Shown piece after piece: positions 1-64,000 of a stretch of DNA of 64,000 nucleotides. The notes beneath the pieces are model-generated. The model ran no database searches and was not told where the DNA came from. It saw nothing but the letters and a program-made list of their open reading frames with translations. How positions within the stretch are numbered: the stretch's first letter is position 1; the number at the start of each line of letters is the position of its first letter. Origin of the DNA: Candidatus Levybacteria bacterium RIFCSPHIGHO2_01_FULL_38_26 (GTDB lineage Bacteria > Patescibacteriota > Microgenomatia > Levybacterales > UBA12049). Location: NCBI GenBank assembly GCA_001782075.1, contig MFNO01000013.1:48608-112607 (forward strand), given 5' to 3'. Made by a program: the position numbers and the translations under genes.

Positions 1-2
1 TT

Positions 3-866
3 GCGCGATTTATTTACAGTCCATGGAATTACGGGATAAGCGGGCAATTTAGTCTTCAGGTTGGAGTAGTACATTGGATCAGTATCATTTTAGCAATACC
101 TGTTATATATCTTTTGTACAAGAAAAAAAACAATCTTTGGGTTTTGGGAACCGCAGCTTTTCTCCTCTTTTGGCTGAGTATATTTATAATGACGCCATAT
201 TCCCGCATTATATGGGATAATATTTCGCTCCTTCAAAAATTCCAATTTCCGTGGCGATTTATGTCGGTTGATGTTTTTGCCACAGCCGTTTTGGGTGGGT
301 TATTTTTTTACATTTTACCCAATAAATTTAAATCTTTTGTCGTCCTTTGCTTTGTAGTTCTGATTTTGTTTTTCAATAAAGATTACTGGCACGCGAGTGG
401 CTATCTGCAAAAGCCTGATAGTTTTTTCACAGGTATATATAATGGTACTACTGATACTGGAGAAAGCAGTCCCATCTGGTCTATCCGTTTTATGGAGAAG
501 AGTCCAAAAAAGAATATAGAGGTTGTCAGCGGAGAAGCTAATATTAGGCAGATAAGCAGGAGATCGACAATTCATGTTTATGAAATTAACGCTGCATCTA
601 AATCAAGAGTTTTAGAAAATACTCTGTATTTTCCTGGATGGAGTGTTTATGTTGATGGAAAAGAGGTTGATCCTGAATTTCAGGATCCTGCACACAGGGG
701 GCTTATGACATTTTATGTTGATGAGGGTACACACGCTGTTAGTATTAAGTTTGGAGAAACAAAATTAAGATTATTTTCAAACATAATAAGCGGGATAAGC
801 TTGGCTATTCTATTCTTTTATATTATACTTAATAGTAAAGTATGGCGACAATTTCGGTTGTTTTAG
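3..866 (+). CDS. Polytopic membrane protein, 5'-truncated by the window edge; C-terminal part of a paralog of the 6039..7673 protein
   Basis: The frame is open from nt 3 with no upstream stop, and the first Met is at 114. It shares the motifs FQFPWRF and YFPGWSV(Y/F)V with 6039..7673 and ends in a C-terminal TM helix with a basic tail. Confidence 0.6.
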   Translation, partial: ARFIYSPWNYGISGQFSLQVGVVHWISIILAIPVIYLLYKKKNNLWVLGTAAFLLFWLSIFIMTPYSRIIWDNISLLQKFQFPWRFMSVDVFATAVLGGLFFYILPNKFKSFVVLCFVVLILFFNKDYWHASGYLQKPDSFFTGIYNGTTDTGESSPIWSIRFMEKSPKKNIEVVSGEANIRQISRRSTIHVYEINAASKSRVLENTLYFPGWSVYVDGKEVDPEFQDPAHRGLMTFYVDEGTHAVSIKFGETKLRLFSNIISGISLAILFFYIILNSKVWRQFRLF

Positions 867-1612
867 CAACCTATAATGAGGAAAAAAACCTTCCGGCATG
901 TCTGGATTCAGTTGAAGATTTAGCGGATGAAATAGTTGTTGTGGACGGATGGTCTAAAGATAGAACTGTTCAGATTGCAAAGAAATACGGAGCGAAAGTA
1001 AAAATTACTAACAATCCGCTTATTTTCCATATCAACAAACAAAAAGCAATTGATATGGCAGCGAAAAATTGGGTTTTACAGCTTGACGCTGACGAACACG
1101 TTACTCCAGAGCTGCGTGAGGAAATTAAAGAAGTTATAAAAAAGAAAAAATCAAAAATCAGTGGTTATTGGATTCCGCGGAAAAATTGGTTTTTGGGTAA
1201 ATTCTTGATGAAAGGCGGACAATACCCTGATTATACTCTACGACTTTACAAAAGAGGCAAGGGAAAACTTCCTCAAAAAACTGTTCACGAGCAGGCGGTG
1301 GTGGACGGTGAGGTTGAGTACTTAAAAAATCCCTTACTTCATTATCCATACAAGAATTTTGGTATGTATCTTGAAAAATGGAATAGATATACTGATCTAA
1401 TTGCGACTCAGATCAAAGACCAGTTGAGGGAGAAAAATTTAGCAACTAAAATTTTTTATATGATGGACTTTATTTTTATAAAACCTATTTTTTGGTTTGC
1501 CAACACCTATATAAGACATAAAGGATTTTATGATTTGTGGCCTGGTTTCGTCTTTTCTTTTTTCTCAAGCCTTCGATTTCCAGTGGGATATTTGAAATAT
1601 TTAGGAAAGTGA
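842..1612 (+). CDS. Family-2 glycosyltransferase (GT2)
   Basis: N-terminus VVLATYNEEKNLPACLDSV...VVVDGWSKDRT, then DADE (DxD-like); a typical GT-A fold start. Confidence 0.8.
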   Translation: MATISVVLATYNEEKNLPACLDSVEDLADEIVVVDGWSKDRTVQIAKKYGAKVKITNNPLIFHINKQKAIDMAAKNWVLQLDADEHVTPELREEIKEVIKKKKSKISGYWIPRKNWFLGKFLMKGGQYPDYTLRLYKRGKGKLPQKTVHEQAVVDGEVEYLKNPLLHYPYKNFGMYLEKWNRYTDLIATQIKDQLREKNLATKIFYMMDFIFIKPIFWFANTYIRHKGFYDLWPGFVFSFFSSLRFPVGYLKYLGK

Positions 1613-1640
1613 ATTAAAAAATCAACAGCTCTACCACAGA

Positions 1641-1669
1641 TTGACAATTATCTTATAGTACTGTAGAAT
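1641..1669 (+). promoter_or_regulatory. Sigma70-like promoter: TTGACA, 17-nt spacer, TAGAAT, about 10 nt upstream of the ATG at 1679
   Basis: The hexamers were read directly: -35 TTGACA at 1641-1646 and -10 TAGAAT at 1664-1669. This implies a leaderless or very short-leader mRNA. Confidence 0.4.
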
Positions 1670-1678
1670 ATGTAGTGT

Positions 1679-2461
1679 ATGGGTGGAAATATTGAAAATG
1701 AATTAAGCGGAAGAATGGGTGGCGAATATCGAGTTCCTCGTAATTTAGAGAGGTTAATGGAGGGGCATTTCGCATTTCAAGATTTACTTAAAGACCCATC
1801 TACTTTAGAATCGCTAGGTTATACACAAAGGCAGATTGAATTTGTTCAATCTGCAGTTAATTTAATCCAGCCTCCAAATCCAAATCTAACAAATAGGGGA
1901 TATGAGAATTGGTTTAATTTCGAGCCAAGAGAATATTTAGGTATTCATGAGCAATCAATCATCGAGGCTTCTGAGCCTGGTCTTTATACACTAAGATGTT
2001 TTAAAAGTGTGGGACCATTCAGCCTTAGTTTTAACAGAGAGGAAGAACTACAGTACGTTAGAGAGCATGGTCTTGAAGATGTAGATGAAGTTTTTGGTAG
2101 AGGCAGCAAAGTATTCAATTATCATGTTTTAAATATAATGCTTATCAATCCAAAAATTATATCTCTTGATAGTAACAACGACCTGGCAAAACTTACGCGT
2201 AAAGGAAGACCAGAGTCTAATAGTTTGAAAAAGAAAAGTTTTAACCCGGTTACAAAATTATTATATAAGCATAATTTTGCAGATTATTACAGTTCAAAAT
2301 GGACAGATGAAGCAAAAAATGAATTAGAGATTAGACTAGAAAATGTAGAAAAAGGAATATCTGTTGAAAAATGGAGAAAACTACCTATGTTGCCATCTTC
2401 GGATTTTCATCAAGATCCTCTTCTGCCGATTGGACAAGTAGCTAATGTTGATGTACTATGA
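1679..2461 (+). CDS. Hypothetical protein, no recognisable domain
   Basis: 260-aa ORF that is not membrane-like, with an ATGA overlap to the next gene. Confidence 0.5.
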   Translation: MGGNIENELSGRMGGEYRVPRNLERLMEGHFAFQDLLKDPSTLESLGYTQRQIEFVQSAVNLIQPPNPNLTNRGYENWFNFEPREYLGIHEQSIIEASEPGLYTLRCFKSVGPFSLSFNREEELQYVREHGLEDVDEVFGRGSKVFNYHVLNIMLINPKIISLDSNNDLAKLTRKGRPESNSLKKKSFNPVTKLLYKHNFADYYSSKWTDEAKNELEIRLENVEKGISVEKWRKLPMLPSSDFHQDPLLPIGQVANVDVL

Positions 2462-3369
2462 ATAAAGAAGCGCCCCAGCTGAGCCTCGAAGTAGATAGTT
2501 CTGTAGGAAACTTATTCGATAAAAGTACTCTTTATACTGTTGCATGGCCTATGGGAAAGCTTGTAGATACGATTAAAGAGGCTGGATATAGAGGAATTGA
2601 ATGGCATCCTCTGAGAATAGTAGCAGGTGCGCAAATGAACGCGGGTCTTATTTGTAAGGATGATAAAGATGCAATTGTTTCCCTTCATCAAAGTTATCGC
2701 AGTGAAAAGAATTTGTTAGAAGCATGGCGTCACCAAAATCGCGCTCTTGCACTGATGTCTTATGTTTTACTTCCTGAACGCGTTAGCTCATTGCAAAAGC
2801 TTGAAAAGTTGCAGGGTGTTTTAGGGAAAGCACTACCTATTGTTCTTTACCCTTCTAATCTTGGGGAAGAATCTGGAACAGATAGGAGTTTTGCAGAAAA
2901 AATATTTCAACCCACGTCTGAGATAATGTACAGATGGGACGTAAGAGGAGTGGATGATTTAATTGAAGAAAGTCGCAAACGTGGATATGATGGACTCTGT
3001 CTTGACTTATTTCTTATGAGAGAGAAAGACATAGAAGGATTTGGTTTGAATCCATGGCAAGAAATACTGCCTCAATTATTACCCTACACAAAAGAACTTC
3101 AAGTGTCCGCAGGACGTGGTGATATTCCACAAGAGCATATTGATACATACCAGGAGCTTGAAAATTTATTAACGGATAAAGGTGATTCAGAACTTACAGA
3201 GATGCTTGAAGTTATAAGAAGTTCAGGTTGGAAAGGTCGTGTAGTTACAGAAATTCCTGGCGCTTCATTACATGAAATAAGGAAGAAAAATGGTAATTTT
3301 ACCTCTATGAAAGATCTTATCGAAGATCACAAGAAAATTGTAGGTAATATTCAAGATATACTAGGTTAA
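2458..3369 (+). CDS. Hypothetical protein, with weak resemblance to the xylose-isomerase-like TIM-barrel (sugar-phosphate isomerase/epimerase) fold
   Basis: 303-aa soluble protein. Segments AGYRGIEWHP and GLCLDLFLM loosely recall TIM-barrel sugar isomerases, so the assignment is tentative. Confidence 0.4.
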   Translation: MNKEAPQLSLEVDSSVGNLFDKSTLYTVAWPMGKLVDTIKEAGYRGIEWHPLRIVAGAQMNAGLICKDDKDAIVSLHQSYRSEKNLLEAWRHQNRALALMSYVLLPERVSSLQKLEKLQGVLGKALPIVLYPSNLGEESGTDRSFAEKIFQPTSEIMYRWDVRGVDDLIEESRKRGYDGLCLDLFLMREKDIEGFGLNPWQEILPQLLPYTKELQVSAGRGDIPQEHIDTYQELENLLTDKGDSELTEMLEVIRSSGWKGRVVTEIPGASLHEIRKKNGNFTSMKDLIEDHKKIVGNIQDILG

Positions 3370-3399
3370 GTAAAACGCTGGCCTCTTGGTAACTCTATA

Positions 3400-3428
3400 T
3401 TGCTCAAACATCTGATAAACTTTATAAT
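3400..3428 (+). promoter_or_regulatory. Putative promoter: TTGCTC, 17-nt spacer, TATAAT, upstream of galE
   Basis: -10 TATAAT at about 3423-3428 and a -35-like TTGCTC at about 3400-3405. Confidence 0.3.
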
Positions 3429-3444
3429 AAACTTAGATTAACTT

Positions 3445-4437
3445 ATGAGAGTACTTGTTACTGGTGGGGCTGGGTATATTGGAAGCTTTATGACAAAGCG
3501 GCTTCTTGATTATGGCCACGAGGTCGTGGTTTTTGATAGTTTGGAGAGGGGCTACAGAAATGCGGTTGACACCAGGGCAAAATTTATTCAGGGAGATATT
3601 AAAAATCCTGATTCTCTAGAGATTTTATTTGGAAGCCAAGCAATTGATGCTGTGATGCATTTTGCCGGGTATATTTCAGTTGAGGAATCGACAAAAAATC
3701 CCCAAATGTACCATCTAAATAATACAATTGGTACAGAAAATCTTCTAAAAGCAATGATAGAATTTGGACAAGTTGATAAATTCATTTTTTCCTCAACAGC
3801 TGCAGTATACGGAAATCCAATAAAAACTCCGATTCCGGAAGACCACCCCAAAAATCCAACCAGTCCATACGGAAAAAGCAAACTAGAAGTTGAGGAAATG
3901 CTTCAGATTTTTGGGGAAGAGCAAAGATTAAATTTTGTAAGCCTTCGCTATTTCAACGCTGCGGGAGCAGCTGTTGACGCCTCCATGGGTGAGGCGCATG
4001 AACCAGAGACCCATATCATCCCGTTGGGAATTCTAGCTGCCTTAAAAGGCACAGAATTTAGTTTGTACGGAACAGATTACAATACGCCTGATGGAACTTG
4101 TGTTCGGGATTACATTCATGTGATTGATTTAGTCGAGGCGCATATTTTAGCGCTTAATTATTTAGATAGAGAAAAAGGGGGATTTTTTTACAACGTAGGA
4201 GTAGGAAGAGGATATTCAAATAAGGAAGTAATTGATATGATAAAAAAAGTCTCAGGGAAAGATTTAAAAGTAAAAGTAGAGAATCGAAGAGCTGGAGATC
4301 CGCAGGTCCTAATAGCTGACGCAACTAGGATTCAACGAGAATTGGGTTTTAACCCAAATGTTTCTGATCTTGAAACTATTGTAAAAACTGCATTCTTGTG
4401 GCATCAGAAAAGTTCGAAATACGAGATTGTACTCTAA
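3445..4437 (+). CDS. galE: UDP-glucose 4-epimerase
   Basis: MRVLVTGGAGYIGS Rossmann start, YGKSK catalytic Y-x3-K, and an overall GalE-like 330 aa. Confidence 0.85.
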   Translation: MRVLVTGGAGYIGSFMTKRLLDYGHEVVVFDSLERGYRNAVDTRAKFIQGDIKNPDSLEILFGSQAIDAVMHFAGYISVEESTKNPQMYHLNNTIGTENLLKAMIEFGQVDKFIFSSTAAVYGNPIKTPIPEDHPKNPTSPYGKSKLEVEEMLQIFGEEQRLNFVSLRYFNAAGAAVDASMGEAHEPETHIIPLGILAALKGTEFSLYGTDYNTPDGTCVRDYIHVIDLVEAHILALNYLDREKGGFFYNVGVGRGYSNKEVIDMIKKVSGKDLKVKVENRRAGDPQVLIADATRIQRELGFNPNVSDLETIVKTAFLWHQKSSKYEIVL

Positions 4438-4439
4438 AA

Positions 4440-4973
4440 ATGAAAGGTATTAAACTTTTGCCTTTTGCGCTGGGAATTATTTTATTTTTTTTTATCCCTC
4501 AATCTTCGGTCTTTGCTCAATCGAAATACGTCCTTCCGTATCCATCCGTAATGCCAGGAAGCATTTTTTATAAATTTAATCAAGTCAAAGAGCAAATTTT
4601 GAGATATTGGTATTTTGGCGACTTTGGACAATTTCATTATAATCTTAGACAGTCGGATAAATATTTGGTAGAAGCAAAAACGCTTTTTGATTACAAACAA
4701 TATCTTTTGGGAAATATTGCTTTGGAGAAATCGGATGGGTATTTTGAAGATATTTATCCCAATTTTGTCAATGCCAAAAACAATGGCAAAAACACATCGG
4801 AAAAAGAAATCATGTATAAAGAAGCCGCCAAAAAGCATATAGAGGAACTTAAAAAAGTCAGAAATATTGTTTCATCAATTTTCATTTGGACTCCAGAGAA
4901 CGAGAGTCCAACAACTCTAAAGCTTTGGGAAAGCGTGGATAAGTCTTTGAAGATTAGACAAAAAAGATTATGA
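4440..4973 (+). CDS. Secreted or N-terminally anchored hypothetical protein (DUF5667-like motif)
   Basis: Signal-peptide/TM-like start MKGIKLLPFALGIILFFFIP, then the motif YVLPYPSVMPGSIFYKF, which is shared with the 19915..20484 protein. The start was chosen at the Met just after the galE stop; the track ORF begins at 4398. Confidence 0.55.
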   Translation: MKGIKLLPFALGIILFFFIPQSSVFAQSKYVLPYPSVMPGSIFYKFNQVKEQILRYWYFGDFGQFHYNLRQSDKYLVEAKTLFDYKQYLLGNIALEKSDGYFEDIYPNFVNAKNNGKNTSEKEIMYKEAAKKHIEELKKVRNIVSSIFIWTPENESPTTLKLWESVDKSLKIRQKRL

Positions 4974-6046
4974 GATTAGTTTATGTTTTTATCGCAACCT
5001 TGGTATTGTTTTCCGTTTTTACATACGCCTTTGTTGATAAAAATCTTTCTTATTTAAACAACTTGTACACAGGGCTTTATTTTACTAATAGATTTTTGTT
5101 GGTATCAATCTACACATTTTTGATTTCTATTTTGTTTGGGTGTTTTTATTTCCTTATAAATCATCAGAAAAAAATAAATTTGAAGAAAATAATTTTTTTT
5201 ACAATTACCGTTACTATATTTGCTTATCCGGCGGCACTTGCATTTGATATTTTTAATTACATCACAACTGCAAAAGTTTTGTTTTTGTATCAAGAAAATC
5301 CATATACTATTTACCCAATAGAGTTTAAAGGCGATCCTTATCTTGAATTTACAAGAGCGGCTAATAAAACTGCTCTTTATGGACCGTTTTGGATTATCCT
5401 GACAGGTATTCCTTATTTTTTAGGATTAGGTAATTTTATTGTGATATTGTTTTCATTCAAACTTTTTATTGTAGGATTTTTTGCATCGACAGTGTTTTTA
5501 ATAAACAAAATCGATAAAAACGCGACTTTGTTTTTTGCCCTAAATCCGCTGGTAATTATAGAAACTCTTGTATCGTCGCATAATGATATTGTAATGATAT
5601 TTTTTGCTCTCTTGGGCATTTATTTTCTAAAGTCCAGAAAAGTTTTGTCTTTTTTTTCTCTTCTTGCATCAATTATGATAAAATTCGCGACTGTATTTTT
5701 AATCCCTGTTTTTTTATTAAGTTTATTTACAAAGTTTAGGAGTAAATATAGATACTTTGCAATTTCCATGCTTGTTGTTTTTTTCGTCTCACCTCTTAGG
5801 GAAGAATTATATCCTTGGTATGCTATTTGGTTTATAGCTTTTACAGCTTTTCTTTACAAGAACAAATTCCTGCAAAACCTAGTTTTGGTTTTTTCATTTG
5901 GGCTAATGCTTCGATATATCCCCTACATGGCGAGCGGTAATTATTTTGGCCCAACGCCAATAATTAGAAATATATTGATGTTGTCTCCGGTTTTAGTATT
6001 TTTAATTTACTCGTGGTTTAGAAGTTTGAAAAGAAAAAATGCTTAA
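4970..6046 (+). CDS. Integral membrane protein (about 10 TM), possible GT-C-like glycosyltransferase or polymerase
   Basis: Highly hydrophobic 358 aa with an ATGA overlap to the upstream gene. No soluble domain. Confidence 0.55.
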   Translation: MRLVYVFIATLVLFSVFTYAFVDKNLSYLNNLYTGLYFTNRFLLVSIYTFLISILFGCFYFLINHQKKINLKKIIFFTITVTIFAYPAALAFDIFNYITTAKVLFLYQENPYTIYPIEFKGDPYLEFTRAANKTALYGPFWIILTGIPYFLGLGNFIVILFSFKLFIVGFFASTVFLINKIDKNATLFFALNPLVIIETLVSSHNDIVMIFFALLGIYFLKSRKVLSFFSLLASIMIKFATVFLIPVFLLSLFTKFRSKYRYFAISMLVVFFVSPLREELYPWYAIWFIAFTAFLYKNKFLQNLVLVFSFGLMLRYIPYMASGNYFGPTPIIRNILMLSPVLVFLIYSWFRSLKRKNA

Positions 6047-7673
6047 AAAAATTTTGCCTTTGGTTACAGTTTTTTTATTTGCATTTATTGCAGTTCTGCC
6101 GCTTCTTCACAAAGGATTGCCTCCAACGCACGATGGAGAATATCATGTGGTGAGATTTTATGAATTTGATAAGACACTTCGAGATGGGAGTTTGTATCCG
6201 CGATGGGCAAGTGATCTTAACAGGGGTTATGGAGTGCCACTTTTTAATTTTGTGTATCCATTGCCCAATTACATTGCCTCGTTTTTTCACTTTTTGGGGT
6301 TTAGTTTTATTGACGCGTTTAAGTTAAATATGTTTCTTGCATCAATTTTGGGAGCGGTGTTTTTTTATCTGTGGGCAAAAGCGTTTTGGGGGCGTTGGGG
6401 AGGGATGCTTGGAGGCGTATTTTATACTTTTTCACCTTATCATTTTGTTGATATTTATATTAGGGGATCAGTTGGAGAGGTTTGGGCGCTTGCTTTTTTT
6501 CCGGCATTCTTATGGTGTATTACGAGTTTTGTAAACAATAAAAAGATAATATTTTTTGTTGGTTCTTGTCTGTCCTTAAGTCTAATAATATTTTCTCACA
6601 ACATTTTATCATTAATGTTTTTACCATTTTCTTTTCTTTACATAATTTTTTTAATTAGTTTTCAAAAAGATAAAAAACATCTAATACTCAATTCTTTGTA
6701 CATAATACTATTGGGACTTGGTTTGTCGGCTGTCTTTTGGGTCCCCGCGATTTTTGAAAAACAATATGTTGTTGGACTTGAGGTGTTTGGTTTTGAAAAT
6801 CACTTTGCAGATCTTTATCAACTCATTATCCCATCTTGGGGATCTGGGTTTTCGGGCGAAAGCCTGAATAGCTCTCTTTCTCTTCAGATAGGAATTGCCA
6901 ATTTGTTGGTAGTATTTTTAAGTTTGTTTTTACTTCTTATTTACAGAAAAAATAACAGAAATAGCCATATAGTTTTATTTTTTATTGTCTTATTTTTTGT
7001 GATTTTTTTCTTGATGCAGAAAGGTTCGTTGCCAATCTGGAAAACAGTTCCGTTTATGAATTACTTTCAGTTTCCATGGAGGTTTTTGAGCCTTGAAATA
7101 TTGGTTGCGTCTTTTTTAGCCGGAAGCGTAGTTTATTTTTGGAAATCAAAAATTTTGACAATAGCATTGATTATTCTTTCATTTTTCTTGGGAATCGGTT
7201 ATGCGAAAGTAGCTTACTATCATTATAGGGATGATAATTATTATTTAACACGCTCTAATTTTATAGAAGGTACAAATAGTCCTGGTAATGCTTTTAATAC
7301 GGTATATTTTGACCCAAGCCTTGGAAAAAAGAAAGCAAAAACTGAATTTTTAAAAGGATCAGGCGTAATCGATCAGCAAGAAATAAAATCAACATATTAC
7401 AAATTTAAAATAGAAGCTTTAGAAAATTCCGAAATAAAAGTAAATACAGCTTATTTTCCAGGCTGGTCGGTTTTTGTCAACCGAGCAGAGGTGAAAACAA
7501 ACATAACAGAAGAAGGACTGTTTTCTTTTTATTTGCCTGAAGGCAAGCAGGATATAGCGATAGGTTTGAAAGATACTCCAATAAGAAACATTGGATTTAT
7601 CCTATTTTTAATTACAGGTGCAATTCTTGCAGCTTTGTTTATAAAAGCAATGTTTGGTACAATAAAAAGGTGA
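6039..7673 (+). CDS. Polytopic membrane protein with an extracytoplasmic C-terminal domain and a C-terminal TM anchor (YfhO/PTPS-related-like GT-C candidate)
   Basis: N-terminal TM bundle with PTHDGEYH and NRGYGVP loops. A C-terminal domain of about 180 aa has YFPGWSVFV, followed by a final TM helix and a basic tail. It is a paralog of 3..866. Confidence 0.65.
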   Translation: MLKKILPLVTVFLFAFIAVLPLLHKGLPPTHDGEYHVVRFYEFDKTLRDGSLYPRWASDLNRGYGVPLFNFVYPLPNYIASFFHFLGFSFIDAFKLNMFLASILGAVFFYLWAKAFWGRWGGMLGGVFYTFSPYHFVDIYIRGSVGEVWALAFFPAFLWCITSFVNNKKIIFFVGSCLSLSLIIFSHNILSLMFLPFSFLYIIFLISFQKDKKHLILNSLYIILLGLGLSAVFWVPAIFEKQYVVGLEVFGFENHFADLYQLIIPSWGSGFSGESLNSSLSLQIGIANLLVVFLSLFLLLIYRKNNRNSHIVLFFIVLFFVIFFLMQKGSLPIWKTVPFMNYFQFPWRFLSLEILVASFLAGSVVYFWKSKILTIALIILSFFLGIGYAKVAYYHYRDDNYYLTRSNFIEGTNSPGNAFNTVYFDPSLGKKKAKTEFLKGSGVIDQQEIKSTYYKFKIEALENSEIKVNTAYFPGWSVFVNRAEVKTNITEEGLFSFYLPEGKQDIAIGLKDTPIRNIGFILFLITGAILAALFIKAMFGTIKR

Positions 7674-7679
7674 CTCCAC

Positions 7680-7720
7680 TTTGTAAAAGACTTCGAGGGG
7701 TCATGCCTCCGAAGCATTCT
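7680..7720 (+). terminator. Possible rho-independent terminator
   Basis: Hairpin CTTCGAGG-ggtcatg-CCTCCGAAG (8 bp with one bulge) followed by cattcttt, directly after the stop of 6039..7673. Confidence 0.3.
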
Positions 7721-7792
7721 TTGGGAGGAAAAATAAATTATGAAAAGTCGACATATGTCTATAGTAAAGGAGGCGTATAAGAGCGAAGGGGC

Positions 7793-8833
7793 ATGAAGAT
7801 AGCTATTGATATTTCTCCTTTGGAAAAATCAAGTCTCTTGGCGCACAGAGTACGGGGAACAGGATTTTACATCGATAATCTCAAAAAATCTTTATTAAAG
7901 TATTTTCCACAAAATAAGTATATATTTTTTACCCGAGGAGAAAATTTACCCAAAGATATAAATTTAGTACATTATACTTATTTCGAACCGTTTTTCTTAA
8001 GCCTTCCCGTTATAAAAGCCCAAAAAACAGTTGTAACAGTCCATGATTTAACGCCTCTGGTATTTAAAAAATTTTTCCCGGCTGGAATTAAAGGTAATTT
8101 TAAGTGGCAGATCCAAAAACTGGGATTAAAAACTGCGAATGCTGTTATTACCGATTCTGAATCATCTAAAAAAGACATTATAAAATATACTGGTTTGCCT
8201 TCATCAAGAGTTAATGTTGTCTATTTGGCAGCAGGAGAAGAATTCAAAAGAATCAAGAATATAAAAAACAAATATAATTTACCAGAAAAGTTTGTATTAT
8301 ACGTGGGAGATGTGACGTGGAACAAGAATTTACCAAGACTTATAGAGGCTGTAAAAAAAATTAACGTATCATTTGTAATGATTGGGTCAGCAATTATGCA
8401 AAAAAATTTCGATCGATCTAATCCATGGAATCAGGATTTATCGAAAATTTTAAAACTAACAGAAGATGACAAAAAAATTATAAAACTCGGTTTTGTGTCC
8501 CAGGAAGATTTGGTTGCGATATATAACCTTTCCACTGTTTTTGCCATGCCATCCCTTTACGAGGGTTTTGGTTTGCCTATTTTGGAAGCGATGAGCTGCG
8601 GTTGCCCGGTGGTTACGACTAAAGAGGGTTCTATACAAGAAATAGCAGGAGAGGCGGCGTATTACGTTAATGCTTATGATGTTGATGATATTGCCAATGG
8701 GATTGGTGAGTTGTTTTTTAGTCAAAAACTTCAACAGGAGCTTTCAGAAAAAGGATTGATACAGGCAAAAAAATTTTCATGGAAAAAAACAGCAGAAGAA
8801 ACAATCGGGGTTTATGAACAAGCAACATTGTAA
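7793..8833 (+). CDS. Family-4 glycosyltransferase (GT4)
   Basis: C-terminal EGFGLPILEAMSCGCPVV (EX7E-type motif). Confidence 0.85.
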   Translation: MKIAIDISPLEKSSLLAHRVRGTGFYIDNLKKSLLKYFPQNKYIFFTRGENLPKDINLVHYTYFEPFFLSLPVIKAQKTVVTVHDLTPLVFKKFFPAGIKGNFKWQIQKLGLKTANAVITDSESSKKDIIKYTGLPSSRVNVVYLAAGEEFKRIKNIKNKYNLPEKFVLYVGDVTWNKNLPRLIEAVKKINVSFVMIGSAIMQKNFDRSNPWNQDLSKILKLTEDDKKIIKLGFVSQEDLVAIYNLSTVFAMPSLYEGFGLPILEAMSCGCPVVTTKEGSIQEIAGEAAYYVNAYDVDDIANGIGELFFSQKLQQELSEKGLIQAKKFSWKKTAEETIGVYEQATL

Positions 8834-8872
8834 ATAGCATAGCCAAATGATAACATGTAATGTGTAAACACA

Positions 8873-9448
8873 ATGGAATTTATCACGCTTGAAAATAAAG
8901 CTAGCATTAGCCCCATCAAAGGTGTTTTGATGTATCCTTTGAAAATCAACAGCGATGAATCTGGGGGAATTTTGGTAGAGACCATGCGAACTGACTGGAA
9001 AGAAATTTATGGTCCCGGCAGAGAATTTTTCATGCAGTACTATTCAGTTACTGACAGCGAAGTGGCAAGAGATGAGAAGGTTTGGCATTATCACCCAAAT
9101 TATCAAGAAGACAGATTTTTGGTTGCGCAGGGTAGTGTGGTTGTAGCGGTAGCCGATAATAGAGATGATTCCCCAACGAATGGAGTCCTAAATCTTTTTT
9201 TGATGGAGGCCTACAAAAACCCATATATACTCCTTATTCCAAAAAAAACACTGCATGGGTTTATGGTGGTTTCAAAGGAGAAAGGTATTCTTTTGAATTA
9301 TCCAACCGGTCTTTATAACCCAAACGAAGAAGGAAGAATTCCCCATGAGCAGGCCAATATCAAGCTTGAAAATGGAAGTTTATTTTCCTGGGAAGAGGTA
9401 AAGAGAAGTTTTTTTGTAAATTATTATCCCCATGAGAAAACTATTTAA
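8873..9448 (+). CDS. dTDP-4-dehydrorhamnose 3,5-epimerase-family cupin (RmlC-like)
   Basis: ISPIKGVL...NSDESGGILVETM, WHYHPNYQEDRFLVAQGSVVVAVADNRDDSPTNG and LIPKKTLHGF match the RmlC motif layout. Confidence 0.6.
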   Translation: MEFITLENKASISPIKGVLMYPLKINSDESGGILVETMRTDWKEIYGPGREFFMQYYSVTDSEVARDEKVWHYHPNYQEDRFLVAQGSVVVAVADNRDDSPTNGVLNLFLMEAYKNPYILLIPKKTLHGFMVVSKEKGILLNYPTGLYNPNEEGRIPHEQANIKLENGSLFSWEEVKRSFFVNYYPHEKTI

Positions 9449-10700
9449 AAAAGCGGCAAGCAATCCCCTTATTTCTGGCACCGCGGTTATTTTTGTCGGG
9501 ACTTTTTTTGGCAACATATTTAATTTTTTGTTTAATTTTTTCATGGCAAGGAACCTTAGTGTTTCAGATTATGGTGTTTTGGCCAGTCTTGTTTCTTTGA
9601 TATTGCTTTTTTCTCTTTTTGCGGAGGCTTTTGTGCCCAGCGTAATTAGATTTTCGGGTGTATATTTTGCAAAAAACGAATTAGATAAAGTGGCGGCATT
9701 ATTTTGGAAGCTCAATAAAGGGTTTTTTTTAATTGCAGGAACAATTCTTCTAGGATTTTTGATTTTTAACCACACCATTGGAGAATTTTTAAAGATTGAC
9801 AACTCATTCCTCATTTTTGCTACAGGGGTAAGCATATTTTTATTTTTTTTGAGCATCTTGAATAGAGGGATGATTAATGCAAAACTTTCTTTTTTTTATA
9901 TCTCTTTTCTTAATTTTTTTAATTCTGCCTTAAAACTTATAGTTGGTGTCGTTTTTGTTTTGTTGGGGATGGGAGTAAACGGGGCGATTCTAGCTTTTTT
10001 TGCTGCATACATAGGAAATTATATTCTTGCATTTATTCCGCTAAGATTTGTTTTTAAAAGCACACGTGCAAAAAATGTGGTAGGAATTAGAGAGATTGTT
10101 AGATACAGTACTCCGTCTGCTGTGGCAATGTTAGGCGTGACGCTGTTTATCACTACAGATATTATGATTGTTAAGCATTTTTTTTCTCCACAAGACGCGG
10201 GCATTTACGCTGGCATGACGCTGTTGGGAAGAATCATTTATTTTTTTTCTGCTCCCATTGCTCATGTTTTGTTTTCTCTTGTTGTCCAAAAAAACGAGCG
10301 CCACGAAAAGCATAACGATCTTTTTTATATAGCAGTGCTTTTTGTTTTGATTTCCTCTTTAGGTATTGTAGCTTTTTATTTCCTGTTTCCAGAATTTAGC
10401 ATAAGATTTCTTCTCAAACAAGAAGAATATTTAGAAATAAAACCGATCCTTTGGATTTTTGGTATATTCATCGCTTTGTATTCTATTTTATCTTTGGTAA
10501 CCAACTATTATTTATCAATTCAAAAAACAAGGATTTTTATTCCGATTATTATTGCCGCAATTTTACAAGCTTCTCTGTTGTGGTTTTACCACGGGTCTTT
10601 TCTAACAGTTACAATTATTTCATCAATTTCAGTTGGAATACCGCTAATTTTTATCCTAACACATTACTTTCTGACTTATGCAAAGAGTAAGGCGTACTAA
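9432..10700 (+). CDS. Wzx-like oligosaccharide/polysaccharide flippase (MOP superfamily)
   Basis: About 12 TM, with an N-terminus FGNIFNFLFNFFMARNLSVSDYGVLASL typical of the PST/Wzx family. Confidence 0.7.
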   Translation: MRKLFKKAASNPLISGTAVIFVGTFFGNIFNFLFNFFMARNLSVSDYGVLASLVSLILLFSLFAEAFVPSVIRFSGVYFAKNELDKVAALFWKLNKGFFLIAGTILLGFLIFNHTIGEFLKIDNSFLIFATGVSIFLFFLSILNRGMINAKLSFFYISFLNFFNSALKLIVGVVFVLLGMGVNGAILAFFAAYIGNYILAFIPLRFVFKSTRAKNVVGIREIVRYSTPSAVAMLGVTLFITTDIMIVKHFFSPQDAGIYAGMTLLGRIIYFFSAPIAHVLFSLVVQKNERHEKHNDLFYIAVLFVLISSLGIVAFYFLFPEFSIRFLLKQEEYLEIKPILWIFGIFIALYSILSLVTNYYLSIQKTRIFIPIIIAAILQASLLWFYHGSFLTVTIISSISVGIPLIFILTHYFLTYAKSKAY

Positions 10701-11460
10701 AAAAGATTTCATTTCTGTTGTAATTCCAGCATATAAACAGGAGAAAACTATTGCTCAAAACCTGTCTGTTGTAAAAAAAATCCTGGAAGGAATAGATTGT
10801 GATTTTGAAATAATAGTAGTTGTAGATGGATTAAATGACAAAACTTTTCCAAACGCAAAGAAAATAAAATCTCCTAAAATTAAAGTTTTGGGGTACAAAA
10901 ACAACAGGGGAAAAGGATATGCAGTTAGATACGGAATGGGACGCGCCGTAGGGACGATAGTTTGTTTTATTGATGCTGGAATGGATCTTGATCCAAAGGG
11001 CATAGTTACTCTTCTTGATTATTTTAAATTATATAAAGCAGATATTGTTATTGGAAGCAAAAGGCACACAATGTCGAGGGTTATTTATCCTTGGAGCAGA
11101 AGAATTATCAGCTTTCTATCCCAGATTTTTGTAAAGATTCTTTTTGGTCTGAACGTAAAAGACACGCAGGTAGGTTTGAAGATGTTTAGAAAAGAAGTGG
11201 TTAGAGACGTTCTGCCGCGTCTGCTTGTTAAAAAATTTGCATTCGATATAGAATTTTTGGTCGTAGCCTACGCTTTGGGATACAAAAATATATATGAGGC
11301 GCCAGTTGAAATAAATCACGAATTCAGCGCAAGTATAATTTCCAAGAACATAATGCGGGAGCTTTTTCGAACGCTTTGGGATACTCTAGCAATATTTTAC
11401 AGACTTAATTTAGTAAAATATTATACATCCGAAGATAAAGGAAAATGGAAAAATTACTAA
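10678..11460 (+). CDS. GT2, dolichyl/polyprenyl-phosphate sugar synthase-like (DPM1-like)
   Basis: ISVVIPAYKQEKTI...FEIIVVVDGLNDKT...FIDAGMDLDP. Confidence 0.8.
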   Translation: MQRVRRTKKDFISVVIPAYKQEKTIAQNLSVVKKILEGIDCDFEIIVVVDGLNDKTFPNAKKIKSPKIKVLGYKNNRGKGYAVRYGMGRAVGTIVCFIDAGMDLDPKGIVTLLDYFKLYKADIVIGSKRHTMSRVIYPWSRRIISFLSQIFVKILFGLNVKDTQVGLKMFRKEVVRDVLPRLLVKKFAFDIEFLVVAYALGYKNIYEAPVEINHEFSASIISKNIMRELFRTLWDTLAIFYRLNLVKYYTSEDKGKWKNY

Positions 11461-12764
11461 TAAAATTTCAGTTTGTATTTATTGTCGCAATTATAATTCT
11501 TGGATTTTGGCTCAGGTCTGACAATTTATATACATGGCCAAGATTAGGTTCGACATTTGATGAGTATGCTTGGACATGGCTTGGAGTAAGCTTGATTGAA
11601 GATCAAGCTCCAAGATCATGGTCTCGTCATCCTCAGTACAGCGATCGAGAAGACATAATTTATCAAAAAACAGCTTTTGTCCTGGTAAAACCATATCTTG
11701 AGCATCCGCCCCTTTTTGGATTAGTTGCAGGATCTTACGCACTTCTTACCGGAACAGAAGGGATGTTCGATGTGAGAATCGAGGGTATCCGCGGATTTTC
11801 ATTGGTCTTGGGAGTATTTAGCATTTTTATGGTATATGTATTTGCCAAGGAAGTTTACGGATTAAAGGTCGCCTTAGCTTCCTCATTAATATACGCAACC
11901 GTTCCAACTATTGTAATTGGATCGCGAATTGTCCAGAACGAAAACTTTTTTATCCCATTTTTCTTGCTATCTCTATTTTTAGTCGCCAGATACATTAAAT
12001 CAGGAAAATCATGGCTGCGTAATGTTTCTGCGATCATTTGCGGTCTTCTTACTTTGGCTAAAGTTCCATGGATTGCGGCAGGAATTTCAATTTTTCTTAT
12101 TTTTTTATATCTCAGAAGATATTCTGATGCGGGAAAATTTATTGCTATTGTTGTTCCTATTTTTCTTTTGTTTTTTGTTTATGGATTTTATTTTGATTCA
12201 AAATTATTTCTGAGTCTTTGGCAGATGCAACTGACTAGGTACGACCTCGCCTTCAACAGCGTTTTTGCTCTTTTTACATCACCATATTTGGTGGATAGAT
12301 TTATGATAGACGGATGGATTTATTTTGGTTGGTTTGCATTCTTTTTAATTATGGCAAGAGAACTAAAGAAGAATTTTTTGATAGTAATACCGCTTCTTAC
12401 ATATTTTGCAATATTTGTTTTTGCCATTCCAAATGAGCCAAGTCATGGGTGGTATAGATATCCGTTTTACCCTTTTTTAGTTTTGAGTATTGTCTTATTT
12501 CTTAAAGAATACTTTGGGAAAAACTACTTACTGACATTTTTCTTCCTGGTTTTTGTAGGGCTTTCTTTGCTTCAGCTGTCGTGGGTGCCATCATTCGGAT
12601 TTTCTTTTTTAGTTTTTAGAATATTTTTACTTTTTTTTGGATTAACAATGCTTCCATATTTTATCCCCAGGACCAACAGGCTTTCACATTTTTCATCTCA
12701 TGCATCACTTTTTTTACTGATTTTACTCAACATTTGGTCTGTTTTTAATTATAATGAGCAGTAA
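11445..12764 (+). CDS. GT-C membrane glycosyltransferase, ArnT/PMT-like (GT39/GT83 type)
   Basis: 13-14 TM with a first-loop DE motif (LGSTFDEYAWTW). Confidence 0.6.
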   Translation: MEKLLIKFQFVFIVAIIILGFWLRSDNLYTWPRLGSTFDEYAWTWLGVSLIEDQAPRSWSRHPQYSDREDIIYQKTAFVLVKPYLEHPPLFGLVAGSYALLTGTEGMFDVRIEGIRGFSLVLGVFSIFMVYVFAKEVYGLKVALASSLIYATVPTIVIGSRIVQNENFFIPFFLLSLFLVARYIKSGKSWLRNVSAIICGLLTLAKVPWIAAGISIFLIFLYLRRYSDAGKFIAIVVPIFLLFFVYGFYFDSKLFLSLWQMQLTRYDLAFNSVFALFTSPYLVDRFMIDGWIYFGWFAFFLIMARELKKNFLIVIPLLTYFAIFVFAIPNEPSHGWYRYPFYPFLVLSIVLFLKEYFGKNYLLTFFFLVFVGLSLLQLSWVPSFGFSFLVFRIFLLFFGLTMLPYFIPRTNRLSHFSSHASLFLLILLNIWSVFNYNEQ

Positions 12765-12765
12765 T

Positions 12766-13887
12766 ATGAGGATCCTGATTTTTAATTGGAGAGACATAAA
12801 AAATCCAACAAGCGGCGGAGCAGAAATTCTTACTCATGAATTGGCGAGGAGATGGGTTGAGAGGGGGAACAAAGTAGTTATGTTTTGTTCTTTTTACAAA
12901 AACGCAAAGCAGAAAGAGTCAGTAGATGGAGTAGAGATTATTAGAGAGGGAAATCCAGACGCAAGACATCTTTGGAATTCTGTACATTTTAAGGCGTTTA
13001 TTAATTATAAAAGAAAATTCAAGGGAAACTTCGACGTTGTCATCGATGAGATTCACGGGCTGCCGTTTTTTACTCCGCTTTATGTAAAGGAGAAAAAGAT
13101 TGCGTTAATATGCGAGGTGGCAGGAGGACTTTGGTACAAAATGTATGGTTCAATTTTTGGCTCTATTGGGAGGCTTGTTGAAATAATTTATCTTAAATTA
13201 TTTTATCAACAGCTGCATTTTCTTACTATCTCAAATTCAACAAAACATGATCTTATCTCAAATGGCATAAAAGAAAGCTATATACATGTAATTCCGATGG
13301 GAGTAAAATTGCCAAATTATAAGAGAAGTATTCTTAAAGAAAAAGCACCAACTTTATTGGTTGTTGGAAGATTATCCAAACCCAAAGGAATAGAAGACGC
13401 GATAAAAGTTTTAGAATATGTTTTAAAATTCATGCCTTCAGCAAGACTTTGGATTGTGGGACGAGGAGAAGCGGAGTACACCAATTATCTAAAAAAAATA
13501 ACTAGTGATAAGGGGCTCGAGAATAAAGTCGTGTTTTATGGCTATGTTTCTGAAGACGAAAAATTCAGTCTAATGTCTAGAGCCCACTTATTGCTTGTCC
13601 CGTCAACTAAAGAAGGATTTGGTTTGACCATCCCGGAAGCTGGTTTTGCGGGCACACTTTCTATTGTATATAAAGTCAGCGGTTTGAGAGATATAGTAGA
13701 GGAGGGTGTAAATGGAATTATTGTTAATAAAGATCCTCTTTCGATGGGCAAAGCAGTAGTTGAAATTTTAAGTGATAAGAAAAAATACGCTGAAATTAGG
13801 AAAAATGCAATTGAGTTTTCTAAAAGATTCGATTATGAAGCTTCTGGAAGTGAAACTCTTAATTTGATTGCGAAGTATTCACTTTAG
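12766..13887 (+). CDS. GT4 glycosyltransferase
   Basis: EGFGLTIPEAGFAGTLSIV. The start was taken at MRILIF, just after the upstream stop. Confidence 0.85.
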   Translation: MRILIFNWRDIKNPTSGGAEILTHELARRWVERGNKVVMFCSFYKNAKQKESVDGVEIIREGNPDARHLWNSVHFKAFINYKRKFKGNFDVVIDEIHGLPFFTPLYVKEKKIALICEVAGGLWYKMYGSIFGSIGRLVEIIYLKLFYQQLHFLTISNSTKHDLISNGIKESYIHVIPMGVKLPNYKRSILKEKAPTLLVVGRLSKPKGIEDAIKVLEYVLKFMPSARLWIVGRGEAEYTNYLKKITSDKGLENKVVFYGYVSEDEKFSLMSRAHLLLVPSTKEGFGLTIPEAGFAGTLSIVYKVSGLRDIVEEGVNGIIVNKDPLSMGKAVVEILSDKKKYAEIRKNAIEFSKRFDYEASGSETLNLIAKYSL

Positions 13888-15958
13888 GCAGATGGAATAC
13901 TTCCATGGTCTCGACATTGCCGGGGCATGATTCTTTTGGGTCTAAAACGATATTTATGTACCGCGCATATTCTGCTGCAAATGGATATGAGATGGTGTTT
14001 CCAACAGGTTGTCTTTCAAGAATGGGAATTGGCAGGTCCTGCGGAAGAACGTGTGGTGTTTTGTACCAGTTTTCTCCATCGACAGAAATATTAAAATAAA
14101 TTTGATCTGCCGATTTACAATTGTTTGTGGAAAAAGACCATTGAATTTTTGAAATATAAGTTGGCTTTTTCAAGTCGATGAGTATCCCATTATCGCTATT
14201 CTCATAATTTAGATCGCTAACTGTCTCTTCGACATCAAATCCCTTTTTTGTGTTAGCCAGATCGTTTTTCCAAATGTTAAGAATGCTTACGTTATCAACC
14301 TTGATTTGATAAATTGGTTTCAAATAACGATAGTAGTATCTACTGCTGTAGTATGACGTGTTTAATTCTGATCCATAGTTTAATCCTATTACATATTCTC
14401 CTTTTTTGATATATCCGCTGCGCAAACTATTGGTATATTTTAGATCGCTTCTCACAAAAAGTTTCGGCAAATTAGGCATGAGCTCTTGCGCAAGAACCAA
14501 TGTAGATCCGTTTTGCGCGTGTTCGTTTATCCAATGAATGCCTTGACGGTACGCATTTCCAAAACTGTTTCCCCAGTAAGGAAAATTTTTATCCTTCGCC
14601 CCCTCAAGACCTCCTATTAGTGGATTAAAATAGACGTTTTGATTGGGGTGGATGGAGATTAACTTGAGGGTAATTGGGATAAACATTAGAACAATCAATA
14701 TTTGTAGCACAAGGGTTAATAATCTTTCCTTCGATTGCTTCATTGTCCTATTGTTAAATTGCTTTAGTCTTTCAACAATGAAAAAATATAACAATTTAAC
14801 AATGTATCCTGCTCCAATACCTGACAATATCGCCATAGCCGGGATAAATTCCATTATTTGTCTTACTCCTCCGTATATACCGGCGTTTGGCACTGTAACT
14901 CTTGCGATGGGAATTAAAAACCAGAGCAGGACCAAAAAAGCTGTTTTTTGTTTCTCGCTTCTTCCTTTTGAAAGGGTATATAAAACACCAAATAAAGTAA
15001 GAAAAAGTGTAACTAAAGGAGTTGTATAAATAATCCATTGTATGGCAAAAGTATTGAAACCAAAGAAAGTAAAAGAAGGATCAAAGTTGGGATTAATGCC
15101 AATTGTTTTATAATAATCAACAATCTTAAAAAAATTATTTATTGGCTCAGCCCATAGATATGGCCAGCTTCCCCAAAAAATAGCGATAGCGATTAGCGGG
15201 AAAAAAAATATAGATGGAATGAGCCAGTTAATCTCTTTAAATGATTTTGTTTTTTGCTTAAGATATACAATTAACCAGGGAAGGATAATAAATGGTGAAA
15301 AAAGGATATTAAACTTTGTTCCCCACGCGAAGCCGAAAAAAACTGCGGAAAGGATGAGGAAGAGATTTTTTTTACGAGTTATGCCTTCATACAGAAAAAT
15401 TATCATTAGGCTATAAAATGAGGCCTGCGGAATATCTTTAAGATTAAAGCGTGATTCACCCAAAAAGAGCGGATAAAGAACCAGTGATAAAATTGTAACG
15501 AATGCAACAAATATTCCGTAATGTTTTCTCGTCCACCAGAAAAGAGCAGCCACAAGAAGGGAAGCAACAGCAATGATATAAACATGATACGAATCAATAT
15601 CATTTATTAATCTCATCTCTTGAAACAGAACAAAGTTGAAAACAGAGGAAAAAATATCCGAAAGTGGGGGATGTCCTCCATCTTTTTCTAAAAAATAAGA
15701 GGCGCCGTACCCGTCGATTTGATACAGACTGCGTTTGGGAATTGATTCTTTGGGTTGACTTGGAGAAAATAAAAGAGTGTCTTCTTCTTGATAGTAATCT
15801 ACATAGTCGGGCAGCTTCTCATATGTTTGTTCGCCTGTGAGTATGTACCTTAAATACGCCTGTCCCCGGGGCAGATGGTTAATTGTGTCCCAATCGGTTC
15901 CATAATGAGGAAGCAGTATTAATTCAAAGAGGAAAAAGGAGAGAAAGACTACAAGCAT
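13859..15958 (-). CDS. GT-C membrane glycosyltransferase (ArnT/PMT-like) with an extra C-terminal discoidin/F5-8-type-C-like domain
   Basis: N-terminus LPHYGTDWDTINHLPRGQAYLRY. It is paralogous to 18203..19918 along the whole TM core. A unique C-terminal tail of about 130 aa reads ...ISKIQWSF..NCKSADQIYFNISVDGENWYKT, resembling a galactose-binding-like fold. Confidence 0.7.
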   Translation of the reverse strand: MLVVFLSFFLFELILLPHYGTDWDTINHLPRGQAYLRYILTGEQTYEKLPDYVDYYQEEDTLLFSPSQPKESIPKRSLYQIDGYGASYFLEKDGGHPPLSDIFSSVFNFVLFQEMRLINDIDSYHVYIIAVASLLVAALFWWTRKHYGIFVAFVTILSLVLYPLFLGESRFNLKDIPQASFYSLMIIFLYEGITRKKNLFLILSAVFFGFAWGTKFNILFSPFIILPWLIVYLKQKTKSFKEINWLIPSIFFFPLIAIAIFWGSWPYLWAEPINNFFKIVDYYKTIGINPNFDPSFTFFGFNTFAIQWIIYTTPLVTLFLTLFGVLYTLSKGRSEKQKTAFLVLLWFLIPIARVTVPNAGIYGGVRQIMEFIPAMAILSGIGAGYIVKLLYFFIVERLKQFNNRTMKQSKERLLTLVLQILIVLMFIPITLKLISIHPNQNVYFNPLIGGLEGAKDKNFPYWGNSFGNAYRQGIHWINEHAQNGSTLVLAQELMPNLPKLFVRSDLKYTNSLRSGYIKKGEYVIGLNYGSELNTSYYSSRYYYRYLKPIYQIKVDNVSILNIWKNDLANTKKGFDVEETVSDLNYENSDNGILIDLKKPTYISKIQWSFSTNNCKSADQIYFNISVDGENWYKTPHVLPQDLPIPILERQPVGNTISYPFAAEYARYINIVLDPKESCPGNVETMEVFHLPKVNTSQSN

Positions 15959-16001
15959 GGTGTTGATTATAGGATAATTTTGCTATAATTACAAAAAGAA
16001 T

Positions 16002-16937
16002 ATGAATATTTTGATAACAGGAGGCAATGGATTTATCGGAGCAAAAATTGTTGAAAGATTGGAATCTCTTGGGCATAGGCAATTTTTGTTACTCCGAAAA
16101 AACAGCAACAGGACTAGATTGTTGCCATTTGTTGATAAGATAAAGATTTTTGAAGCAGATTTAATACAAGCGGAGGTTGTTTCAGAGATTGTTAGAAAGG
16201 TAAATCCTGAAGTTATTATTCATCTGGCAGGTTATGGGGTTTATTCTTATCATGATATGACGGCTGAAAATATGAAGTTGATGGTTGATTCAAATATTTA
16301 CGGAACCATAAATCTTTTGAATGCGGCTAAGAATTCGAATTGCAAAATATTCGTTAATACCGGAAGTTGCTTTGAATATGGCAGCAGCGATTTACCTTTT
16401 AAAGAAGAAGATATGCTTAATCCTTTAAATATTTATGGGGCAACAAAGGCATCCGCCACGTTATATTCTAAAGTGTTATCTAAAAAAAGCAGTTTTGCCC
16501 TAGTAACGCTTCGCCCATTTACCGTTTATGGTCCCGGAGAGGATAAAAGAAGATTTATATCAACTGTTATAAAGCAGTGCTTGGAGGGAAAAAATCCTAC
16601 GCTTACAAGAGAGCGCATCGTGAGAGATTATATTTATATAGAAGATGTTGTGGATGCGTATCAAGTGGTAATTTCAAAGGCAGAATTGCTTTCGGGTCAA
16701 ATTATTAATATATCTACAGGGAAAGGGACAGCTTTGGAAGATGTTGTGAAAATGATAATGCGGCTAACAAACGCAAAAGTGGTGCCAAGTATTGGTTCTT
16801 TTCCTACTCGGGAGGGCGAAGTGTTGACTTTGGTTGGTGATCCGAAAAAGGCGGAAAAGTTATTGAACTGGAAAGCTAGGTATTCATTGGAAAAAGGACT
16901 CGCTAAGACCGTGCTTTCGGCAAGGGAAAACGATTGA
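16002..16937 (+). CDS. NAD-dependent nucleotide-sugar epimerase/dehydratase (extended SDR)
   Basis: MNILITGGNGFIGAKI, YGATK (Y-x3-K). Confidence 0.8.
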   Translation: MNILITGGNGFIGAKIVERLESLGHRQFLLLRKNSNRTRLLPFVDKIKIFEADLIQAEVVSEIVRKVNPEVIIHLAGYGVYSYHDMTAENMKLMVDSNIYGTINLLNAAKNSNCKIFVNTGSCFEYGSSDLPFKEEDMLNPLNIYGATKASATLYSKVLSKKSSFALVTLRPFTVYGPGEDKRRFISTVIKQCLEGKNPTLTRERIVRDYIYIEDVVDAYQVVISKAELLSGQIINISTGKGTALEDVVKMIMRLTNAKVVPSIGSFPTREGEVLTLVGDPKKAEKLLNWKARYSLEKGLAKTVLSAREND

Positions 16938-18144
16938 AAATTTTTACGTACTCCTTTGTACAGTATTGATAGGATAGATATTTTTTGGCAAGAGAAGCGC
17001 TAGCTTTTACCATAGATGAGATATTATCGCCAGCTCTAATAATTTTGATAATTCCTAGGGCAATATTCTGCGCGTCGCTATCATTTACCCTGTATCCGTT
17101 CTTTCCGTCTATCACATATTTTTTACTTACTGCAAGTTTTGTAGCAACAATAGGCAGTCCAGAAGCGATTGCTTCAAAAAGAGCTACAGTATGCGATTCC
17201 AGATTGCCGTATTTATCCTTTATCGAGGCGGATGCATAGATATCGGCAAGGGCATAATATTTTGGCAGATCAATATGATTAACTTTACCCAGGAAAAGAA
17301 TTTTATCTTCTATTTTTAGGATTTTTGCCAGTTGCGTCAATGATTTTTTTTCTGTTCCGTCCCCAATTATGACAAGCTTTGCCGACTTTTCTTTTTTGCC
17401 TACAATAGACATAGCCTTAATTAGGTATGCAAAGCCTTTTTTTTCCACAAGTCTTCCAACAGTTAGAATAATCCGATCAGATGGAGAAAGATTCAGCTTA
17501 TTCCTCATGCTGTTCCTCTGAGTCCTAATATTTGTAAAATTATTTACATTAACTCCATATGGTATTTCTGCAAATTTTTTACTGTTTACTCCCAACATCG
17601 ATAGCTCATCAAGGTAGCGCAGGCTATTTGAGACAATTACTTTTGCCTGGGAGGCGGCAATTTTGGTCATCCATCGAAACAAAAAATTATTTTTTCCAAG
17701 ATATACGTCCGATCCCGGAACAGTAACAACAAGAGGAATGTTTGTAATCTTTGAAACAAGGGCTGCTATAAATCCATTGGGAATAATCCAATGGGCAGAA
17801 ATCACTTGAATCTTTTCTTTTCGCACTAGAAAAAGAAGAGAAAAGAAGGAAAATAGAAGCATAAATGGAGCTAGAAAGAAAACGCTTGGCTTAAAACGCT
17901 GGTCTCCTATTAGAGTTCTTGAGTATCCTAAAGTATGAAATCTTTTTGAAAAAATGTATTTATATAGTTTAACCTTAAGATTTCTAACAGTATTCTGTTT
18001 TAAAGAAAACAATTTATCATAGGGAGCAAGAACAAAAACATTTTGTCCCTGCTGCGCAAGACCTTTACAAAAATCCTGCATAAAGGGAGCTACAGGGTCT
18101 CCTGGAAACCTTGGATAGGTATGCGTAAAAACACAAATGTTCAT
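16903..18144 (-). CDS. GT4 glycosyltransferase
   Basis: GT-B architecture, with a C-terminus E..ALFEAIASGLPIVAT. Confidence 0.8.
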   Translation of the reverse strand: MNICVFTHTYPRFPGDPVAPFMQDFCKGLAQQGQNVFVLAPYDKLFSLKQNTVRNLKVKLYKYIFSKRFHTLGYSRTLIGDQRFKPSVFFLAPFMLLFSFFSLLFLVRKEKIQVISAHWIIPNGFIAALVSKITNIPLVVTVPGSDVYLGKNNFLFRWMTKIAASQAKVIVSNSLRYLDELSMLGVNSKKFAEIPYGVNVNNFTNIRTQRNSMRNKLNLSPSDRIILTVGRLVEKKGFAYLIKAMSIVGKKEKSAKLVIIGDGTEKKSLTQLAKILKIEDKILFLGKVNHIDLPKYYALADIYASASIKDKYGNLESHTVALFEAIASGLPIVATKLAVSKKYVIDGKNGYRVNDSDAQNIALGIIKIIRAGDNISSMVKASASLAKKYLSYQYCTKEYVKIFNRFPLPKARS

Positions 18145-18181
18145 TGGCGCTTTTTGTATTTTACATTATTCACGCATGGGA

Positions 18182-18190
18182 TGCTATAAT
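18182..18190 (+). promoter_or_regulatory. Extended -10 promoter element TGCTATAAT upstream of 18203
   Basis: TGnTATAAT was read at 18182-18190. It lies 12 nt before the ATG in the divergent intergenic region. Confidence 0.35.
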
Positions 18191-18202
18191 TAATAGATCT
18201 GC

Positions 18203-19918
18203 ATGAGTAAGTCCAATTTCTTTTTTGGAGTTATTATTTTTCTGTTATTTTTGATTCAGGGCATTTTTTTGTTGCCGGATTATGGAATGAATTGGGATGA
18301 GCCCGCCCATTATCTGCGTGGACAGGCATATTTGCGATTCTTTTTAACCGGGGAGAAAGACTATAAAGAGTTTCCTCAGCTGAAATCACATCTACCAAAA
18401 AGCGAATTTGTCGATCCTCCCCAGTACAAATGGATCGTTGGGGACGACAGCGTTTTTCGAAGAAGCATATTTCAATACGACAGAGGAGAGGGAGAAAAAT
18501 TTACTTATTTTTACTATCTTAAATACGACAAAGGTCATCCGCCTTTAAATGGAATTCTTGCTTCTTTATCAAACTATATTTTTTATCAAAGATTAGGGGT
18601 TTTTAAAGATATAGAAAGTTATCATTTATTCACTATTTTTCTAAGTGCAATATTGGCGGCATCCATTTTCATATTCACCTCTCGCTTTTATGGTAAATTC
18701 GCAGGTCTAGTTGCGGTTTTGTCTCTTTCTTTGTTTCCGCTTTTTTTTGCAGAATCGCATTTTAATATTAAAGATCCAGTTGAATCCAGCTTTTATTCAC
18801 TAGCTCTTTTTGCTTTTTATATTGGCGTTGTCAAAGGTAAATGGAAATGGATTATTATCTCGGGAGTTTTTGCCGGTTTTGCTCTGGGGACAAAGTTTAA
18901 TATTATATTTGCCTCCTTTTCTCTTGCTGTATGGCTTGCCATTTATCATTGGAGGTCTATAAAGAGAGTGTCCTGGCCATTTTCAAAATCGCAAACAGCA
19001 AGTTTTGTTCTGTATCCGTTTATAGCTTTATCTATCCTTTATATTTCATGGCCCTACCTGTGGCAAGATTCCAAAAATATCATGCATATCTTTTCATACT
19101 ACAGAGAAATTGGGATTGTTCCTTATCAGCCTCCTGGTTATTATTTTTTTGGATTCAATACATATGCTGTTTGGTGGTTACTTTTTAGTACGCCTCTTGT
19201 TATATTGTTCTATTGTTTTTTTGGTATTTTCTATGTTTTAAAATACGGATTATCAGAAAAAAATAAGCTGGCAATATTTATTTTTTTATGGCTTCTTGTT
19301 CCTGTTGTTCGGGTAAGCTTTTCTACTACCGGAATCTACGGCGGTTTACGACAAATAATGGAATTTATTCCTGCTATGGCGATATTGTCAGGCATTGGCG
19401 CAAACTATCTAGTTCAAAGTTTAAAATTCAAAATTTTTAACTTTAAACCGCAGCTTTTAACTTTTATTTTTAAACTTTTAATTATTGCATCATTTATCCC
19501 CATAACTATAAAACTGATCTCCATCCACCCCAATCAAAACGTCTACTTTAATCCATTTATAGGAGGTCTTAAAGGGGCTTATGAAAGAAATTTTCCTGAT
19601 TGGGGAGTGAGTTTGGGAAGTGTATATCAGCAGGGTACTGACTGGCTCAATCAAAATGCAGAACGTGGTGCAACCCTAGCACTTGTTCGGGGCTTACATT
19701 CAAATATTCCCCGCACCAAACTCCGACAAGATATAAACTTTGATAACAGATACTACTCGGGAGAGCAAAGAGGGGGAGAATATATAATGGAAGTTATTGA
19801 TTATAACTGGGTTATTCATGTTCCGCGGGAGAAAAGAAAATATCTTGAAAACCTAGAGTCCGTATACAGCGTAAAAGTTGATGAAGTTTCGATTCTTAAG
19901 ATTTGGAAGAATGATTAG
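18203..19918 (+). CDS. GT-C membrane glycosyltransferase (ArnT/PMT-like), paralog of 13859..15958
   Basis: LPDYGMNWDEPAHYLRGQAYLRF (DE motif). The C-terminal segment ISIHPNQNVYFNP...VSILKIWKND is almost colinear with the minus-strand paralog. Confidence 0.7.
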   Translation: MSKSNFFFGVIIFLLFLIQGIFLLPDYGMNWDEPAHYLRGQAYLRFFLTGEKDYKEFPQLKSHLPKSEFVDPPQYKWIVGDDSVFRRSIFQYDRGEGEKFTYFYYLKYDKGHPPLNGILASLSNYIFYQRLGVFKDIESYHLFTIFLSAILAASIFIFTSRFYGKFAGLVAVLSLSLFPLFFAESHFNIKDPVESSFYSLALFAFYIGVVKGKWKWIIISGVFAGFALGTKFNIIFASFSLAVWLAIYHWRSIKRVSWPFSKSQTASFVLYPFIALSILYISWPYLWQDSKNIMHIFSYYREIGIVPYQPPGYYFFGFNTYAVWWLLFSTPLVILFYCFFGIFYVLKYGLSEKNKLAIFIFLWLLVPVVRVSFSTTGIYGGLRQIMEFIPAMAILSGIGANYLVQSLKFKIFNFKPQLLTFIFKLLIIASFIPITIKLISIHPNQNVYFNPFIGGLKGAYERNFPDWGVSLGSVYQQGTDWLNQNAERGATLALVRGLHSNIPRTKLRQDINFDNRYYSGEQRGGEYIMEVIDYNWVIHVPREKRKYLENLESVYSVKVDEVSILKIWKND

Positions 19919-20484
19919 AGCTTAGCCTTGTATTCTTCTATTGTCTGCCAGTTTCTTTTTGAAAAATCTGAGACTGTCAGAAAAGTTTTTGCCTGTTCTT
20001 TTGAAACTCTTTTGGCAAGGGAGGAGAGCACTTCTTGATGTTTTAGGGACGCGGTGTGAAGTTTTTTAGAGAAGTCATCAGTAAGGCTTATCTTTTCAAC
20101 TTCTTTTGAGATAAGCGTATAATTATGCTCTGCTTTTAGGGCTGTCTCCATTGCGAGATCAACTTTTCCTTTGTCAACAAGCATCGCTGATGCCAAGATG
20201 CCCTTGTCTGTTTGAAGAAGATAAAAATCTATTTTTTTATTAGGGTCAGATATCAACGCTGCAGATATTTTGTCTCTAAACACCTTCAACTTATAGAGCG
20301 GGTGATCAGGAAGTATTCCTGGATAAGCTAGGTTATATTCAATAATCGCAGCAGATGTTGCTTGTTTTACTTCAAGCGTATCTTGATTTCCCGTTTCTTT
20401 AGCGTGTGAGACGCTAGATGAGAGAAAAATACTTAAAATAAAAACAAAGAACAATAAAACTCTTTTCATTTTGTCTGTTAACAA
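19915..20484 (-). CDS. Secreted hypothetical protein (DUF5667-like motif)
   Basis: Signal peptide MKRVLLFFVFILSIFLSSSVSHA, then the motif YNLAYPGILPDHPLYKLK, which is shared with 4440..4973. Confidence 0.55.
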   Translation of the reverse strand: MLTDKMKRVLLFFVFILSIFLSSSVSHAKETGNQDTLEVKQATSAAIIEYNLAYPGILPDHPLYKLKVFRDKISAALISDPNKKIDFYLLQTDKGILASAMLVDKGKVDLAMETALKAEHNYTLISKEVEKISLTDDFSKKLHTASLKHQEVLSSLAKRVSKEQAKTFLTVSDFSKRNWQTIEEYKAKL

Positions 20485-20529
20485 CTAATATAGCAGTTTG
20501 TATAGAAAAAGTAAAGAAAGTTTGGTAAA

Positions 20530-21489
20530 ATGGGGAAACATATGCAAAATATTAGTCTTGTAGCTGGAGGAGCTGGATTTATCGGATCTCATCTTTGCAA
20601 AAATCTGTTAAAAAATGGCCATACGATAATTTGCCTTGATGATTTATCAACAGGAAGCAAAAGAAATATAGATCCGTTTTTGGATAATAAGAATTTTATA
20701 TTTATAAATGGTAGCGTAACAGATTCAAAAGTTATCCTTGAATTGGATAAGCTTTCAATAAATGAAATATTCCATTTAGCAAGTCCTGCTTCAGTAACAT
20801 ATATTATGGATCATCCTGTAGATGCAGCGCAGGCTAATAGCATCGGGACAAAAAATTTGCTTGAAGTCGCAAGGAAAAAAAACGCAAAGTTTTTGTTCGC
20901 TTCAAGCTCTGAGGTCTATGGTGACCCAAAAGAACATCCTCAAAAAGAGACTTATTGGGGAAATGTCAATCCGATTGGGGTTCGAAGCGGATACGATGAG
21001 GGAAAACGTTTTGGTGAAGCGCTAACGTTTGCCTATCACAGGCAGTACGACATTGATATTAGAATTGTTAGAATATTCAATACATATGGTCCCAACTCAA
21101 GTCCAAAAGACACAAGAATAATTCCAAATTTTGTAACGCAGGCAATTAGAAATGTTCCGCTCACTGTCCATGGAGATGGCACTCAGACTCGTTCTTTATG
21201 CTTCGTCTCTGATTTAGTTGAGGGCATGATGCTTTTGATGGAGTCGGATTACAAAGGACCAGTCAATTTGGGAAGTCCAGATGAATATCGTGTCATAGAT
21301 ATAGCAAAAAAAATTATAGATCGTTTTGATTCAACGTCAAAGATTACTTTTGTTCAAAGACCAAAAGACGACCCTAGCAGAAGAAAGCCAGATATTTCTC
21401 TTGCTCAACAGAAGCTTAATTGGCAGCCAAAAGTTTCATTTGAAGAGGGATTAGGAGAAACCGTGAAATATTTTAAAGAAATTATCTAA
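20530..21489 (+). CDS. uxs: UDP-glucuronate decarboxylase (UDP-xylose synthase)
   Basis: GGAGFIGSHL, YDEGKRFGE and RIFNTYGP are UXS/ArnA-C-domain-like motifs. The start may instead be the Met at 20542. Confidence 0.8.
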   Translation: MGKHMQNISLVAGGAGFIGSHLCKNLLKNGHTIICLDDLSTGSKRNIDPFLDNKNFIFINGSVTDSKVILELDKLSINEIFHLASPASVTYIMDHPVDAAQANSIGTKNLLEVARKKNAKFLFASSSEVYGDPKEHPQKETYWGNVNPIGVRSGYDEGKRFGEALTFAYHRQYDIDIRIVRIFNTYGPNSSPKDTRIIPNFVTQAIRNVPLTVHGDGTQTRSLCFVSDLVEGMMLLMESDYKGPVNLGSPDEYRVIDIAKKIIDRFDSTSKITFVQRPKDDPSRRKPDISLAQQKLNWQPKVSFEEGLGETVKYFKEII

Positions 21490-21490
21490 A

Positions 21491-22759
21491 ATGACCTCGC
21501 TTCTTGAAAAAATAGAATCAAAAACCGCCAGGATAGGTGTTGTTGGGTTGGGTTATGTTGGTTTGCCGCTGGCTATTCTATTTGCGAAAAAGGGATTTTC
21601 GGTAACAGGGTTTGTTAGGAGCAAAGAAAAAAAAGATATGCTCTCAGGTGGAAAAAGCTATATACAGGACGATGATATAGAAAAAAGCTTGCCGGATTTA
21701 GTTAAAAAAAAGAAATTTGTTGCAAAAATCTCAAGTGCCAAAGAAGTTGAGAAGCAAGATGTTATCGTTATTTGTGTTCCTACTCCTGTTACCGAGGGCA
21801 AGAAACCAGATTTGACAGATCTTGAAAAAGTTGCAAAACAGTTATCGCAAGTCGATTTGACAGGCAAGTTGATAGTTAATGAATCAACTGTAGCCCCGTT
21901 TACAACAAGAGATGTCTTGGGAGGTTTTAAATCCAAGTATTTTCTTGTTTGCTCTCCAGAAAGAGTAGACCCGGGGAATAAAAAAAGAACAACTGAATTT
22001 ATACCAAAAGTCATCGGAGGAAAGGACAAAGAGAGCCTGGAACTCGCACGAAGGCTCTATGAGCAAGTTCTCAAAGCTGAGGTTGTTCGGGTAAAAAGCA
22101 TGGAGGCCGCAGAAATGGCAAAAATGCTTGAAAATTCATACAGGGCAGTCAATATCGCGCTGGTCAATGAGTTTTCAAAACTTGCGGAAAAATGCGGCAT
22201 AGACATATTGGATGTGTTAAAAGCCGCAAGCACAAAGTGGACTTTTCAAGCTCACTATCCGAGTATTGGCGTAGGAGGGCACTGTATTCCTGTTGATCCC
22301 TACTATGTTTTGGAGTTGGCTCTCCAAAAAAAACTTTCAATGAGCGTTCTTGAGGAAAGTCTTTTAGAGAATGAAAGAATGCCCGAATATATATTGGAAA
22401 AACTGATGTCTGTATATAAAAAAGGGGATAAGATTTTGATTTATGGGCTAACTTACAAAAAAGACGTTGGTGACTTGCGAGAAAGTCCGGTTTTGGCTTT
22501 TTGCAGTTTACTTAGCAAAAATAAGATTCCTTTCTTTGTGTACGATCCTTTTGTTTTGGATAACGACATGAAGAAGCTAGAGCTGTCGAATAGCGTACTT
22601 GAGAAATCAGATATTTTTGTGGTTGGTACCGCGCACAGTACGTTGTCAAATGATTATAGAAAGGCTGTGGGACCAAATACTATTGTAATTGACGGGCAAA
22701 ATTTCTTTGACAGAAAAGTTGGAAAAAAAGTTATTGGCATTGGGAGAGCTTTTTTGTGA
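21491..22759 (+). CDS. ugd: UDP-glucose/GDP-mannose 6-dehydrogenase-family nucleotide-sugar dehydrogenase (probably UDP-glucose 6-dehydrogenase)
   Basis: IGVVGLGYVGLPLA, catalytic GGHCIPVDP, and 422 aa. Confidence 0.8.
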   Translation: MTSLLEKIESKTARIGVVGLGYVGLPLAILFAKKGFSVTGFVRSKEKKDMLSGGKSYIQDDDIEKSLPDLVKKKKFVAKISSAKEVEKQDVIVICVPTPVTEGKKPDLTDLEKVAKQLSQVDLTGKLIVNESTVAPFTTRDVLGGFKSKYFLVCSPERVDPGNKKRTTEFIPKVIGGKDKESLELARRLYEQVLKAEVVRVKSMEAAEMAKMLENSYRAVNIALVNEFSKLAEKCGIDILDVLKAASTKWTFQAHYPSIGVGGHCIPVDPYYVLELALQKKLSMSVLEESLLENERMPEYILEKLMSVYKKGDKILIYGLTYKKDVGDLRESPVLAFCSLLSKNKIPFFVYDPFVLDNDMKKLELSNSVLEKSDIFVVGTAHSTLSNDYRKAVGPNTIVIDGQNFFDRKVGKKVIGIGRAFL

Positions 22760-23571
22760 AAAACCCTCTGGTCTCAGTAATTGTACCATCATATAACTCC
22801 GCAAATTTTATAGAATCATGTCTTGAAAGCTTGAGAAACCAGTCGTACAAAAATATTGAGGTTATCGTTGTTGATAGAAATTCTAAAGATGAAAGTCTCA
22901 AAATCGCAAAGAATTTTACAAATAAAATATACACCCATGGACCTGAAAGAGCCGCGCAGATAAATTTTGGGGCAAAAAAAGCAAAAGGAAAATATCTTTA
23001 TAGAGTAGATTCTGATTTTGTCTTGGAAAAAGATGTTATTAAAGAATGTGTTGAAAAAGCGGAGAAAGAGGAGCTGGACGGAATAGCTGTGCACAACACG
23101 TCTGCAGAGGGCTTGGGTTTCTGGGCTGATGTTCGAAAGCTTGAACGTAACACTTACAGAGAAGATCAGCTTATTGTCGCAGTCCGATTTTTTACTAAAA
23201 GAGCATGGGAGAAAATCGGAGGATTTGACGAAACACTGTACGGTCCTGAAGACTATGATTTTCATAATAGATTTGTCAGTTCTGGTTTTAAATGGGGAAG
23301 AATAAAAGCGATTGAAAGGCATTTGGGGGAACCAAGAAGTCTTGCTGATATATGGAAAAAACACTATTTTTACGGTCAGCAAATGGTCAGATATTTTAGG
23401 AAATATCCAGCTATTGCCGCAATGCAGTTTATACCGGTGAGGAAAAGCTATCTGCAAAATATTGGCGTGTTTTTGTTCCATCCTCTTATATTTTTGGGTC
23501 TTATAGTTATGACAGTCGTGAAGTTTACCGCTGGAGGCTTGGGGTTTTTAAAAACGCTTGTCTTTCGCTAG
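22756..23571 (+). CDS. GT2 glycosyltransferase
   Basis: VSVIVPSYNSANFIESCLESLRNQSY..IEVIVVDRNSKDES. Confidence 0.8.
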   Translation: MKNPLVSVIVPSYNSANFIESCLESLRNQSYKNIEVIVVDRNSKDESLKIAKNFTNKIYTHGPERAAQINFGAKKAKGKYLYRVDSDFVLEKDVIKECVEKAEKEELDGIAVHNTSAEGLGFWADVRKLERNTYREDQLIVAVRFFTKRAWEKIGGFDETLYGPEDYDFHNRFVSSGFKWGRIKAIERHLGEPRSLADIWKKHYFYGQQMVRYFRKYPAIAAMQFIPVRKSYLQNIGVFLFHPLIFLGLIVMTVVKFTAGGLGFLKTLVFR

Positions 23572-23574
23572 GAA

Positions 23575-24831
23575 TTATTTTTCTCTTGTGTAAAGGTAAT
23601 AGAAATACGAAAAAGGGCTTCCTTGTTCAAACTCAATAACCTCACCTTTTTTTATCTTATCCAATACAAACGCTCTATAATTTTGCAAGCCTACAGTTCT
23701 TATTGCAAGAAACTTATTTATCCCAATATACGCATAGTAAATAGCAAAGACAATTATAAAAAGAGTTATAAATTTATTTTTAACTTCAAGTAATTTATAG
23801 ATGATAAAAGACGCAATCATCACCCCAAGAAATCTATTTGTAGAAAAGTAATAGTTTGTAACTTCTCCGCTATACGTAGAGAGAACCAACCATGGGATTA
23901 GGAAATAAAGAAAAACCAAAGAGACCATAACAAAGCCCTTTTTTGTAGGAATATTTAAAAAATGAATTACAAAAAAAACAGGAAGAACAAACCAGCCTAA
24001 AATCCTCATAATCGGATTTATGGTAAATGCTTCTATTTGAATAAAAGCGCTGGTGAATAATTGTAGAACTCGAGTGAGATGTAATCCGTGAAACGATGAT
24101 CCTATATAGCTTATCTGATTTAAGGCGTATTTGTTTGTATTGAGCAAGTTCACAATTATTATCGGAGATAAGCTTACAGCTAAAATTGGGATAGATAAGA
24201 GAATATGCAGAAATGTTTTTTTTGTTTTTGGAAAAAAGGGAAGCGTGAATAGAATGATAAGAGGCAGGAAAACAGCTACGGTCAAATGGATATGAAACGC
24301 GAGAGCAACGACTATAGCAAGGTATAAGATATGTTTTTCACTTCCCAAAAGAATTTTGTACAAAAAATAGAACGCAAGCAGCGAAATAAGAGGAATGAAA
24401 TTTACCTCCCATTGAACTCTATCGAATTCAATAGCGGAGTAGGAAACTGTGTTTATAAAAACAGCAATCAATGCTATTGGCATTGTGAATAGTTTTTTTA
24501 CAACAAAAAAAAGCGTAAAGAATCCGATTATACTGGTAAAACCGGCGAACAAACCTGCAGCTATTGGATCCAAATTTGTGAAGAAGTAAAAAATAGAGAT
24601 TGCGTAGTAATACAGTGGTCCTACAAAAAATCCACTGCTGAGTTTATTTTCTGGTCCAATGAGGGGAAAATTATGATCAACGATTATTCTTTTTGCCGCC
24701 CACGCACTATCAACCTGGTCATAGAGAAAGCTGCTTTTTGTCTCAATTTCATAAAATCTCAAAAATATATGGAGAACTAAAAGGGCAAGGAGGATAATAT
24801 ATTTCTTATCCTTAAATAGAAATGGTGTCAT
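23575..24831 (-). CDS. GT-C-like polytopic membrane protein (PMT_2/ArnT-like)
   Basis: About 12 TM, with an early loop LYDQVDSAWAAKRII. Confidence 0.55.
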   Translation of the reverse strand: MTPFLFKDKKYIILLALLVLHIFLRFYEIETKSSFLYDQVDSAWAAKRIIVDHNFPLIGPENKLSSGFFVGPLYYYAISIFYFFTNLDPIAAGLFAGFTSIIGFFTLFFVVKKLFTMPIALIAVFINTVSYSAIEFDRVQWEVNFIPLISLLAFYFLYKILLGSEKHILYLAIVVALAFHIHLTVAVFLPLIILFTLPFFPKTKKTFLHILLSIPILAVSLSPIIIVNLLNTNKYALNQISYIGSSFHGLHLTRVLQLFTSAFIQIEAFTINPIMRILGWFVLPVFFVIHFLNIPTKKGFVMVSLVFLYFLIPWLVLSTYSGEVTNYYFSTNRFLGVMIASFIIYKLLEVKNKFITLFIIVFAIYYAYIGINKFLAIRTVGLQNYRAFVLDKIKKGEVIEFEQGSPFSYFYYLYTREK

Positions 24832-24833
24832 TT

Positions 24834-25475
24834 TTAGTTTATTTTACATTCAAAAATAATATTTGGAAACGGCCTACTGGAAGTTTCCTCGCTTACTTTT
24901 ACATTAAACCCCATTTTTTTAAAAAGATTCAACCATTCTTTTTCTTTTCTAAAATAAGCTCTTGTGTAAAATTTTTTTTCAAAAACCCAGGGGACAAGAA
25001 AATTATCAGCTATCCAAGCTGCCAAATATTTAATAGTAGGTTTTGCGTGTACCTCTACAATTACCAGCTTTCCGTTTTTGGATATAGATTTTTTGGCTTT
25101 TTCAAGCACTTTTTCTTGAGTAGCTCTTCCCGGAAGGTGATGTAAAACATGAAACAATACTATTGTTTCTGCTTTTGGATAGGGGATTTTTACGATATCT
25201 CCAACTTTGAAAGAAGTGTTTTTAATTCCTTTTTTGGCTCGTTCTAATCTTTCCGGGGCAATCTCTATTCCTGTGATTTTTCTTTTGTCAGACGCGATCG
25301 CTAAATAATTTGATAGCAGTCCTTCTCCGCATCCTAAATCCAAAACAGTTCCGTTTTTTGGAAGTATTTTTTCTACAACTTCATACGGCTCTTCCCAAAA
25401 TTTAAAATTTGAAAGAAATTTTTCCCACCAATTACCCGCGTAAAGGTTGATCGTTTTCTCCCTAGCACTTTCCAT
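24834..25475 (-). CDS. Class I SAM-dependent methyltransferase
   Basis: VLDLGCGEGLLSNYLA (motif I). Confidence 0.8.
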   Translation of the reverse strand: MESAREKTINLYAGNWWEKFLSNFKFWEEPYEVVEKILPKNGTVLDLGCGEGLLSNYLAIASDKRKITGIEIAPERLERAKKGIKNTSFKVGDIVKIPYPKAETIVLFHVLHHLPGRATQEKVLEKAKKSISKNGKLVIVEVHAKPTIKYLAAWIADNFLVPWVFEKKFYTRAYFRKEKEWLNLFKKMGFNVKVSEETSSRPFPNIIFECKIN

Positions 25476-25505
25476 CTGATTAGATTATAGCATCCTCTTT
25501 TAAAT

Positions 25506-26243
25506 TTGTATCACACTATATATAATATTGCTGTGTTGAAATCGGTTAAACAGAAGACGAGCTTATCTATTGTTATTCCTGCTTACAATGAAGAAGAAAG
25601 CTTGGGTTACGTACTGCGGGATACGCTAAAAGATGTTCCTAAAGTTGTAAAAGACTACGAAGTTATAGTTGTGGATGATGGCTCAGAAGACAACACGCCA
25701 CAAATAGCAGACTCATATGCTAAAAAAAATAGACACGTCCGGGTTATCCATCAGAGGCAGGGTGGATTCAACAAGGCAATGATAACAGGGCTTAGGAGGG
25801 CAAAAAAAGATTATGTTGCTTACATGCACGCCGGCGGTCAAGAATTGATAAGAGATATGATTAATTGTATAAGAATCATGCAAAATTATGATTTGGTACT
25901 AGGTATTAGAGGGAAAAGAATTGATTACAACCCGTATCGTTTGCTTCTATCCTATGGTGCTTTGGTAATTTATAGAGTGCTTTTTGGGATTACTTACGAA
26001 GACGTGCACTGGGTTTACATTTGGAAAACAAAAGAAGTGCAAAAACTAAAACTCGATCCAAAAGGAGGAATATTTTTACTTGTTGAGAGTTTGGTTAAAT
26101 TCAAAAGAAAGGGTCTTAAGATTGGTGAAGCATTAGCACCGTATAGACCCAGGTATGGAGGAGACAATAAAAATACCAGCATAAAAGTGGTATGGCAAAC
26201 TATTATTAGTATTTTTAAACTGCGGCGCAAAATTGTTATATGA
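25506..26243 (+). CDS. GT2, DPM1-like polyprenyl-phosphate glycosyltransferase
   Basis: LSIVIPAYNEEESLGYVL...YEVIVVDDGSEDNT. Confidence 0.8.
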   Translation: MYHTIYNIAVLKSVKQKTSLSIVIPAYNEEESLGYVLRDTLKDVPKVVKDYEVIVVDDGSEDNTPQIADSYAKKNRHVRVIHQRQGGFNKAMITGLRRAKKDYVAYMHAGGQELIRDMINCIRIMQNYDLVLGIRGKRIDYNPYRLLLSYGALVIYRVLFGITYEDVHWVYIWKTKEVQKLKLDPKGGIFLLVESLVKFKRKGLKIGEALAPYRPRYGGDNKNTSIKVVWQTIISIFKLRRKIVI

Positions 26244-26950
26244 CCAAACATTTTAAGCTAGGCGAGTCGCTTTCTATAGTTATTCCTTCTTACAACGAAG
26301 AAGGTAATTTAGGAAATTTGGTTAAAGAGACTTTAGAAGACGCCAAAAAAATAGCTTCAGATTTTGAAATTATTATAGTAAATGACGGCTCGTCTGACAA
26401 AACAGGAAATGTAGCTAATTCGTTGGCAAAGGTATACAAACTTGTCCGAGTAATTCACCACAAAAAAAATCAAGGACTTGCTCTGGCTTGGAAAACGGGC
26501 ATCCAGGCTTGTAAAAAAGATATTATTCTTTACATTGAAGGAGATGGACAGCAACCTTTCAAAGATCAATACGATCTTTTGAGAAAAATAAAAAATGCAG
26601 ACCTTGTGTTGGGTACCCGTACTCACAGATTTGACTATACATTTTTTCGCAAAACCCTCTCATACGGATATCTTTTTTTAATTTGGTTATTTTTTAACCT
26701 CAAATATAAAGACGTTGGCTGGTCTCAGGCATATAGGCGCAAAATCTTTGATAAAATACAAATGAAGTCGGTTACCCCATTTTTCGACACAGAAGTTGTA
26801 ATCAAAGCTTTAAGGAATGGATTTAAGGTTGTTGAGGCACGCTCATTTTACCGTCCTCGGAAGGCCGGCTCAACAAGTTTGGGCAATATTCAGACGGCTT
26901 ATAAAATGTTTGACGAAATGGTAAAGATGAGATTAGGCTTTCTTGATTAG
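26240..26950 (+). CDS. GT2, DPM1-like; tandem paralog of 25506..26243
   Basis: LSIVIPSYNEEGNLGNLV...FEIIIVNDGSSDKT; the alignment to the upstream gene is colinear. Confidence 0.8.
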   Translation: MTKHFKLGESLSIVIPSYNEEGNLGNLVKETLEDAKKIASDFEIIIVNDGSSDKTGNVANSLAKVYKLVRVIHHKKNQGLALAWKTGIQACKKDIILYIEGDGQQPFKDQYDLLRKIKNADLVLGTRTHRFDYTFFRKTLSYGYLFLIWLFFNLKYKDVGWSQAYRRKIFDKIQMKSVTPFFDTEVVIKALRNGFKVVEARSFYRPRKAGSTSLGNIQTAYKMFDEMVKMRLGFLD

Positions 26951-27011
26951 TATTTTTGACATCCTAAAATAAATAATATACTATTGACTCTAGAAATTAT
27001 TAGACAAAAAA

Positions 27012-28013
27012 ATGGCAAAATTGCTTGTAACTGGCGGCGCCGGATTTATCGGGTCAAACTTTATCCATTATTGGTTATCAAAACACCCAAAAGACTCAAT
27101 TGTTAATTTGGACAAACTTACCTACGCAGGTCATTTAGAGAATCTCGCAGGACTTGAAGACAATCCCAGATATACTTTTGTCAAAGGAGATATTACAAAT
27201 AGAGCAGATGTTGACTGGGCAATTAAAAACGTTGACGCCGTAGTGCATTTTGCAGCGGAAAGTCATGTGGATAGATCCATCGAGGAGCCGCTTGAGTTTA
27301 TCAAAACAAATGTTCTAGGGACAGGGGTTCTTTTGGATGCTGCGTTGCGGCACGGACGAAAAAGATTTCACCATATTTCAACAGATGAAGTTTATGGAGA
27401 GCTGAGAGTCAAAGATCTGCCATTCAATGAAAAATCTCCTCTAAATCCGCGAAGCCCATACGCCTCATCAAAAGCAGCATCGGATTTATTGGTCAAAACT
27501 TACTACACTGCTTATGGGTTGCCGGTAACTATCACAAACTGCGCGAATAACTACGGTCCGTATCAGGACGTGGAAAAACTTATTCCCCGTTTTATCACAA
27601 GGCTTTTATCCAACAAAAAAGTAACCTTGATGAGTAGAGGGGAAAATATTAGAAGCTGGTTGGCAGTAATAGACCATTGCAGAGCAGTTGATATTGTTTT
27701 GAAGAAAGGAAAGATAGGGGAGATTTACTGCGTTGGAGGAGAAGAAAAAACAAATCTTCAGATAACGCAAAGCATATTAAAAATCTTGGGAAAAGATAAG
27801 TCCTGGATAAGTTTTATCTGGAATAGAGCTGTGAATGATTTTAGGTATGCGCTTGATGACTCGAAGATTAGAAAGTTGGGTTGGAAACCAAAACATAATT
27901 TTGAAAAAAGACTCAAAGAAGCAGTTGAATGGTATAAAAAAAATGAGTGGTGGTGGAAAAAACCAACTCTAAAGCAAACTTTAATTGATTTTAAAAATAC
28001 TTTATGGCAATAA
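27012..28013 (+). CDS. rmlB: dTDP-glucose 4,6-dehydratase
   Basis: LLVTGGAGFIGSNF, HFAAESHVDRSI and YASSKAASD are canonical RmlB motifs. Confidence 0.9.
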   Translation: MAKLLVTGGAGFIGSNFIHYWLSKHPKDSIVNLDKLTYAGHLENLAGLEDNPRYTFVKGDITNRADVDWAIKNVDAVVHFAAESHVDRSIEEPLEFIKTNVLGTGVLLDAALRHGRKRFHHISTDEVYGELRVKDLPFNEKSPLNPRSPYASSKAASDLLVKTYYTAYGLPVTITNCANNYGPYQDVEKLIPRFITRLLSNKKVTLMSRGENIRSWLAVIDHCRAVDIVLKKGKIGEIYCVGGEEKTNLQITQSILKILGKDKSWISFIWNRAVNDFRYALDDSKIRKLGWKPKHNFEKRLKEAVEWYKKNEWWWKKPTLKQTLIDFKNTLWQ

Positions 28014-28393
28014 GAGTTAAGCATATAAAACCGGAGTTTGTAGATGAAAGGGGTGGAATAGCGCGTGTTGTAGATCAGGATAAATTTCCAATCAGAGCAA
28101 TCCTTAGGATCACAAGCAAAAAAGGCACAACAAGAGCAAACCATTTCCACAAAACCGACTATCATTATATATATGTAGAGAGTGGTAAATGCGAATATTC
28201 TGAGATAGATTCAAAAAACAAAACTGGAAAAGCAGAAACTGTAATATTAGAATCTGGCGATGTAGTTTTATCGCGTCCTGGAATAATACACGGAGTAAAA
28301 TTTTTGGAAGACACTGTTATTTATGCATTTACAACTGAGAGAAGAGAGCAGGACATGTATGAGAAGGATATTAAAAGAATAAAAATAGTTTAG
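28004..28393 (+). CDS. Small cupin, FdtA/WxcM-like NDP-4-keto-6-deoxyhexose 3,4-ketoisomerase (or RmlC-like epimerase)
   Basis: 129 aa with FVDERGGIARV...RANHFHK..., the conserved DERG and H-x-H pattern of FdtA-type cupins. Confidence 0.55.
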   Translation: MAIRVKHIKPEFVDERGGIARVVDQDKFPIRAILRITSKKGTTRANHFHKTDYHYIYVESGKCEYSEIDSKNKTGKAETVILESGDVVLSRPGIIHGVKFLEDTVIYAFTTERREQDMYEKDIKRIKIV

Positions 28394-28401
28394 ATACCAA
28401 T

Positions 28402-29646
28402 ATGGCAAAAGTTAAAAAGATTAATTATTGCAGGTTGTGTAAGAGTAAAAATTTGGAAAAAGTTTTGGATTTTGGAAAAACTCCAACGGCAAATTCATTC
28501 CTTAAAAAAAGTCAACTTAGAGATAAAGAGGATTTTTTCCCACTTGCTGTTAATTTTTGTAAAAATTGCGGCCAGCTTCAGCTTAGCCACGTTGTGTCTC
28601 CTGAAATAATGTTTCGACATTATGTTTGGGTGTCTTCAACATCTCCTGTAACTGTAAAACACTTTGAAGAATACGCAAAATCTGTTTTTAACAATCTTTT
28701 GCTTAAGAAGGGGGATTTGGTAGTTGAGATGGGAAGTAACGACGGCGTTCTTTTGAAACCTTTTAAAAAACTTGGGATGAGGGTTTTGGGTGTTGATCCG
28801 GCAAGAAATGTCGCGAAAAGAGCTACAAAAGAAGGAATTCCAACTCTACCGCATTTTTTTAATACAAAGGTTGCAAAACAAATTGCCAAAAAATATGGGC
28901 GAGGAAAAGTTATCGCAGCCAACAATGTCTTCGCGCACATCAATGATTTAGACGAAATTGTAAAAGCAGTTGGTGAACTTTTGGATAAAGACGGCGCTTT
29001 TGTAATTGAGGCGCCGTACAATATAGATCTTGTGGAGAAAAATCTTTTTGACATTGTATATCACGAACACCTTTCATATTTGGCTATAAAACCGCTGGAT
29101 AAATTTTTCGTTAACCATGGAATGCAAATTTTTGACGTTGTTAAAAAAGACGTACATGGAGGCTCGGTCAGAGTTTATGTTAAGTTTAAAGAAGCAAAAT
29201 ATAAGGTTAAAGGTTCTGTTAAGAAATTTATAGATCTGGAGAAAAAGAAAAAACTATTTAATATAGATACTTATCGAAGGTTTGCAAGAAAAATTGAAGA
29301 AAACAAAATTAAGCTATCTAAGCTTTTGCGAAAACTAAAAAAAGAAAAAAAGAGTATTGCGGGATACGGAGCGCCGGCAAAAAGCACGACTCTTCTTCAC
29401 TATTTTAATCTTGGTACTGAGAATCTTGATTTTATAGCTGACGACAGCCCCTATAAACAAGGACTTTTTACTCCGGGAAAGCACATTCCGGTTATTTCGC
29501 CAAAAGAAATTTATACAAAAAATCCAGACTATCTTCTCATTTTGGCTTGGAATTTTGCAGATTCGGTTATGAAAATGCACGAGAAATACAAAAAGGCTGG
29601 GGGGAAATTTATTATTCCAGTTCCGAGCCCTACAATTTATGATTAA
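28402..29646 (+). CDS. NDP-hexose C-methyltransferase-family protein (Zn-ribbon + SAM MTase + C-methyltransferase C-terminal domain; TylCIII-like)
   Basis: N-terminal Cys4 (CRLCKS...CKNCG), a central VVEMGSNDGVLL SAM motif, a C-terminal domain of about 130 aa, and 414 aa in total. Confidence 0.65.
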   Translation: MAKVKKINYCRLCKSKNLEKVLDFGKTPTANSFLKKSQLRDKEDFFPLAVNFCKNCGQLQLSHVVSPEIMFRHYVWVSSTSPVTVKHFEEYAKSVFNNLLLKKGDLVVEMGSNDGVLLKPFKKLGMRVLGVDPARNVAKRATKEGIPTLPHFFNTKVAKQIAKKYGRGKVIAANNVFAHINDLDEIVKAVGELLDKDGAFVIEAPYNIDLVEKNLFDIVYHEHLSYLAIKPLDKFFVNHGMQIFDVVKKDVHGGSVRVYVKFKEAKYKVKGSVKKFIDLEKKKKLFNIDTYRRFARKIEENKIKLSKLLRKLKKEKKSIAGYGAPAKSTTLLHYFNLGTENLDFIADDSPYKQGLFTPGKHIPVISPKEIYTKNPDYLLILAWNFADSVMKMHEKYKKAGGKFIIPVPSPTIYD

Positions 29647-30691
29647 AAGCAGAGTCGTTCAAAACGATATTAGAAAAATAGCGTTGCGGATTAAAAAAGA
29701 CGCAAAAATTTTAAGCGGAAAGACAGTTTTAATTACTGGCGGTTCTGGCTTTTTGGGTAAATATTTCCTGTATACAATTTGGTATTTAAATAAAAATTTA
29801 TTCTCAAAACCAGCTAGAGTAGTTTCATTGGATAATTATATTACCGGAACAAAAGATAATCCTTTTGTGAATGATGAGAATTTTAAATTCATTAAACACG
29901 ATGTAAGAGAACCTTTTTACTTGAAAGATCGTGTTGATTATATAATTCATGCGGCCGGCATTGCGTCGCCGGTTTTTTATATGAAGTATCCACTTGAGAC
30001 ACTTGAAGTTGCAACATTTGGTACCAAGTATATGCTGGAATTTGCAAAATCCAAAAAAGTAAAAAGTTTTTTGTTTTTTAGCTCCAGCGAAGTTTATGGA
30101 GATCCTGATCCTAATTTTGTTCCAACACCGGAGAATTATCCAGGAAACGTTTCTTGTACGGGGCCAAGAGCTTGTTATGATGAATCGAAAAGACTTGGCG
30201 AGACTTTGTGTACGATTTATCACAGCTTATACAAACTTCCTGCTAAAATCGTTCGTCCCTTCAATGTTTATGGTCCTGGCATGAAAACCAATGATTATAG
30301 AGTAGTCCCTCGATTTTTAACCAGTGCTTTGAAGAAAGAGCCATTGCCCGTTCATGCCGGGGGAAATCAAACAAGAACCTTTTGTTATATCTCAGATGCT
30401 ATAACAGCATTTTTCAAAGTATTGCTTTCAGACAAGAATGGAGAAGTTTACAATGTCGGTAACGATGAAAATGAAATGAATATGATGACTCTTGCACAAA
30501 CTGTTTCAGGTTTATTTAGGGGTAAACTCCAAGTAAAATCAGTTGATTATCCCTTGACTTATCCTCAAGGAGACCCGAGGAGACGAGCGCCAGATCTTAC
30601 AAAGATAAGGACAGAACTTGGATATAAGCCAATGGTTAATCTGAAAACTGGATTAGAAAGAACACTGAGATGGTACAAAGAAAAGATTTAA
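29639..30691 (+). CDS. Extended-SDR nucleotide-sugar dehydratase/reductase (UXS/ArnA-like)
   Basis: VLITGGSGFLGKYF, YDESKRLGE, RPFNVYGP. Confidence 0.75.
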   Translation: MIKSRVVQNDIRKIALRIKKDAKILSGKTVLITGGSGFLGKYFLYTIWYLNKNLFSKPARVVSLDNYITGTKDNPFVNDENFKFIKHDVREPFYLKDRVDYIIHAAGIASPVFYMKYPLETLEVATFGTKYMLEFAKSKKVKSFLFFSSSEVYGDPDPNFVPTPENYPGNVSCTGPRACYDESKRLGETLCTIYHSLYKLPAKIVRPFNVYGPGMKTNDYRVVPRFLTSALKKEPLPVHAGGNQTRTFCYISDAITAFFKVLLSDKNGEVYNVGNDENEMNMMTLAQTVSGLFRGKLQVKSVDYPLTYPQGDPRRRAPDLTKIRTELGYKPMVNLKTGLERTLRWYKEKI

Positions 30692-32136
30692 TTTTTATCT
30701 TACTTCTTTTGGTTTTGGCATATGTTGCATGGCAACAAATTCCACAGCTTGTGATTAGGGGCGACGGATTTGTTTATATGGTTTCCTCAACGCTAAATGA
30801 GTTTTTTGGCAGAGATTACTTTTACACAGGATTTGAGTTGTCAGCTGCCGTTCTGGGTTTAATACTTCCAGCATTATACAAAACCAATATCAGTTATTAT
30901 TTTTACACCTCGCTTTTTGTCATGATGATTATCAATGTGTTTTTTTATATTCTTCTTCGATTCATTACAAAAAACAAGGTTGTATCCTTTTTTGGAGCTC
31001 TAATATTTGCCGTGAATTATTTTGGTAATTTTGATATGTATTCTCAGCATTGTTATTGCTTTTTTACGGAGCGCATAGTGCCTGTGATTTTTATACTTCC
31101 CGCTTTTTTATTCCTCCATTTATTTTTGGAAAAACAAAAGATCAAGTATTATTTTATTTCTATTCTCTTATATTTTCTAGGGATAGGCATGGGACATTTT
31201 GTAGTATTATTTACCGCGCCGTTTTTTTTGTACCCAATTTTTTGGTATCTTTTTAAAAACAAAAAAATTATTGAGCGAACAAAAGGGATACTGATTGGCG
31301 CACCCTATTTAATGACAAGTGGATTTTTTGTTTTAATTCAGAGGGTACATGAGGCAGGGCTTGAGAAAAAAGTAGGGCTTTTAGAATTTTTACTCAATCC
31401 CCAGGCTACACAATATCCTGAAAAAATAGTAAGGCAGTTAGTTTATTGGTCCGAGTACGAACCGATAATTTTAAACTTTGGCAGAGCATCGCTTCATAGC
31501 TATATTGATGTACAAAGCGCCGTATCAATCACTCCTTATGTTGTGGGAATTTATATACTTGCGGCTCTTATTTTGTTTATCAAGTTAACTCATATGAGAG
31601 CACTTCTTCTTACAACTATTTTTGGAACGCTTTCAATTTTTTATTTAAATGCCTGGTTTGGTCAGTATGATGTACTAAATCAACCGGGAGCAAACAGATA
31701 TCTTTATCTTCCAACAATTCTTCTTGTTATTTTCTGGACGCTGTTTTTGTGGATGCTCTGGAAGAGCAAGTATAGGATTATAAAAATATTGGCAATTGTA
31801 TTAGTTGCCATTTATTATCTTCTGAATTGGATAATAATTTCCGACATGTTTAGAGATGTGCTTTTTTGGGACAGATCAACAAAAGTAACCTATCAATATA
31901 TGAATTCAATTAGAGAACGTTTACCCAAGGGCACCCTAGTCGTTGCTCCGTACCCCGAGGTCGGAGTATATGAGTCAATGTTTTTTACAGAACAAATAGG
32001 AAATGGAGAGGTTGAGTTTTTGGCAGAGGATCATCCCTATAGGGATTGGGTACAGGCTGCAAGTGCTTCAGCCCATGTTGTCAGGCTTAAATATGATAAG
32101 GAATGCGACTGCATTAAAGAGATAAAAATAAAATAA
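30670..32136 (+). CDS. Polytopic membrane protein (GT-C-like candidate)
   Basis: About 12 TM, 488 aa. Confidence 0.5.
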   Translation: MVQRKDLIFILLLLVLAYVAWQQIPQLVIRGDGFVYMVSSTLNEFFGRDYFYTGFELSAAVLGLILPALYKTNISYYFYTSLFVMMIINVFFYILLRFITKNKVVSFFGALIFAVNYFGNFDMYSQHCYCFFTERIVPVIFILPAFLFLHLFLEKQKIKYYFISILLYFLGIGMGHFVVLFTAPFFLYPIFWYLFKNKKIIERTKGILIGAPYLMTSGFFVLIQRVHEAGLEKKVGLLEFLLNPQATQYPEKIVRQLVYWSEYEPIILNFGRASLHSYIDVQSAVSITPYVVGIYILAALILFIKLTHMRALLLTTIFGTLSIFYLNAWFGQYDVLNQPGANRYLYLPTILLVIFWTLFLWMLWKSKYRIIKILAIVLVAIYYLLNWIIISDMFRDVLFWDRSTKVTYQYMNSIRERLPKGTLVVAPYPEVGVYESMFFTEQIGNGEVEFLAEDHPYRDWVQAASASAHVVRLKYDKECDCIKEIKIK

Positions 32137-32140
32137 ATTT

Positions 32141-32872
32141 ATGTGGAGAAATAGGCAGGTGGCATTGATTCTTCCCACTTATAAAGAAAAGAAATCTATC
32201 GCTTCTGTGATTAGTAAATTTGATGCGATGGGATTTATTGATGATATAGTGGTTGTTGATAATAACGCGGAGAAAGGCACTAGAGAAGAAGTAGCTAAAA
32301 CCCGCGCGAGAGTTGTTGCTGAGAGAAAACAAGGATACGGAAACGCAATACGCAAAGGAATAATGTCCACAAAAGCGCCACTAGTTATTATTGCCGAACC
32401 GGACGGATCATTCGATGGAAAAGATGTGGTCAAGCTTCTTGCCTATAGCGATGATTTTGATATGGTATTTGGATCGCGTACTCATTTGCCTCTGGTCCAG
32501 AAAGGTTCGGACATGAGGCTTTATAAAAGACTTGGGGATGTGTTCTTGGGAAGGATAATTACCTGGCTTTTCTTAGGTCCTCCTCTTACTGATGTTGGCT
32601 GCACGCTTCGGATCACCAGCATAAAAGCGTGGAAGAAAATAGAGTCGGAGTGTAAATCAGAAGATGGAATTTTCGCAACCGAGTGGCTGGCTGTTGCCGC
32701 CAAGAATCGTATTCGATTTATAGAAATTCCTATAAATTATAAGGCCAGGGTAGGAAAATCTCTTTTTGTCGAAAAGCCGTATACTAAAGGAACAGTATGG
32801 GGAATACGAAAATTCTATTGCATATTAAAGGTGTGGTTATATGGCATCTTAAACAAGAAGCTTTATGAGTAA
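32141..32872 (+). CDS. GT2, DPM1-like
   Basis: VALILPTYKEKKSIASV...IVVVDNNAEKGT...IAEPDGS. Confidence 0.8.
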   Translation: MWRNRQVALILPTYKEKKSIASVISKFDAMGFIDDIVVVDNNAEKGTREEVAKTRARVVAERKQGYGNAIRKGIMSTKAPLVIIAEPDGSFDGKDVVKLLAYSDDFDMVFGSRTHLPLVQKGSDMRLYKRLGDVFLGRIITWLFLGPPLTDVGCTLRITSIKAWKKIESECKSEDGIFATEWLAVAAKNRIRFIEIPINYKARVGKSLFVEKPYTKGTVWGIRKFYCILKVWLYGILNKKLYE

Positions 32873-33809
32873 GAAAGAATTTATACGGACATTGTGTATT
32901 TTTTGCAAAAGTAAACCAACCCTTTCGCTTTTAGGTTTAACTGACTATTGGCATTGTCCAGACTGTGGCATTGCTTGGGTAAAAAAAATTCCAAAAGTAG
33001 AGTATGGGGACATGTATTACAAAGGAAAATCAACTTTGGCATCTAGAGTTTTTGCTCCTATTGGCAAAACGTTTTACAGCCTGAGAAGCACATATGCAGG
33101 AAATGGGGGGAAGAAAGTTTGGATAGATGTCGGAGCTGGAGACGGTGGATTTTTGAGTACTGTTGCAGCAAAAAAGAAAATTGGAGTTGAGGTATCTTCC
33201 TCGGGCAGAAAAATAATGCAGCAAAATGGGCTTGATACTTTGACTGACAGGCAATTTTTGAAATCAAAAGGACTTAATGCAGATATCATAAGCTTTTGGC
33301 ATGTTCTTGAGCATGTTGAAAAACCATGGGAATATTTGGAATCAGCGAAAAGAAATTTAAAGAAAAATGGCAAAATAATTATCGGTATTCCAAATATAGA
33401 CAGTTTTGAATTCAAGTACGCAAAAAAATATTGGTTTCATTTACAACCGCAATTTCATTTGTGGCATTTTACTCCAAAGTCAGTCAAGAAGCTTTTGGAT
33501 ATAACAGGGTTTACAGTGAATAAAATAGATCATTGGTCAATCGAGCATCATCCGACTGGCGTACTTCAATCGTTTATAAATAAATCATCAGGATCTTCTG
33601 AAAATGTTTTGCACAAACTGATAAAAAGAGGAACAGGAAAATCACATCTTGCGCCAAAAGATATTTTTTGGGTCGGATTCTGGACGTCCATTGGCTCACC
33701 AATTATCTTTTCTTTTTGGCTCGGAGGCTCGATTTTCCGAAAAGCAGGAACTATTGTAGTTGTTGCTTCTAAAAGTGCTTATAAATTTTCATCTCCAAAG
33801 ATAAAGTAA
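32865..33809 (+). CDS. SAM-dependent methyltransferase with N-terminal Zn-ribbon
   Basis: CIFCKS...CPDCG, WIDVGAGDGGF, then a short C-terminal hydrophobic segment. Confidence 0.7.
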   Translation: MSKKEFIRTLCIFCKSKPTLSLLGLTDYWHCPDCGIAWVKKIPKVEYGDMYYKGKSTLASRVFAPIGKTFYSLRSTYAGNGGKKVWIDVGAGDGGFLSTVAAKKKIGVEVSSSGRKIMQQNGLDTLTDRQFLKSKGLNADIISFWHVLEHVEKPWEYLESAKRNLKKNGKIIIGIPNIDSFEFKYAKKYWFHLQPQFHLWHFTPKSVKKLLDITGFTVNKIDHWSIEHHPTGVLQSFINKSSGSSENVLHKLIKRGTGKSHLAPKDIFWVGFWTSIGSPIIFSFWLGGSIFRKAGTIVVVASKSAYKFSSPKIK

Positions 33810-33836
33810 GATTTACGATAATAATCGTGATACAAT

Positions 33837-34622
33837 TTGTTTTGTATTGTTATGGCTAATCAAGAGAAATTAAGATACGAAAATGTTGGAATTACAGGAG
33901 CGAATGGTCATATTGGGACAGTGCTTCGTGAAGGATTACAGGATCTTTATAAGATTAAATCTTTTACTTTAGAGGCAACATCATTTCCCTCTGTTGTCCT
34001 TGATCTATCGGATGAAGACAGAATAAAAGGTTCTTTTCTAGGACTTGATGCAGTCATTCATTTGGCTGCAGACGTAAATCCTAATTCTTCTTGGGAAAGT
34101 ATTTCAAATAATAATATTGAAGCAACGTATCAAGTATTTGAAGAATGCAGGCGTTCAGGTGTTAAGAGAATAGTTTTTGCATCAACGAATCATGTAATGC
34201 ATGGGAATACAATTCTTACGACCCCAGAAACATTAGATGCAACTAAAAAAAATCTGATGAAGCTAACTGATCCGTCAAATCCTGATTCTTTGTATGCGAT
34301 ATCAAAGTTATTTGGAGAAAATCTAGGAAAGTTATATAGTCAGCAGTACGGGCTTGAGTTTGTGGGACTTCGGATTGGATGGACAATTCCTGAGGATGAT
34401 CCAAGTGTGAAACGTGGGATAAGCGCAGAAGATTATATAAGGGCAATGTTTCTTAGCAAACGAGATTGTGTTCAAGCCTTTAGATGCGCTCTTGAGGTTC
34501 CTACTCAATTCGTTCTTGGTTATGCTATAAGTAATAACGATAGAAAAGTTTTTGATCTTAATGAGACTAGGCAAAATTTAGGATATAATCCTCAAGATAA
34601 TGCAGAAAATTATTTTAAATAA
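33837..34622 (+). CDS. NAD(P)-dependent sugar epimerase/reductase (atypical short SDR)
   Basis: VGITGANGHIGTVL, YAISK. Confidence 0.6.
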   Translation: MFCIVMANQEKLRYENVGITGANGHIGTVLREGLQDLYKIKSFTLEATSFPSVVLDLSDEDRIKGSFLGLDAVIHLAADVNPNSSWESISNNNIEATYQVFEECRRSGVKRIVFASTNHVMHGNTILTTPETLDATKKNLMKLTDPSNPDSLYAISKLFGENLGKLYSQQYGLEFVGLRIGWTIPEDDPSVKRGISAEDYIRAMFLSKRDCVQAFRCALEVPTQFVLGYAISNNDRKVFDLNETRQNLGYNPQDNAENYFK

Positions 34623-35723
34623 CTACTTATAGAATGTTTTAATTTTTTTGCAGATATATTCGATTTCTGAGTCTTTTATTTCAGGGAACATGGGAAGAGA
34701 GAGAGTTTTTTTTGCCAATTTTTCTGCTATCGGAAAATCGCCTTTTTTATAACCTAAATTTTTATATACAGGCTGCAGGTGAATTGGGGTAGGGTAGTGG
34801 ATTACAGTTGATATACCGTTTTTTTCCAAATACTTTTTCAGAGCGTCTCTTTTTTCCGCAAGGATTGCGTATATGTGATACGCATGATAAGCATAAGGCA
34901 TTTCTACAGGCGTCTTGATTTGCTCAATACCTTTTAGCAATTTGTTATATTTTTGGGCTGCTTTTCTTCTTTTCTGGTTCCATTTCTCAAGGTGTTTTAA
35001 TTTAGCAAGTAGAATACTTGCATGGAGCGTATCAAGCCGGGATTTATAGCCAAAAGTTTCATGGACATATTTTTCAACTGATCCGTCATTTCGAAGATAT
35101 TTTAGTTTTTCTTTAATTTGTTTATTATCGGTAACGACTGCGCCTCCATCTCCAAACGCGCCCAAATTTTTTCCGGGATAAAAAGAAAATGCCCCTGTTT
35201 CTGTATAGGGGAGTATTTTATCTTTGTATTTTCCGCCATGGGCTTGGCAGCAATCTTCAATAATAATCAGGCGGTGTTTTTTTGCGATATCAACAATCGG
35301 ATCCATGTCAGCTGACTGTCCATATAAATGTATCGGGATAATTGCTTTTGTTTTTCTTGTGATTCTTTTTTCAATTTCTTTTGGATCTATGTTGTAGCTT
35401 TTTGGATCTACATCTGCCAAAACAGGCGTGGCTGCGACATTGGATACTGTCATGGCGCTGGCTATATAGCTATTTGCGGCGGTAATAACTTCATCCCCTT
35501 TGCCTATTCCGTACGCAATAAGGGTAAGAAATAACGCATCGGTTCCAGAGTTTAGCCCTACAGCATACTTTTTGTCGCAAAAAGCGGCAAATTTTTTTTC
35601 AAATTCTTCAAGCGGTTTTCCAAGAGAAAAAGTAGCGTTAAAAACAGTATCTTCAATTGCTTTTGTTATTTCTTTTTTATAAATTCTGTTTTGTCTTTTT
35701 AAATCAACGAAGTCTATATTCAC
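34623..35723 (-). CDS. DegT/DnrJ/EryC1/StrS-family PLP-dependent nucleotide-sugar aminotransferase
   Basis: LNSGTDALFL, SFYPGKNLGAFGDGGAV. Confidence 0.85.
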   Translation of the reverse strand: MNIDFVDLKRQNRIYKKEITKAIEDTVFNATFSLGKPLEEFEKKFAAFCDKKYAVGLNSGTDALFLTLIAYGIGKGDEVITAANSYIASAMTVSNVAATPVLADVDPKSYNIDPKEIEKRITRKTKAIIPIHLYGQSADMDPIVDIAKKHRLIIIEDCCQAHGGKYKDKILPYTETGAFSFYPGKNLGAFGDGGAVVTDNKQIKEKLKYLRNDGSVEKYVHETFGYKSRLDTLHASILLAKLKHLEKWNQKRRKAAQKYNKLLKGIEQIKTPVEMPYAYHAYHIYAILAEKRDALKKYLEKNGISTVIHYPTPIHLQPVYKNLGYKKGDFPIAEKLAKKTLSLPMFPEIKDSEIEYICKKIKTFYK

Positions 35724-35794
35724 GAAATTAATATATCATAAACGTTAAGAACGAGCAATTGATTTTTGAATAGCGCTATGATAATGTTTAGATT

Positions 35795-36538
35795 GTGCTT
35801 AAAAGGCAATATGAGAACATTTTTAAAAATCAAGACAACCACTGGTGGTATAAAGGCATGAGGGCTATAAACGAAAGCTTGCTCAAAAAATATTTACCCG
35901 AAAATAAACCTCTAAAGATTCTCGACGCGGGATGCGGACCGGGAGCGGCACTTGTCTATCTTTCCAAATTTGGAGATGTAGTTGGCGTTGATATATCAGA
36001 TGACGCATTAAAATTTGCAAAGAAACGCGGTAAAGTAGTGAAGGGTGACGTTTCAGATTTACCATTTAAAGATGAAACATTTGATGTAGTTGTGTGTCTT
36101 GATGTTTTGTATCACAAATGGGTGGATCTTAAAAAAGCGCTTTCGGAGCTAAAAAGAGTTCTAAAACCAGGCGGAGTTCTACTAATCCGCGAGCCTGCTT
36201 TTGACTGGTTTAAAAGTAGTGAGGATATCGCATCTGCCACAAAACATAGGTTTACAAAAAACGAAGTCAAGGGAGAATTTGATAACTCATTTGTTATAAA
36301 AAAAATAACTTATGTTAATTTTTTTCTTTTTCCGTTTGCCCTTATCAAACGAATTCCTGAGGTAGTGGGTTTTAAAAAGAAAAGAGGAGTTAGCGATGTG
36401 CAAGCAGCCTCTCCTTTTTTAAACAAAATTCTTTTATTTATTTTTCAAAAAGAACAAAGTCTTATAAATTATGTAAATTTTCCTTTTGGGACTTCTGTAA
36501 TATGTGTTGCCCAGAAAAAATATGATAAAAAAAATTAG
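35795..36538 (+). CDS. Class I SAM-dependent methyltransferase
   Basis: ILDAGCGPGAAL...DVVVCLDVLYH. Confidence 0.8.
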   Translation: MLKRQYENIFKNQDNHWWYKGMRAINESLLKKYLPENKPLKILDAGCGPGAALVYLSKFGDVVGVDISDDALKFAKKRGKVVKGDVSDLPFKDETFDVVVCLDVLYHKWVDLKKALSELKRVLKPGGVLLIREPAFDWFKSSEDIASATKHRFTKNEVKGEFDNSFVIKKITYVNFFLFPFALIKRIPEVVGFKKKRGVSDVQAASPFLNKILLFIFQKEQSLINYVNFPFGTSVICVAQKKYDKKN

Positions 36539-38726
36539 CGGTGTTATCAAGAAGAATCCAGTAATATCATCGATTATACTTCTTGCTCTATTTTTGCGAC
36601 TTTACGGAATACACCCTGGCTATCCAGATATTCATCCGGATGAGAGCACCAGCTACCATACCGCAATTAATTTATTATACAATTTTTTAAACCCGATGAG
36701 ATTTGATTATCCCGCAGGAATGCCTTTTATTAACGCGTTGATTTATGCCGCTTTTTTTATCCCAATATCGATAGTAAGAATTATTTTTACAAATTTTGAT
36801 GCCTTACTTCAATTTGGATTTAATCCGATTCAGTTTTTTACCGATTACAAAGAAGCTATTTTTGGCAACCGGGACTTTTACGCAATGTATTGGAGCAGGG
36901 CAATTACTGCTGTTTTTGGCGCGGGAACAGTTTTGGTTTTATATCTTGCCGGCAAGAAATTATTTAATAAATCAGTTGGATTGTTTGCCGCTTTTTTTCT
37001 GGCTGTTAATTATCTTCATGTATTAAGGAGTCATTTTGGATTGCCAGATGTTTACAATGGTTTTTTTGCGGTGCTTACTCTTTTTGCATGCGGAATGCTT
37101 TTGGAAAAAGATTCACGAAGAAATTATCTTTTTGCCGCTATTTCAGCCGGCCTTATGTTTTCAATGAAATATCAAGTTTTTGCATTCTTGCCTTTTTTCC
37201 TCACCCATCTTTTTTTAACGTTTAGGAAAAGAAGCTTTTTTAATCTTTTCAATAAAGATTTTATTTTGAGTCTTTTTACAGCGGCTTTAGTATTCCTGGT
37301 TATTAATCCGTATTACATATTTAACATTGATGAAGCAATGAGGCAAAACAGACTTGACGTACTGCGTTATCGGATGGGAGATATTTTGCTTCGTCCATTT
37401 GGATATTTTTACCTTTATCATTGGGGAATTGGCAAGCTGCCAAGTATCATGGTAATTTTGGGAATTATTATGATGCTTTTAAAAAGCCCGTTGCGATTTG
37501 TTATTGTTGGTTCTTTTGCTTTCGCATTTCTATTCTTTATGACGGTTTACAGTCAGGGAGGAATTTTTACCCGTAATTTTGCAAATGTCATACCATACCT
37601 TATGCTTTTTGCAGGGTACGGAATGTATATTTTATTTACTCTTCTTATGAAAACCAGTCGTTCAGCCGCAAAAGTTATAATTTTTGTCTTTCTTCTTTTG
37701 GTTAATTTTACTTCATTTCAGAATTCATTTACTTTAGGCAAGTATTATTCAGAACCGTGGAACATAATTAAATTGGGTGAATGGTTTAGGGACGAACTTC
37801 CAAATGATGCGACAATAAGACATTATCAGTTATTTGTTCGTCAAGTTGGAGGCAAGGCGCTTGAGGAAAAACGGGCAGTTTTGAGAGACTGGGATTACTC
37901 CAAGGGTCCTAATTCTTTAGCCGAGTTTCAAGAGGAGGGAGACCAATTTGCTGTTTTGAATACGGAGCCGCTTCAAAACATTACCTATTGGTGGAGAGGA
38001 TGGAGTGATCCAAAGCTTTTTCTTCGATATAAAACTGTACCGTTTGATTTTATCCAAAACGATTTTTACGGTTTGACAGTGAAAGAATTGCTTCAGTACA
38101 CTGTTTTTGAAGCATACAAACCTTGGCAGGCACATAACGCTCATAACTATATTGTTTTCAAAATACCTCAGAAGCCAACAGTCTTAGGGAATAAAATCGC
38201 GGATTTTAGCTTTGACGCAAAACAAGACATGTGGCAAATTAAAGGAAATTATGAAGGTTACTCTCCTATTCGTGTTTCATGGTCTGACGGGGCACTTATT
38301 GCAACGGCAAGTGCTTCCAGATCTAGAATAACATCAGATCCAATTTCAGTTGAAGCAGGAAAACTTTACTCAGCGACTGGTTACGCGAAAGTAACATCAA
38401 TTGAGGAGATAGAAAGAGATGGGTTCTTAAGAATTGACTTTTACGAGCGCAAAGACGATTTGGATATTTCTGGAATTTCCGTTGGCATTTCTCAAAGAGT
38501 TCCCGCAACAAATGAGGTGGAAAAAGTACAAGTAAGTGGAGTCGCGCCCAGAGGAGCAAAATTTATGACAGTTAGTTTTCAATTTAAAGAAGCGTATTCC
38601 ATCGCTATTCTTGATAATGTAGAAGTTTTTGAAACAAGCGAAATTCCGGAAGAACAGTTGAAGGAGATTCCTTATATAAATCCTACAATTCCATTGGAGA
38701 GTTTGTATTATAATACATTTATATAA
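36504..38726 (+). CDS. GT-C membrane glycosyltransferase (ArnT/PMT-like) with an extracytoplasmic C-terminal domain of about 300 aa
   Basis: YGIHPGYPDIHPDESTSYH (DE motif), 12+ TM, and a hydrophilic C-terminal half. Confidence 0.6.
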   Translation: MLPRKNMIKKISGVIKKNPVISSIILLALFLRLYGIHPGYPDIHPDESTSYHTAINLLYNFLNPMRFDYPAGMPFINALIYAAFFIPISIVRIIFTNFDALLQFGFNPIQFFTDYKEAIFGNRDFYAMYWSRAITAVFGAGTVLVLYLAGKKLFNKSVGLFAAFFLAVNYLHVLRSHFGLPDVYNGFFAVLTLFACGMLLEKDSRRNYLFAAISAGLMFSMKYQVFAFLPFFLTHLFLTFRKRSFFNLFNKDFILSLFTAALVFLVINPYYIFNIDEAMRQNRLDVLRYRMGDILLRPFGYFYLYHWGIGKLPSIMVILGIIMMLLKSPLRFVIVGSFAFAFLFFMTVYSQGGIFTRNFANVIPYLMLFAGYGMYILFTLLMKTSRSAAKVIIFVFLLLVNFTSFQNSFTLGKYYSEPWNIIKLGEWFRDELPNDATIRHYQLFVRQVGGKALEEKRAVLRDWDYSKGPNSLAEFQEEGDQFAVLNTEPLQNITYWWRGWSDPKLFLRYKTVPFDFIQNDFYGLTVKELLQYTVFEAYKPWQAHNAHNYIVFKIPQKPTVLGNKIADFSFDAKQDMWQIKGNYEGYSPIRVSWSDGALIATASASRSRITSDPISVEAGKLYSATGYAKVTSIEEIERDGFLRIDFYERKDDLDISGISVGISQRVPATNEVEKVQVSGVAPRGAKFMTVSFQFKEAYSIAILDNVEVFETSEIPEEQLKEIPYINPTIPLESLYYNTFI

Positions 38727-38734
38727 ATTATATT

Positions 38735-39691
38735 ATGAAATATTATAATGATAAAAAGATTGTTATAACTGGAGGAGGAGGATTTGTCGGAAGTCACATT
38801 GTTGATAGATTAAAAAGATATAATTGTAAATTTTTTGTTCCCAAAACAAAAGATGGAATTGATTTTAGAAAATACGATCATTGTTTTTCATATCTTAGCA
38901 AAACAAAACCTGATATTGTAATTAACTGCGCTGCCAATCAGGGCGGAATTGCGTATCATAGAGGCAAAGAAGCGGATCTTTTTTTGGACAATATGCTTAT
39001 GGGAACATTTCTTCTGCAGGCTTCTCAAAAAGTTGGGGTTAAAAAATTTGTTAACATTGTCGCGGGGTGTTCTTATCCAGGATACGGAGAGAGCGAAAAG
39101 ATGAATGAAGATGAGTACTGGAACGGGAGGCTTCATGAGAGCATATTTAGTTTTGGTTTTCCAAGAAAAGCTTCAACTGCCTATGGATTGGCGCTAAAAA
39201 GACAACATGGTTTTAACTCGATTCATCTTGTTATGGCTAACATGTTTGGTCCTGGTGAACACTTTAATCCAGAGCAAAGCAAGGCGTTGGCTGGGCTTAT
39301 AAAAAAAATTTATGAGGCGAAAAAAAATAAATTGCCTACGGTTGAGGTGTGGGGTACAGGTAAGCCTACGAGGGATTGGCTATATGTGAAAGACGGCGCA
39401 GAGGCGATTTTAAGAGCGACTGCTTTTTACGATGATGTGGATCCGTTAAATATCGCGACCGGTGTTGGAATTTCTATTGCAAAGCTTGCGAGAACTATAA
39501 AAAAAGTTATAGCCTACAAAGGCAGACTCGTGTACAATACCAAAAAACCAGACGGCGCACTTCATAAAACATTTGGAGTAAAAAAAATGAAAAAGGTTTT
39601 AGGTTGGGTTCCGTCGACCCCTATAGAAAAAGGAATAAAAGAAACAGTTGACTGGTTTGACAAGAACTACAAATATGCTATAACTCATTGA
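38735..39691 (+). CDS. GDP-L-fucose synthase-like (GMER/Fcl-like) SDR epimerase-reductase
   Basis: VITGGGGFVGSH, INCAANQGGI, ANMFGPGEHFNPEQS; a GMER-like architecture. Confidence 0.7.
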   Translation: MKYYNDKKIVITGGGGFVGSHIVDRLKRYNCKFFVPKTKDGIDFRKYDHCFSYLSKTKPDIVINCAANQGGIAYHRGKEADLFLDNMLMGTFLLQASQKVGVKKFVNIVAGCSYPGYGESEKMNEDEYWNGRLHESIFSFGFPRKASTAYGLALKRQHGFNSIHLVMANMFGPGEHFNPEQSKALAGLIKKIYEAKKNKLPTVEVWGTGKPTRDWLYVKDGAEAILRATAFYDDVDPLNIATGVGISIAKLARTIKKVIAYKGRLVYNTKKPDGALHKTFGVKKMKKVLGWVPSTPIEKGIKETVDWFDKNYKYAITH

Positions 39692-39695
39692 TAAT

Positions 39696-40454
39696 TTGAA
39701 AAGTTTAGCAATTATTGGCGGAAGCGGTATGCTTGGTTCGGATTTAGTTCGATACCTTGGCAAAAAATTTGATGTTCTATCAATAGATAGAAATAATTAT
39801 CATTCTCATGAAGGGAAATTTTTTGACGTTCTCATAAATGCTAATGGCAACAGCAGGCGCTTTTGGGCAAACCAAAATCCCGTTGATGACTTTTTGGCAT
39901 CAACCTTATCAGTTTATAAAAGTATATTTGATTTTTCCTCAGATTTTTATGTTTACATCTCATCGCCAGATGTTTACGAAAAACACTCAAGTCCAAGATA
40001 CACAATGGAAGAGAGAAAAATAAATTCTGGAAATCTAGAGCCTTATGGATTTAATAAGTATCTGAGCGAACTAATAGTAAAAAAATACAAAAAAAAATAT
40101 CTTATCTTGAGGTGTTCTATGATTCTTGGAAAAAAAATAAAAAAAGGACCAATTTACGATATCATCAATAATAAACCATTATTTATAAACTTAGACTCAA
40201 AACTTCAACTTGTAACTAGCCAAGCCATTGCCGATATAATCGAAAAAGTTTTAGAGAAATCCATTGTGGGCGAAACAATCAACGTTGGCGGGAGAGGGAG
40301 CTTTAGTTTTAAAAAAATTAAAAAATATATAGATCGCGAAATTGAAATCTCACGAGATTCAAAAACCCAAATTTACGAAATGAACATTGAAAAGTTAAAA
40401 GGTTTTTATAAAAAACTAAAGACCTCGGAAGAATATTTAAAGGATTTTTTTTGA
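39696..40454 (+). CDS. Short NAD-dependent sugar epimerase/reductase (RmlD-like candidate)
   Basis: AIIGGSGMLGSDL; 252 aa. Confidence 0.5.
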   Translation: MKSLAIIGGSGMLGSDLVRYLGKKFDVLSIDRNNYHSHEGKFFDVLINANGNSRRFWANQNPVDDFLASTLSVYKSIFDFSSDFYVYISSPDVYEKHSSPRYTMEERKINSGNLEPYGFNKYLSELIVKKYKKKYLILRCSMILGKKIKKGPIYDIINNKPLFINLDSKLQLVTSQAIADIIEKVLEKSIVGETINVGGRGSFSFKKIKKYIDREIEISRDSKTQIYEMNIEKLKGFYKKLKTSEEYLKDFF

Positions 40455-40502
40455 AAAATTACCTGCTTTGATATTGTGATATAATTCGTTTGCTTTCTTT
40501 AT

Positions 40503-41645
40503 ATGAAAAAAAAGGATTATGAAATTGACGACAATATAATTCGTACCTGGTCAACATACATCCCCAAAGAAGCGATTTCCGAGGTTATAAAAACATTAAG
40601 GTCAAAGTGGATTAATACCGGCAAAAAAGAAAAAGAACTGCGGGGGATTGCAGCGAAAAAGTGGAGTTTTCCTTATTGCGTTGCTGTTAACAATTGTACT
40701 GCTGCTCTTAGGTCAAGTTTGGCTATCCTTGGCGTTGGACCTGGGGATGAAGTCATATCAACTCCTTATACTTTTATTGCCACAAACACCGCTATTCTTG
40801 AACAAGGAGCAAAGCCTGTATTTGCAGATATTAAATACGATGATCTTAATATAGACCCAAAAAGCATAGAGAAGAATATAACCAAAAAAACAAAGGCAAT
40901 TATGATAGTGCATTATGGCGGCAATCCTTGCGACCTGGATGAGTTAAGAAAGATCGGAGTGAAACATAATCTGCCAATTATAGAAGACGCCGCGCATGCT
41001 TTGGGAAGCATGTATAAAGGTAAATACATAGGTTCAACTGGAGAACTTGTATGTTTTTCTCTTCAGGTAGTTAAAATTATTAATTCTGGCGATGGAGGAT
41101 TAATATCAACATCAAAAAAAAGATACTACCAAAAGCTCAAAAAAATAATTTGGTACGGTATTGATAGAGAGGAGAAAAAAACAAGCCTTTTGGACCCTTT
41201 GCCAGACAGCTTCAAGGGCGATGTTCTTGGATTTAAATATAATATGAATGATATTATAGCTTCGCTTGCTCTGGCAGGGGTTAATAATTATGATGCTCCA
41301 GCCAGAAAAAGAAGGATAATAGGAGAGAGTTATAGGAAGGAACTTGCCAAATGCAGGGGGCTGCGTCTGATGAAGTACTATGATGATAGAAAGCCAAACT
41401 ATCAGATATTTCCTGCTCATGTAGAGGATAGACTTAAGTTTGCCAGGTACATGAAAGCCCACAATATTCAAGTAAACATAAACAACCGGCGTAATGATAT
41501 TTACCCTATGTTTGGAGGGCTTCGAAAGGATTTACCTGTGCTTGCGAAAGCTGATAAAGACGTAGTTTTACTGCCGATGCATGCGGATCTTACAGAAGGG
41601 CAAGTTGATTACATTATTCAGAAAGTTCGGGATGCGTGTAAATGA
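40503..41645 (+). CDS. DegT/DnrJ/EryC1-family PLP-dependent sugar aminotransferase
   Basis: NCTAALRSSL...DEVISTPYTF...SLQVVKIINSGDGG. Confidence 0.8.
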   Translation: MKKKDYEIDDNIIRTWSTYIPKEAISEVIKTLRSKWINTGKKEKELRGIAAKKWSFPYCVAVNNCTAALRSSLAILGVGPGDEVISTPYTFIATNTAILEQGAKPVFADIKYDDLNIDPKSIEKNITKKTKAIMIVHYGGNPCDLDELRKIGVKHNLPIIEDAAHALGSMYKGKYIGSTGELVCFSLQVVKIINSGDGGLISTSKKRYYQKLKKIIWYGIDREEKKTSLLDPLPDSFKGDVLGFKYNMNDIIASLALAGVNNYDAPARKRRIIGESYRKELAKCRGLRLMKYYDDRKPNYQIFPAHVEDRLKFARYMKAHNIQVNINNRRNDIYPMFGGLRKDLPVLAKADKDVVLLPMHADLTEGQVDYIIQKVRDACK

Positions 41646-42796
41646 GGCGGGCAAAAAGTATTATTTACGTCAATTATTCTCCCTATGAAAACTCAGGAAA
41701 GATACTGGATTTTTTACTTGAGAATTTTGAGCAAATATTTTTATTTTCCTTAGGATTTTATGGACTTGGAAACAAAAAGAAATATAATAGATTGCTGATT
41801 TTTATAAATGGAAAACTAATTGAGAAAAAACCATTGGGACAAATTCCTATTCCTCAAGGACTTTTTTTTCTGCTTTTGCCCCTCAGGTCTTTAATAATTT
41901 TAATTCAAATATTGGTATATTCATTGTGGTTGAAAAGAAAATATGGAAGGATAGATTATTATTTCACAGTTAACGCGTTTACTGCATGGATAGGTACGAT
42001 TTTAAAAAAAATTGGCTTGGTAAATAAGACAATTTTTTGGGTTTGGGATTATTATCCTCCATATCATGACAATAAAATAATAGTTCTGATGAGACAGATA
42101 TATTGGTATTTTGACAAGGTAAGCTCCCACTCGGATTATGTAGCATATGTCAATCAAAAATTAATAGATTTGCGAAAAGACACGGGAGTTCTCTCCAGAA
42201 ACGCGAGCTTTCAGATAGTTCCTATAGGAACAGAAAAGTTTAACATAAAACCCCGAGTAAAAAAAGATGTGGTATTTGGGTTTATTGGAGTTTTAAAAAG
42301 AAGCCATGGGCTTGATATTATTTTTGACAATGAAAAACTTATTGGTAAATATCTTCCAAATGCGCGTCTGGAGGTAATCGGGTCGGGACCTGATGAGATG
42401 CATTTCAGGCAAAGGGCAAAAAAATCTCCTATTTTAACGAAATTCTACGGTTTTTTAGAAGACAAAAAAATTAATGAGGTATTGAAGAAATGTTCTATCG
42501 GTATTGCCGCATATGTTCCAGACAAAAGTAATGTGTCATACTACGGAGATCCTGGAAAAGTAAAAAGATACTTAAGCTTGGGTCTTCCTGTAATCGTCAC
42601 AAAAGTAGTTGGTTTTTCTAAGGAAATTGATAATTCAAAAGCTGGGGTAGCAATAGAATATGACAACTCAGAAAATCTAATTGATGCGATCAAAAAAATA
42701 ATGTCTGATTACCCAACTTATCAGAAAAATGCATTATCATTAAGCAGGAAATATTATTATAAGGTTATTTATAAAAAGATGTTTGCGTTGAAATAA
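41642..42796 (+). CDS. GT4-like glycosyltransferase (divergent)
   Basis: GT-B C-terminal half: FGFIGVLKRSHGLDII...LPVIVTK. Confidence 0.5.
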   Translation: MRRAKSIIYVNYSPYENSGKILDFLLENFEQIFLFSLGFYGLGNKKKYNRLLIFINGKLIEKKPLGQIPIPQGLFFLLLPLRSLIILIQILVYSLWLKRKYGRIDYYFTVNAFTAWIGTILKKIGLVNKTIFWVWDYYPPYHDNKIIVLMRQIYWYFDKVSSHSDYVAYVNQKLIDLRKDTGVLSRNASFQIVPIGTEKFNIKPRVKKDVVFGFIGVLKRSHGLDIIFDNEKLIGKYLPNARLEVIGSGPDEMHFRQRAKKSPILTKFYGFLEDKKINEVLKKCSIGIAAYVPDKSNVSYYGDPGKVKRYLSLGLPVIVTKVVGFSKEIDNSKAGVAIEYDNSENLIDAIKKIMSDYPTYQKNALSLSRKYYYKVIYKKMFALK

Positions 42797-42797
42797 T

Positions 42798-44006
42798 ATG
42801 AAGACTGTTTTCATAGCGAATTTTCTCCCCGATACAAATTACACAAGAGACCTAAGCCAAGGTTTCATAGAAGCTATGGAGAAAAGGGATAAATTATTTT
42901 TATGCGGAAGAAAGGGCGAGCCTGTGATTGACGGAAAAAAACCAGACGTGGATTTGGTTTGGAAAAAAGGAGCATTTTTTTTTATTCCAATTTTTATGTA
43001 TATCTTAAAAAGACGTCCAAACCTAATACATTTTCAACACGAATTCATAATGTATGGAGGGGTACTATCCGGATTTATTTTTCCATGGCTAATTCTGTTT
43101 TTGAGAATAATCAAATTTAAAATTGTAATAACCCTGCACGTAATTATCTCCACAAAACAGCTTAATAAAGATTTTTTCGAAAGCTTTGGTCTTAAATATA
43201 ATTTTCTCAGTAGAATTTCCGCCAAACTTTTTCTAGCTTATAGCTACAAATTATTAGTTATTTTTTCTAATATCGTAATCGTTCACACGCCATTAATGAG
43301 ACGTGTTCTAATCGAGCAATACAAATGTAACCCTGACAAGATTAAGGTAATTGAACTTGGAAATAGAATGCTATCAAAACACCCAATACCTATCCGTAAT
43401 CCCTACATCGTAAAAAAATTCCCAATGTTAAAGAATAAGGACATTATCTTGGTTTTTGGCCGGCTATCTCCCAGAAAAGGACTTGAGTTTTTAATACATT
43501 CTTTTAGGGAAATGGTAGCTGAAAATAAGAAAAAAAACTGGATTTTGGTTTTCGCTGGAGAAGTTAGCAATGATTATTTGGGATATAAGCAAAAAATAGA
43601 AAACCTAATAGAAAAATTAAAAATATCGAGATTTATAGTTATAACAGGATTTGTAAATGAAAAAGAAGTTGAAGAATTGCATAGGATGGCAAAAGTTTCA
43701 GTCATTCCTGCGCTTTTTTCTGTAAGCGTAAGCGGTGCAATATCTACGGCTTTAGCATATAAAATACCATTGCTTGTTGCAAATGTTAGTCCGATAGCAG
43801 AAGAAGTTAAAGGAAATAATATAGGGCGGATATTTGATAATGCAAATATTAATTCGTTTGCACAGGAGCTTAAAAAATTAATATCAGATAGGTATAATCA
43901 TAAGAAGATAATGAGTTCGATTGAAAAGGTTGCTGCCAGGCGATACTGGACTGTAGTTGCCCGTGAACACTATAAAACTTACAAAAACTCTTGTATTAGA
44001 AGGTAG
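42798..44006 (+). CDS. GT4 glycosyltransferase
   Basis: ILVFGRLSPRKGLEFLIHSF. Confidence 0.7.
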   Translation: MKTVFIANFLPDTNYTRDLSQGFIEAMEKRDKLFLCGRKGEPVIDGKKPDVDLVWKKGAFFFIPIFMYILKRRPNLIHFQHEFIMYGGVLSGFIFPWLILFLRIIKFKIVITLHVIISTKQLNKDFFESFGLKYNFLSRISAKLFLAYSYKLLVIFSNIVIVHTPLMRRVLIEQYKCNPDKIKVIELGNRMLSKHPIPIRNPYIVKKFPMLKNKDIILVFGRLSPRKGLEFLIHSFREMVAENKKKNWILVFAGEVSNDYLGYKQKIENLIEKLKISRFIVITGFVNEKEVEELHRMAKVSVIPALFSVSVSGAISTALAYKIPLLVANVSPIAEEVKGNNIGRIFDNANINSFAQELKKLISDRYNHKKIMSSIEKVAARRYWTVVAREHYKTYKNSCIRR

Positions 44007-44018
44007 TATAATGTAAAA

Positions 44019-44777
44019 GTGGATAAAAATAAAATAGAATTGCATTCTCCAACTAAAATATTAAGAAAGTACACTTTTTTATTTGCAAAAGTTCTTCGCG
44101 ATTTGCGGATCTCTCCGGATGCATTAATAGCAGGAAGGTTGTTAATTTTTGGTTTGGGATCGGCTTATTTATTTTACATCGGGACCTATGTATCCAATAT
44201 GCTGGCCGTTTTATTTTTATTTACAAATTTTTTCCTTGGTTTGATTGGTGAAGATTTAGCTAGAAACTTCAATCTAAAAACTAAGTTGAGCGAATTTTTG
44301 GATGCAAATTCACACTATTTTATTAACAGTATAATTATTATCTCGATAACTATCTATATGTTTCAAGTAGAGCATCCGCTTAGATTTATAGGCCTTTTTG
44401 CTTTTTTTGGCCACTCTTTTTCTGTAAAAATATTTACATTTTTAAAATCAACGTTTCTGATATCGGTTATTTCAGAAAATGCCAAAATGGAAAAGTTTTT
44501 TTTGCAAAACAAACCGGATTTAATAAGTATGTTGCTAAAGGAGCTTATGATTCCAAAAAATTTTGTTTTTTTTCTTTTCTCAAGCATACGCTATCATCTG
44601 ATTCTTGGTGCTTTGTTGGGAATAATGCCAATTATGATTTTGTTGTATGCGATAATGATTAATTTTCAATGGTTAACTTTGGTTGTTGCGCTTATTTACT
44701 ACTATAAATTTTATAACACTGAAAAAAGAATTATCTTTTTTAAAGCGTTAAAAGCACTTGAAGTAAAGGATAAGTAA
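44019..44777 (+). CDS. CDP-alcohol phosphotransferase-family membrane protein, degenerate paralog
   Basis: About 6 TM. GEDLARNF...LSEFLDANSHYF aligns to the active-site motif of the downstream gene, but with G->S and the final D->H. Confidence 0.5.
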   Translation: MDKNKIELHSPTKILRKYTFLFAKVLRDLRISPDALIAGRLLIFGLGSAYLFYIGTYVSNMLAVLFLFTNFFLGLIGEDLARNFNLKTKLSEFLDANSHYFINSIIIISITIYMFQVEHPLRFIGLFAFFGHSFSVKIFTFLKSTFLISVISENAKMEKFFLQNKPDLISMLLKELMIPKNFVFFLFSSIRYHLILGALLGIMPIMILLYAIMINFQWLTLVVALIYYYKFYNTEKRIIFFKALKALEVKDK

Positions 44778-44784
44778 AAGTAGT

Positions 44785-45558
44785 ATGAAAAAAAACTCAA
44801 ATCAAGAAAGACGTCTAGATTTTATAGCCAAAACATTGAAAAATCTTTCTGTGAATGTTGCTAGATTTCTAAATGGAATAGGTGTTACGCCCAATATGAT
44901 TACATCATTAAGATTATTAATAGGTGCTGGATCTTCTTATTTATTTTTTCTTCAGGGATATGTAACGGATTTGCTTGCCATTTTCTTTTTAGGCTTATTT
45001 TTTTTTCTTGATTTGGTGGACGGAGACTTGGCGAGAAAATTCAAAAAAACTTCCAAGCTGGGAGAATTTATGGACAGTTTTATAGACGCTGTTATAATTA
45101 ATTTGGTTTTGCTTGCAATTTATGGAAACCTAAATGCTGCAGCTAATCCTTTTAGTTATATTCCTGTAATAGCCATCATGGGACAAGGGCTGTCTGTTCT
45201 CATATCTCAAAACTATGAAGCTAAATTTGGCATATCGGGCTTGTCTTTAAATCCTAAGATACAATCTTATCGTAAGAACAATGACGTTGATGCTATTAGC
45301 AAATTTCTTTTTGAACTTTTGACACCGACAAATATCTTAACTTCACTTTTTTCCACATTAAAATATTATCTGATTGTTGGCGCGTTATTTAATATAATTC
45401 CTCTTGCGATAACAGCTTATGCCCTTATGATTAATTTAAGATGGATAATGCTTTCTTTTACATTAGCTTTATACTATAAGTACAACCAGCTTGTAAACAA
45501 AATCAATTTTTTTTATATTCTAAAAGCCTTAGAGCGCAATCGTCCACTTGTTATATAA
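44785..45558 (+). CDS. CDP-alcohol phosphotransferase-family membrane protein (intact motif)
   Basis: DLVDGDLARKFKKTSKLGEFMDSFIDAV is D-G-x2-A-R-x8-G-x3-D-x3-D; about 6 TM. Confidence 0.7.
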   Translation: MKKNSNQERRLDFIAKTLKNLSVNVARFLNGIGVTPNMITSLRLLIGAGSSYLFFLQGYVTDLLAIFFLGLFFFLDLVDGDLARKFKKTSKLGEFMDSFIDAVIINLVLLAIYGNLNAAANPFSYIPVIAIMGQGLSVLISQNYEAKFGISGLSLNPKIQSYRKNNDVDAISKFLFELLTPTNILTSLFSTLKYYLIVGALFNIIPLAITAYALMINLRWIMLSFTLALYYKYNQLVNKINFFYILKALERNRPLVI

Positions 45559-45601
45559 GGGAGAGAGGATAAAACTCTAAGAAACTTAGTTTGGTCTTAG
45601 T

Positions 45602-47989
45602 ATGTTTGAATCGAAAAAACTACCTGAAGCCTTTATAAGCAAAGCAGATACTTTACAAATATTGTCCGGTGTATTGAAAAAATCTTTAGTAGAAGATTTG
45701 TATGTTCTCTTGGAATCGGATTGGAAAAAAAATAAAACTGAGGTTGTAAGAAATATTAAGAATAGATTTAGGGGTAGAAACATAGTAGTTAGAAGTTCTG
45801 CATTAAATGAAGACACTAATCATTATTCAAATGCCGGGACCTTCAAAAGCATATTAAATGTAAATAGTTTGCATGAAGTTTCTATAGTTTCTGCTGTTGA
45901 AAGCGTCATAGGTTCTTATAAAAAAAAGGGTGCAGGAGATTCTAATAATCGCGTACTTGTTCAAACACAAACTATAGATGTATTATCTAGTGGGATAGTA
46001 TTAACAAGAGACTATAATGATTCTCCATACTATGTAATAAATTATTCAGATGGAAAAGATACAACGACTGTTGCAAGGGGTCTCTACAGTAAGACTTTGA
46101 AAATCTTAAAATCAGACCATGTAAATATTCCACTACGCTATAAAACTATAGTTAACGCTGTACGAGAAATAGAGGAGCTTGTTCCTAATATTGCCCTCAA
46201 TATTGAATACGCGCTTAAAAGCAATGGTCAAGTAGTTGTATTTCAAGTTAGACCATTGATTGTAGCTGGGGAAGAGCATTTAGTTAGTGACGTGGATGTT
46301 TTTGATAAAGTCGAGAGGTTAAAAACAAGGTTTAGGAAATTGTCTCAACCAACTCCTCATTTAGCCGGAAAAGTTACATATTTTGGTGATATGCCCGACT
46401 GGAATCCGGCAGAAATAATTGGAAGCTCGCCGCGCCGCTTGGCCTTTTCGTTGTATGCAGAGATTATTACTGATGATATTTGGCATAGAGCTAGAACAAG
46501 CCAAGGATATACTGATGTAAATCCGGCTAACCTTGTTGTAACATTTGGGAACAAACCTTATGTAGATATTAGAAATTCGTTTAACTCATTTATACCGGTT
46601 GGTTTAAGTCAACCCCTTAGGGAAAAACTAATAAATTTCTACCTAGAAAAATTAAAAAGAAATCCTCAGTTTCAAGATAAAGTAGAATTCGAGATCGTTT
46701 ATACGTGTTACGATCTAGCTTTCAATAAACGCTCAAAAGAACTACTAAAGTTCAATTTTTCAAAAGAGGAGATAGACCAAATAAGAACAGCATTGTTGCA
46801 TTTGACCAACAACCTTTTGAGTGCAGAGTCTATCCGTGCCGACCTAGGTCAAAATGAGGAGCTAGAAAAGTATAGAGAAGCTTTTCCTGCAGTAAAAAAA
46901 CAAGCGTCTCCTCAGGAAAGAGTAGAGAGGGCATTGAATTTGTTAGCAATGTGCAAGAAAATGGGAACCCTTCAATTTTCAAGATTGGCAAGACTGGCAT
47001 TTATTGGAAAAATACTGCTTAGAAGCTTGATAGACGAAGGCGCATTAGATTATATGAATTATTACAGATTTCTGGAATCAATTAACACAGTTACATCTAG
47101 TTTCTCAGCAGACATGGAAAAATTGAACAATGGAAATCTAAAAAAAACAGACTTTTTAAATAAATATGGCCATTTGCGGCCGGGAACGTATGACATAAGA
47201 GTTCCTCGGTATGATGCGCATGATTATTTTTCGTTAATAAAAGCTTCAAATAGCGAAGGTGAATTGGGCAAAAAAAAATTTATACTGGATACTGAAGGTT
47301 ATAGGAAAATATCATTTCTATTAAAAAAGCACGGGTTTAGAATAGATGCTAATGAGCTATTTCAGCTTACAAGATTTGCTTTAGAAGCAAGAGAATATTC
47401 AAAGTTTTTATTTACAAAGCCGCTGAGCGATGCTATGGAGCACATTGCCATTGCAGCAGAGGACTTAGGGTTTTTGCGAGAAGATATATCACATTTAGAT
47501 CTTGAGGCAATTAAGATGGCTAAAGATAAAGACGCGACATCTATTAAGGCGCAATGGGGTAAAAGGATCAATAAAAATAGAAAAGACTTTGTATCAAATA
47601 GCTGTATATCTTTGCCTCCTGTAATTTTTTCTGCAGAAGATTTCGATGTTATTTCTTATTATGATTCCCAGCCTAACTATGTGACAAATAAGAAAATTCA
47701 AGGCGATATAGTACTTTTGGACGGACAAGCAGACAAAAAAATTTCTGGGAAAGTAGTGCTTTTGGAAGCTGCAGATCCAGGTTATGATTGGATTTTTGCA
47801 AAGAAGCCGGCGGCTTTGATTACAAAATACGGAGGGACAGCATCTCATATGGTAGTGAGGTGCGCGGAGTTAGGGTTGCCGGCAGCAATTGGCCTGGGAG
47901 ATCATTTATACGAATTGTTATTGAATGCAAATTCTATTATGATTGATTGCGAAAATCAAAAAATTGAATTGAAAGGTATGGTTAGTTAA
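45602..47989 (+). CDS. PEP-synthase/PPDK-like ATP-grasp + phospho-His swivel-domain kinase (candidate L-glutamine kinase, Cj1418-like)
   Basis: 795 aa. C-terminal PEP-utilising mobile domain YGGTASHMVVRCAELGLPAAIGLG, with the His about 58 residues from the C-terminus. There is no PEP-binding TIM-barrel domain. Confidence 0.7.
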   Translation: MFESKKLPEAFISKADTLQILSGVLKKSLVEDLYVLLESDWKKNKTEVVRNIKNRFRGRNIVVRSSALNEDTNHYSNAGTFKSILNVNSLHEVSIVSAVESVIGSYKKKGAGDSNNRVLVQTQTIDVLSSGIVLTRDYNDSPYYVINYSDGKDTTTVARGLYSKTLKILKSDHVNIPLRYKTIVNAVREIEELVPNIALNIEYALKSNGQVVVFQVRPLIVAGEEHLVSDVDVFDKVERLKTRFRKLSQPTPHLAGKVTYFGDMPDWNPAEIIGSSPRRLAFSLYAEIITDDIWHRARTSQGYTDVNPANLVVTFGNKPYVDIRNSFNSFIPVGLSQPLREKLINFYLEKLKRNPQFQDKVEFEIVYTCYDLAFNKRSKELLKFNFSKEEIDQIRTALLHLTNNLLSAESIRADLGQNEELEKYREAFPAVKKQASPQERVERALNLLAMCKKMGTLQFSRLARLAFIGKILLRSLIDEGALDYMNYYRFLESINTVTSSFSADMEKLNNGNLKKTDFLNKYGHLRPGTYDIRVPRYDAHDYFSLIKASNSEGELGKKKFILDTEGYRKISFLLKKHGFRIDANELFQLTRFALEAREYSKFLFTKPLSDAMEHIAIAAEDLGFLREDISHLDLEAIKMAKDKDATSIKAQWGKRINKNRKDFVSNSCISLPPVIFSAEDFDVISYYDSQPNYVTNKKIQGDIVLLDGQADKKISGKVVLLEAADPGYDWIFAKKPAALITKYGGTASHMVVRCAELGLPAAIGLGDHLYELLLNANSIMIDCENQKIELKGMVS

Positions 47990-47990
47990 G

Positions 47991-48692
47991 ATGCTGGTTG
48001 CGATATCGCAAAGAAATTTATATTTAAAAAAATACGGATCAGTAGATATGCTGGAAACAGCATATGTAAGATTATTTAGTGGTTTTGGCATCGATCTAGT
48101 TCAGATGCCCAACATTGGTAAGGATATAAAAAGATATATACAACAAATTTCTGTTGAAGGAATAATATTAAGCGGTGGAGGTGACGTTGATCCTTCACTT
48201 TATGGAGGAGATTCTACTAATCCAGGTGATTACTCTTTAGACAGGGATGAGACTGAAAAGTCATTGCTTGAAACTGCGCTTGTAAAAGACATACCGGTTT
48301 TAGGTATTTGCAGAGGAATGCAAGTAATTAATGTTTATTTTAATGGCAAATTACTGCAGGATATGAAAGCAGAAATAAATAATAAAATAGATCATGTAGG
48401 CAAGAAACATAAAGTGACAGTATCAATGGAATCAATAGTGGATGCATTAGGGACAAATACTGTAGAAGTGAATTCTTACCATAATCAAGGTATTGCCAAA
48501 GCTCAGCTGTCTGAAGATTTGGTTTCTTTTGCAAATGCTCAGGATCAAACAATTGAGGCTGTATATCATCCAGGGCGTTCAATTGCCGCTGTTATGTGGC
48601 ATCCTGAACGATCTAATCCTCCTACTTTTTTGGACAAGCTATTGATTAAATCATTTGTTGTCAGGGAGGCATTTTGGAGAAAGCGAAAGTGA
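47991..48692 (+). CDS. Class-I glutamine amidotransferase / peptidase-C26 gamma-glutamyl hydrolase (Cj1417-like)
   Basis: GICRGMQVIN (nucleophile Cys) and MWHPER (catalytic His/Glu). Confidence 0.8.
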   Translation: MLVAISQRNLYLKKYGSVDMLETAYVRLFSGFGIDLVQMPNIGKDIKRYIQQISVEGIILSGGGDVDPSLYGGDSTNPGDYSLDRDETEKSLLETALVKDIPVLGICRGMQVINVYFNGKLLQDMKAEINNKIDHVGKKHKVTVSMESIVDALGTNTVEVNSYHNQGIAKAQLSEDLVSFANAQDQTIEAVYHPGRSIAAVMWHPERSNPPTFLDKLLIKSFVVREAFWRKRK

Positions 48693-49474
48693 GAGCTATC
48701 ATTTTAGCAGCAGGGGAAGGTAAAAGATTAAGACCATACACAGAAGATCTTCCTAAAGGGATGTTGAAATTTGATGGCAAAGCATTAATTGAAAGACAAA
48801 TAAGCCTTTTTCAAGATAATGGTATCTATGATATTTGTATAGTTACAGGTCATCTGGCGGACAGAATTAAATATTCTAACATACGCTACTTTCATAACCC
48901 CAATTATGAGCAAACAAATATGGTAGAATCCCTCTTTTGTGCAAGGACGGTGTTGTTTGGAGAAATAGTAATATCTTACGCGGATATTGTTTTTGAAAAG
49001 AGAGTTTTGCGTCGTGTATTAGAAAGCAAAGCAGACGTAGGAGTAACGGTTGATACGTCTTGGAAGGAGTATTGGCTAATGCGGCATGAGGATGCAAATA
49101 TAGACATAGAAAGCTTAAAACTGCATAAAAAGGGAGGAATAATAGAGATAGGAAAACTTGAGAAATCAGCAGAAAACATAGATGGAAGATATGTAGGTTT
49201 ATTAAAATTTTCACCACGAGGGATTAAAAAACTAGTATCGGTTTATGACAAAGCTAAATCTATTTTTTGGAATAAATCTTGGCAAACCTCCGGCAGCTTC
49301 CAGAAGGCGTACATGACAGATTTGCTGCAGGCTTTAATAGATGACGGTCAGGAAATTAATGCGATAAAAATTCAGCACGGCTGGTTAGAGGTTGATACGG
49401 CAAGAGATTATGAGCAGGTGATCAGGCTTAAGAGAGAAAATATGTTAAAGAAATTTTTCAATCCTGAGGCTTAA
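48674..49474 (+). CDS. LicC-like sugar/phospho-headgroup cytidylyltransferase (Cj1416-like nucleotidyltransferase)
   Basis: AIILAAGEGKRLRPYT...PKGML, with a LicC/CTP-transferase-like length of 266 aa. Confidence 0.7.
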   Translation: MEKAKVRAIILAAGEGKRLRPYTEDLPKGMLKFDGKALIERQISLFQDNGIYDICIVTGHLADRIKYSNIRYFHNPNYEQTNMVESLFCARTVLFGEIVISYADIVFEKRVLRRVLESKADVGVTVDTSWKEYWLMRHEDANIDIESLKLHKKGGIIEIGKLEKSAENIDGRYVGLLKFSPRGIKKLVSVYDKAKSIFWNKSWQTSGSFQKAYMTDLLQALIDDGQEINAIKIQHGWLEVDTARDYEQVIRLKRENMLKKFFNPEA

Positions 49475-49495
49475 ATTAGACAAGAATAAATTTTT

Positions 49496-50035
49496 ATGGT
49501 TACTATAGTTTTTGAGTCACATGCAACAAGCTTTGATAATGAAAATCATGTTGTTTCAGGCTGGAATGATGTGGAATTATCTCCATTGGGCGTGCAGCAG
49601 GCAAAAGATTTAGGAAAGCGAAGGGAAAATGAAAAGTTTGTTGCAATCTTCTGTTCGGATCTTCAGCGATCTTATAAAACGGCCATAATAGCTTTTGGAA
49701 ACAAATCTCCAATTATTCAAGATTTTAGATTGAGAGAGTGTGATTATGGTGATTTAACGCAACGACCCAGTAGTTTAATAGATAATGAAAAACTTAATCG
49801 GATAACAAACCCTTTTCCCAATGGAGAAAGCTATACGCAAGCATCTGAAAGAATAAAGGAGTTTTTAGAAGATTTGATAAAAAACCATGAAGGTAAGAAA
49901 GTGATGATTATCGGACACAAGGCAACGCAATATGGATTAGAGCATTGGATAAAAAAAGAGTCCCTGGAAAAGGTTATTGCAGCTCATTGGAAATGGCAGC
50001 CCGGGTGGACTTATGAGCTTAGAGCTTTTCGCTGA
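49496..50035 (+). CDS. Histidine-phosphatase-superfamily (PGM-like) protein with an atypical catalytic motif
   Basis: FESHATS...GW replaces the canonical RHGE(T/S): the catalytic His is kept and the Arg becomes Ser. A second His lies in IIGHKAT. Confidence 0.6.
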   Translation: MVTIVFESHATSFDNENHVVSGWNDVELSPLGVQQAKDLGKRRENEKFVAIFCSDLQRSYKTAIIAFGNKSPIIQDFRLRECDYGDLTQRPSSLIDNEKLNRITNPFPNGESYTQASERIKEFLEDLIKNHEGKKVMIIGHKATQYGLEHWIKKESLEKVIAAHWKWQPGWTYELRAFR

Positions 50036-50036
50036 T

Positions 50037-50753
50037 ATGCAGCATGCATCGGTAGTAAAATTATTTAAAGAACAAATAGGTCATTATTCAAGCAGAGATC
50101 AGGCTGTTGATTCTAAAATTGTCTCACTTTTTAAAGGTTGGGTAAGAAAAGATAAAGTTAATAAACACTTAGAAATTTGTGAGTTTGGTGGTGGAGCAGG
50201 ACAATTACTTAGTCAACTTAGGGAAAATTACCACAATGCAAGCTTCACTAATGCAGAAATAGTAGAAGATTATAAAAAAAAACTAGTATCGGATAAGATA
50301 AAATTTGTCAAAACTTCAATTATTAAATCTGTGTTTACAGATAAATCATTTGACGTTTTGATTGCTAGGGATGTATTCCATCACTTAATTGGAAAAAGTT
50401 ATGATGAAACGGTCAAAAATCAAATAACTGCGCTTAATGAATTGAAACGCCTGCTTCGTCCTGGTGGAGTAATTTTCATTGAGGAGCTTACGATGATTGC
50501 AGAAATAACTTCGCGTGCTATTTATACTCTTTCAAGCTTTAACGCAAGATTGGGATTACGTTTACCGTTTATTAATATAAGCACAAATACAGTTGTTGCT
50601 TTTTTAACAAAAGATAAGCTGATAAGATTTTGTAAGCAGGTTTTTGTAAAAGAAAAAATTTACATAACGAAGATTAATATCAAGAATGATTTCAAGTCAA
50701 GGATTCTACGCCTGGGAAATAAGGCAGATAAAATAATAGTAACTATTCAATAG
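50037..50753 (+). CDS. Class I SAM-dependent methyltransferase
   Basis: ICEFGGGAGQLL, then RLLRPGGVIFIEE. The start was placed at MQHAS, just after the upstream stop; the track ORF starts at 49977. Confidence 0.65.
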   Translation: MQHASVVKLFKEQIGHYSSRDQAVDSKIVSLFKGWVRKDKVNKHLEICEFGGGAGQLLSQLRENYHNASFTNAEIVEDYKKKLVSDKIKFVKTSIIKSVFTDKSFDVLIARDVFHHLIGKSYDETVKNQITALNELKRLLRPGGVIFIEELTMIAEITSRAIYTLSSFNARLGLRLPFINISTNTVVAFLTKDKLIRFCKQVFVKEKIYITKINIKNDFKSRILRLGNKADKIIVTIQ

Positions 50754-52062
50754 GCAATAGCTTCTTGTCATAGTATTTTTTAGTTGCTGCAGGAAGTTTT
50801 GTTAAAGTGAATGCTATCAGGCATACAGCCAAGACAATATTTGCAAATAGAGAAACATTTACTATGTCTGACAAATTACTGTGGAAATAAAATATGCCAA
50901 CAACTTGCAAAATTGCAACAAGTAGCGATACATATCCGGGAGTAAATTCGTCCATTGCAATAAAGCCGCTTACGATAATATATGAGATTGTATAAAGTAG
51001 GATAGACATGCCGTAAGCAGGTATAAGAGGAATGATTTCCAGATAAGAACTAGAGAGCGCAATAACAACTATTTGTTTTGGAATTAGGAGATATATTACA
51101 AAAACCGATAAAACCAAAACGAATGCACCTGAGACAGCAATTTTGAATAGTTTTACACCCACAATATTGCTTTTGGCATTTATGACAAGAGGAAGAAAAA
51201 CAGTATTTAAAGGAAAAGTAGTAAGTATCATTCCTTTACCTAAAATCGCTAATCCTGCATACAATCCGGCTTGTTGGGCAAGATAGTATTGGGTTAATAT
51301 AAGATCTGCTGAGATTATAGATGTTAATCCTAAAAATCCGATCATTGTTGAAAAAGATTCTTTTGTAAAAGTTTTTGCGTTAAAGTTAATTTTTTCAGAT
51401 AGATTAAAAAATAATCGGCCTCGAAGCTGCCATATTGAATAAGCAAGCGCTAGTATACTAGATATAATAAGAGACCAAATTACCCCATTTAGCATAAACC
51501 CCAAAATTAACAGAGGGATAGAGAGGATTAATTTAGTAGCTTGTTGAAAAACTGAATTAAGCGCAAACGCCATAAAAAGCAAATTAGCTTTCATGAATGA
51601 CTTATGAATGGTTATAGACAATCCTAATATGCTTAACAGGATTATAATCGCTAAATTTTCAGAACTAACCGAACCAATCGCGATATGAATGCTATTGCTG
51701 ATCAGGAGAAAGGATACAAGTATTGCTATGCCCACAATAATCACAAAAAAGTTACTTTTATTGACAAGAGCTGAAGCAGAGGAATATTTCTTTTTTGAGA
51801 TATACCTTGCAAATTGTTTTATGAGTTGAATTGTGATTAAAATAGTCAAGACATTTATCATATTGAAGATATTGATCATTGTTTGTAGAATACCGTAATG
51901 TTCAATGCTTAGGTTGTGGGCAGCAGCAAGATTAAATAAGAAATTGAGAACATTAGATAATATTGAAGACGCAAAAATAATTATTGAACTGGAAAACAAG
52001 CCAAAATGGATGGGATGAGAGTTTTTAAATTTGGCTAGATGAGATATTATGAGGCGTTTCAT
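50743..52062 (-). CDS. Wzx-like flippase (MOP superfamily), paralog of 9432..10700
   Basis: SNVLNFLFNLAAAHNLSIEHYGILQTM mirrors the N-terminal motif of the other flippase. Confidence 0.7.
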   Translation of the reverse strand: MKRLIISHLAKFKNSHPIHFGLFSSSIIIFASSILSNVLNFLFNLAAAHNLSIEHYGILQTMINIFNMINVLTILITIQLIKQFARYISKKKYSSASALVNKSNFFVIIVGIAILVSFLLISNSIHIAIGSVSSENLAIIILLSILGLSITIHKSFMKANLLFMAFALNSVFQQATKLILSIPLLILGFMLNGVIWSLIISSILALAYSIWQLRGRLFFNLSEKINFNAKTFTKESFSTMIGFLGLTSIISADLILTQYYLAQQAGLYAGLAILGKGMILTTFPLNTVFLPLVINAKSNIVGVKLFKIAVSGAFVLVLSVFVIYLLIPKQIVVIALSSSYLEIIPLIPAYGMSILLYTISYIIVSGFIAMDEFTPGYVSLLVAILQVVGIFYFHSNLSDIVNVSLFANIVLAVCLIAFTLTKLPAATKKYYDKKLLPIE

Positions 52063-52116
52063 TTTTGTTAAATAGATTTTAACATAATTTTACTGATATA
52101 ATTATTCAATTCTATT

Positions 52117-53811
52117 ATGCGAAAGTCTTTTCTTTCTATAATACTTTTTTTAATAATACTTTTAGCTTATTGGGATCTACCAAAAACTTTTTTTCAGCAA
52201 GATGAATGGCAAAGCTTAGCGGCCGCTATTTATTACCAAAGTATAAGTTTTTCCGGAATAGTGCAATCTTTTTTGCCTTCAGATGCTATTTCTCATTTTA
52301 ACCCCTTGGCAAAAATATATGAATGGTTTACGTTCTTATTTTTTTATACTAATTTTGAGTTTTATGCCTGGTTGAGTATTGGTGTGCACGCAATAAATAC
52401 ATTTCTACTTTACTATTTCGTTTTATTGACATTTCAGAACAGAAAACTTGCATTTTTTGCCGCTATTTTATTTGGTGTAAACAGTATAGCAAGCCAGGCG
52501 GTAACCTGGGTCGCCGCTATAAACAGCTATGAAATCCCTACAGTTTTTATACTCCTATCGTTAATATTTTTCCATCGTTTTCTTAGACAAAAAGAACATC
52601 GGAATAGAAATGTGCTGTTTTCTTTTTCTTTGCTTTTTATTTCACTTTTGTTTCACGAAATTGGCATTTTTCTCCTCATTTTCTATCCCTTAATATTCTT
52701 TTTATACACCAAGTCCGAATGGAGAAAATTATTCCCTGCTCTTCTTTACAGCTTGCTGCTTTTCATTTTTGCCTTTTTTCTTATTAGAGTTCCTTTTTTC
52801 TTTGGATTTACAACTACTCTTCCGGTAGTAACAGATATTTCTCGTCCTTCTGTAACAGTTTATCCTTACCGGTTGGTTTCTATAGCAATGAAGTCCTTTG
52901 CAGGGAGTCTGATTCCCGAGAGAACTCTTATTGAAATTTCGCAAAGTGTTGTCTATCTTGGCTATCCTCAATATTTAACGGCAGATAATCTTCCAAATCC
53001 TTTTATTACTCAATCAATTGTCTTTGATTTAACCTCTTACATGTTTACCGTAATTATTGTCTGTATAATAATTTTTTGCATAAAACTGACTCGAGATAAG
53101 AAACTTAAAGACGCGCTTTTTTGGGCACTGCTTTTTGTCCCAGCCAGTTTAATTCCGTATGGTTTTGTCTTGGGAAAAGCAGGATACGCGTCTATACTTG
53201 AACCTAAATTTTTTTATGTCGGTAGTATTGGAATAAGCATACTTGTTGCAGCTGCTGCATATTCTTTGCTTATTAAATTTTCAAAACAAAAGATACTAAA
53301 AACTATTGTTTATCTTTTGCTGGGATTATATTTTGTACACCATCTTATGGCAGTAAAAACTAATTCAAATAATTTAGTGGAAATAGGAACACAGAGAAAA
53401 GAATTTCTTACAAATATTAAATCTTCTTATAAAAAACTTCCACAAAATGCTGTATTTTTTACCCAAAGCGATACTGCTTATTACGGTATGCCAGATGATG
53501 AAAGAATTCTGCCCGTGCAGATCGGTTTTGGCAAGATGCTTATGATATGGTATCAAAAAGACGAGCGATTTCCGGGATGTTTGTATGAAGGACAATTTTT
53601 ATTGCCGTTATTGGAAGAAGGTTATCGAAGCTGTGGTGGTCGCGGCTTTGGGTATTTTAGAAATTATGATAAACTTATAGACACAATTAAAACGAACAAT
53701 ATTAAGGTAGAAAGTGTGATTGCTTATTCATGGAATGGAAAAAGTGAAAAACTTGAAGACATCACGAGTGAAATACGGACAAGAATAAAAATAGATCTTG
53801 AAAATAAATAA
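52117..53811 (+). CDS. GT-C membrane glycosyltransferase (ArnT/PMT-like)
   Basis: WDLPKTFFQQDEWQSLA (DE motif) and a C-terminal soluble domain YYGMPDDERILP...GYRSCGGRGFGYFR. Confidence 0.65.
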   Translation: MRKSFLSIILFLIILLAYWDLPKTFFQQDEWQSLAAAIYYQSISFSGIVQSFLPSDAISHFNPLAKIYEWFTFLFFYTNFEFYAWLSIGVHAINTFLLYYFVLLTFQNRKLAFFAAILFGVNSIASQAVTWVAAINSYEIPTVFILLSLIFFHRFLRQKEHRNRNVLFSFSLLFISLLFHEIGIFLLIFYPLIFFLYTKSEWRKLFPALLYSLLLFIFAFFLIRVPFFFGFTTTLPVVTDISRPSVTVYPYRLVSIAMKSFAGSLIPERTLIEISQSVVYLGYPQYLTADNLPNPFITQSIVFDLTSYMFTVIIVCIIIFCIKLTRDKKLKDALFWALLFVPASLIPYGFVLGKAGYASILEPKFFYVGSIGISILVAAAAYSLLIKFSKQKILKTIVYLLLGLYFVHHLMAVKTNSNNLVEIGTQRKEFLTNIKSSYKKLPQNAVFFTQSDTAYYGMPDDERILPVQIGFGKMLMIWYQKDERFPGCLYEGQFLLPLLEEGYRSCGGRGFGYFRNYDKLIDTIKTNNIKVESVIAYSWNGKSEKLEDITSEIRTRIKIDLENK

Positions 53812-54745
53812 CATGAAATTATCTCACAAAAAAATAGTTGTAACCGGTGGTGGTGGGTTTTTAGGAAAATATGTTGTTCAGAGATTAAAGAAAGAAGGCG
53901 CTTCTGACATTTTTTCTCCCCTATCGAAAGAATATGACCTCAGAAATAGGGAAGTTTGTAGGAAAATAGTGAAAAATGCGGATATAGTTATCCACTTAGC
54001 TGCGCAAATAGGCGGAATAGGTTTTATAGGAGAGCACATGGGTGAGGTATTTTATAACAATATAGTTATGGGGGTTGAGCTTATGGAAGCGTCACGACTT
54101 GCAGGCGTTGAGAAATTTGTGAGTGTTGGTACTGTTTGCGAATATCCTAAAAGTCCGCCAGTCCCTTTTCGAGAAGAAGATTTGTGGGAAGGATATCCTG
54201 AAGAAACTACTTCTTCCTACGGTTGGGCTAAAAAAGTGCTTATCGTTCAAGGGAAAGCGTATAAAAAACAATACAATTTTAATGCCATACATCTGCTTCC
54301 TGTTAATTTATATGGTCCACATGATAATTTTGATAGAACATCAAGTCACGTTATTCCAGCTCTTGTTAAGAGAGTTATTGAGGCAAAAGAAAAAAAGAAA
54401 CCTTATGTTAAGATTTGGGGAACAGGAACTGCTACGCGAGAGTTTCTGTATGTCCAGGATGCAGCCGAGGGAATAGTCTTGGCAACAAAAAAGTATGATT
54501 CTACTGAGCCAGTTAATTTGGGAACAGGTGTTGAGACTTTTATCAAAGATCTTGTCAAAATTATTGCCGAACTTACAGGGTATCATGGAGAAATAAAATG
54601 GGACGCTACAAAGCCAGATGGCCAGCCGAGAAGGAGACTTGATGTATCAAAAGCAAAAAAAGAATTTGGTTTTTCAGCAAAAACCTCCCTCAAAAAGGGA
54701 CTTAGAGCTACAATTGAATGGTATCAACGGTATAGAACTATATGA
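53798..54745 (+). CDS. fcl: GDP-L-fucose synthase (GDP-4-keto-6-deoxymannose 3,5-epimerase/4-reductase)
   Basis: VVTGGGGFLGKY, LAAQIGGIG and NLYGPHDNFDRTSSHVIPALV are GMER signature regions. Confidence 0.8.
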   Translation: MKINNMKLSHKKIVVTGGGGFLGKYVVQRLKKEGASDIFSPLSKEYDLRNREVCRKIVKNADIVIHLAAQIGGIGFIGEHMGEVFYNNIVMGVELMEASRLAGVEKFVSVGTVCEYPKSPPVPFREEDLWEGYPEETTSSYGWAKKVLIVQGKAYKKQYNFNAIHLLPVNLYGPHDNFDRTSSHVIPALVKRVIEAKEKKKPYVKIWGTGTATREFLYVQDAAEGIVLATKKYDSTEPVNLGTGVETFIKDLVKIIAELTGYHGEIKWDATKPDGQPRRRLDVSKAKKEFGFSAKTSLKKGLRATIEWYQRYRTI

Positions 54746-56427
54746 TTTTTTTTCTAGTTGTTGCTTATGTAGCTCTCGGGTTTTTGGCATTTGGAAAGCT
54801 TCCGTTTACATTTTTCCAACAGGATGAGTGGGCTATTTTTGGAAATTATATCTATTGGGAAAAAGCCAGTCTCGGCTGGTGGGAAAGACTGTTTATTTAC
54901 GAACAAGATACTCATATTATTCCGTTCTCGAATCTCTTTTCTTTTTTGCAATTTAAGGCTTTTGGATTGAATTTTTTTTATTACGGAATTTCAAGTATTC
55001 TTCTTCATATTATTAATGCAATTCTTGTATATGTACTTTCGACTATTATAACCAACAAAAAAAGCGTTGGATATATCGCGGGTGCTGTATTTTTGATTAG
55101 CTCAGTAACACATCAAGCAGTCACATGGGTTGCTACAAGTCCCGGAACGTTAGGCGCGACATTCTTTACAATTCTTTCCCTTATTTTTTTCTTTAAATTC
55201 ATGCAGTCAAATACCAAAAAAGTCAGTGGTTTATTACTAGTACTTCTTCTTTTGATTGCTTCTTTGTTTTTCAAAGAAACTAGTGTTTTTTTATTTGGTT
55301 TGATACCGGTATTGTGGTTAATCCTGGGTGGAGCAAGGAAAGAGAAGCATCCTAAAGCCCTTTTTTTTGTATTTTGTTTCTTCGTGACTTTTTATATACT
55401 TTTTAGACTCTTTATTTTGTTTTTTGGATATGAGTCTACTTCAGACCCCCAATATATTTCGCAGCCGACTGATATAGCTGCTTATGCCTTTAGAATTCCG
55501 ACAGTACCACTGAAGTTTATCGCACAAAGTATAATTCCCCAATCAACGTTAATATCAATAGGAAACACTCTAGTAGAGATTGCCTATCCTCAATTTGCGC
55601 AGCAAGGCGCACCAGATCCATATATCTCTCAAACCATTGCTGTTGATATAATCTCTTATTTATCTTCAATCATATTTTTGATGTTTTTCTTTGTAGTTTA
55701 CAGGTTCCATAAACGACTTAAGAAAGAAAAACTGGCAAAAGCGATCTTGGTATCTTTTGTAGGAATAGTTTTGAGTTCTCTTCCATTTGTTCTTATTCCT
55801 GGCAAGGCGGGTTATTTTTCACTGATTGACGGAAGACATCTTTATCTTTCTAATGTGTTTTTATCTATCGCTCTTTCTACTGTTTTATATGGTTTGTATA
55901 GGTGGATTCCAAAGCGACAGATAACAATTCCAGTGTTTATTCTTATTCTTATGGCAATAGTAATATTTAATATTCGTTTAATAAGAAGAGATTTAAATGT
56001 GCAAGTCGGCAATGGAATAATTCGTACATCCATACTGCATACAATCTCCAATACATACCCCACGTTGTCCTCGCGTGTAGTTTTTTACACACAGGCAGAC
56101 AAGTCCTATTATGGTTTACCAGAGGAAGAAAAAATTCTTCCATTCCAATCTGGGTTTGGTCAGACGCTTTTGGTTTGGTATAATAGCAAAGGAGAGAATT
56201 TCCCCTCATGTTTTTTTAAGGAAAAATATTTGTATGTATTACTTGAGGAGGGATATAGAGAGTGTGAGGGGAGGGGTTTTGGGTATTTTAGGAAAATGAA
56301 TTCATTAAAAAAAGCAGTGATTGAATACGGAATACCGGTTGAAAGTATTGTTGCTTTTTCCTACGATTCGTCTTCAAATAAACTTACCGATATATCTGAT
56401 CGCGTACGCAGTTTGATAACAAAATGA
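54742..56427 (+). CDS. GT-C membrane glycosyltransferase, paralog of 52117..53811
   Basis: FGKLPFTFFQQDEWAIF and a C-terminal domain YYGLPEEEKILP...GYRECEGRGFGYFR colinear with the paralog. Confidence 0.65.
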   Translation: MIFFLVVAYVALGFLAFGKLPFTFFQQDEWAIFGNYIYWEKASLGWWERLFIYEQDTHIIPFSNLFSFLQFKAFGLNFFYYGISSILLHIINAILVYVLSTIITNKKSVGYIAGAVFLISSVTHQAVTWVATSPGTLGATFFTILSLIFFFKFMQSNTKKVSGLLLVLLLLIASLFFKETSVFLFGLIPVLWLILGGARKEKHPKALFFVFCFFVTFYILFRLFILFFGYESTSDPQYISQPTDIAAYAFRIPTVPLKFIAQSIIPQSTLISIGNTLVEIAYPQFAQQGAPDPYISQTIAVDIISYLSSIIFLMFFFVVYRFHKRLKKEKLAKAILVSFVGIVLSSLPFVLIPGKAGYFSLIDGRHLYLSNVFLSIALSTVLYGLYRWIPKRQITIPVFILILMAIVIFNIRLIRRDLNVQVGNGIIRTSILHTISNTYPTLSSRVVFYTQADKSYYGLPEEEKILPFQSGFGQTLLVWYNSKGENFPSCFFKEKYLYVLLEEGYRECEGRGFGYFRKMNSLKKAVIEYGIPVESIVAFSYDSSSNKLTDISDRVRSLITK

Positions 56428-57890
56428 GAACATCATTGCCGCTTGCTTCAGTCAATATACGTACCTACAATTCAGAGAAGACGCTTGGAAAAACCCTCGA
56501 TTCTGTAAGAAAACAAAGTTATCAAAACATTGAAATTGTTGTCTCAGACGGTTATAGCAAAGACAGAAGTGTTGAGATAGCAAAAAAATATAAGGCTCGT
56601 GTAAATTATGCCCAGAAACTTGGTGACGCAAGATATAAAAATTATGAGAAAAGTAAGGGGAAGTATATACTGTCTTTAGATTCAGATCAGGTTTTGGATT
56701 CGAGTGTAATTGAGAGTTGCGTGATGCTTTGTGAAGAAAAAAAATTTGACGCTGTTACAATTTCAGAAAAATCTCTTGTTGGCAGTGGGACATTGCTTGA
56801 GAAGTTAATAGCTTACGATAAATGGGTAATTGATCAAAGTAAAGATGCGGATGCTGATTTCGGAACTGCGTGTCCGCGTTTTTTTAGAAAAAAATTGTTT
56901 GACAGTCTAAAGTGGCCGGAAGGGCTTGCAGTTTTTGACGATACTATTTTGTATAAAGAGCTTCTAAAAAATGGAGCAAAAGTAGCTTATCTTTCTGAAC
57001 ATTCAGTACGTCACCACGAAGTTTCAAGCTGGATAGTTTTTTTTAAGAAATTTATTCGCTACGGGAAGGGTTATCCCAATGCTTTCAAATCCCAGCCCTC
57101 AACTATTGCAGCCCATTCGCTTCCCAGACGATCTTATTTTAGCAAAGCTGCATTATCCAAGCCTCATTACTTCCTAGGTTTGCTTTTACTGTACCTTGTA
57201 AAAGGTTTAGCTGCAGGAACAGGGGTAATCTCTTATTTTATTGAGAATCTATTGGTTTCTTTGCGCCGGTGGTTGGTGAATATAGGCGATGCGCCATATT
57301 ATTGGGTGCTTGAAAAAGAACTAAGAGGTTCAAAATCGGTTTTGGATGTTGGGTGCGGAAGTAATTCTCCACTTCTGAAAATAAGAAAGAATTTTTACTC
57401 GGAAGGAGTTGACGTTTTTGGTCCGAGTATCAAAGAAAGCAAGAAGGCAAAGATTCATGATAAATATAAGGTAGGCGACATATTAAATATAAGTCGATTT
57501 TTTAAGCCCAAGAGTTTTGACTCGGTAATTGCCCTAGACGTAATCGAACATTTCGATAAAAAAGAGGGATTAAAACTTATGGATTATCTGGAAAACATTG
57601 CCAAGAAGAAAGTGATTATTTTTACTCCTTTTGGATTTACACAGCAGCATCCAAGCGATGGCAATCCTTTTCAAAAACACAAGTCAGGATGGTATATTGA
57701 AGACTTTAAGAAGCGGGGTTATACTGTATATGGCATGAGAGGATTTAGATTTATTAGAGGAGAGTACGCTACCATTAGATATAAACCCTGGTTTTTTTGG
57801 GGCACAGTTTCATCAATGTCTCAATTTCTTGTTTACAATTATCCAAAAGTTGCATACCAATTATTAGCGGTTAAAAATATTAATCTATGA
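56424..57890 (+). CDS. Bifunctional GT2 glycosyltransferase + class I SAM methyltransferase fusion
   Basis: The N-terminal half is GT2 (ASVNIRTYNSEKTL...IVVSDGYSKDRS...LSLDSDQ). The C-terminal half is MTase (VLDVGCGSNSPLL...VIALDVIEHF). Confidence 0.75.
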   Translation: MRTSLPLASVNIRTYNSEKTLGKTLDSVRKQSYQNIEIVVSDGYSKDRSVEIAKKYKARVNYAQKLGDARYKNYEKSKGKYILSLDSDQVLDSSVIESCVMLCEEKKFDAVTISEKSLVGSGTLLEKLIAYDKWVIDQSKDADADFGTACPRFFRKKLFDSLKWPEGLAVFDDTILYKELLKNGAKVAYLSEHSVRHHEVSSWIVFFKKFIRYGKGYPNAFKSQPSTIAAHSLPRRSYFSKAALSKPHYFLGLLLLYLVKGLAAGTGVISYFIENLLVSLRRWLVNIGDAPYYWVLEKELRGSKSVLDVGCGSNSPLLKIRKNFYSEGVDVFGPSIKESKKAKIHDKYKVGDILNISRFFKPKSFDSVIALDVIEHFDKKEGLKLMDYLENIAKKKVIIFTPFGFTQQHPSDGNPFQKHKSGWYIEDFKKRGYTVYGMRGFRFIRGEYATIRYKPWFFWGTVSSMSQFLVYNYPKVAYQLLAVKNINL

Positions 57891-58915
57891 GAATACTAGT
57901 AACAGGCGCTGCCGGATTTATGGGGAGTCATTTGGTTGACGCGTTGGTTGGTCTTAATCAACATGAAGTTTTTGCTGTTGATGACATGTCCGGTGGTTAT
58001 AAATCAAACATCAATCCAAAATCCCAATTTGCAAAACTTGACCTTAGAGACAAAAAGAAAGTTTGGGAATATATAGCACATGTTAAACCGGAGATTTTGT
58101 ATCACCTGGCGGCAGATGCTACAGAGGGCAGAAGTCAATTTACTCCAATTTCAGCATCCGAGCGCAATTTTCTGGCCTATATGTATACACTTGTGCCATG
58201 TATAAAAAACGGAATAAAACGAGTTGTTTTGACAAGTTCCATGAGCGTTTACGGTGCACAAAAGCCGCCCTTCTCGGAAAATATGAGACGAGATCCGGAG
58301 GATGTATACGGCATTACAAAAACTGCAATGGAAGAGGCGACAGAGGTTCTTGGCAAAGTTCACAATTTTGAGTTTGTAATAATACGGCCTCACAATGTCT
58401 ACGGACCAAAGCAAAATCTTTCCGATCCTTACAGAAATGTAATTGGGATATTTATCAACTGTCTTCTTAACAATAAAAACTTTTACATTTATGGAAAAGG
58501 AGAACAAAAAAGATCTTTCACCTACATTGATGATTTTACTCCTTATATTTTAAAAGCAGGTTTTTTAAAAGAAGCAGACAAAGAAATAATAAATATAGGT
58601 CCATCAAAAGAGTATACTATTAATCAGCTCTCAGATGTGGTTTTGAGAATATTTTTTCGGAAAAGGAGCGTGCCGGAAAGACTAAAGCCAAAATATCTTC
58701 CTGATAGACCGCAGGAAGTTAAAGACGCATATTGCACAAACGAAAAAGCAGAAAAAATATTGGGTTACAAAACAACTGTTGAGCTTGAGGAAGGGGTGAG
58801 GAGGATGATAGATTGGGCAAAAAAAATGGGTCCGCAGAAATTTAATTATTTAAAGGATGGGCTTGAGCTTGAAACAAAAGATGTTCCCGAAACATGGAAA
58901 AAAAGGCTTATATAA
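57887..58915 (+). CDS. NAD-dependent nucleotide-sugar epimerase/dehydratase
   Basis: MRILVTGAAGFMGSHL, YGITK. Confidence 0.8.
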   Translation: MRILVTGAAGFMGSHLVDALVGLNQHEVFAVDDMSGGYKSNINPKSQFAKLDLRDKKKVWEYIAHVKPEILYHLAADATEGRSQFTPISASERNFLAYMYTLVPCIKNGIKRVVLTSSMSVYGAQKPPFSENMRRDPEDVYGITKTAMEEATEVLGKVHNFEFVIIRPHNVYGPKQNLSDPYRNVIGIFINCLLNNKNFYIYGKGEQKRSFTYIDDFTPYILKAGFLKEADKEIINIGPSKEYTINQLSDVVLRIFFRKRSVPERLKPKYLPDRPQEVKDAYCTNEKAEKILGYKTTVELEEGVRRMIDWAKKMGPQKFNYLKDGLELETKDVPETWKKRLI

Positions 58916-59950
58916 ATGAGAAGATTGGTGTCGGTGGTGGTGCTAAACTGGAATGGGAAGGATCATCTAAAAACATGTTTGTCCTCCTTGAGCAAAGTAC
59001 CATATAGACCTCTTGAACTAATTGTAGTAGACAATAACTCTTCTGACGGGTCGGTAGAGATGGTTAAAGAAATTTTTCCAAACGTTAAAGTAATACAAAA
59101 CAAGAAAAACCTAGGCTATGCGGGTGGAAATAATATTGGAATTAAAAAAAGTAAAGGTGAGTATATATTTGTTCTCAATAACGACACAGAGGTTGATAAA
59201 GATTTTTTGAATCCACTTGTTGATGACATGGACTCGGATAAAAATATTGTTTGTGTTCAGCCAAAGCTTGTCTATGCAACTGCTCAAGATATTCTAAATG
59301 CTGTTGGGTCTTTTTTCACTTCTTCAGGTTTTTTATACCACTACGGATATAGAAAATCTGCAAAGCTGCCGCAGTATCAAAAGAAACTTTTAATTTATAC
59401 TGCCAAAGGCGCGGCAATGCTCTTTAGAAAAAGCGCGTTGGATAAAGTGGGTCTTTTTGATGAGGATTTTTTTATTTTTTTTGAAGAAACAGATCTTTGT
59501 CACAGACTATGGCTTTCTGGGTATAAAGTAATGTATGAGCCTAAATCAATTGTCTATCATTTTGAGGCGGTTGATACAGGAAGGCAAATGGGTGATTACA
59601 CAAGAAATTATTTGTCGCTTAGAAATAGAATTTGCAGTTATCTAAAAAACTTAGAGATGCCAAATTTTCTTGGGGTGTTGGGCATGCTTTTTATAATTTA
59701 CAGCGGATATTTTATTTATTACAGCTTACGTTTGCGGTTTGATCTTTCTATGACTGTTCCGTCAAGCATAATATGGAATATAATTCAGTTACCAAATACG
59801 CTCAAAAAAAGATATAATATCCAAAGCAAGATCAGAAAACTCAAAGACGCAGACTTATTCAAAACTATAAAAAAAGATCCGCCCCTGCGTTATTATTACT
59901 ATCTGTTTTTCGATAACCTTAAAAATTTTCAAAATGAAAAAGTTATTTAG
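58916..59950 (+). CDS. GT2 glycosyltransferase (rhamnosyltransferase/WbbL-like)
   Basis: VSVVVLNWNGKDHL...LELIVVDNNSSDGS...NLGYAGGNN...VLNNDTEV. Confidence 0.8.
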   Translation: MRRLVSVVVLNWNGKDHLKTCLSSLSKVPYRPLELIVVDNNSSDGSVEMVKEIFPNVKVIQNKKNLGYAGGNNIGIKKSKGEYIFVLNNDTEVDKDFLNPLVDDMDSDKNIVCVQPKLVYATAQDILNAVGSFFTSSGFLYHYGYRKSAKLPQYQKKLLIYTAKGAAMLFRKSALDKVGLFDEDFFIFFEETDLCHRLWLSGYKVMYEPKSIVYHFEAVDTGRQMGDYTRNYLSLRNRICSYLKNLEMPNFLGVLGMLFIIYSGYFIYYSLRLRFDLSMTVPSSIIWNIIQLPNTLKKRYNIQSKIRKLKDADLFKTIKKDPPLRYYYYLFFDNLKNFQNEKVI

Positions 59951-62900
59951 GTATCGTACTTTTTTAGAAATACTGTTTATATTCTTCCTAAGTCTGACTC
60001 CTCTTCTTTGGTTTGAGAGAGGAACAATTATTGTTGGCCACGACAACGTTTTTGCAATCGATCCTGTAACATTTTTGCAAGGCAGGTTATTTACTTGGGT
60101 AGATCATGGATTTGGACAAAGCCAGGATCTAATTATGGGTACAATACCAATCCATCTAATCGACGCTATTCCTTATGTTCTGGGACTTCCTTTTCAGGCG
60201 ACAGAAATGGCGGTATATGTGTTTTGGTTTTTTCTAATCGGAATTTCTGCTTATATACTTGCGCGTCAATTTCGTGAACAATCTTGGGTGTTTCGACTGC
60301 TTGTGGTTATTCTCTATCAGTTTAATTTTTTCTTATTGCAAGGGTGGTGGATTGGCGAGAGAACTAAATTTTCTGCTTATATAGCACTGCCGCTTATATT
60401 TACGTTGTTTCTGAGAGTACACAGAGGAGAGACTAGTGTTTTTAAGTCGGCAGTTTTAGTAAGCCTTATTTTTTTCGTATTTAATGCGGGAGGACTCTAT
60501 GGAATTCCTTTATATGGAGGACTTTTTATTTCACTTTTTGTATTTCTATTGCTTTTTGGTTTTCTGGATTTGGTAGGAAAAAATTTTGCATCTCTGAGGC
60601 GAACTTTACTTCTTACAGTCTTTTGTATAATTGGTTACGCAATTGTAAACAGTTATTTTACTTTTCCTGCGGTTTCGAGGCTAAATCAGGAATACAACCA
60701 AGGCGTTGTTAAAGCAGGCGGGGTCGAAGGACTTTTGGCATGGGCGGATGAAATTAGTGCTAATGCTAGCCTTATTAATTTATTGAGGCTTGAAGGAATC
60801 GCGGAATGGTATGACAATCCTGATCATCCATACGCCAAAGTTTTTCTAAACAACCCTTTCTTTATAGTGTTAAGTTTTATCTGGCCGTTGATAATTATTT
60901 TATCTTTCACCAGAGACTACGGAGGAAAGCGAAAAATTATTCTCCTTTTCTTCATAATATTTTTAGTTGGTATTTTTTTGTCTTCGGGAACACATCGTCC
61001 GTTTGGAGTAGTATATGAAGCTTTTATGAAATATATTCCCGGATTTGCCGCATTTCGAAGCCCTTATTTCAAATTTGCTTCCGCGATTTTTTTTGCAGCC
61101 AGTTTTCTGATCGCTTTTTATATTGACAGTTTTGGGGGAAAAAAGAAGTATGTTTTTTTTGCATTAGCGCTGGCTTTCGTATTTTTATACCATTTCCCCT
61201 ATTTTACAGGCGATATTTTTTCCTGGAGAAAAGGATTTTCAACAAGACTTGCGATACCCTCATATGTAATAGAATTTGGCAAGTGGCTTGAGGAAGAAAA
61301 AAAAGATGACGGAAGAGTTCTTTTTCTTCCACCCAATAGCCCCAATTGGCGATACAGCATATATGACTGGGGATATCTCAGCTTTCAGGCTCTGCCGACT
61401 CTTTTGAGTAATAAATCTACAGTTATCAACAATGATAGGTTAAACGACAATGAGCGAAAGCTAGTAGACGCTCTATATGATTCATTCGCCAATGATGATT
61501 CTGAATCTATAAATAAACTGTCTTCATACTTAGGAGTGAAGTATTTTATTCTTCAGGATGACACAATTGCTCAAGACTCAAGCTCTCCTCTGTCCCTAAA
61601 CGTGCGGGTATATAAAGATATGATAGAGGAAAAACTGCGGCTCAAGCCTATTAAGGATTTTGGGCGTTGGTCGCTTTACGAGCTGGATACACAAGCACTC
61701 CCAACGTTTTATACAGCGAGCGACTTGACAGTTATTTCAGGTCCTGTTAAAAACTTCAGTTATTATTATGATTTTTTGGAAGAAAAAAGAGTTCTTCTGA
61801 AAAACAATGATCTGACGGGTTTGAACCTTTCGCCGCAAAAGTTGCCTGATATTTACTCTCCCTCGTGTCTAAAATGTACAAAAAAAGATAGACCATTTAT
61901 TGTTTTTCCGCAGAGGAGCGTACTTCCGAATTCTCCTTTTTATCCGCTTGTGCTTTTGAGTGAGAACAGGAATCTTCGCTCTCAAGATCCAAGGACTCTG
62001 GTATATGATTATCTTGGATTGTCCATGAAGAGATTGTCTGAGATTAATGAGATGATTGAGAAGGATATAAGTATCAGCGGGGATGTAATTAGCAGATATG
62101 AGGCTACTGTTAGACTTATTCACACAAATTTCAATAAACTGGTTCGACTGGAAGATAAATATAGCGCTGCAGAAGATTTAACTTATTATATTAGATCTCA
62201 ACGCGACCTGGTATATGAAACATTGGCAGATGAGGTCAGCGGTTTACCGGCTGTTATTCTTGATCGAGCGCTTAAGTCTCTTCGTACTTTAGATCAAGGC
62301 ATAAAGCCATATGTGTTCACACGCGATATTACTCAAAACAGGCTGTATAATATTTCGGTTGCTCAGCCGGATGTCTATAGTCTTTACATCAGAACTGCAG
62401 AATTTGGAAGCGTAGTCAGGCCAAATGCTGATCTGTCGGTGGAGATTGACAGTAAACAATCCAGAACGCTTACTATATCTGATGAATCGTTTCAGGGGGA
62501 ATGGTTATCATTTGGAAATTTTACACTCAGTCAGGGTGATCACACTTTCCTTCTTTCTTTTTCAGAGCTTGAAAACAAAGTTTTACCCCCTCAACCCAGC
62601 ACAACTGTTTTCAACGCCGATGGGAGACAACGGTGTTTTACTACAAAGGTTGAGAATTATGACAATAGAAAAAGATACAAGGCTATTGTTCGCTATAGAA
62701 ATGATTTGTTCAACGATATAAACATATATATATGGGAAGACAAGGAAAAAGAACAAAGGCTTCGTTTCGCGTCCAGACTATTCAAGAGTCTTATAGAAGA
62801 AGAATTTACTCATGAAATTGATCCCCAAGGTGATATTAGAGGGATAATTTTAGGATTTTGTTCTACAAATCTCACACAAGAGTTTATACGCGAGCGATTT

Positions 62901-63290
62901 AGTATAAAAGTCAGCGAACTTATAGATCCAGTCGTTTTATTTTTATCTAAAAATGAGAAAGATGTTGACATAAGCAACGTATCATATCAAAGAATAAATC
63001 CTGCAAAGTACTCTGTATCTTTTTCGACTACCAATCCAAATACGGTGCTAGTTTTCAACAGCAGGTTTGATGAAGGTTGGGAATTACAAGGGGGTTTTAA
63101 AAAACATATCTTGGTAAATGGATTTGCGAATGGATGGTTGATCGAGCAGCCTGGTAATTATTCTCTTATCCTTGAATACAAACCGCAAGATTATTATCTT
63201 GTCGGCGGATTTCTGAGCTTATCGGCGGTTTTAGGAGGAGTATCATATATTTTGTGGAATAGTATTAAGCGAAGAAAAAAATATGATTGA
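59934..63290 (+). CDS. Giant (1118 aa) polytopic membrane protein with a large extracytoplasmic domain and a C-terminal TM anchor (AftD/DUF3367-like or YfhO-like GT-C candidate)
   Basis: About 13 TM in the first 450 aa, a hydrophilic domain of about 600 aa, and a final TM helix GGFLSLSAVLGGVSYILW with an RRKKYD tail. Confidence 0.6.
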   Translation: MKKLFRYRTFLEILFIFFLSLTPLLWFERGTIIVGHDNVFAIDPVTFLQGRLFTWVDHGFGQSQDLIMGTIPIHLIDAIPYVLGLPFQATEMAVYVFWFFLIGISAYILARQFREQSWVFRLLVVILYQFNFFLLQGWWIGERTKFSAYIALPLIFTLFLRVHRGETSVFKSAVLVSLIFFVFNAGGLYGIPLYGGLFISLFVFLLLFGFLDLVGKNFASLRRTLLLTVFCIIGYAIVNSYFTFPAVSRLNQEYNQGVVKAGGVEGLLAWADEISANASLINLLRLEGIAEWYDNPDHPYAKVFLNNPFFIVLSFIWPLIIILSFTRDYGGKRKIILLFFIIFLVGIFLSSGTHRPFGVVYEAFMKYIPGFAAFRSPYFKFASAIFFAASFLIAFYIDSFGGKKKYVFFALALAFVFLYHFPYFTGDIFSWRKGFSTRLAIPSYVIEFGKWLEEEKKDDGRVLFLPPNSPNWRYSIYDWGYLSFQALPTLLSNKSTVINNDRLNDNERKLVDALYDSFANDDSESINKLSSYLGVKYFILQDDTIAQDSSSPLSLNVRVYKDMIEEKLRLKPIKDFGRWSLYELDTQALPTFYTASDLTVISGPVKNFSYYYDFLEEKRVLLKNNDLTGLNLSPQKLPDIYSPSCLKCTKKDRPFIVFPQRSVLPNSPFYPLVLLSENRNLRSQDPRTLVYDYLGLSMKRLSEINEMIEKDISISGDVISRYEATVRLIHTNFNKLVRLEDKYSAAEDLTYYIRSQRDLVYETLADEVSGLPAVILDRALKSLRTLDQGIKPYVFTRDITQNRLYNISVAQPDVYSLYIRTAEFGSVVRPNADLSVEIDSKQSRTLTISDESFQGEWLSFGNFTLSQGDHTFLLSFSELENKVLPPQPSTTVFNADGRQRCFTTKVENYDNRKRYKAIVRYRNDLFNDINIYIWEDKEKEQRLRFASRLFKSLIEEEFTHEIDPQGDIRGIILGFCSTNLTQEFIRERFSIKVSELIDPVVLFLSKNEKDVDISNVSYQRINPAKYSVSFSTTNPNTVLVFNSRFDEGWELQGGFKKHILVNGFANGWLIEQPGNYSLILEYKPQDYYLVGGFLSLSAVLGGVSYILWNSIKRRKKYD

Positions 63291-63618
63291 TCATAAAAAG
63301 CTTGTTTTGTTTTTCTCGATATCTGTAGTTCTTCTTTTTCTAAGAGATACGCCTTATCTTAATGTACTTATCATAGAAAAGTTGTGGTTGATATACTTAC
63401 TTCTGCTTTTTTGGATTTTTTCCAACTTCATTCCAAAAAGAACTGGAATTTTTTTCTTTGCCGCGGTCGTTTTGTTTTTAATTGCGTTGATCTTTAGTCT
63501 TCTTAAGATCGAGATAGTAGCGGAGGCAATTGGAATTGTTATTTATGTTCTTTTATGGCTTATTGTGCTGCAAAAAATAGTTTATTTAGTTAGATCTGAG
63601 AAGCATAACAACAGATGA
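63283..63618 (+). CDS. Small membrane protein (3-4 TM), possible GtrA-like accessory
   Basis: 111 aa, all hydrophobic helices, overlapping both neighbours by a few nt. Confidence 0.4.
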   Translation: MIDHKKLVLFFSISVVLLFLRDTPYLNVLIIEKLWLIYLLLLFWIFSNFIPKRTGIFFFAAVVLFLIALIFSLLKIEIVAEAIGIVIYVLLWLIVLQKIVYLVRSEKHNNR

Positions 63619-64000
63619 TTTTTGGATTTATTGTTTTTATTACAATTCTTTTAGTCTACAGCCCATGGTTTTCGTTTTCTGGTACTCTTTCAAGCGGAGA
63701 CTGGCCGTTTCTATATGTTGAGAATATAAAAGAGTTTTCTTTTTTGCCGCAGGCGCAGTTTTTGTGGCTTGCTCCCTATTATCAAATTCCAGCAAAAATA
63801 TTTGTTCAGTATCTTAATCTTCCTTGGGAATTATTCGAGAGGATGTTTTGGTTTTGGCCGTTTATTGGTATTTCTATTGCATCCTCGTATTATCTGACTC
63901 GTTCGTGGATCGGTGTTCTAATTTATACAACAAACACTTACATCTTGATGATTGTAGCCGGGGGGCAGATGGGAATAGCGATGGCGTATGCCATTTCTCC
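63615..64000 (+). CDS. Polytopic membrane protein, 3'-truncated by the window end
   Basis: The ATG at 63615 overlaps the upstream stop (ATGA). The frame is open to the window end (MIFGFIVFITILLVYSPWF...SGDWPFLYV...). Confidence 0.4.
   Translation, partial: MIFGFIVFITILLVYSPWFSFSGTLSSGDWPFLYVENIKEFSFLPQAQFLWLAPYYQIPAKIFVQYLNLPWELFERMFWFWPFIGISIASSYYLTRSWIGVLIYTTNTYILMIVAGGQMGIAMAYAIS

What the first reader, a model, noticed from the sequence alone, without database searches (positions are those of the whole stretch)
1..64000. Locus architecture points to repeated three-component (polyprenyl-P-sugar synthase / flippase / GT-C) extracytoplasmic glycosylation rather than a classical Wzy-type O-antigen or capsule cluster
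Within 64 kb there are at least nine polytopic GT-C-like membrane proteins, six carrying an early-loop DE motif like ArnT/PMT enzymes. There are at least five DPM1-like GT2 genes (10678, 25506, 26240, 32141, plus 842 and 22756) and two Wzx-like flippases. I found no priming phosphoglycosyltransferase (WbaP/WecA-type), Wzy polymerase, Wzz, or ABC/OPX exporter. By analogy with GtrABC, ArnC/ArnT and protein O-mannosylation, this predicts that many different monosaccharides are built on polyprenyl phosphate, flipped, and added one at a time to an extracytoplasmic acceptor such as an S-layer or pilin glycoprotein or a glycolipid. The at least five methyltransferases and two aminotransferases predict heavily methylated and aminated sugars.
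Basis: inference. Interest (0 to 1): 0.6.

Follow-up and report, generated by a model that had tools for sequence, protein, structure and literature searches.

The report
Giant GT-C-rich surface-glycan island in Levybacteria
This 64-kb stretch of a tiny uncultured (CPR, Levybacteria-like) bacterium is almost entirely sugar-building genes, including 13 membrane enzymes that add sugars outside the cell, and is best read as the middle of a roughly 90-kb island for a complex, strain-variable surface glycan that is probably started inside the cell in the ordinary way and finished outside, much as mycobacteria build their cell wall.

Summary
All 13 non-flippase polytopic proteins in the window are GT-C-type. 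They comprise PMT_2/GT39-like, YfhO/PTPS_related, MptA/B-like and AftD-like enzymes plus two unannotated families that I placed in the GT-C fold. Four GT2s, not six, are Dpm1/GtrB/ArnC-like. There are two Wzx-type flippases, and the window holds no PGT, Wzy, Wzz or exporter.

The island runs past both ends of the window, giving at least 19 GT-C genes in 84 kb.

About 130 related loci show two conserved modules flanking a hypervariable sugar-modification stretch:
- a Wzx–Dpm1-like GT2–GT4–GT-C cassette, present in 36 of 47 species-level loci;
- a distal module ending in a Wzy_C::GT-C fusion, ManC and a Bac_transf (PglC/WbaP-type) initiating transferase, present in 20 of 23 loci that reach far enough.

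In this genome the fusion gene starts 7.6 kb past the window. The PGT is predicted about 17 kb past it, but I could not fetch that DNA.

The three-component logic is therefore supported, but "no primer, no Wzy" describes only the window. The best model is a hybrid: a PGT-primed lipid-linked glycan, flipped and then heavily elaborated outside the cell by GT-Cs, as in mycobacterial arabinogalactan. This is a new variant of a known kind.

The parts
1..866 (+). 3' end of a 539-aa PTPS_related/YfhO-type GT-C; the gene starts upstream of the window
   Evidence: The frame is open from base 3. It is 29% identical to 6039-7673. The full gene is L001 8406-10025, which has a PF10131 hit.
842..1612 (+). 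GT2, not Dpm1-like
   Evidence: Pfam Glycos_transf_2. Best PDB hits are GmaR and SunS, which glycosylate proteins or peptides.
1679..3369 (+). Two soluble proteins of unknown function (260 and 303 aa)
   Evidence: No Pfam or NCBIfam hit. Not Ser/Thr-rich.
3445..4437 (+). SDR sugar-nucleotide epimerase/dehydratase; part of the conserved core
   Evidence: Pfam Epimerase, 3e-57. Synteny.
4398..4973 (+). DUF5667 protein with an N-terminal TM or signal segment; part of the conserved core
   Evidence: Pfam PF18915. Conserved position in related loci.
4970..6046 (+). GT-C, MptA/MptB-like (358 aa, about 8 TM)
   Evidence: Precomputed Pfam PF26314 MptA_B_family. The local Pfam copy gave no hit. Part of the conserved core.
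6039..7673 (+). GT-C, PTPS_related/YfhO type; loop-1 motif 'THDGEYH'
   Evidence: Pfam PF10131 at 59.7 bits and YfhO. Conserved core.
7793..8833 (+). GT4 (GT-B Leloir transferase); conserved core
   Evidence: Pfam Glycos_transf_1. Synteny.
8873..9448 (+). RmlC-like dTDP-sugar 3,5-epimerase
   Evidence: Pfam PF00908.
9432..10700 (+). MOP/Wzx-type flippase of the conserved cassette
   Evidence: Pfam Polysacc_synt_3 at 41.4 bits against a cut-off of 23. Adjacent to the Dpm1-like GT2 in 36 of 47 loci.
10678..11460 (+). Dpm1/GacI-type polyprenyl-P-sugar synthase candidate (GT2, no TM helix)
   Evidence: Full-length NCBIfam alignments to PpgS, ArnC, PgfS and AglJ, all below their cut-offs. No TM helix.
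11445..12764 (+). GT-C (PMT_2); loop-1 'FDEYAW'
   Evidence: Pfam PMT_2 at 48 bits. Motif. Anchor of the conserved cassette.
12754..13887 (+). GT4
   Evidence: Pfam. A GT4 gene lies beside the cassette GT-C in the related loci.
13859..15958 (-). GT-C (PMT_2, 699 aa) with a C-terminal extracytoplasmic domain of about 270 aa
   Evidence: Pfam PMT_2 at 29 bits. 44% identical to 18203-19918. C-terminal sequence.
16002..16937 (+). SDR epimerase/dehydratase
   Evidence: Pfam.
16903..18144 (-). GT4
   Evidence: Pfam.
18203..19918 (+). GT-C (PMT_2); loop-1 'NWDEPAH'
   Evidence: Pfam PMT_2 at 59.4 bits. Motif.
19915..20484 (-). Second DUF5667 protein
   Evidence: Pfam PF18915 at 42.9 bits.
20530..22759 (+). 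SDR (20530-21489) and UDP-glucose/GDP-mannose dehydrogenase (21491-22759)
   Evidence: Pfam.
22756..23571 (+). GT2, ordinary Leloir type, not Dpm1-like
   Evidence: Best PDB hits are chondroitin and heparosan synthases. NCBIfam hits are generic.
23575..24831 (-). GT-C (divergent PMT_2); loop-1 'LYDQVDSAW'
   Evidence: Pfam PMT_2 at 19.8 bits, below the cut-off. 46% identical to L001 4791-6083, which has a PMT_2 hit.
24834..25475 (-). SAM methyltransferase
   Evidence: Pfam.
25506..26950 (+). Two tandem Dpm1/ArnC/GtrB-like GT2 genes (25506-26243 and 26240-26950), 38% identical to each other
   Evidence: For 26240, the top PDB hits are DPMS 5mlz, GtrB 5ekp and ArnC. NCBIfam. Paralogy.
27012..30691 (+). 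Branched deoxysugar genes: NDP-hexose 4,6-dehydratase-like SDR (27012), cupin (28004-28393), sugar C-methyltransferase (28402-29646), SDR (29639)
   Evidence: Pfam GDP_Man_Dehyd 1e-75 and Methyltransf_14/13. Cupin ORF.
30670..32136 (+). GT-C of unannotated family A2; loop-1 'IRGDGF'
   Evidence: No Pfam hit in this protein or in any of its 75 homologues. hhalign to A1 gives probability 99.7. The AF2 model has pLDDT 92; Foldseek hits PglB and STT3 at probability 1.0. Only 298 clusters at 50% identity among 1.84 billion.
32141..32872 (+). Dpm1-like GT2 (243 aa) paired with the A2 GT-C
   Evidence: NCBIfam AglJ 1.4e-22 and Dol-P-hexose transferase. The only PDB hit is DPMS 5mlz. The pairing recurs in L137 and L139.
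32865..36538 (.). MT (32865), SDR (33837), DegT aminotransferase (34623-35723, - strand), MT (35795)
   Evidence: Pfam.
36504..38726 (+). GT-C (PMT_2, 740 aa); loop-1 'HPDEST'; C-terminal extracytoplasmic domain of about 330 aa, predicted from composition to be beta-rich
   Evidence: Pfam PMT_2 at 47.4 bits. Weak NCBIfam hits to archaeal STT3 and Agl23. Sequence.
38735..41645 (+). Two SDRs (38735, 39696) and a DegT aminotransferase (40503)
   Evidence: Pfam.
41642..44006 (+). Two GT4 genes (41642, 42798)
   Evidence: Pfam.
44019..45558 (+). Pair of CDP-alcohol phosphotransferase-family membrane proteins; 44785 has an intact catalytic motif and 44019 a degenerate one
   Evidence: Pfam PF01066. 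39% identical to each other. PDB hits are AF2299, IPCT/DIPPS and PI synthase. Motifs read from the sequence.
45602..50753 (+). MeOPN-like CDP-phosphoramidate module: Gln-kinase-like PEP-synthase homologue (45602), gamma-glutamyl-CDP-amidate hydrolase-like GATase (47991), LicC-like cytidylyltransferase (48674), His_Phos_1 phosphatase (49496), MT (49977)
   Evidence: NCBIfam NF004508 at 847.7 bits against a cut-off of 501. NF045546 at 104 bits, below its cut-off of 250. PDB hit LicC 1jyk. Pathway from the literature.
50743..52062 (-). Second MOP/Wzx-type flippase
   Evidence: Pfam Polysacc_synt is weak. 25% identical to 9432-10700 over 405 aa, E 1.7e-20. Conserved position in L088.
52117..56427 (+). 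Two paralogous GT-Cs of family A1 (52117-53811 and 54742-56427; invariant loop-1 'QQDEW') flanking an SDR (53798-54745)
   Evidence: Some homologues carry PMT_2 or are named GT39.
56424..59950 (+). GT2::methyltransferase fusion (56424), SDR (57887), GT2 of rhamnosyl/GlfT1-like type (58916)
   Evidence: Pfam. NCBIfam.
59934..63290 (+). AftD-like GT-C (1118 aa): about 10-TM N-terminal domain, about 650-aa extracytoplasmic domain and a C-terminal TM helix
   Evidence: Homologues carry PF11847 and the NCBI name 'alpha-(1->3)-arabinofuranosyltransferase family protein'. The window protein itself has only weak DUF5667 and Golvesin_C hits.
63283..63618 (+). Conserved small membrane protein (111 aa, 3-4 TM) that follows the AftD-like gene
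   Evidence: ORF. No Pfam or NCBIfam hit. A 107-aa ORF occupies the same position in L088 and L089; its homology to this protein was not tested.
63615..64000 (+). 5' end of a 567-aa short AftD-like GT-C; loop-1 'SSGDW'
   Evidence: The full gene is L005 13682-15385. hhalign of its family (A4) against the AftD-like family (A5) gives probability 100, E 1.7e-40.

Best explanation
The window is the central two-thirds of an island of roughly 90 kb in a CPR (Microgenomates, Levybacteria-like) bacterium. The island makes a complex, strain-variable cell-surface glycan by a hybrid route.

Proposed steps (1, 2 and 4 rest on family assignments shown here; 3 and 5 are inferred):
1. Cytoplasmic enzymes diversify nucleotide sugars into deoxy, amino, C-methyl, O-methyl and uronic forms. 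These are 10 SDRs, an RmlC-like epimerase, a cupin, a sugar C-methyltransferase, two aminotransferases, a UDP-sugar dehydrogenase and the methyltransferases.
2. A small PglC/WbaP-type phosphoglycosyltransferase starts a polyprenyl-PP-linked glycan, which the five GT4 and four ordinary GT2 enzymes extend. The PGT is seen at the distal end of the island in relatives and is predicted about 17 kb past the window in this genome.
3. A Wzx-type flippase moves this primer outward.
4. In parallel, four to five TM-less Dpm1/GacI-type GT2s load single sugars onto polyprenyl phosphate. These are flipped, possibly by the second Wzx-type protein.
5. At the outer face, at least 13 GT-C transferases in the window (at least 19 in 84 kb) add sugars one at a time to the growing glycan. 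This is how Emb, Aft and Mpt enzymes build mycobacterial arabinogalactan and LAM, and how GacL or YfhO decorate Gram-positive wall polymers. A Wzy_C-like::GT-C fusion then polymerises or ligates the product.

A CDP-phosphoramidate (MeOPN-like) module probably adds a phospho-substituent.

Conserved end modules flank a hypervariable middle, which implies serotype-like diversification of the glycan.
For: - Family assignments of all genes.
- GT-C fold or homology for the four un-annotated polytopic families.
- Dpm1/GtrB/ArnC similarity of four GT2s.
- The window is 100% identical to public contigs that continue the island on both sides. The upstream 10 kb adds five more PMT_2-type GT-Cs. The downstream 9.3 kb adds a Dpm1-like GT2, GT4, GT2, an acetyltransferase, an aminotransferase and a 1056-aa protein.
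- The C-terminal half of that 1056-aa protein is an A1-type GT-C (hhalign probability 99.7). Its N-terminal half hits Wzy_C weakly in 12 of 19 homologues.
- Synteny. The core [GT2-SDR-DUF5667-GTC(Mpt)-GTC(YfhO)-GT4-Wzx-Dpm1-GT4-GTC(PMT_2)] occurs in 36 of 47 genome loci and is followed by variable gene content. The distal module [AftD-like, small TM, short AftD-like, Dpm1, GT4, AcT, GT2, WzyC::GTC, PMT_2, GT4, GT2, GT4, GT4, ManC, Bac_transf] is also conserved. Bac_transf scores E about 1e-60. ManC or the PGT, or both, are present in 20 of 23 loci that extend far enough.
- The ratio of 13 GT-Cs to 4 synthases means donors must be shared, which is typical of polymer assembly.
- Hits to domains I read as carbohydrate-binding: F5_F8_type_C in A1 homologues and in neighbouring proteins, and a weak Golvesin_C hit in 59934.
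- Literature: Wzx-type flippases and TM-less GT-A enzymes are accepted variants of multi-component transmembrane glycosylation (PMC8035078). GT-C systems with auxiliary epimerases are described in PMC11127046.
Against: - The PGT was not seen in this genome. It is inferred from synteny in relatives that are at most 73% identical. The closest relative locus (L008) carries insertions and does not reach it.
- The Wzy_C assignment is below the Pfam threshold (best E 1.7e-4).
- No activity, donor, acceptor or glycan structure is known for any of these proteins.
- No LCP-type ligase or lipid-anchor enzyme was identified, so where the product ends up is unknown.
- The island could serve several separate glycoconjugates rather than one.
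- AftD- and MptA/B-like labels come from weak or precomputed hits, and no genes for polyprenyl-P-arabinose synthesis are present.
Confidence: 0.55

Rival explanations
1. The island holds many independent three-component systems (Dpm1-like GT2, flippase, GT-C). Each adds one monosaccharide at a time to an extracytoplasmic protein acceptor such as an S-layer protein or type IV pilin, with no lipid-linked oligosaccharide primer.
For: - Five to six GT-Cs are PMT_2/GT39-like with the DE loop motif of protein O-mannosyltransferases.
- Synthase-GT-C adjacency occurs at 10678/11445, at 30670/32141 and at L005 13682/15435.
- GT2 842-1612 resembles the protein or peptide glycosyltransferases GmaR and SunS.
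- Wzy_C domains also occur in O-oligosaccharyltransferases (my own knowledge).
- Pilin glycosylation has been predicted in another CPR lineage (PMC11623550).
Against: - There are 13 GT-Cs for 4 synthases.
- Nine Leloir GT4/GT2 genes need a lipid- or polymer-bound acceptor in the cytoplasm.
- A Bac_transf PGT closes the syntenic island in relatives.
- AftD- and MptA/B-like families and the discoidin/Golvesin_C domain hits point to glycan acceptors.
- There is no Ser/Thr-rich secreted protein in the window.
Confidence: 0.2
2. The island is a conventional Wzx/Wzy-dependent O-antigen- or capsule-type locus, and the GT-C genes are only accessory post-polymerisation decorators.
For: - A PGT occurs in relatives.
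- Two Wzx-type flippases and a Wzy_C-like domain are present.
- GT4 and GT2 enzymes and nucleotide-sugar genes are abundant.
- A hypervariable centre between conserved ends resembles O-antigen and cps loci.
Against: - At least 19 GT-C genes in 84 kb outnumber the Leloir transferases.
- GT-Cs belong to both conserved modules, not only to the variable part.
- No Wzz/PCP, OPX or ABC exporter lies in the window or within 10 kb on either side.
- The only Wzy_C-like domain is itself fused to a GT-C.
- My own knowledge: CPR bacteria are thought to be monoderm, so O-antigen is not applicable.
Confidence: 0.08
3. The island is a genomic collection of several unrelated envelope pathways that are merely co-located. 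Examples would be teichoic-acid-like or lipoglycan glycosylation, protein glycosylation and a separate exopolysaccharide. There is no single product.
For: - There are two separately conserved modules, each with its own Dpm1-like GT2 and GT-Cs.
- There are two flippases.
- CDP-alcohol phosphotransferases sit next to GT4 genes, an arrangement that could make a glycolipid anchor, as with PgsA1/PimA in mycobacteria (the comparison is from my own knowledge).
Against: - Nearly all genes share one orientation and are tightly packed with overlaps across the whole 84 kb.
- Only one PGT is seen per island in relatives.
- The relative order of the modules is conserved in distant relatives.
Confidence: 0.15

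Closest known systems
Mycobacterial arabinogalactan / LM-LAM assembly (WecA-type primer, cytoplasmic GlfT/WbbL or PimA/B, then extracytoplasmic GT-Cs Emb, AftA-D, MptA/B and PimE using decaprenyl-P-arabinose and polyprenyl-P-mannose from Ppm1)
   Same: - A PGT-primed or lipid-anchored primer is made by Leloir enzymes. A large set of GT-Cs then shares a few polyprenyl-P-sugar donors to build most of the glycan outside the membrane.
- Homologues of AftD (PF11847 in relatives of 59934) and of MptA/B (PF26314 on 4970) are present.
- The synthases are TM-less and Dpm1/PpgS-like.
- CDP-alcohol phosphotransferase genes sit next to GT4 genes, as with pgsA1-pimA.
   Different: - The phylum is different (CPR, low GC, genome of about 1 Mb).
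- There are no UbiA-type DPPR synthase or DprE1/E2 genes, so arabinofuranose is not indicated.
- The flippases are Wzx-type.
- A Wzy_C-like domain is fused to a GT-C.
- All genes sit in one contiguous island with a hypervariable centre.
- Two GT-C families (A1 'QQDEW' and A2 'RGDG') have no annotated counterpart.
Multi-component transmembrane glycosylation of Gram-positive wall polymers, especially GacI/GacJ/GacK/GacL of Streptococcus pyogenes and CsbB/GtcA/YfhO (review PMC8035078)
   Same: - The components are a GT-A polyprenyl-P-sugar synthase, a flippase and a GT-C.
- The GacI type has a TM-less synthase and a Wzx-type flippase, which matches cassette 9432-10678-11445 exactly.
- YfhO/PTPS_related GT-Cs are present.
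- The acceptor is a polymer made by a separate lipid-linked route.
   Different: - Known systems add one side-chain sugar with one GT-C per synthase. Here GT-Cs outnumber synthases 3:1 and sit in the conserved core.
- No GtrA-type flippase and no recognisable GacJ-like partner is present; the 111-aa protein at 63283 has no family hit.
GtrABC / ArnC-ArnT / GT136 pentofuranose three-component systems of Gram-negative bacteria (PMC11127046)
   Same: - The logic is the same: a lipid-P-sugar donor, a flippase and a GT-C.
- The systems may include auxiliary epimerases and carbohydrate-binding modules on the GT-C.
- SDR genes sit next to GT-Cs here (36504/38735 and 52117/53798).
   Different: - Those systems modify a finished O-antigen or lipid A in the periplasm of diderms, with a single GT-C each.
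- No PRPP-dependent polyprenyl-phosphoribose synthase is present here.
Wzx/Wzy-dependent O-antigen and capsule loci
   Same: - A PglC/WbaP-type PGT occurs in relatives.
- Wzx-type flippases, a Wzy_C-like domain, nucleotide-sugar genes and a hypervariable centre between conserved flanks are all present.
   Different: - There is no Wzz/PCP and no OPX.
- The Wzy_C signal is below threshold and the domain is fused to a GT-C.
- GT-Cs dominate the transferase complement.
Campylobacter jejuni O-methyl phosphoramidate (MeOPN) pathway, Cj1415-Cj1422
   Same: - Homologues or analogues of the L-glutamine kinase, the gamma-glutamyl-CDP-amidate hydrolase and the cytidylyltransferase are present.
- A SAM methyltransferase is also present.
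- The module is embedded in a glycan locus.
   Different: - There is no Cj1415-type kinase.
- No recognisable homologue of the Cj1421/1422 transferases was seen, although no reference sequences were available to search with.
- Instead, two CDP-alcohol phosphotransferase-family membrane proteins and a histidine phosphatase are adjacent.

Membership tests
Three-/multi-component transmembrane glycosylation system (GtrABC, CsbB-GtcA-YfhO, GacIJKL) | GT-A (GT2) enzyme that makes a polyprenyl-P-monosaccharide | tested here: met
   By sequence only. 10678, 25506, 26240 and 32141 align over their full length to PpgS, ArnC, AglJ and Dol-P-hexose transferase. Their best PDB hits are DPMS, GtrB and ArnC. 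Activity was not tested.
Three-/multi-component transmembrane glycosylation system (GtrABC, CsbB-GtcA-YfhO, GacIJKL) | Dedicated flippase (GtrA-type or Wzx-type) | tested here: met
   Two MOP/Wzx-type proteins are present and none of GtrA type. The substrate they flip is unknown.
Three-/multi-component transmembrane glycosylation system (GtrABC, CsbB-GtcA-YfhO, GacIJKL) | GT-C fold transferase encoded next to the synthase and flippase, conserved as a unit | tested here: met
   Genes 9432, 10678 and 11445 overlap. The same order, with or without a GT4, occurs in 36 of 47 related loci.
Three-/multi-component transmembrane glycosylation system (GtrABC, CsbB-GtcA-YfhO, GacIJKL) | One synthase feeds one GT-C, which adds one side-chain sugar to a finished polymer | tested here: not met
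   There are 13 GT-Cs to 4 synthases in the window, and GT-Cs sit in both conserved modules.
Wzx/Wzy-dependent O-antigen/capsule locus | Initiating phosphoglycosyltransferase (WbaP/PglC or WecA type) | tested here: inconclusive
   Absent from the window and from 10 kb on either side. Bac_transf (E about 1e-60) closes the syntenic island, with ManC or the PGT or both present in 20 of 23 relatives that reach far enough. The corresponding DNA of this genome could not be fetched.
Wzx/Wzy-dependent O-antigen/capsule locus | Wzy polymerase | tested here: inconclusive
   There is only a sub-threshold Wzy_C signal, seen in 12 of 19 homologues with best E 1.7e-4. It lies in the N-terminal half of a 1056-aa fusion protein that starts 7.6 kb past the window.
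Wzx/Wzy-dependent O-antigen/capsule locus | Chain-length regulator (Wzz/PCP) and OPX or ABC exporter | tested here: not met
   No such Pfam family occurs in the window, its flanks or the annotated relatives.
GT-C fold glycosyltransferases (GT-C_A: STT3/PglB, ArnT, PMT, Alg, Aft) | At least 8-13 TM helices with an acidic motif in the first extracytoplasmic loop | tested here: met
   TM counts. Motifs. QDEW is invariant in 29 A1 sequences.
GT-C fold glycosyltransferases (GT-C_A: STT3/PglB, ArnT, PMT, Alg, Aft) | Fold match to solved GT-C structures | tested here: met
   Met for 52117 (STT3, ArnT, Pmt4, ALG12, AftB) and for 30670 (PglB, STT3, DPY19, Emb), at Foldseek probability 1.0 and TM-score about 0.45-0.5. 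The other proteins were assigned by Pfam or hhalign.
GT-C fold glycosyltransferases (GT-C_A: STT3/PglB, ArnT, PMT, Alg, Aft) | Use of a polyprenyl-phosphate-linked sugar donor | not testable with these tools
   This needs enzymology.
Protein O-mannosyltransferase (GT39/PMT) | PMT/PMT_2 domain with a loop-1 DE | tested here: met
   11445, 18203 and 36504 have both features. 13859 has PMT_2 but carries 'DWD' in place of DE.
Protein O-mannosyltransferase (GT39/PMT) | Ser/Thr-rich secreted protein acceptor | tested here: inconclusive
   None is encoded in the window. The rest of the genome was not available.
Mycobacterial AftD arabinofuranosyltransferase | PF11847 (GT-C AftD) domain | tested here: inconclusive
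   PF11847 is present in many homologues that are 30-53% identical, and the NCBI name follows it. The window protein itself gave no hit in the local Pfam copy.
Mycobacterial AftD arabinofuranosyltransferase | Genes for the decaprenyl-P-arabinofuranose donor (UbiA-type DPPR synthase, DprE1/DprE2) | tested here: not met
   There is no UbiA or FAD-oxidase family in the window or its flanks.
MeOPN (O-methyl phosphoramidate) biosynthesis | L-glutamine kinase (Cj1418 type), gamma-glutamyl-CDP-amidate hydrolase (Cj1417) and cytidylyltransferase (Cj1416) | tested here: inconclusive
   45602 exceeds the cut-off of NF004508 (847.7 against 501 bits), but that model is named 'hypothetical protein'. For 47991 the best family is NF045546, though below its cut-off. 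48674 is LicC-like.
MeOPN (O-methyl phosphoramidate) biosynthesis | Cytidine diphosphoramidate 3'-kinase (Cj1415) and Cj1421/1422 transferases | tested here: not met
   No kinase of that type occurs among the window proteins. I had no reference sequences for Cj1421/1422, so they were not tested directly.

The most novel reading that the evidence does not exclude
Levybacteria and related Microgenomates devote roughly 8% of a genome of about 1 Mb to one island. That island builds their main surface glycopolymer almost entirely outside the membrane, using an assembly line of about 20 GT-C enzymes. The line includes two GT-C families unknown elsewhere, short and long AftD-like enzymes, and a Wzy_C::GT-C fusion that couples ligation or polymerisation to glycosyl transfer. 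The product is further decorated with phosphoramidate through a new kind of transferase from the CDP-alcohol phosphotransferase family. If so, mycobacterial-style extracytoplasmic wall assembly would be an ancient and widespread strategy rather than a speciality of Corynebacteriales. The hypervariable centre of the island would then be the CPR equivalent of serotype loci, shaped by phage or host recognition.
Probability: 0.25. Interest if true: 0.8.

Novelty: new variant of a known kind. Interest (0 to 1): 0.62.

Why it matters
CPR bacteria are ultra-small, mostly uncultured and probably live attached to other cells. Their surface chemistry is essentially unknown, yet it must mediate attachment, phage recognition and immune interactions.

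What this island offers:
- It shows that a lineage with a minimal genome invests about 90 kb in surface glycans.
- It gives a concrete, testable parts list: which GT2s should make lipid-P-sugars, and which GT-C goes with which donor.
- It adds two un-annotated families to the GT-C fold and documents a Wzy_C::GT-C fusion.
- It suggests serotype-like variation in CPR.
- It widens the phylogenetic range of assembly in which lipid-linked sugar donors are used by many GT-Cs, so far best known from the mycobacterial wall, which is a drug target.
- It points to a possible new route for phosphoramidate decoration.

Tried and rejected
- hhalign of the single sequences 59934, 4970 and 23575 against the A1 profile gave no signal. 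These proteins were placed by other routes: homologue Pfam, paralogy, and profile-profile comparison.
- Profile searches of A1, A2 and A3 against PDB sequences found nothing. Only fold comparison worked.
- NCBIfam gave no useful hit for any GT-C.
- I looked for a GtrA-type small flippase or a GacJ-like partner. The only small membrane ORF (63283-63618) has no Pfam or NCBIfam hit.
- I tried to reach this genome's own DNA beyond +10 kb through the metagenome scan. The source contig was not among the returned loci, and only relatives at or below 73% identity came back. The look-up tool is limited to 10 kb around window genes. The PGT is therefore inferred from synteny and was not seen in this genome.
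- I looked for Ser/Thr-rich acceptor candidates among the unannotated window proteins and found none.
- Literature searches for GT-C or glycosylation expansions in CPR, Patescibacteria or Levybacteria found nothing specific.
- There are no tRNA or Rfam elements.
- I considered a phage or plasmid origin and did not pursue it. Composition is uniform, and synteny is conserved in chromosomal-size contigs of up to 1.07 Mb.
- I considered that the CDP-alcohol phosphotransferases could be the priming enzymes. I rejected this as the primary idea because the family transfers phospho-alcohols from CDP donors, not sugar-1-phosphates, and because a true PGT exists in relatives.

Full report
WHAT IS THERE. 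The window is 64 kb at about 35% GC. It has 59 ORFs or gene fragments, 52 of them on the + strand, many with overlapping stop and start codons, and hardly any intergenic space. There are no tRNA or Rfam elements. Pfam and NCBIfam scans of every ORF give 54 of 59 a glycan-related assignment:
- 13 polytopic GT-C-type proteins, two of them cut by the window edges;
- 8 GT2 and 5 GT4 genes;
- 2 MOP/Wzx-type flippases;
- 10 SDR epimerase/dehydratases;
- an RmlC-like epimerase, a cupin, and a sugar C-methyltransferase (Methyltransf_13/14);
- 4 further methyltransferases plus one fused to a GT2;
- 2 DegT aminotransferases and a UDP-sugar dehydrogenase;
- 2 CDP-alcohol phosphotransferase paralogues and a five-gene CDP-phosphoramidate-like module.

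The remaining ORFs are two DUF5667 proteins, two soluble unknowns and one small membrane protein.

THE GT-C CLAIM. Four proteins exceed the PMT_2 gathering score: 11445, 13859(-), 18203 and 36504. One is PTPS_related/YfhO (6039). The window begins inside a second gene of that kind. 23575(-) is a sub-threshold PMT_2 but is 46% identical to a flank paralogue with a PMT_2 hit. 4970 carries a precomputed MptA_B_family hit.

Four proteins had no family at all, so I worked them out separately.
- 52117 and 54742 are paralogues (33% identical). A 29-sequence alignment has an invariant Q-D-E-W in the first loop. The AlphaFold model (pLDDT 91) matches STT3, ArnT, Pmt4, ALG12 and AftB at Foldseek probability 1.0.
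- 30670 belongs to a family in which none of 75 homologues has any Pfam hit. The family has only 298 clusters at 50% identity among 1.84 billion representatives. It is homologous to the first family over its full length (hhalign 99.7%, E 4e-27), with 'RGDG' aligned to 'QDEW'. Its model (pLDDT 92) matches PglB and STT3.
- 59934 (1118 aa) has homologues carrying PF11847 (AftD-type GT-C) and the corresponding NCBI name in Levybacteria.
- The gene that starts at 63615 and runs off the window is a short member of the same family (hhalign 100%, E 2e-40).

All 13 are therefore GT-C-type. A strict DE occurs in the first loop of five of them, and the rest carry D-containing variants.

THE GT2 CLAIM. 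10678, 25506, 26240 and 32141 are 236-260 aa and have no TM helix. They align end to end with polyprenyl-P-sugar synthases (PpgS, ArnC, AglJ, haloarchaeal Dol-P-hexose transferase). Their best solved relatives are Pyrococcus DPMS, GtrB and ArnC. 842 resembles the protein or peptide glycosyltransferases GmaR and SunS. 22756 resembles chondroitin and heparosan synthases. Along with 56424 and 58916, these are ordinary Leloir GT2s. The count of Dpm1-like genes is therefore four, not at least five, in the window. A fifth lies 1.4 kb beyond its end.

OUTSIDE THE WINDOW. The window is 100% identical to public contigs from groundwater-type metagenomes.
- The 10 kb upstream holds five more PMT_2-type GT-Cs (several with 'WDEVA' loops) and a methyltransferase.
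- The 9.3 kb downstream holds the short AftD-like GT-C, a Dpm1-like GT2, an aminotransferase, a methyltransferase, a GT4, a hexapeptide acetyltransferase, a GT2 and the start of a 1056-aa membrane protein.
- That gives at least 19 GT-C genes in 84 kb, and neither end of the island was reached.
- The C-terminal half of the 1056-aa protein is an A1-type GT-C (hhalign 99.7%; loop motif 'GDDFTW'). Its N-terminal half gives weak Wzy_C (O-antigen ligase/polymerase) hits in 12 of 19 homologues.

COMPARATIVE GENOMICS. The homologues are from Candidatus Levybacteria, with some from Gottesman-, Davies-, Shapiro- and Woesebacteria, all CPR/Microgenomates. Some lie on contigs of up to 1.07 Mb.

A scan of species-representative genomes with GT-C 11445 returned 47 loci. 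36 of them show the order [GT2 - SDR - DUF5667 - GT-C(MptA/B-like) - GT-C(YfhO-like) - GT4 - Wzx - Dpm1-like GT2 - GT4 - GT-C(PMT_2)]. Most of the other 11 are cut by contig ends. Downstream of this core, gene content differs from genome to genome.

A metagenome scan with the fusion protein returned 80 loci with a second conserved module: [AftD-like - small TM protein - short AftD-like - Dpm1-like GT2 - GT4 - acetyltransferase - GT2 - Wzy_C::GT-C - PMT_2 GT-C - GT4 - GT2 - GT4 - GT4 - ManC - a protein of 212-224 aa]. That last protein is a Bac_transf (PglC/WbaP-type) phosphoglycosyltransferase, with Pfam E about 1e-60. ManC or the PGT, or both, are found 9-10 kb after the start of the fusion gene in 20 of 23 loci that extend that far. 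They are found nowhere in the window or in the core-module loci. The same module order is seen in two NCBI Levybacteria assemblies.

In this genome the fusion gene starts at window-equivalent coordinate 71604. The PGT is therefore expected at about 81-82 kb, 17-18 kb past the window. I could not fetch that DNA.

MECHANISM. The assignments above are shown. The steps below are inferred.
1. A PGT-primed polyprenyl-PP-glycan is extended by GT4 and GT2 enzymes in the cytoplasm and flipped by a Wzx-type protein.
2. Four to five Dpm1/GacI-type synthases make polyprenyl-P-monosaccharides, which are flipped.
3. Many GT-Cs add these sugars outside the membrane.
4. The Wzy_C-like domain ligates or polymerises the product.

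The 3:1 excess of GT-Cs over synthases implies shared donors, as in polymer-building systems. Two cassettes tie a particular donor to a particular GT-C. One is Wzx-GT2-GT-C at 9432-12764. The other is [cupin, C-methyltransferase, (SDR), A2 GT-C, about-240-aa GT2, methyltransferase] at 28004-33809, which recurs in relatives that are 46% and 38% identical but not in one that is 35% identical. Discoidin-type (F5_F8_type_C) domains on A1 homologues and on neighbouring proteins favour glycan acceptors.

RIVALS. Three alternatives are less likely, for the reasons given in their entries:
- a conventional Wzx/Wzy locus with accessory GT-Cs;
- a mere co-location of several pathways.

None of the three is excluded, because no acceptor or product is known.

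COMPARISON WITH KNOWN SYSTEMS. The logic is closest to mycobacterial arabinogalactan and LM/LAM assembly, and to the GacI/J/K/L-type multi-component glycosylation of Gram-positive wall polymers (PMC8035078). It is more distantly like GtrABC, ArnC/ArnT and the GT136 pentofuranose systems (PMC11127046). It fails the one-synthase, one-GT-C, one-side-chain definition of the classical three-component systems. It lacks Wzz, OPX and ABC components of classical O-antigen or capsule loci. It also lacks the arabinose-donor genes needed for a true AftD function.

NOVELTY AND INTEREST. The principle is known. What is new:
- the scale (at least 19 GT-Cs in one island of a lineage with genomes of about 1 Mb);
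- the conserved-ends, variable-centre architecture in CPR;
- two un-annotated GT-C families;
- the Wzy_C::GT-C fusion;
- the MeOPN-like module next to CDP-alcohol phosphotransferases.

I found no paper describing this. I rate it a new variant of a known kind, with interest 0.62.

LIMITS.
- The PGT is inferred by synteny only.
- The Wzy_C, AftD and MptA/B labels rest on weak or indirect hits.
- TM counts come from a simple hydropathy scan.
- All functions are predictions from sequence and predicted structure.

Noticed in passing
window 45602-50753: A five-gene module resembles the Campylobacter O-methyl phosphoramidate (MeOPN) donor pathway. It comprises a PEP-synthase-like protein (NCBIfam NF004508, 847.7 bits against a cut-off of 501, with the Cj1418-type PPDK_N plus PEP-utilizers architecture), a GATase whose best family is gamma-glutamyl-CDP-amidate hydrolase (below cut-off), a LicC-like cytidylyltransferase, a histidine phosphatase and a SAM methyltransferase. 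No Cj1415-type kinase is present. The module did not appear in any of the roughly 130 related loci, so it belongs to the variable part of the island.
   Followed up: partly
window 44019-45558: Two adjacent paralogous CDP-alcohol phosphotransferase-family membrane proteins, 39% identical. 44785 keeps the DxxDGxxARx8GxxxDxxxD motif ('DLVDGDLARKFKKTSKLGEFMDSFID'). 44019 has lost three of the four Asp residues ('GLIGEDLARNFNLKTKLSEFLDANSH'), which suggests an active/inactive heterodimer. They sit directly upstream of the CDP-phosphoramidate-like module. They could be a new type of phosphoramidate (or other phospho-substituent) transferase, or they could make a phospholipid anchor for the neighbouring GT4s.
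   Followed up: partly
L005 21671-23357 (window-equivalent 71604 onward); homologues L008-L087, alignment A3: A protein of about 1050 aa that fuses an N-terminal Wzy_C-like (O-antigen ligase/polymerase) membrane domain to a C-terminal GT-C of the A1 family. It is conserved in dozens of CPR loci. I did not find this fusion described in the papers I searched.
   Followed up: partly
window 63283-63618; L088 13329-13652; L089 13344-13667: A small membrane protein of 107-111 aa with 3-4 TM helices always follows the AftD-like GT-C. It has no Pfam or NCBIfam hit. It could be a partner subunit, a GacJ-like activator of the TM-less synthase two genes downstream, or a small flippase.
   Followed up: partly
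window 4398-4973, 19915-20484(-), and residues 663-732 of 59934-63290: DUF5667 appears twice as a small signal/TM-anchored protein, and one copy belongs to the conserved core of the island. It also appears weakly inside the extracytoplasmic part of the AftD-like enzyme. Its role is unknown. It might bind the acceptor or control chain length.
   Followed up: no
L090-L136 downstream of the GT-C match; window about 13.9-50 kb: Between the two conserved modules, gene content (GT2, SDR, methyltransferase and aminotransferase genes, and the C-methyl sugar genes) differs in almost every genome. The pattern resembles O-antigen or cps serotype loci and suggests diversifying selection on the surface glycan.
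   Followed up: partly
window 28004-33809; L137 8341-14058; L139 5001-9385: A recurrent cassette links the orphan A2 GT-C to a sugar C-methyltransferase, a Dpm1-like GT2 of about 240 aa and a Methyltransf_23 protein. This predicts that a C-methyl-branched (and O-methylated) deoxysugar is delivered through a polyprenyl-P intermediate.
   Followed up: partly
window 36504-39691 and 52117-54745: Twice, a GT-C is followed immediately by paralogous SDR genes (38735 and 53798, 38% identical). The pairing recalls the auxiliary epimerases that act on lipid-linked sugars in the DprE2 and GT136 systems.
   Followed up: no
window 842-1612: The best solved relatives of this GT2 are GmaR (flagellin O-GlcNAc transferase) and SunS (peptide S-glycosyltransferase). 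Some cytoplasmic protein or peptide glycosylation cannot be excluded.
   Followed up: no
L094-L098, L103, L105 and others (genome contigs records): Many species-representative MAGs that carry this CPR-type island are titled 'uncultured Gammaproteobacteria bacterium' in their records. Given 50-66% identity and full synteny with Levybacteria, these titles are almost certainly mislabels.
   Followed up: no
L008 17368-19923: In the closest relative locus, a response-regulator receiver gene and a PIN-domain gene are inserted into the distal module, so the island can also pick up non-glycan genes.
   Followed up: no

Follow-up and report, generated by a model that had tools for sequence, protein, structure and literature searches.

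Probable short-tract gene conversion between two inverted GT-C glycosyltransferase genes in a glycan-biosynthesis locus of Candidatus Levybacteria

The inverted gene pair and its products

In the genome of a Candidatus Levybacteria bacterium, a very large locus for glycan biosynthesis contains two genes, here termed A and B, that lie head-to-head in inverted orientation around a sugar epimerase/dehydratase gene and a GT4 glycosyltransferase gene (Table 1). All positions refer to the window, i.e. the whole 64-kb stretch of DNA that was analysed. The same surroundings recur on related contigs (designated by L numbers): the epimerase has the same position and strand in L001, L030, L075, and L077; the 413-aa GT4 is kept as the neighbour of B in L001, L030, L073, L075, and L076; the 377-aa GT4 adjoins the A-type C-terminus in L001, L077, and L073; and the DUF5667 protein gene adjoins the B-type C-terminus in L001, L004, and L076. 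Gene order and orientations in L001 are those of the window.

Table 1. Positions of the genes and sequence features discussed in the text.
Feature	Position in window	Strand	Description	Basis
ORF A	13859..15958	-	699 aa, long-form GT-C (PMT_2) membrane glycosyltransferase	ORF list; Pfam
ORF B	18203..19918	+	571 aa, short-form GT-C (PMT_2) membrane glycosyltransferase	ORF list; Pfam
NAD-dependent sugar epimerase/dehydratase	16002..16937	+	between A and B	PF01370, 8e-45
GT4 glycosyltransferase, 413 aa	16903..18144	-	between A and B, divergent from B	PF00534, 9e-35
GT4 glycosyltransferase, 377 aa	12754..13887	+	convergent with A, overlaps A 3' end	
DUF5667 protein	19915..20484	-	convergent with B	PF18915, 7e-11
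A-only C-terminal extension, ~133 aa	13859..14260	-	possible carbohydrate-binding beta-sandwich	sub-threshold F5/8 type C-like matches
Tract copy in A	core 39 nt 14621..14659; 54-nt extended 14606..14659	-	encodes ISIHPNQNVYFNP	
Tract copy in B	core 39 nt 19517..19555; 54-nt extended 19517..19570	+	residues 439-451 (1-based)	

A (identical to protein OGH14309.1 from a Candidatus Levybacteria MAG) and B are colinear paralogues, as the first-pass annotation had proposed: both ORFs exist and align, and the motifs listed there, namely the YG.(D/N)WD loop, GHPPL, and the tail comprising ISIHPNQNVYFNP and VSIL(N/K)IWKND, are found in both proteins. Both score above the Pfam cut-off of 26.1 bits for PF13231 (PMT_2), A with 29.0 and B with 59.4 bits. 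In the first extracytoplasmic loop (YGTDWDT in A, YG.NWDE in B), Y27, W31, and D32 are invariant across an 18-sequence alignment, and the conserved W-D is probably catalytic. The best Foldseek matches of an AF2 model of B (pLDDT 85.4, pTM 0.89) are ArnT, STT3, AglB, AftA, and Pmt4 at TM ~0.47-0.50 and prob 1.0, and the matches listed (ArnT 5f15/5ezm, STT3, AglB, AftA, ALG9, and Pmt4) span E values from 2e-7 to 5e-5 and TM scores of 0.37-0.50. A profile of the family had no match to PDB sequences at E <=0.01, the placement thus being by fold search only.

With the GT-C class A enzymes (ArnT, PglB/STT3/AglB, PMT, and AftA), A and B have in common the fold match, the PMT_2 Pfam match, and the invariant W-D in the first external loop; they differ in that sequence identity to any solved structure is merely 10-15%, that neither has a MIR match, and that PMT (PF02366) remains below threshold (A 18.9 and B 21.8 bits against a cut-off of 22.7). 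For the last two reasons, assignment to the protein O-mannosyltransferases of CAZy GT39 is not supported. The NCBI ‘family 39’ names of relatives are automatic annotations. We regard the A/B family as Microgenomates-specific GT-C enzymes of the PMT_2 type; judging from the modelled fold, their donor is probably a polyprenyl-phosphate-linked sugar. The C-terminal extension of A, also present in other long-form members of the family, has sub-threshold Pfam matches to PF22633 (20.2 vs 27.8 bits) and PF00754 (17.6 vs 28.2 bits).

The two genes had been described as near-identical; over 548 aligned codons they share 47% amino acid and 55% nucleotide identity, and synonymous sites outside the tract described below are saturated. 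The duplication is ancient because each gene is closer to its L001 orthologue (65-67%) than A is to B (about 45-47%). The A orthologues P0118/L001_A, P0098, and P0127 are 62-69% identical to A, and the B orthologue P0002/L001_B is 66-67% identical to B; the databases hold no genome closer to the window genes than 66% amino acid identity.

A near-identical tract in the window and in relatives

One stretch departs from this general divergence. It had been reported as identical but for one base, and the match is real, although the coordinates were a few bases off and the plus-strand range was too long: ATCTCCATCCACCCCAATCAAAACGTCTA[T/C]TTTAATCCA agrees at 38/39 positions between the minus-strand copy in A and the plus-strand copy in B, the longest exact run is 29 nt, and an extension to 54 nt gives 51/54 identical positions. 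The tract occurs nowhere else in the 64-kb window even at <=3 mismatches (chance expectation 0), and it alters at most one amino acid. According to DSSP on the AF2 model, the residues encoded by the copy in B lie where helix 432-440 ends and in the loop that follows the last membrane helix and precedes the C-terminal alpha/beta domain.

The further claim that this stretch is more conserved than the surrounding synonymous sites holds. Where both proteins have the same amino acid, the codons are identical at 12/13 positions in the core and at 89/191 in the remainder of the gene; the eight codons upstream contain five synonymous differences, and every other gene pair shows ~50% codon identity at the tract motif. 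In a Monte-Carlo null that resamples synonymous codons from the window's own codon usage, the probability of >=38/39 anywhere in the gene is 0.0018 and that of a run >=29 is 0.007. The tract is short, and its own significance (P ~0.002) is modest and attaches to a feature that a reader singled out after the fact from 64 kb. Several codons common to both copies are rare (ATC 0.15, TCC 0.09, CCC 0.15, and GTC 0.10 of their synonymous sets). Among between-genome family pairs with <55% amino acid identity, 1/3,253 reach 38/39 and 4/3,253 reach a 29-nt run.

In the tract, the window's A and B are each other's nearest sequences (38 vs <=32 of 39; 51 vs <=44 of 54), and beyond it each is nearest to its own L001 orthologue; the tract therefore groups the co-resident A and B against 81 other family genes, and the flanks group orthologues. 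Orthologues, including those of L001, encode the motif with different codons, so the tract does not reflect family-wide nucleotide conservation.

A second high-identity patch (GIYGG.RQIMEFIPAMAILSGIGA, also written GIYGG..IPAMAILSGIGA; ~19328..19402) has 14/23 identical codons, a level equalled by unrelated pairs (13/24 and 13/21), and was rejected as a further conversion tract. An assembly artefact was likewise rejected as the source of the tract, which is 29-39 nt long and identical in nine independently assembled loci (L064-L072) of the same population, with differing flanks.

Comparable tracts are present in related genomes. Two paralogues of a Microgenomates genome (L012; 45% amino acid identity) are identical over a sharply bounded tract of 112 nt, which begins at the tract motif. 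The Hainich contigs L076 and L077, which belong to one genome, are adjacent (55-nt end overlap), and together have the window's exact architecture, carry a 260-nt exact tract ending inside IHPNENVY; the middle segment of the Hainich B gene is A-type, and the direction of conversion is clearly A -> B. In L030, another Levybacteria MAG, the A and B genes of an inverted pair share a repeat that is 98.3% identical over at least 175 nt. Each of these tracts overlaps either IHPN(E/Q)NVY or the conserved stretch immediately upstream of it. With the window pair left out, tract-bearing pairs make up 4/29 within genomes and 4/3,253 between genomes (pairs with <55% amino acid identity; Fisher P = 3e-7). 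In this family, whose copies are only about 45% identical, roughly one in six within-genome pairs has a conversion tract, and every such tract falls in that conserved zone. The A/B pair of L001 is arranged in the same way but lacks a tract, with no shared run longer than 15 nt. A 49-nt ‘shared run’ in L009 was discarded; it stems from two adjacent ORFs that physically overlap and is no repeat.

Gene conversion and competing explanations

We interpret the window tract as the product of short-tract ectopic gene conversion that recurs across the A/B family, and assign this reading a probability of about 0.8. The first-pass annotation had named recent duplication or ongoing gene conversion; conversion is upheld by the grouping of co-resident paralogues in the tract and by the within-genome enrichment, but ‘ongoing’ lacks support because none of the population samples shows variation in the tract.

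Coincidence, i.e. protein constraint on the family's most conserved motif acting together with codon usage and without DNA transfer, is unlikely. The tract does encode a family-wide consensus motif, its stand-alone P value belongs to an observation chosen after the fact, and runs of 25-30 nt occur at the motif between different genomes (30 nt for L012/L062, 28 nt for L010/L050), indicating that protein constraint alone can occasionally give a similar match. However, the shared codons are mostly rare, C-ending ones, a single between-genome pair equals the 38/39 match, and within the tract A and B are each far closer to the other than to any further gene of the family. Moreover, unambiguous conversion tracts of 90-260 nt at the same site or zone in relatives raise the prior for conversion in the window.

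It is improbable that the tract copies belong to an active, shufflon-like or phase-variable switch in which 14660..19516 flips, exchanges the C-terminal domains of A and B, and varies a surface glycan. The geometry would fit, since the repeats are inverted and sit at a domain boundary in each of two paralogous genes; in one relative, the predicted chimera (N-terminal domain of B, C-terminal domain of A) is encoded with the predicted neighbours in two assemblies; and both ends of the L030 contig fall within the A/B inverted repeat, as would be expected of an unresolved or bistable segment. Recombinational inversion of 16002..18144 had indeed been put forward, to be sought as both orientations among strain variants, but all 14 contigs of the window population, from at least eight assemblies, have the parental arrangement (assemblies show majority forms only). 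Both predicted chimeric proteins are absent from a collection of 15 billion proteins, the parental forms lying on 11 and 7 contigs, and no ORF >=150 aa in the 64 kb has a Pfam match to a recombinase, integrase, transposase, or invertase. Nor is the repeat conserved, given the 15-nt maximum in L001 and the differing sequence, position, and length of the tracts in other genomes. Finally, an exact match of 29 nt lies at the minimum length required for homologous recombination (MEPS ~23-27 bp in E. coli).

It is very improbable that both copies keep a functional element at nucleotide level, for example a structured RNA, a protein-binding site, or a signal for translational pausing. Such an element might be imagined from the unusual run of C-ending, non-preferred codons in both genes and from a site just after the last membrane helix, where translation could pause; comparison with orthologues largely refutes it, as these differ in codons (L001, with the same architecture, included) and the L012 and Hainich tracts differ in sequence (that of L012 being AT-rich), leaving within-genome identity only and no conserved element. 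Recent duplication, with A and B as young copies and the tract as their best-preserved part, has nothing but the tract itself in its favour and is refuted by the 45-47% amino acid and 55% nucleotide identity with saturated synonymous sites, by A and B orthologues at 61-69% identity in several genomes, and by the identical synteny of A/B pairs in L001, the Hainich genome, and L030.

Gene conversion could have proceeded as follows. The A and B copies would pair homologously at the most conserved motif of the family, at the junction of the membrane and C-terminal domains; a heteroduplex would form, and repair to one sequence would erase the otherwise saturated synonymous differences. RecA-type pairing and mismatch repair are the probable agents. 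RecA-mediated pairing is expected to be very inefficient at 55% overall identity. The event would postdate the split from the L001 lineage; it was not very recent, since one synonymous difference has accrued and the tract has reached fixation in every population sampled. The process recurs in the family, and tract ends cluster in the conserved middle zone (codons ~300-480), presumably the only zone with enough DNA identity to anchor recombination. Homogenization is presumably tolerated there because the protein sequence is alike in both copies, and these two properties together may explain the hotspot.

Regarding direction, there is one diagnostic residue: A of the window has Q at HPN(E/Q), its two nearest A orthologues have E, and B-type genes often have Q, which weakly suggests transfer from B to A. 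The E/Q residue is polymorphic in both the A-type and B-type groups and was set aside as a clean diagnostic of either. GC-biased conversion as the source of the C-ending codons is not supported, the L012 tract being AT-rich.

The longer tracts of relatives (175-260 nt) would make reciprocal crossover between inverted copies feasible, and such a crossover would flip the interval and exchange the C-terminal domains; one chimera points to an event of this kind. This protein, P0004 on L073/L075, joins a B-type N-domain to an A-type C-domain, with neighbours exactly as inversion predicts; it may be a misassembly. Compared with the L001 pair, its main switch lies at ~codon 325-335, with a mosaic zone extending to ~480; a breakpoint at residues 465-468 was displaced by this comparison, L001 being closer. 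The reciprocal product (A-type N-domain, B-type C-domain) was found neither by the predicted-chimera query nor by the metagenome scan, and a query with the L075 A-type N-terminus gave a best match of 80%. Mosaic shuffling by the inverted paralogues, another earlier suggestion, thus has comparative support (the P0004 chimera and the large tracts in relatives with the same inverted layout), but inversion was not seen in this genome.

Known systems and significance

Bacterial paralogues are known to undergo ectopic gene conversion and to evolve in concert, for example tufA/tufB of Salmonella and E. coli. Like A and B, tufA and tufB are both functional and lie inverted on a single chromosome; their DNA is homogenized by non-reciprocal homologous exchange, and a reciprocal crossover would invert the segment between them. 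They differ in that the tuf copies are, and are kept, ~99% identical over the whole gene, whereas A and B are 55% identical and conversion is confined to tracts of 39-260 nt in the single zone whose DNA stays similar through protein conservation; the remainder of each gene has diverged freely, including gain or loss of a C-terminal domain. The tufA/tufB case was reportedly described by Abdulkarim and Hughes in 1996, and bacterial gene conversion is said to have been reviewed by Santoyo and Romero in 2005.

Two other classes of system resemble the A/B pair in part. Segmental conversion generates surface variation in Neisseria (pilE/pilS), Borrelia (vlsE), and Treponema (tprK), likewise through short tracts between related sequences at a surface-related locus. 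In those systems the donors are silent cassettes, conversion runs one way into variable regions, and diversity results, whereas A and B are both intact and the tract lies in their most conserved region; because at most one amino acid is altered, it homogenizes rather than diversifies. Shufflons, invertible hsdS or pilV segments, and the invertible promoters of Bacteroides polysaccharide loci are also known and share with A/B inverted repeats in or beside paralogous genes, where an inversion would exchange specificity domains at the C-terminus or act as a switch on glycan genes. Of the dedicated site-specific recombinase, conserved short repeats, and occurrence in both orientations that mark such systems, A/B shows 0/3.

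The window tract is thus a case of a known, textbook mechanism, gene conversion between paralogues, in a new setting: a literature search returned no report of gene conversion for CPR/Patescibacteria or for GT-C glycosyltransferases. Its practical consequence for the window itself is small, given the single amino acid at most that is altered. For the family, paralogue trees and MAG assemblies of such glycan loci should be interpreted with caution, because the tracts are sites where contigs end or may be wrongly joined, and IHPN(E/Q)NVYFNP.IGGL is flagged as a functionally constrained junction.

The observations also provide a hypothesis for surface-glycan diversification in ultra-small episymbiotic bacteria. 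Tentatively, and with more doubt than confidence, we suggest that the inverted GT-C pair of Levybacteria and their relatives may act as a recombination module, in which recurrent conversion would keep a near-identical ‘landing pad’ at the boundary of the membrane core and the C-terminal (acceptor-recognition) domain, and an occasional reciprocal crossover there would invert the epimerase/GT4 interval and swap C-terminal domains. If so, the process would have yielded the L073/L075 chimera, either as a fixed or as a coexisting form, and these bacteria would gain new glycosyltransferase specificities and surface-glycan variants without a dedicated recombinase.

Two ancient paralogues in a glycan locus

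The two open reading frames of the first-pass annotation, A (the long form) and B (its short-form paralogue, inverted relative to A around an epimerase and a GT4 gene), exist as described there (see table). The epithet 'near-identical' applied to them was wrong: in a codon-aware alignment (548 aligned codons), they have 47% amino-acid and 55% nucleotide identity. Proteins identical to A and B (OGH14309.1 and OGH14312.1) belong to a Candidatus Levybacteria MAG, and all properly named relatives of the family come from Microgenomates. Many MAGs with the family (e.g. L006, L009, and L010) are titled 'uncultured Gammaproteobacteria bacterium' (TPA_asm records), which looks like a systematic taxonomic mislabel.

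Both proteins clear the Pfam gathering cut-off of PMT_2 (PF13231) but not that of PMT (PF02366), and a sequence search with the family profile matched no solved structure. B, as modelled with AlphaFold (pLDDT 85, pTM 0.89), resembles ArnT, STT3/AglB/PglB, AftA, ALG9, and Pmt4 (TM ~0.47–0.50, 10–15% identity); the predicted fold places the family among GT-C class A membrane glycosyltransferases, far from any characterised member. A has a C-terminal extension of ~133 additional amino acids, with only sub-threshold similarity to an F5/8 type C domain.

Features of the window (coordinates are window positions)
Feature	Position	Strand	Remark
A	13859..15958	minus	ORF, 699 aa
B	18203..19918	plus	ORF, 571 aa
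further GT-C/PMT_2-type gene	11445..12764	plus	
further GT-C/PMT_2-type gene	23575..24831	minus	
further GT-C/PMT_2-type gene	36504..38726	plus	
DUF5667 gene	4398..4973	plus	
DUF5667 gene	19915..20484	minus	convergent neighbour of B
large ORF	30670..32136	plus	no Pfam match
large ORF	50743..52062	minus	no Pfam match
large ORF	52117..53811	plus	no Pfam match
large ORF	54742..56427	plus	no Pfam match
large ORF	59934..63290	plus	no Pfam match

A single glycan-biosynthesis supercluster fills the 64-kb window, encoding at least nine NAD-dependent epimerase/dehydratases, at least 12 GT2/GT4 transferases, two DegT aminotransferases, a sugar C-methyltransferase, many SAM methyltransferases, a UDP-glucose dehydrogenase, a flippase, YfhO/PTPS-related membrane proteins, a CDP-alcohol phosphatidyltransferase, and a PEP-utilising enzyme; no mobile-element genes were found in window positions 1..64000. 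The three further GT-C/PMT_2-type genes are more distant, being missed by the A/B family profile at E ≤ 1e-30, and the five large Pfam-less ORFs span 439–1118 aa. The DUF5667 gene beside B is kept in the related loci L001, L004, and L076, which suggests that DUF5667 and the short-form GT-C are functionally linked. A overlaps the convergent 377-aa GT4 gene at the 3' end by 29 nt (13859..13887), and the epimerase overlaps the convergent 413-aa GT4 gene by 35 nt (16903..16937); a break in the Hainich assembly (L076/L077, 55-nt end overlap) falls exactly at the latter overlap.

Gene order and orientations are exactly the same (GT4+, A−, epimerase+, GT4−, B+, DUF5667−, epimerase+) in a relative represented by two assemblies (L001 and L002). 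With the synteny maintained and orthologues more alike (win_A and L001_A 65% identical, win_B and L001_B 67%) than paralogues (A and B 45%), the duplication and its inverted layout must long pre-date these lineages, and the 'recent duplication' first proposed is far older than they are. In L003 and L004, the paralogues are direct-oriented and separated by other genes. For the B-type gene at L003 9261..11036 (protein P0007), identity to win_B is 54% over the N-domain and 81–82% over the C-terminal domain, whereas L001_B gives 68 and 64%, respectively. The two domains thus differ in history between lineages, which suggests exchange of whole C-domains. Tandem family genes at L034 (9956..11965 and 13249..14580; the second truncated) have 75% protein identity and a 141-nt exact run, the outcome of a younger duplication or else of a conversion of very large size.

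A probable gene conversion signature in the window

The near-identical stretch reported within A and B is real. It contains an exact 29-mer, ATCTCCATCCACCCCAATCAAAACGTCTA, at 14631..14659 (−) and 19517..19545 (+), without further copies in the window even with up to three mismatches, and without tract copies in its three other GT-C/PMT_2-type genes; the match grows to 38/39 over 14621..14659 and 19517..19555, and to 51/54 when extended. The tract encodes B residues 439–451 (1-based), modelled as the end of a short helix and the loop after the last membrane helix, before the C-terminal alpha/beta domain; the whole-family consensus is KLISIHPNENVYFNPLIGGL.

Of the 259 aligned codons that specify one and the same amino acid in A and B, 131 are identical, versus 115 expected from window codon usage (window G+C 35%), so synonymous sites between them are essentially saturated. 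In the tract core, 12/13 codons are identical, seven of these 12 being rarer C-ending ones (synonymous-set shares: ATC 0.15, TCC 0.09, CCC 0.15, GTC 0.10, CAC and AAC ~0.3). When synonymous codons were resampled on a fixed protein alignment, a 38/39 window arose somewhere in the gene with P = 0.0018, and a 29-nt run with P = 0.007. As an empirical null, 82 family genes at 60 loci supplied 3,253 between-genome pairs with amino-acid identity under 55%; one of these reached 38/39 and four a 29-nt run. Some long between-genome runs fall on the tract's own motif (L012/L062, 30 nt; L010/L050, 28 nt), so protein constraint alone can occasionally approach tract-like identity. A second stretch of higher A/B identity, patch 1 (GIYGG.RQIMEFIPAMAILSGIGA), does not stand out: 14/23 of its codons are identical, and unrelated pairs come to 13/24 or 13/21.

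A family-wide nucleotide element was rejected, since orthologues encode the motif with other codons (L001_B: ATC GAT ATT CAC CCA CAT CAG AAT GTG; L003_B: ATT TCT ATC CAT CCC AAT CAG AAC GCT). Within the tract, the nearest of the 81 other family genes to A, and likewise to B, is the co-resident window gene (38 versus at most 32 of 39 positions; 51 versus at most 44 of 54), whereas outside it, A and B are each closest to their own L001 orthologue. Judged from the sequences, such a conflict is the hallmark of ectopic gene conversion, which supports the first-pass annotation on this point. As to the direction of transfer, the HPNQ of win_A has Q where the closest orthologues have E, at most a weak hint of B as the donor, E/Q being polymorphic in A-type and B-type groups alike.

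Larger tracts, a chimeric gene, and the inversion question

The window's tract is the smallest of a size series across the family. Direct-oriented paralogues of a Microgenomates MAG (L012), 45% identical, have a sharply bordered 112-nt exact tract starting at K-IHPNENVYFN. The Hainich aquifer contigs L076 and L077, when joined, have the window's architecture, and an exact tract of 260 nt, or of 309 nt at 96%, is common to their B-type and A-type genes. It stops within IHPNENVY, and its flanks are at 45–65% identity; the middle segment of this B gene is A-type, indicating transfer from A to B. The 5.8-kb L030 contig of Levybacteria RIFCSPLOWO2_02_FULL_37_18 (MFPD01000012.1) consists of the 5' part of A (−), epimerase, GT4, and the 5' part of B (+). 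It begins and ends (4..177 and 5660..5834) within an inverted repeat of 175 nt at 98.3% identity that A and B carry, so the contig is exactly the potentially invertible interval, the assembly having broken at both repeats. At L080, 33 nt are in common at patch 1. Exact runs of at least 29 nt occur in 4/29 within-genome pairs (leaving out the window's own pair and another with 75% identity) versus 4/3,253 between-genome pairs (Fisher P = 3e-7), and all tracts lie in codons ~300–480, the most conserved part of the gene.

P0004, encoded on contig L073, is the sole strongly discordant protein among 183 family proteins. Compared with the L001 pair, it is B-type (~80–90% nt) to ~codon 325 and A-type (75–93%), extension included, from ~codon 480 onward, with A-type and B-type sites interleaved between; a breakpoint at residue 465 was rejected, as it covers only the last B-type patch. 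Its neighbours, the 413-aa GT4 found upstream of B (70% identical to the window's copy) and the 377-aa-type GT4 found downstream of A, are exactly those predicted from one reciprocal crossover between inverted paralogues. We read L073 as a true inversion with a probability of roughly 0.55. An assembly misjoin, a serious contender at a little under even odds, would yield the same contig through an assembler's wrong exit from a long inverted repeat. An independent assembly (L075; one mismatch in 1,967 nt) has the same gene through residue 383, beyond the B-to-A switch, but ends about where the Hainich tract begins. The reciprocal product of the crossover was searched for and not found. Inversion or misjoin, either reading implies extensive A/B exchange in the P0004 lineage.

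For the window genome itself, the suggested recombinational inversion of the epimerase/GT4 block failed every test run, on assemblies that show majority forms, among which a rare inverted subpopulation could go unseen. Orientation heterogeneity was sought in 14 contigs from at least eight independent assemblies, 99.65–100% identical to the window, and in each of them A and/or B is intact and in the parental arrangement. The chimeric proteins predicted from inversion at the tract (566 and 704 aa) are absent among 15 billion proteins, a collection in which parental A and B occur on 11 and 7 contigs. L001, which is without the tract, has the window's orientation across ~35% protein divergence, and the whole 64-kb window holds no recombinase or transposase genes. 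The tract is monomorphic in the 14 contigs (A always TAT..CTA, B always TAC..TTT); this fixation across samples and the one synonymous difference argue for an event that is old in population terms, though more recent than the divergence from the L001 lineage.

Mechanism and significance

The observations comprise an identity tract, its phylogenetic conflict with the rest of the gene, an excess of such tracts within genomes, and their repeated overlap at one conserved zone. Homologous pairing may find its anchor in the few segments whose DNA has been kept sufficiently alike by purifying selection on the protein, and heteroduplex formation would then be followed by mismatch repair. In MEPS-limited recombination, diverged flanks abort branch migration, which would be why tract ends cluster in conserved blocks; homogenisation would be tolerated there because both copies have the same protein sequence.

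The window pair resembles tufA/tufB in its ordinary ectopic gene conversion mechanism, and tufA/tufB, too, form an inverted pair in which crossover can cause inversion; unlike them, A and B are only 55% identical, with conversion limited to a short conserved zone. Nor is the locus a shufflon or phase-variation system: a recombinase, conserved repeats, and orientation heterogeneity were each looked for, and none was found. Literature searches returned no report of gene conversion in CPR or in these glycosyltransferases. The mechanism is a known one; the finding matters modestly for the window, and somewhat more for the pattern across the family and for the candidate inversion chimera.

Follow-up and report, generated by a model that had tools for sequence, protein, structure and literature searches.

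The four genes at positions 27012-30691 of the window, the 64-kb stretch of DNA analysed here, are tentatively interpreted as a version of a conserved module for C-methylation of nucleotide sugars within the surface-glycan island of a tiny-genome, groundwater-type bacterium of the CPR that resembles Levybacteria, and the product of the cassette is very likely a C-methyl-branched surface sugar. The conserved core of the module consists of an FdtA-like cupin, a Zn-ribbon C-methyltransferase and a UXS-like extended SDR, and the enzymes for entry and exit differ among lineages. The module is undescribed and is common to many ultra-small bacteria and archaea.

The four genes and their enzymes

All four open reading frames lie on the forward strand and encode proteins of 333, 129, 414 and 350 amino acids; the same lengths were obtained when genes were called independently on an ENA contig (L086) that is nearly identical. 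Reading of the sequence confirmed the coordinates and the short or overlapping junctions given for these co-directional genes in the preliminary description: the first two genes overlap by 10 nucleotides (ATGGCAATAA), a gap of 8 nucleotides separates the second from the third, and the third and fourth overlap by 8 nucleotides (ATGATTAA). The fourth in turn overlaps the gene that follows (30670..32136) by 22 nucleotides. The domain matches of the four proteins, given below, are much stronger than chance would yield. The nearest genome locus, with 80% identity for the cupin, 82% for RmlB and 74% for the methyltransferase, is from Candidatus Levybacteria, which fits the small-genome bacterium that had been proposed.

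The first gene (27012..28013, + strand) encodes RmlB, with the STDEVYG and YASSK motifs. Its score of 439 bits on TIGR01181, for which the equivalog cut-off is 365, bears out its identification as a canonical dTDP-glucose 4,6-dehydratase, and it is predicted to be an entry enzyme making an NDP-4-keto-6-deoxyhexose. No RmlA was found within the 64-kb window.

The third gene (28402..29646, + strand) encodes a member of the TylCIII/MtmC/TcaB9 family, a Zn-ribbon NDP-ketosugar C-methyltransferase that depends on SAM. The expected TylCIII-type architecture of Zn-ribbon, SAM domain and C-methyltransferase C-terminal domain was recovered by the HMM search, with matches to PF08421 (5e-24), PF13489 and PF08484 (2e-56); the presence of PF08484 speaks against a grouping with N- or O-methyltransferases. 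In the PDB it matches MtmC (4rv9, 3e-107 over residues 5-412, about 40% identity) and TcaB9 (2e-70). The four cysteines of the Zn-ribbon are at positions 10, 13, 53 and 56, and the catalytic Y-H-E-H (Y-x-E-H), conserved His and Tyr motifs are common to 76/76 relatives, MtmC and TcaB9. To our knowledge, all solved homologs methylate C3 adjacent to a C4 keto group. Since a sugar methylated at C3 is no longer open there to isomerisation, reduction or amination, either the cupin and exit enzymes would be atypical for their families or the methyltransferase has a different regiochemistry (C4, C2 or C5).

The second gene (28004..28393, + strand) encodes a single-domain cupin of 129 amino acids whose sole Pfam match is PF07883 (Cupin_2; 32.9 bits, cut-off 27.2). 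Neither the FdtA/WxcM model PF05523 nor the RmlC model PF00908 was matched even at E <= 10. A profile built from 41 sequences found FdtA (2pa7) as the best hit at 2.5e-5, followed by QdtA (3.6e-4) and S. tokodaii RmlC (8e-4). When the AF2 model of the cupin (pLDDT 89.7) was searched with Foldseek, 3,4-ketoisomerases filled the top 29 ranks (best E ~5e-8, TM 0.75) ahead of RmlC-type folds (E ~5e-7 to 1e-6, TM 0.77-0.79), a margin of about tenfold in E-value only, the TM-scores being similar. The best structural and profile matches are the 3,4-ketoisomerases FdtA, QdtA, FdtD and WlaR. Across the family Asn46, His47 and His49 are invariant, with the two histidines aligning to His49 and His51 of FdtA; weak matches to the Cap5F-type cupin PF14667 also recur. 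The cupin forms a distinct family of its own that resembles FdtA in its fold, its size and its His-x-His motif, and from its predicted structure is a candidate NDP-ketosugar 3,4-ketoisomerase. The FdtA/WxcM-type assignment made previously is upheld by profile, predicted fold and motifs but not by the Pfam model of that type. Assignment as a bona fide RmlC was rejected on the unmatched PF00908; a separate RmlC-like protein that does match PF00908 is encoded at 8873-9448.

With the FdtA/QdtA/Tyl1a/WlaRA-RB enzymes the cupin shares fold, length and the D-x-R-G and H-x-H-K motifs, and, as in the FdtA/QdtA systems, it adjoins RmlB and lies in an island with a QdtB-like C3-aminotransferase. It differs from them in being only about 20% identical, in failing PF05523 and in its constant partner, which is a C-methyltransferase, sometimes fused to it, rather than an aminotransferase or acyltransferase.

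Known C-methyl sugar pathways (TylK, EryBVII, EvaD, NovW, SnogF) pair C-methyltransferases with cupin epimerases, and the cassette could follow this mycarose/nogalose/noviose-type logic, with the cupin as a minimal 3-, 5- or 3,5-epimerase, methylation of a 4-keto sugar at C3 (or C5), and reduction of C4 by the SDR to give a 6-deoxy-3-C-methyl-L-hexose or related sugar. Such a scheme would agree with the action of all characterised methyltransferase homologs beside a C4 keto group, with the matches of RmlC-type structures to the cupin model, and with the S. tokodaii RmlC and PF14667 matches. It would have to accommodate a cupin that lacks a PF00908 match in a window that already holds a true RmlC-like gene, that has the FdtA-like length and H-x-H-K motif where RmlC has H-x-Q, that ranks 29 ketoisomerases first in Foldseek, and whose conserved partners (the QdtB-like aminotransferase and Gfo enzymes) are C3-directed; we consider it improbable. 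The mycarose-type methyltransferases of actinomycete antibiotics (TylCIII, EryBIII, MtmC, TcaB9, KijD1) have the same Cys4 Zn-ribbon, SAM and PF08484 architecture, and an RmlB-type dehydratase lies upstream in both cases. Unlike those pathways, the cassette has no 2,3-dehydratase or 3-ketoreductase genes for 2-deoxygenation, it has an FdtA-sized cupin in place of an RmlC-type epimerase, its SDR is UXS-like rather than of the TylCII/EryBIV type, and its setting is a CPR surface-glycan island with a lipid-carrier GT2 and a GT-C protein.

The fourth gene (29639..30691, + strand) encodes the SDR, which matches PF01370 (2.5e-45) and human UXS1 (4e-63, 40.8% identity). Instead of the generic extended-SDR reductase first described, it is a UXS/ArnA-like paralog of UDP-glucuronate decarboxylase that keeps all the hallmark residues: the S-S-E triad, YDESKR, and equivalents of Asn176 and Arg277 (ArnA R619). 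The decarboxylase markers given in PMC10338323 are the 'TSE triad' and ArnA R619. The S-S-E, YDESKR, FNVYGP and RRRAPD motifs are invariant among 44/44 module-linked SDRs, all of which also keep the equivalents of Asn176 and Arg277. The enzyme is probably a C4 oxidoreductase, acting as an oxidative decarboxylase that yields a UDP-4-keto-pentose, as a C4 reductase, or as both. It resembles the UXS/ArnA/RsU4kpxs/EvdS6/AviE2 group in its identity to human UXS1 (41%), its S-S-E (TSE) triad, YDExKR motif, Asn176 and Arg277/R619, and in the presence of Ugd in its island; of this group, EvdS6 has been proposed to provide the 4-keto-pentose from which the branched sugar eurekanate is made (PMC10338323). 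It is set apart by a 27-residue N-terminal extension, by its genetic linkage and occasional fusion to a C-methyltransferase, and by being a separate paralog beside a canonical UXS. The latter (20530-21489, + strand; human UXS1, 5.7e-94) is paired in the same island with Ugd, a UDP-glucose 6-dehydrogenase (21491-22759, + strand; PF03721, PF00984 and PF03720), which would supply UDP-GlcA.

The module in related loci and the choice of entry enzyme

Related loci, 81 in all, from CPR bacteria, DPANN and Thaumarchaeota were collected using the cupin as seed, a choice that in part guarantees its own ubiquity. The methyltransferase occurs in 74/81 and adjoins the cupin in 53/81, the UXS-like SDR adjoins one or other of them in 43/81, and all three are adjacent in 35/81. 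When the SDR was used as seed, 3/3 loci had a Gfo/Idh/MocA gene together with the genes for the cupin and methyltransferase. Fusions link the same proteins, the cupin being joined to the C-methyltransferase in P0293, P0339, P0387 and L022, and the methyltransferase to the SDR in nine loci, with the L036 fusion confirmed by Pfam. The Gfo/Idh/MocA oxidoreductase usually lies downstream of the core and is nearest to UDP-GlcNAc 3-dehydrogenase, with a score below the cut-off; no Gfo-type reductase is adjacent to the cassette in the window.

Such a set of C-methyl enzymes had been thought rare in surface glycans, which is overstated given how widespread the cassette is in CPR/DPANN genomes. Nor are TylCIII-like enzymes confined to actinomycete antibiotics, one having been proposed in silico to act on an NDP-4-keto-6-deoxyhexose in the surface-glycan locus for the virenose (6-deoxy-3-C-methyl-gulose) of Coxiella burnetii LPS (PMC3539893). 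That scheme shares with the cassette a TylCIII-like C-methyltransferase within a cell-surface glycan locus (PMC3539893), but it employs Gmd and a GDP-fucose-synthase-type epimerase/reductase and has no FdtA-like cupin, UXS-like SDR or Gfo/Idh/MocA enzyme.

RmlB lies directly upstream of the cupin also in L001, L003, L005-L007, L013 and L014, and the RmlB from an RmlB-type relative locus likewise passes TIGR01181. Flanking sequence of 6 kb or more is available for 49 loci, of which 11 have only RmlB, 26 only the UXS-like SDR, three have both and nine have neither. This tendency to mutual exclusion (Fisher p = 0.0011) suggests that RmlB and the UXS-like SDR serve as alternative 4-keto-sugar entry enzymes, and the same Gfo subfamily is found with either. 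The window contains both, where most relatives have one or the other.

The preliminary description had read the four genes as a linear 6-deoxyhexose pathway, in which RmlB, isomerisation by the cupin and addition of the methyl branch are followed by an SDR that is solely a terminal ketoreductase, yielding a dTDP-6-deoxy-C-methyl-hexose. RmlB, the C-methyltransferase and a cupin that is not RmlC all stand; the SDR as a mere reductase is not supported. The genes are translationally coupled and their order recurs in L007 and L014, the pathway would be complete without extra genes, no Gfo-type reductase is present in the window, and reduction of the C4 keto group is the natural last step of UXS-type enzymes (PMC10338323). 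Since the window has a pair of putative entry enzymes and no Gfo adjoins the cassette, this scheme is the simplest full pathway that the four genes alone would allow. Against it, residues for decarboxylation and carboxylate handling are invariant in the 44 SDRs, most SDR-bearing loci have no RmlB within 8 kb, and a reductase directed to C4 would be unsuited to the 3-keto sugar that a ketoisomerase makes. Together with the exclusion, the RmlB-cupin-methyltransferase arrangement of six close relatives, including the closest, L003, which lack the SDR, makes an obligatory terminal role in an RmlB-fed pathway unlikely. As a whole, this linear reading appears somewhat unlikely.

Neighbouring genes and a possible route to the cell surface

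The gene overlapping the SDR (30670..32136, + strand) encodes a membrane protein of 488 amino acids which, like its 75 homologs, has no Pfam match. The top 21 Foldseek matches of its AF2 model (pLDDT 93.6) are GT-C proteins (PglB, STT3, ALG12/9, DPY19, EmbB), the first 20 with a probability of 1.0, and it is probably a transferase of a lipid-linked sugar to an extracytoplasmic acceptor, as its predicted fold would indicate. It follows the cassette also in L003, L007, L014 and L084. Next is a GT2 protein resembling polyprenyl-phosphate sugar synthases (32141..32872, + strand; PF00535) and co-conserved in L007, L009, L014 and L082 (53-62% identity). Its NCBIfam matches are all below cut-off (AglJ 80, dolichyl-phosphate hexose transferase 55 and PpgS 35 bits), and it probably charges the lipid carrier with the sugar. 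A Methyltransf_23 protein (32865..33809, + strand; PF13489, 1.3e-18), co-conserved with the cassette in L003, L007, L009, L014 and L082 (49-61% identity), may possibly methylate the sugar at O or N.

A QdtB-like sugar C3-aminotransferase is encoded on the opposite strand (34623..35723, - strand), 6.4 kb from the cupin. Its best PDB match is QdtB (2e-108), then DesV, HCAN_0200, WlaRG and WbpE, with C4-aminotransferases at 1e-57 or weaker. Homologs directly adjoin the cupin-methyltransferase pair in L015, L024, L025, L031, L050 and L055 and lie 3-6 kb away in 5/6 RmlB-cupin-methyltransferase loci. It is a candidate exit enzyme converting the keto to an amino group, and a putative member of the cassette. 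Exclusion between the aminotransferase and Gfo across the loci was not significant (p = 0.17).

RmlB, an FdtA-like cupin and a QdtB-like aminotransferase are the textbook set for 3-amino-3,6-dideoxyhexoses. As this set is present, and many unrelated sugar genes share the island, the genes might instead belong to separate pathways, one leading to a dTDP-3-amino-3,6-dideoxyhexose of the Qui3N/Fuc3N type and the other, through the SDR, to UDP-xylose or a UDP-4-keto-pentose for another residue, with the methyltransferase serving one branch. The fusions and the adjacency counts (53/81 and 43/81) tie the three core proteins to a single process, a canonical UXS is already present in the window, and such a division seems very unlikely.

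For the C-methylation module, we infer the substrates, the order of the steps, the methylated carbon (on a hexose or a pentose) and the choice between reduction and amination from the observed gene structure, protein families, conserved motifs, synteny, fusions and folds. RmlB would provide dTDP-4-keto-6-deoxyglucose, or the UXS-like SDR would convert UDP-GlcA, made by Ugd 6 kb upstream, to a UDP-4-keto-pentose. The cupin would then interconvert the 4-keto and 3-keto forms through a 3,4-enediol, which is 3,4-ketoisomerase chemistry, and the methyltransferase would deprotonate a carbon beside the keto group before this accepts the methyl from SAM. The remaining keto group may be transaminated, for which the QdtB-like enzyme at 34623-35723 is the candidate here, or it may be reduced; most relatives would use a Gfo/Idh/MocA enzyme for this, and on the pentose route the SDR itself might do so. 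Finally, the GT2 (32141-32872) would place the finished sugar on polyprenyl phosphate and the GT-C protein (30670-32136) would add it to a surface acceptor.

The logic of this proposed route is also that of the Arn pathway, which serves the Ara4N of lipid A (Ugd, ArnA, ArnB, ArnC, ArnD, ArnT) and where Ugd and a UXS-like decarboxylase precede an aminotransferase and a GT2 loads polyprenyl phosphate ahead of a GT-C transferase outside the membrane. The related locus L084 has formyltransferase and deacetylase-type genes as well. Unlike the Arn system, the window has no formyltransferase or deformylase, the aminotransferase of the island is of the C3 type (QdtB-like) rather than ArnB-like, and a cupin and a C-methyltransferase are added; we also know of no lipid A in CPR bacteria.

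Upstream of the cassette, two GT2 glycosyltransferases (25506-26243 and 26240-26950, both + strand; PF00535, 9e-26 and 4.6e-29) form a pair that likewise precedes RmlB-cupin-methyltransferase in L001, L003-L006, L013 and L014 (54-82% identity).

The four genes and their families

Four co-directional open reading frames, claimed in the preliminary description at 27012-30691, were confirmed at exactly those coordinates on the + strand: RmlB (27012-28013, 333 aa), a cupin (28004-28393, 129 aa), a C-methyltransferase (28402-29646, 414 aa) and an SDR resembling UDP-xylose synthase/UDP-glucuronate decarboxylase (UXS; 29639-30691, 350 aa). Read from the sequence, RmlB and the cupin overlap by 10 nt (ATGGCAATAA), a gap of 8 nt separates the cupin from the methyltransferase, and the methyltransferase and the SDR overlap by 8 nt (ATGATTAA), with a further overlap of 22 nt between the SDR and the following gene. 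The same four lengths were called independently on an almost identical metagenome contig from ENA (L086, 9.9 kb). The G+C content of the window is 31-38%. The closest relative in a genome, locus L003, with identities of 80% for the cupin, 82% for RmlB and 74% for the methyltransferase, belongs to a Candidatus Levybacteria MAG, and the earlier guess of a small-genome bacterium holds.

RmlB scores 439.2 bits on TIGR01181, the dTDP-glucose 4,6-dehydratase equivalog (cut-off 365.1), and its translation contains the NAD site GGAGFIG (GxxGxxG), ISTDEVYG with the T-D-E motif, and YASSK (Y-x-x-x-K). The T-D-E column is invariant across nine RmlB orthologs. Neither a clear RmlD nor a clear RmlA was identified in the window; the GGxG(T/S)R(L/M/F) motif of the RmlA N-terminus gave no match in a regular-expression search of any frame of the 64 kb, and the sole nucleotidyltransferase-like gene of the window (48674-49474) is a weak match to NTP_transf_3. 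As an RmlC-like protein of 191 aa is encoded at 8873-9448 (+; PF00908, 48.3 bits), RmlB may also feed an ordinary rhamnose-type branch. Among the related loci, three encode a nucleotidyltransferase of ~255 aa (L019 215-1000, L041 559-1326 and L048 5165-5929) with an N-terminus that we take to be like that of glucose-1-phosphate cytidylyltransferase (RfbF), a hint that some variants of the module may use CDP-linked sugars.

The methyltransferase matches the Zn-ribbon PF08421 (84.7 bits), PF13489 (48.1 bits) and the C-methyltransferase C-terminal domain PF08484 (190.7 bits) in one chain, each above its cut-off, as had been anticipated for PF08421 and PF08484 over 28402-29646. The putative zinc ligands C10, C13, C53 and C56 are all present. 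The whole length of the protein aligns with the D-mycarose 3-C-methyltransferase MtmC (E 3e-107) and with TcaB9 and KijD1 (E ~1e-70). Its VYHEH, FAHI and Y-x-W/Y-x-S-S motifs align with MtmC and TcaB9 and are kept (Y-H-E-H, A-H, Tyr) in 76 of 76 relatives, across all locus groups; presumably they correspond to the TcaB9 catalytic residues Y222/E224/H225, H181 and Y76 (mutant structures 4e2w-4e33). The locus groups are roughly equidistant from the characterised enzymes, at 38-42% identity to MtmC and 32-34% to TcaB9.

In Pfam the cupin is recognised by Cupin_2 only. Neither PF05523 (FdtA) nor PF00908 (RmlC) matched even at E <= 10, and its 129 aa compare with ~180-200 aa for the RmlC type. Some homologs have faint precomputed hits to PF05523, and one fused homolog reaches 20.9 bits, below the 23-bit cut-off. 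When a 41-sequence cupin profile was run against the PDB, FdtA (2pa7) came first (2.5e-5), with OxdC just under it (1.5e-4), then QdtA (3.6e-4) and an archaeal RmlC (8e-4). The AF2 model (pLDDT 89.7) is a single barrel that superposes in Foldseek on the solved ketoisomerases, for which ~130-140 residues are expected. Ranks 1-29 are all FdtA, FdtD, QdtA or HCAN_0198 (E 4.5e-8 to 3.6e-7, TM 0.70-0.78); WlaRA and WlaRB also match (E ~5e-7 to 1e-6), and the RmlC-type epimerases are about tenfold weaker than the 3,4-ketoisomerases. An epimerase-type reading of the pathway, after the manner of mycarose, nogalose or noviose, seems improbable beside this ranking. All 41 sequences have N46, H47 and H49, and conservation of K50 is at least 90%; the two histidines align with His49 and His51 on the R-x-H-x-H-K strand of FdtA, and with the equivalent pair of QdtA. 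Mutants H49N and H51N of FdtA are among the PDB entries.

The earlier description of the cupin as FdtA-like is therefore upheld by fold, size and histidine pair, although not by the FdtA/WxcM profile PF05523. Two other identities were rejected. The cupin is not an RmlC, given the missing PF00908 match and the true RmlC-like gene elsewhere in the window, nor is it of the oxalate-decarboxylase type, since the profile ranks FdtA above OxdC and the best folds are sugar ketoisomerases; its single-sequence PDB matches to OxdC arise because generic cupin motifs are shared. A tblastn search of the window with partial FdtA/QdtA sequences gave no second FdtA-like gene. With PF08484 present in the methyltransferase and PF00908 absent from the cupin, the core claim of a cassette for a C-methyl-branched sugar stands.

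The UXS-like SDR and the recurrence of the module

The best solved relative of the SDR is human UDP-xylose synthase (hUXS1; 4e-63, 41% identity). The SDR carries SSSEVYG, CYDESKR, FNVYGP and RRRAPD, and so keeps the S-S-E ('TSE triad'), the YDESKR motif and the equivalents of Asn176 and of Arg277/ArnA-R619. Little or no variation in this core (S-S-E, Y-D-E-x-K-R, Asn, R-x-P) is seen among 35 free and 9 fused relatives, and hUXS1 and seven canonical UXS proteins match it too. The residue roles for hUXS1, ArnA, FdtA and TcaB9 are in part those we assume, and PDB entry titles and the EvdS6 paper concur. In that paper the TSE triad and the ArnA R619-type residues are markers of decarboxylases (PMC10338323). 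The description of the SDR as a generic extended-SDR reductase is thus not borne out, being ruled out by the hUXS1 match and the conserved UXS residues; the protein is a UXS paralog with the hallmark residues of a decarboxylase. Nor is it a second 4,6-dehydratase, having S-S-E in place of T-D-E.

A canonical UXS gene (6e-94 to hUXS1), directly followed by UDP-glucose 6-dehydrogenase, lies at 20530-22759 (+). This pair is the standard supply of UDP-GlcA and UDP-xylose, separate from the paralog of the cassette, and its UXS is closer to hUXS1 (318 bits, against 217 for the SDR), which excludes the SDR as the housekeeping enzyme. The module-linked SDRs share a mean identity of 37.6% with canonical UXS and 55% with one another. 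Because of this distance, and because a canonical UXS is also present in the window, we assign the SDR to a paralogous subfamily.

When 185,579 species genomes were scanned with the cupin profile, 80 loci turned up, in Patescibacteria/CPR, DPANN (Woesearchaeota), Thaumarchaeota and a small number of others; the metagenome locus L001 brings the cupin-containing loci to 81. These were seeded on the cupin with 10 kb of flank each, so that distant RmlA, RmlB and Ugd genes fall outside the count. The methyltransferase is present in 74 of the 81, within 250 nt of the cupin in 53; a UXS-like SDR (at least 45% identity) is present in 47 and adjacent to the cupin or the methyltransferase in 43; all three are neighbours in 35. 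A single open reading frame of ~765 aa covers both methyltransferase and SDR in nine loci (L036 10388-12688, confirmed by Pfam, and L017, L029, L034, L035, L039, L044, L045 and L052), and cupin-methyltransferase fusions of 534-564 aa occur in either order (proteins P0293, P0339 and P0387, and L022 3180-4784). The fusions and the adjacency place cupin, methyltransferase and SDR in a single process; that the cassette does not represent one pathway would seem very unlikely.

A Gfo/Idh/MocA oxidoreductase (Gfo) directly follows the SDR in 22 loci, and contigs seeded on the SDR had cupin, methyltransferase, SDR and a Gfo gene in three cases out of three, in agreement with the cupin-seeded set. A second type of locus has RmlB and the methyltransferase, without the UXS-like SDR, and the same Gfo subfamily after the cupin; its RmlB (43-49% identity) passes TIGR01181. 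Among 49 loci with at least 6 kb of flank on both sides, only RmlB is found near the cupin in 11, only the UXS-like SDR in 26, both in 3 and neither in 9, and the two show a tendency to mutual exclusion (Fisher p = 0.0011). The window is unusual in having RmlB, cupin, methyltransferase and SDR without Gfo, an arrangement shared with L007 and L014; a tblastn search of the window for Gfo/Idh/MocA homologs was negative. The closest relatives of these three (L001, L003-L006 and L013) have RmlB, cupin and methyltransferase only. In a Thaumarchaeota variant (L054, L058, L059, L065, L066, L075 and L076) a 303-aa extended SDR precedes the cupin, a classical 241-aa SDR and then a 403-aa C-methyltransferase. 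The motif of the 303-aa SDR is S-S-K, neither the T-D-E of the dehydratases nor the T-S-E of UXS, which suggests a third kind of entry enzyme.

Proposed entry and exit enzymes and possible products

The preliminary description placed the four enzymes in linear order, with the SDR as terminal reductase after RmlB, cupin and methyltransferase. We consider this scheme unlikely: RmlB and the UXS-like SDR tend to stand in for each other, the SDR retains the carboxylate and decarboxylation residues, and near relatives do without it, which together fit less well with an obligatory terminal reductase. These same observations are best fitted by reading both as entry enzymes. We therefore prefer, tentatively, a modular arrangement of entry, core and exit, in which RmlB and the SDR would each supply a 4-keto sugar nucleotide, RmlB leading to a 6-deoxyhexose and the SDR to a pentose from UDP-GlcA.

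Of the possible exit enzymes, the Gfo proteins resemble archaeal UDP-GlcNAc 3-dehydrogenase most closely (112-135 bits, below the cut-off), and their best PDB match is the uncharacterised oxidoreductase 3c1a. The window has a DegT-family aminotransferase at 34623-35723 (-) for which QdtB is the best PDB match (2e-108), other C3-aminotransferases coming next and C4-aminotransferases far weaker. Its homologs lie directly beside cupin and methyltransferase in six loci, and 3-6 kb away in five of the six RmlB-cupin-methyltransferase loci; exclusion between aminotransferase and Gfo was not significant (p = 0.17). The 247-aa methyltransferase adjoining the aminotransferase has generic PDB matches only, and with DesVI at just 3.7e-7 a role as N,N-dimethyltransferase is unsupported. 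Both recurring exit enzymes, Gfo and the QdtB-like aminotransferase, are by family predicted to be C3-directed, and their recurrence beside the cupin supports it as a candidate for a genuine 3,4-ketoisomerase (NDP-4-keto to 3-keto).

The main conflict concerns the methyltransferase. To our knowledge C3 is the methylation site in every characterised homolog, with the keto group on the adjacent C4, and this is incompatible with later chemistry at C3. Either the methyl group is placed at C4, C2 or C5 here, or the partner enzymes differ from their families.

A more specific proposal is an undescribed route in which SDR, methyltransferase and cupin convert UDP-glucuronic acid to a C-methyl-branched pentose or an amino derivative of it. 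The decarboxylase would pass UDP-4-keto-pentose straight to the methyltransferase, and a new GT-C family, unseen by Pfam, would export the sugar by way of a lipid carrier. CPR bacteria and DPANN archaea would commonly decorate their surfaces by this route, and the window would be an evolutionary intermediate in which RmlB has also been recruited for a 6-deoxyhexose analogue. This proposal is rather doubtful.

Most known C-methyl branched sugars come from actinomycete antibiotics, with a few LPS or LOS antigens besides, and as far as we know their enzymology has been established only for dTDP-2,6-dideoxyhexoses. Cell surfaces, which presumably mediate the episymbiotic lifestyle of ultra-small uncultivated bacteria and archaea, have hardly been characterised in these organisms. 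No description of a module of cupin, C-methyltransferase and UXS-like SDR, with or without Gfo, was found in the literature searched. Here a known type of methyltransferase has a different setting, with a minimal FdtA-like cupin, a UXS-like SDR with decarboxylase residues and usually Gfo, and this combination appears repeatedly in uncultivated ultra-small bacteria and archaea. The argument from rarity made earlier is weakened, since the module is widespread (80 loci; the cupin family, though modest, has 511 representatives at E <= 1e-10 among 1.84 billion) and a TylCIII-like enzyme has been proposed for the virenose of Coxiella (PMC3539893). Were the product a branched pentose or an amino-branched sugar, it would be a new class of monosaccharide in prokaryotic glycobiology and a new use of UXS-type chemistry, with compact, partly fused enzymes for the chemo-enzymatic synthesis of branched sugars; the linear scheme would add one more to the known C-methyl-6-deoxyhexose pathways.

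Probable export genes and the surrounding island

The gene overlapping the SDR stop encodes a 488-aa membrane protein (30670-32136, +) that has no Pfam match, and neither do its 75 homologs. Its AF2 model (pLDDT 93.6, pTM 0.92) finds only GT-C proteins in Foldseek ranks 1-21 (PglB, STT3, ALG12/9, DPY19, EmbB), ranks 1-20 having a probability of 1.0 and TM of 0.41-0.49. It appears to represent an unannotated GT-C family of CPR bacteria, often in tandem copies. Three tandem paralogs are seen in L003 (10434-15003) and two in L007 (12699-15670). Next comes a GT2 gene whose product is similar to polyprenyl-phosphate sugar synthases (AglJ, Dol-P-hexose transferase), and after it a co-conserved methyltransferase gene. 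We take the GT2 and GT-C pair to resemble ArnC/ArnT, an analogy that suggests that the product may be attached to a lipid carrier and then transferred, outside the membrane, to a surface acceptor. In L084 (JGI 3300001380 contig, 12057-13678) SDR and Gfo are followed by PMT-type GT-C, GT2, polysaccharide deacetylase-type and formyltransferase-type genes. This set resembles ArnA-FT/ArnC/ArnD/ArnT, its formyltransferase- and deacetylase-type genes strengthening the Arn-like analogy.

The entire 64-kb window is a glycan island. It encodes at least eleven extended SDRs, many GT2 and GT4 and several PMT_2/GT-C proteins, a Wzx-like flippase, the RmlC-like protein and two DegT aminotransferases. The second of these (40503-41645, +) has NCBIfam matches below cut-off, and between the two lies an SDR resembling GDP-fucose synthase (38735-39691; 213 bits, cut-off 500). 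A run of genes at 44785-50753 (+) is unlike the remainder of the island. It includes a CDP-alcohol phosphatidyltransferase, a 795-aa protein with PEP-utilising mobile and PPDK_N domains, a class-I glutamine amidotransferase/peptidase C26, the NTP_transf_3 nucleotidyltransferase, a histidine phosphatase and a methyltransferase, and may add a phospho-linked head group to a glycan or lipid.
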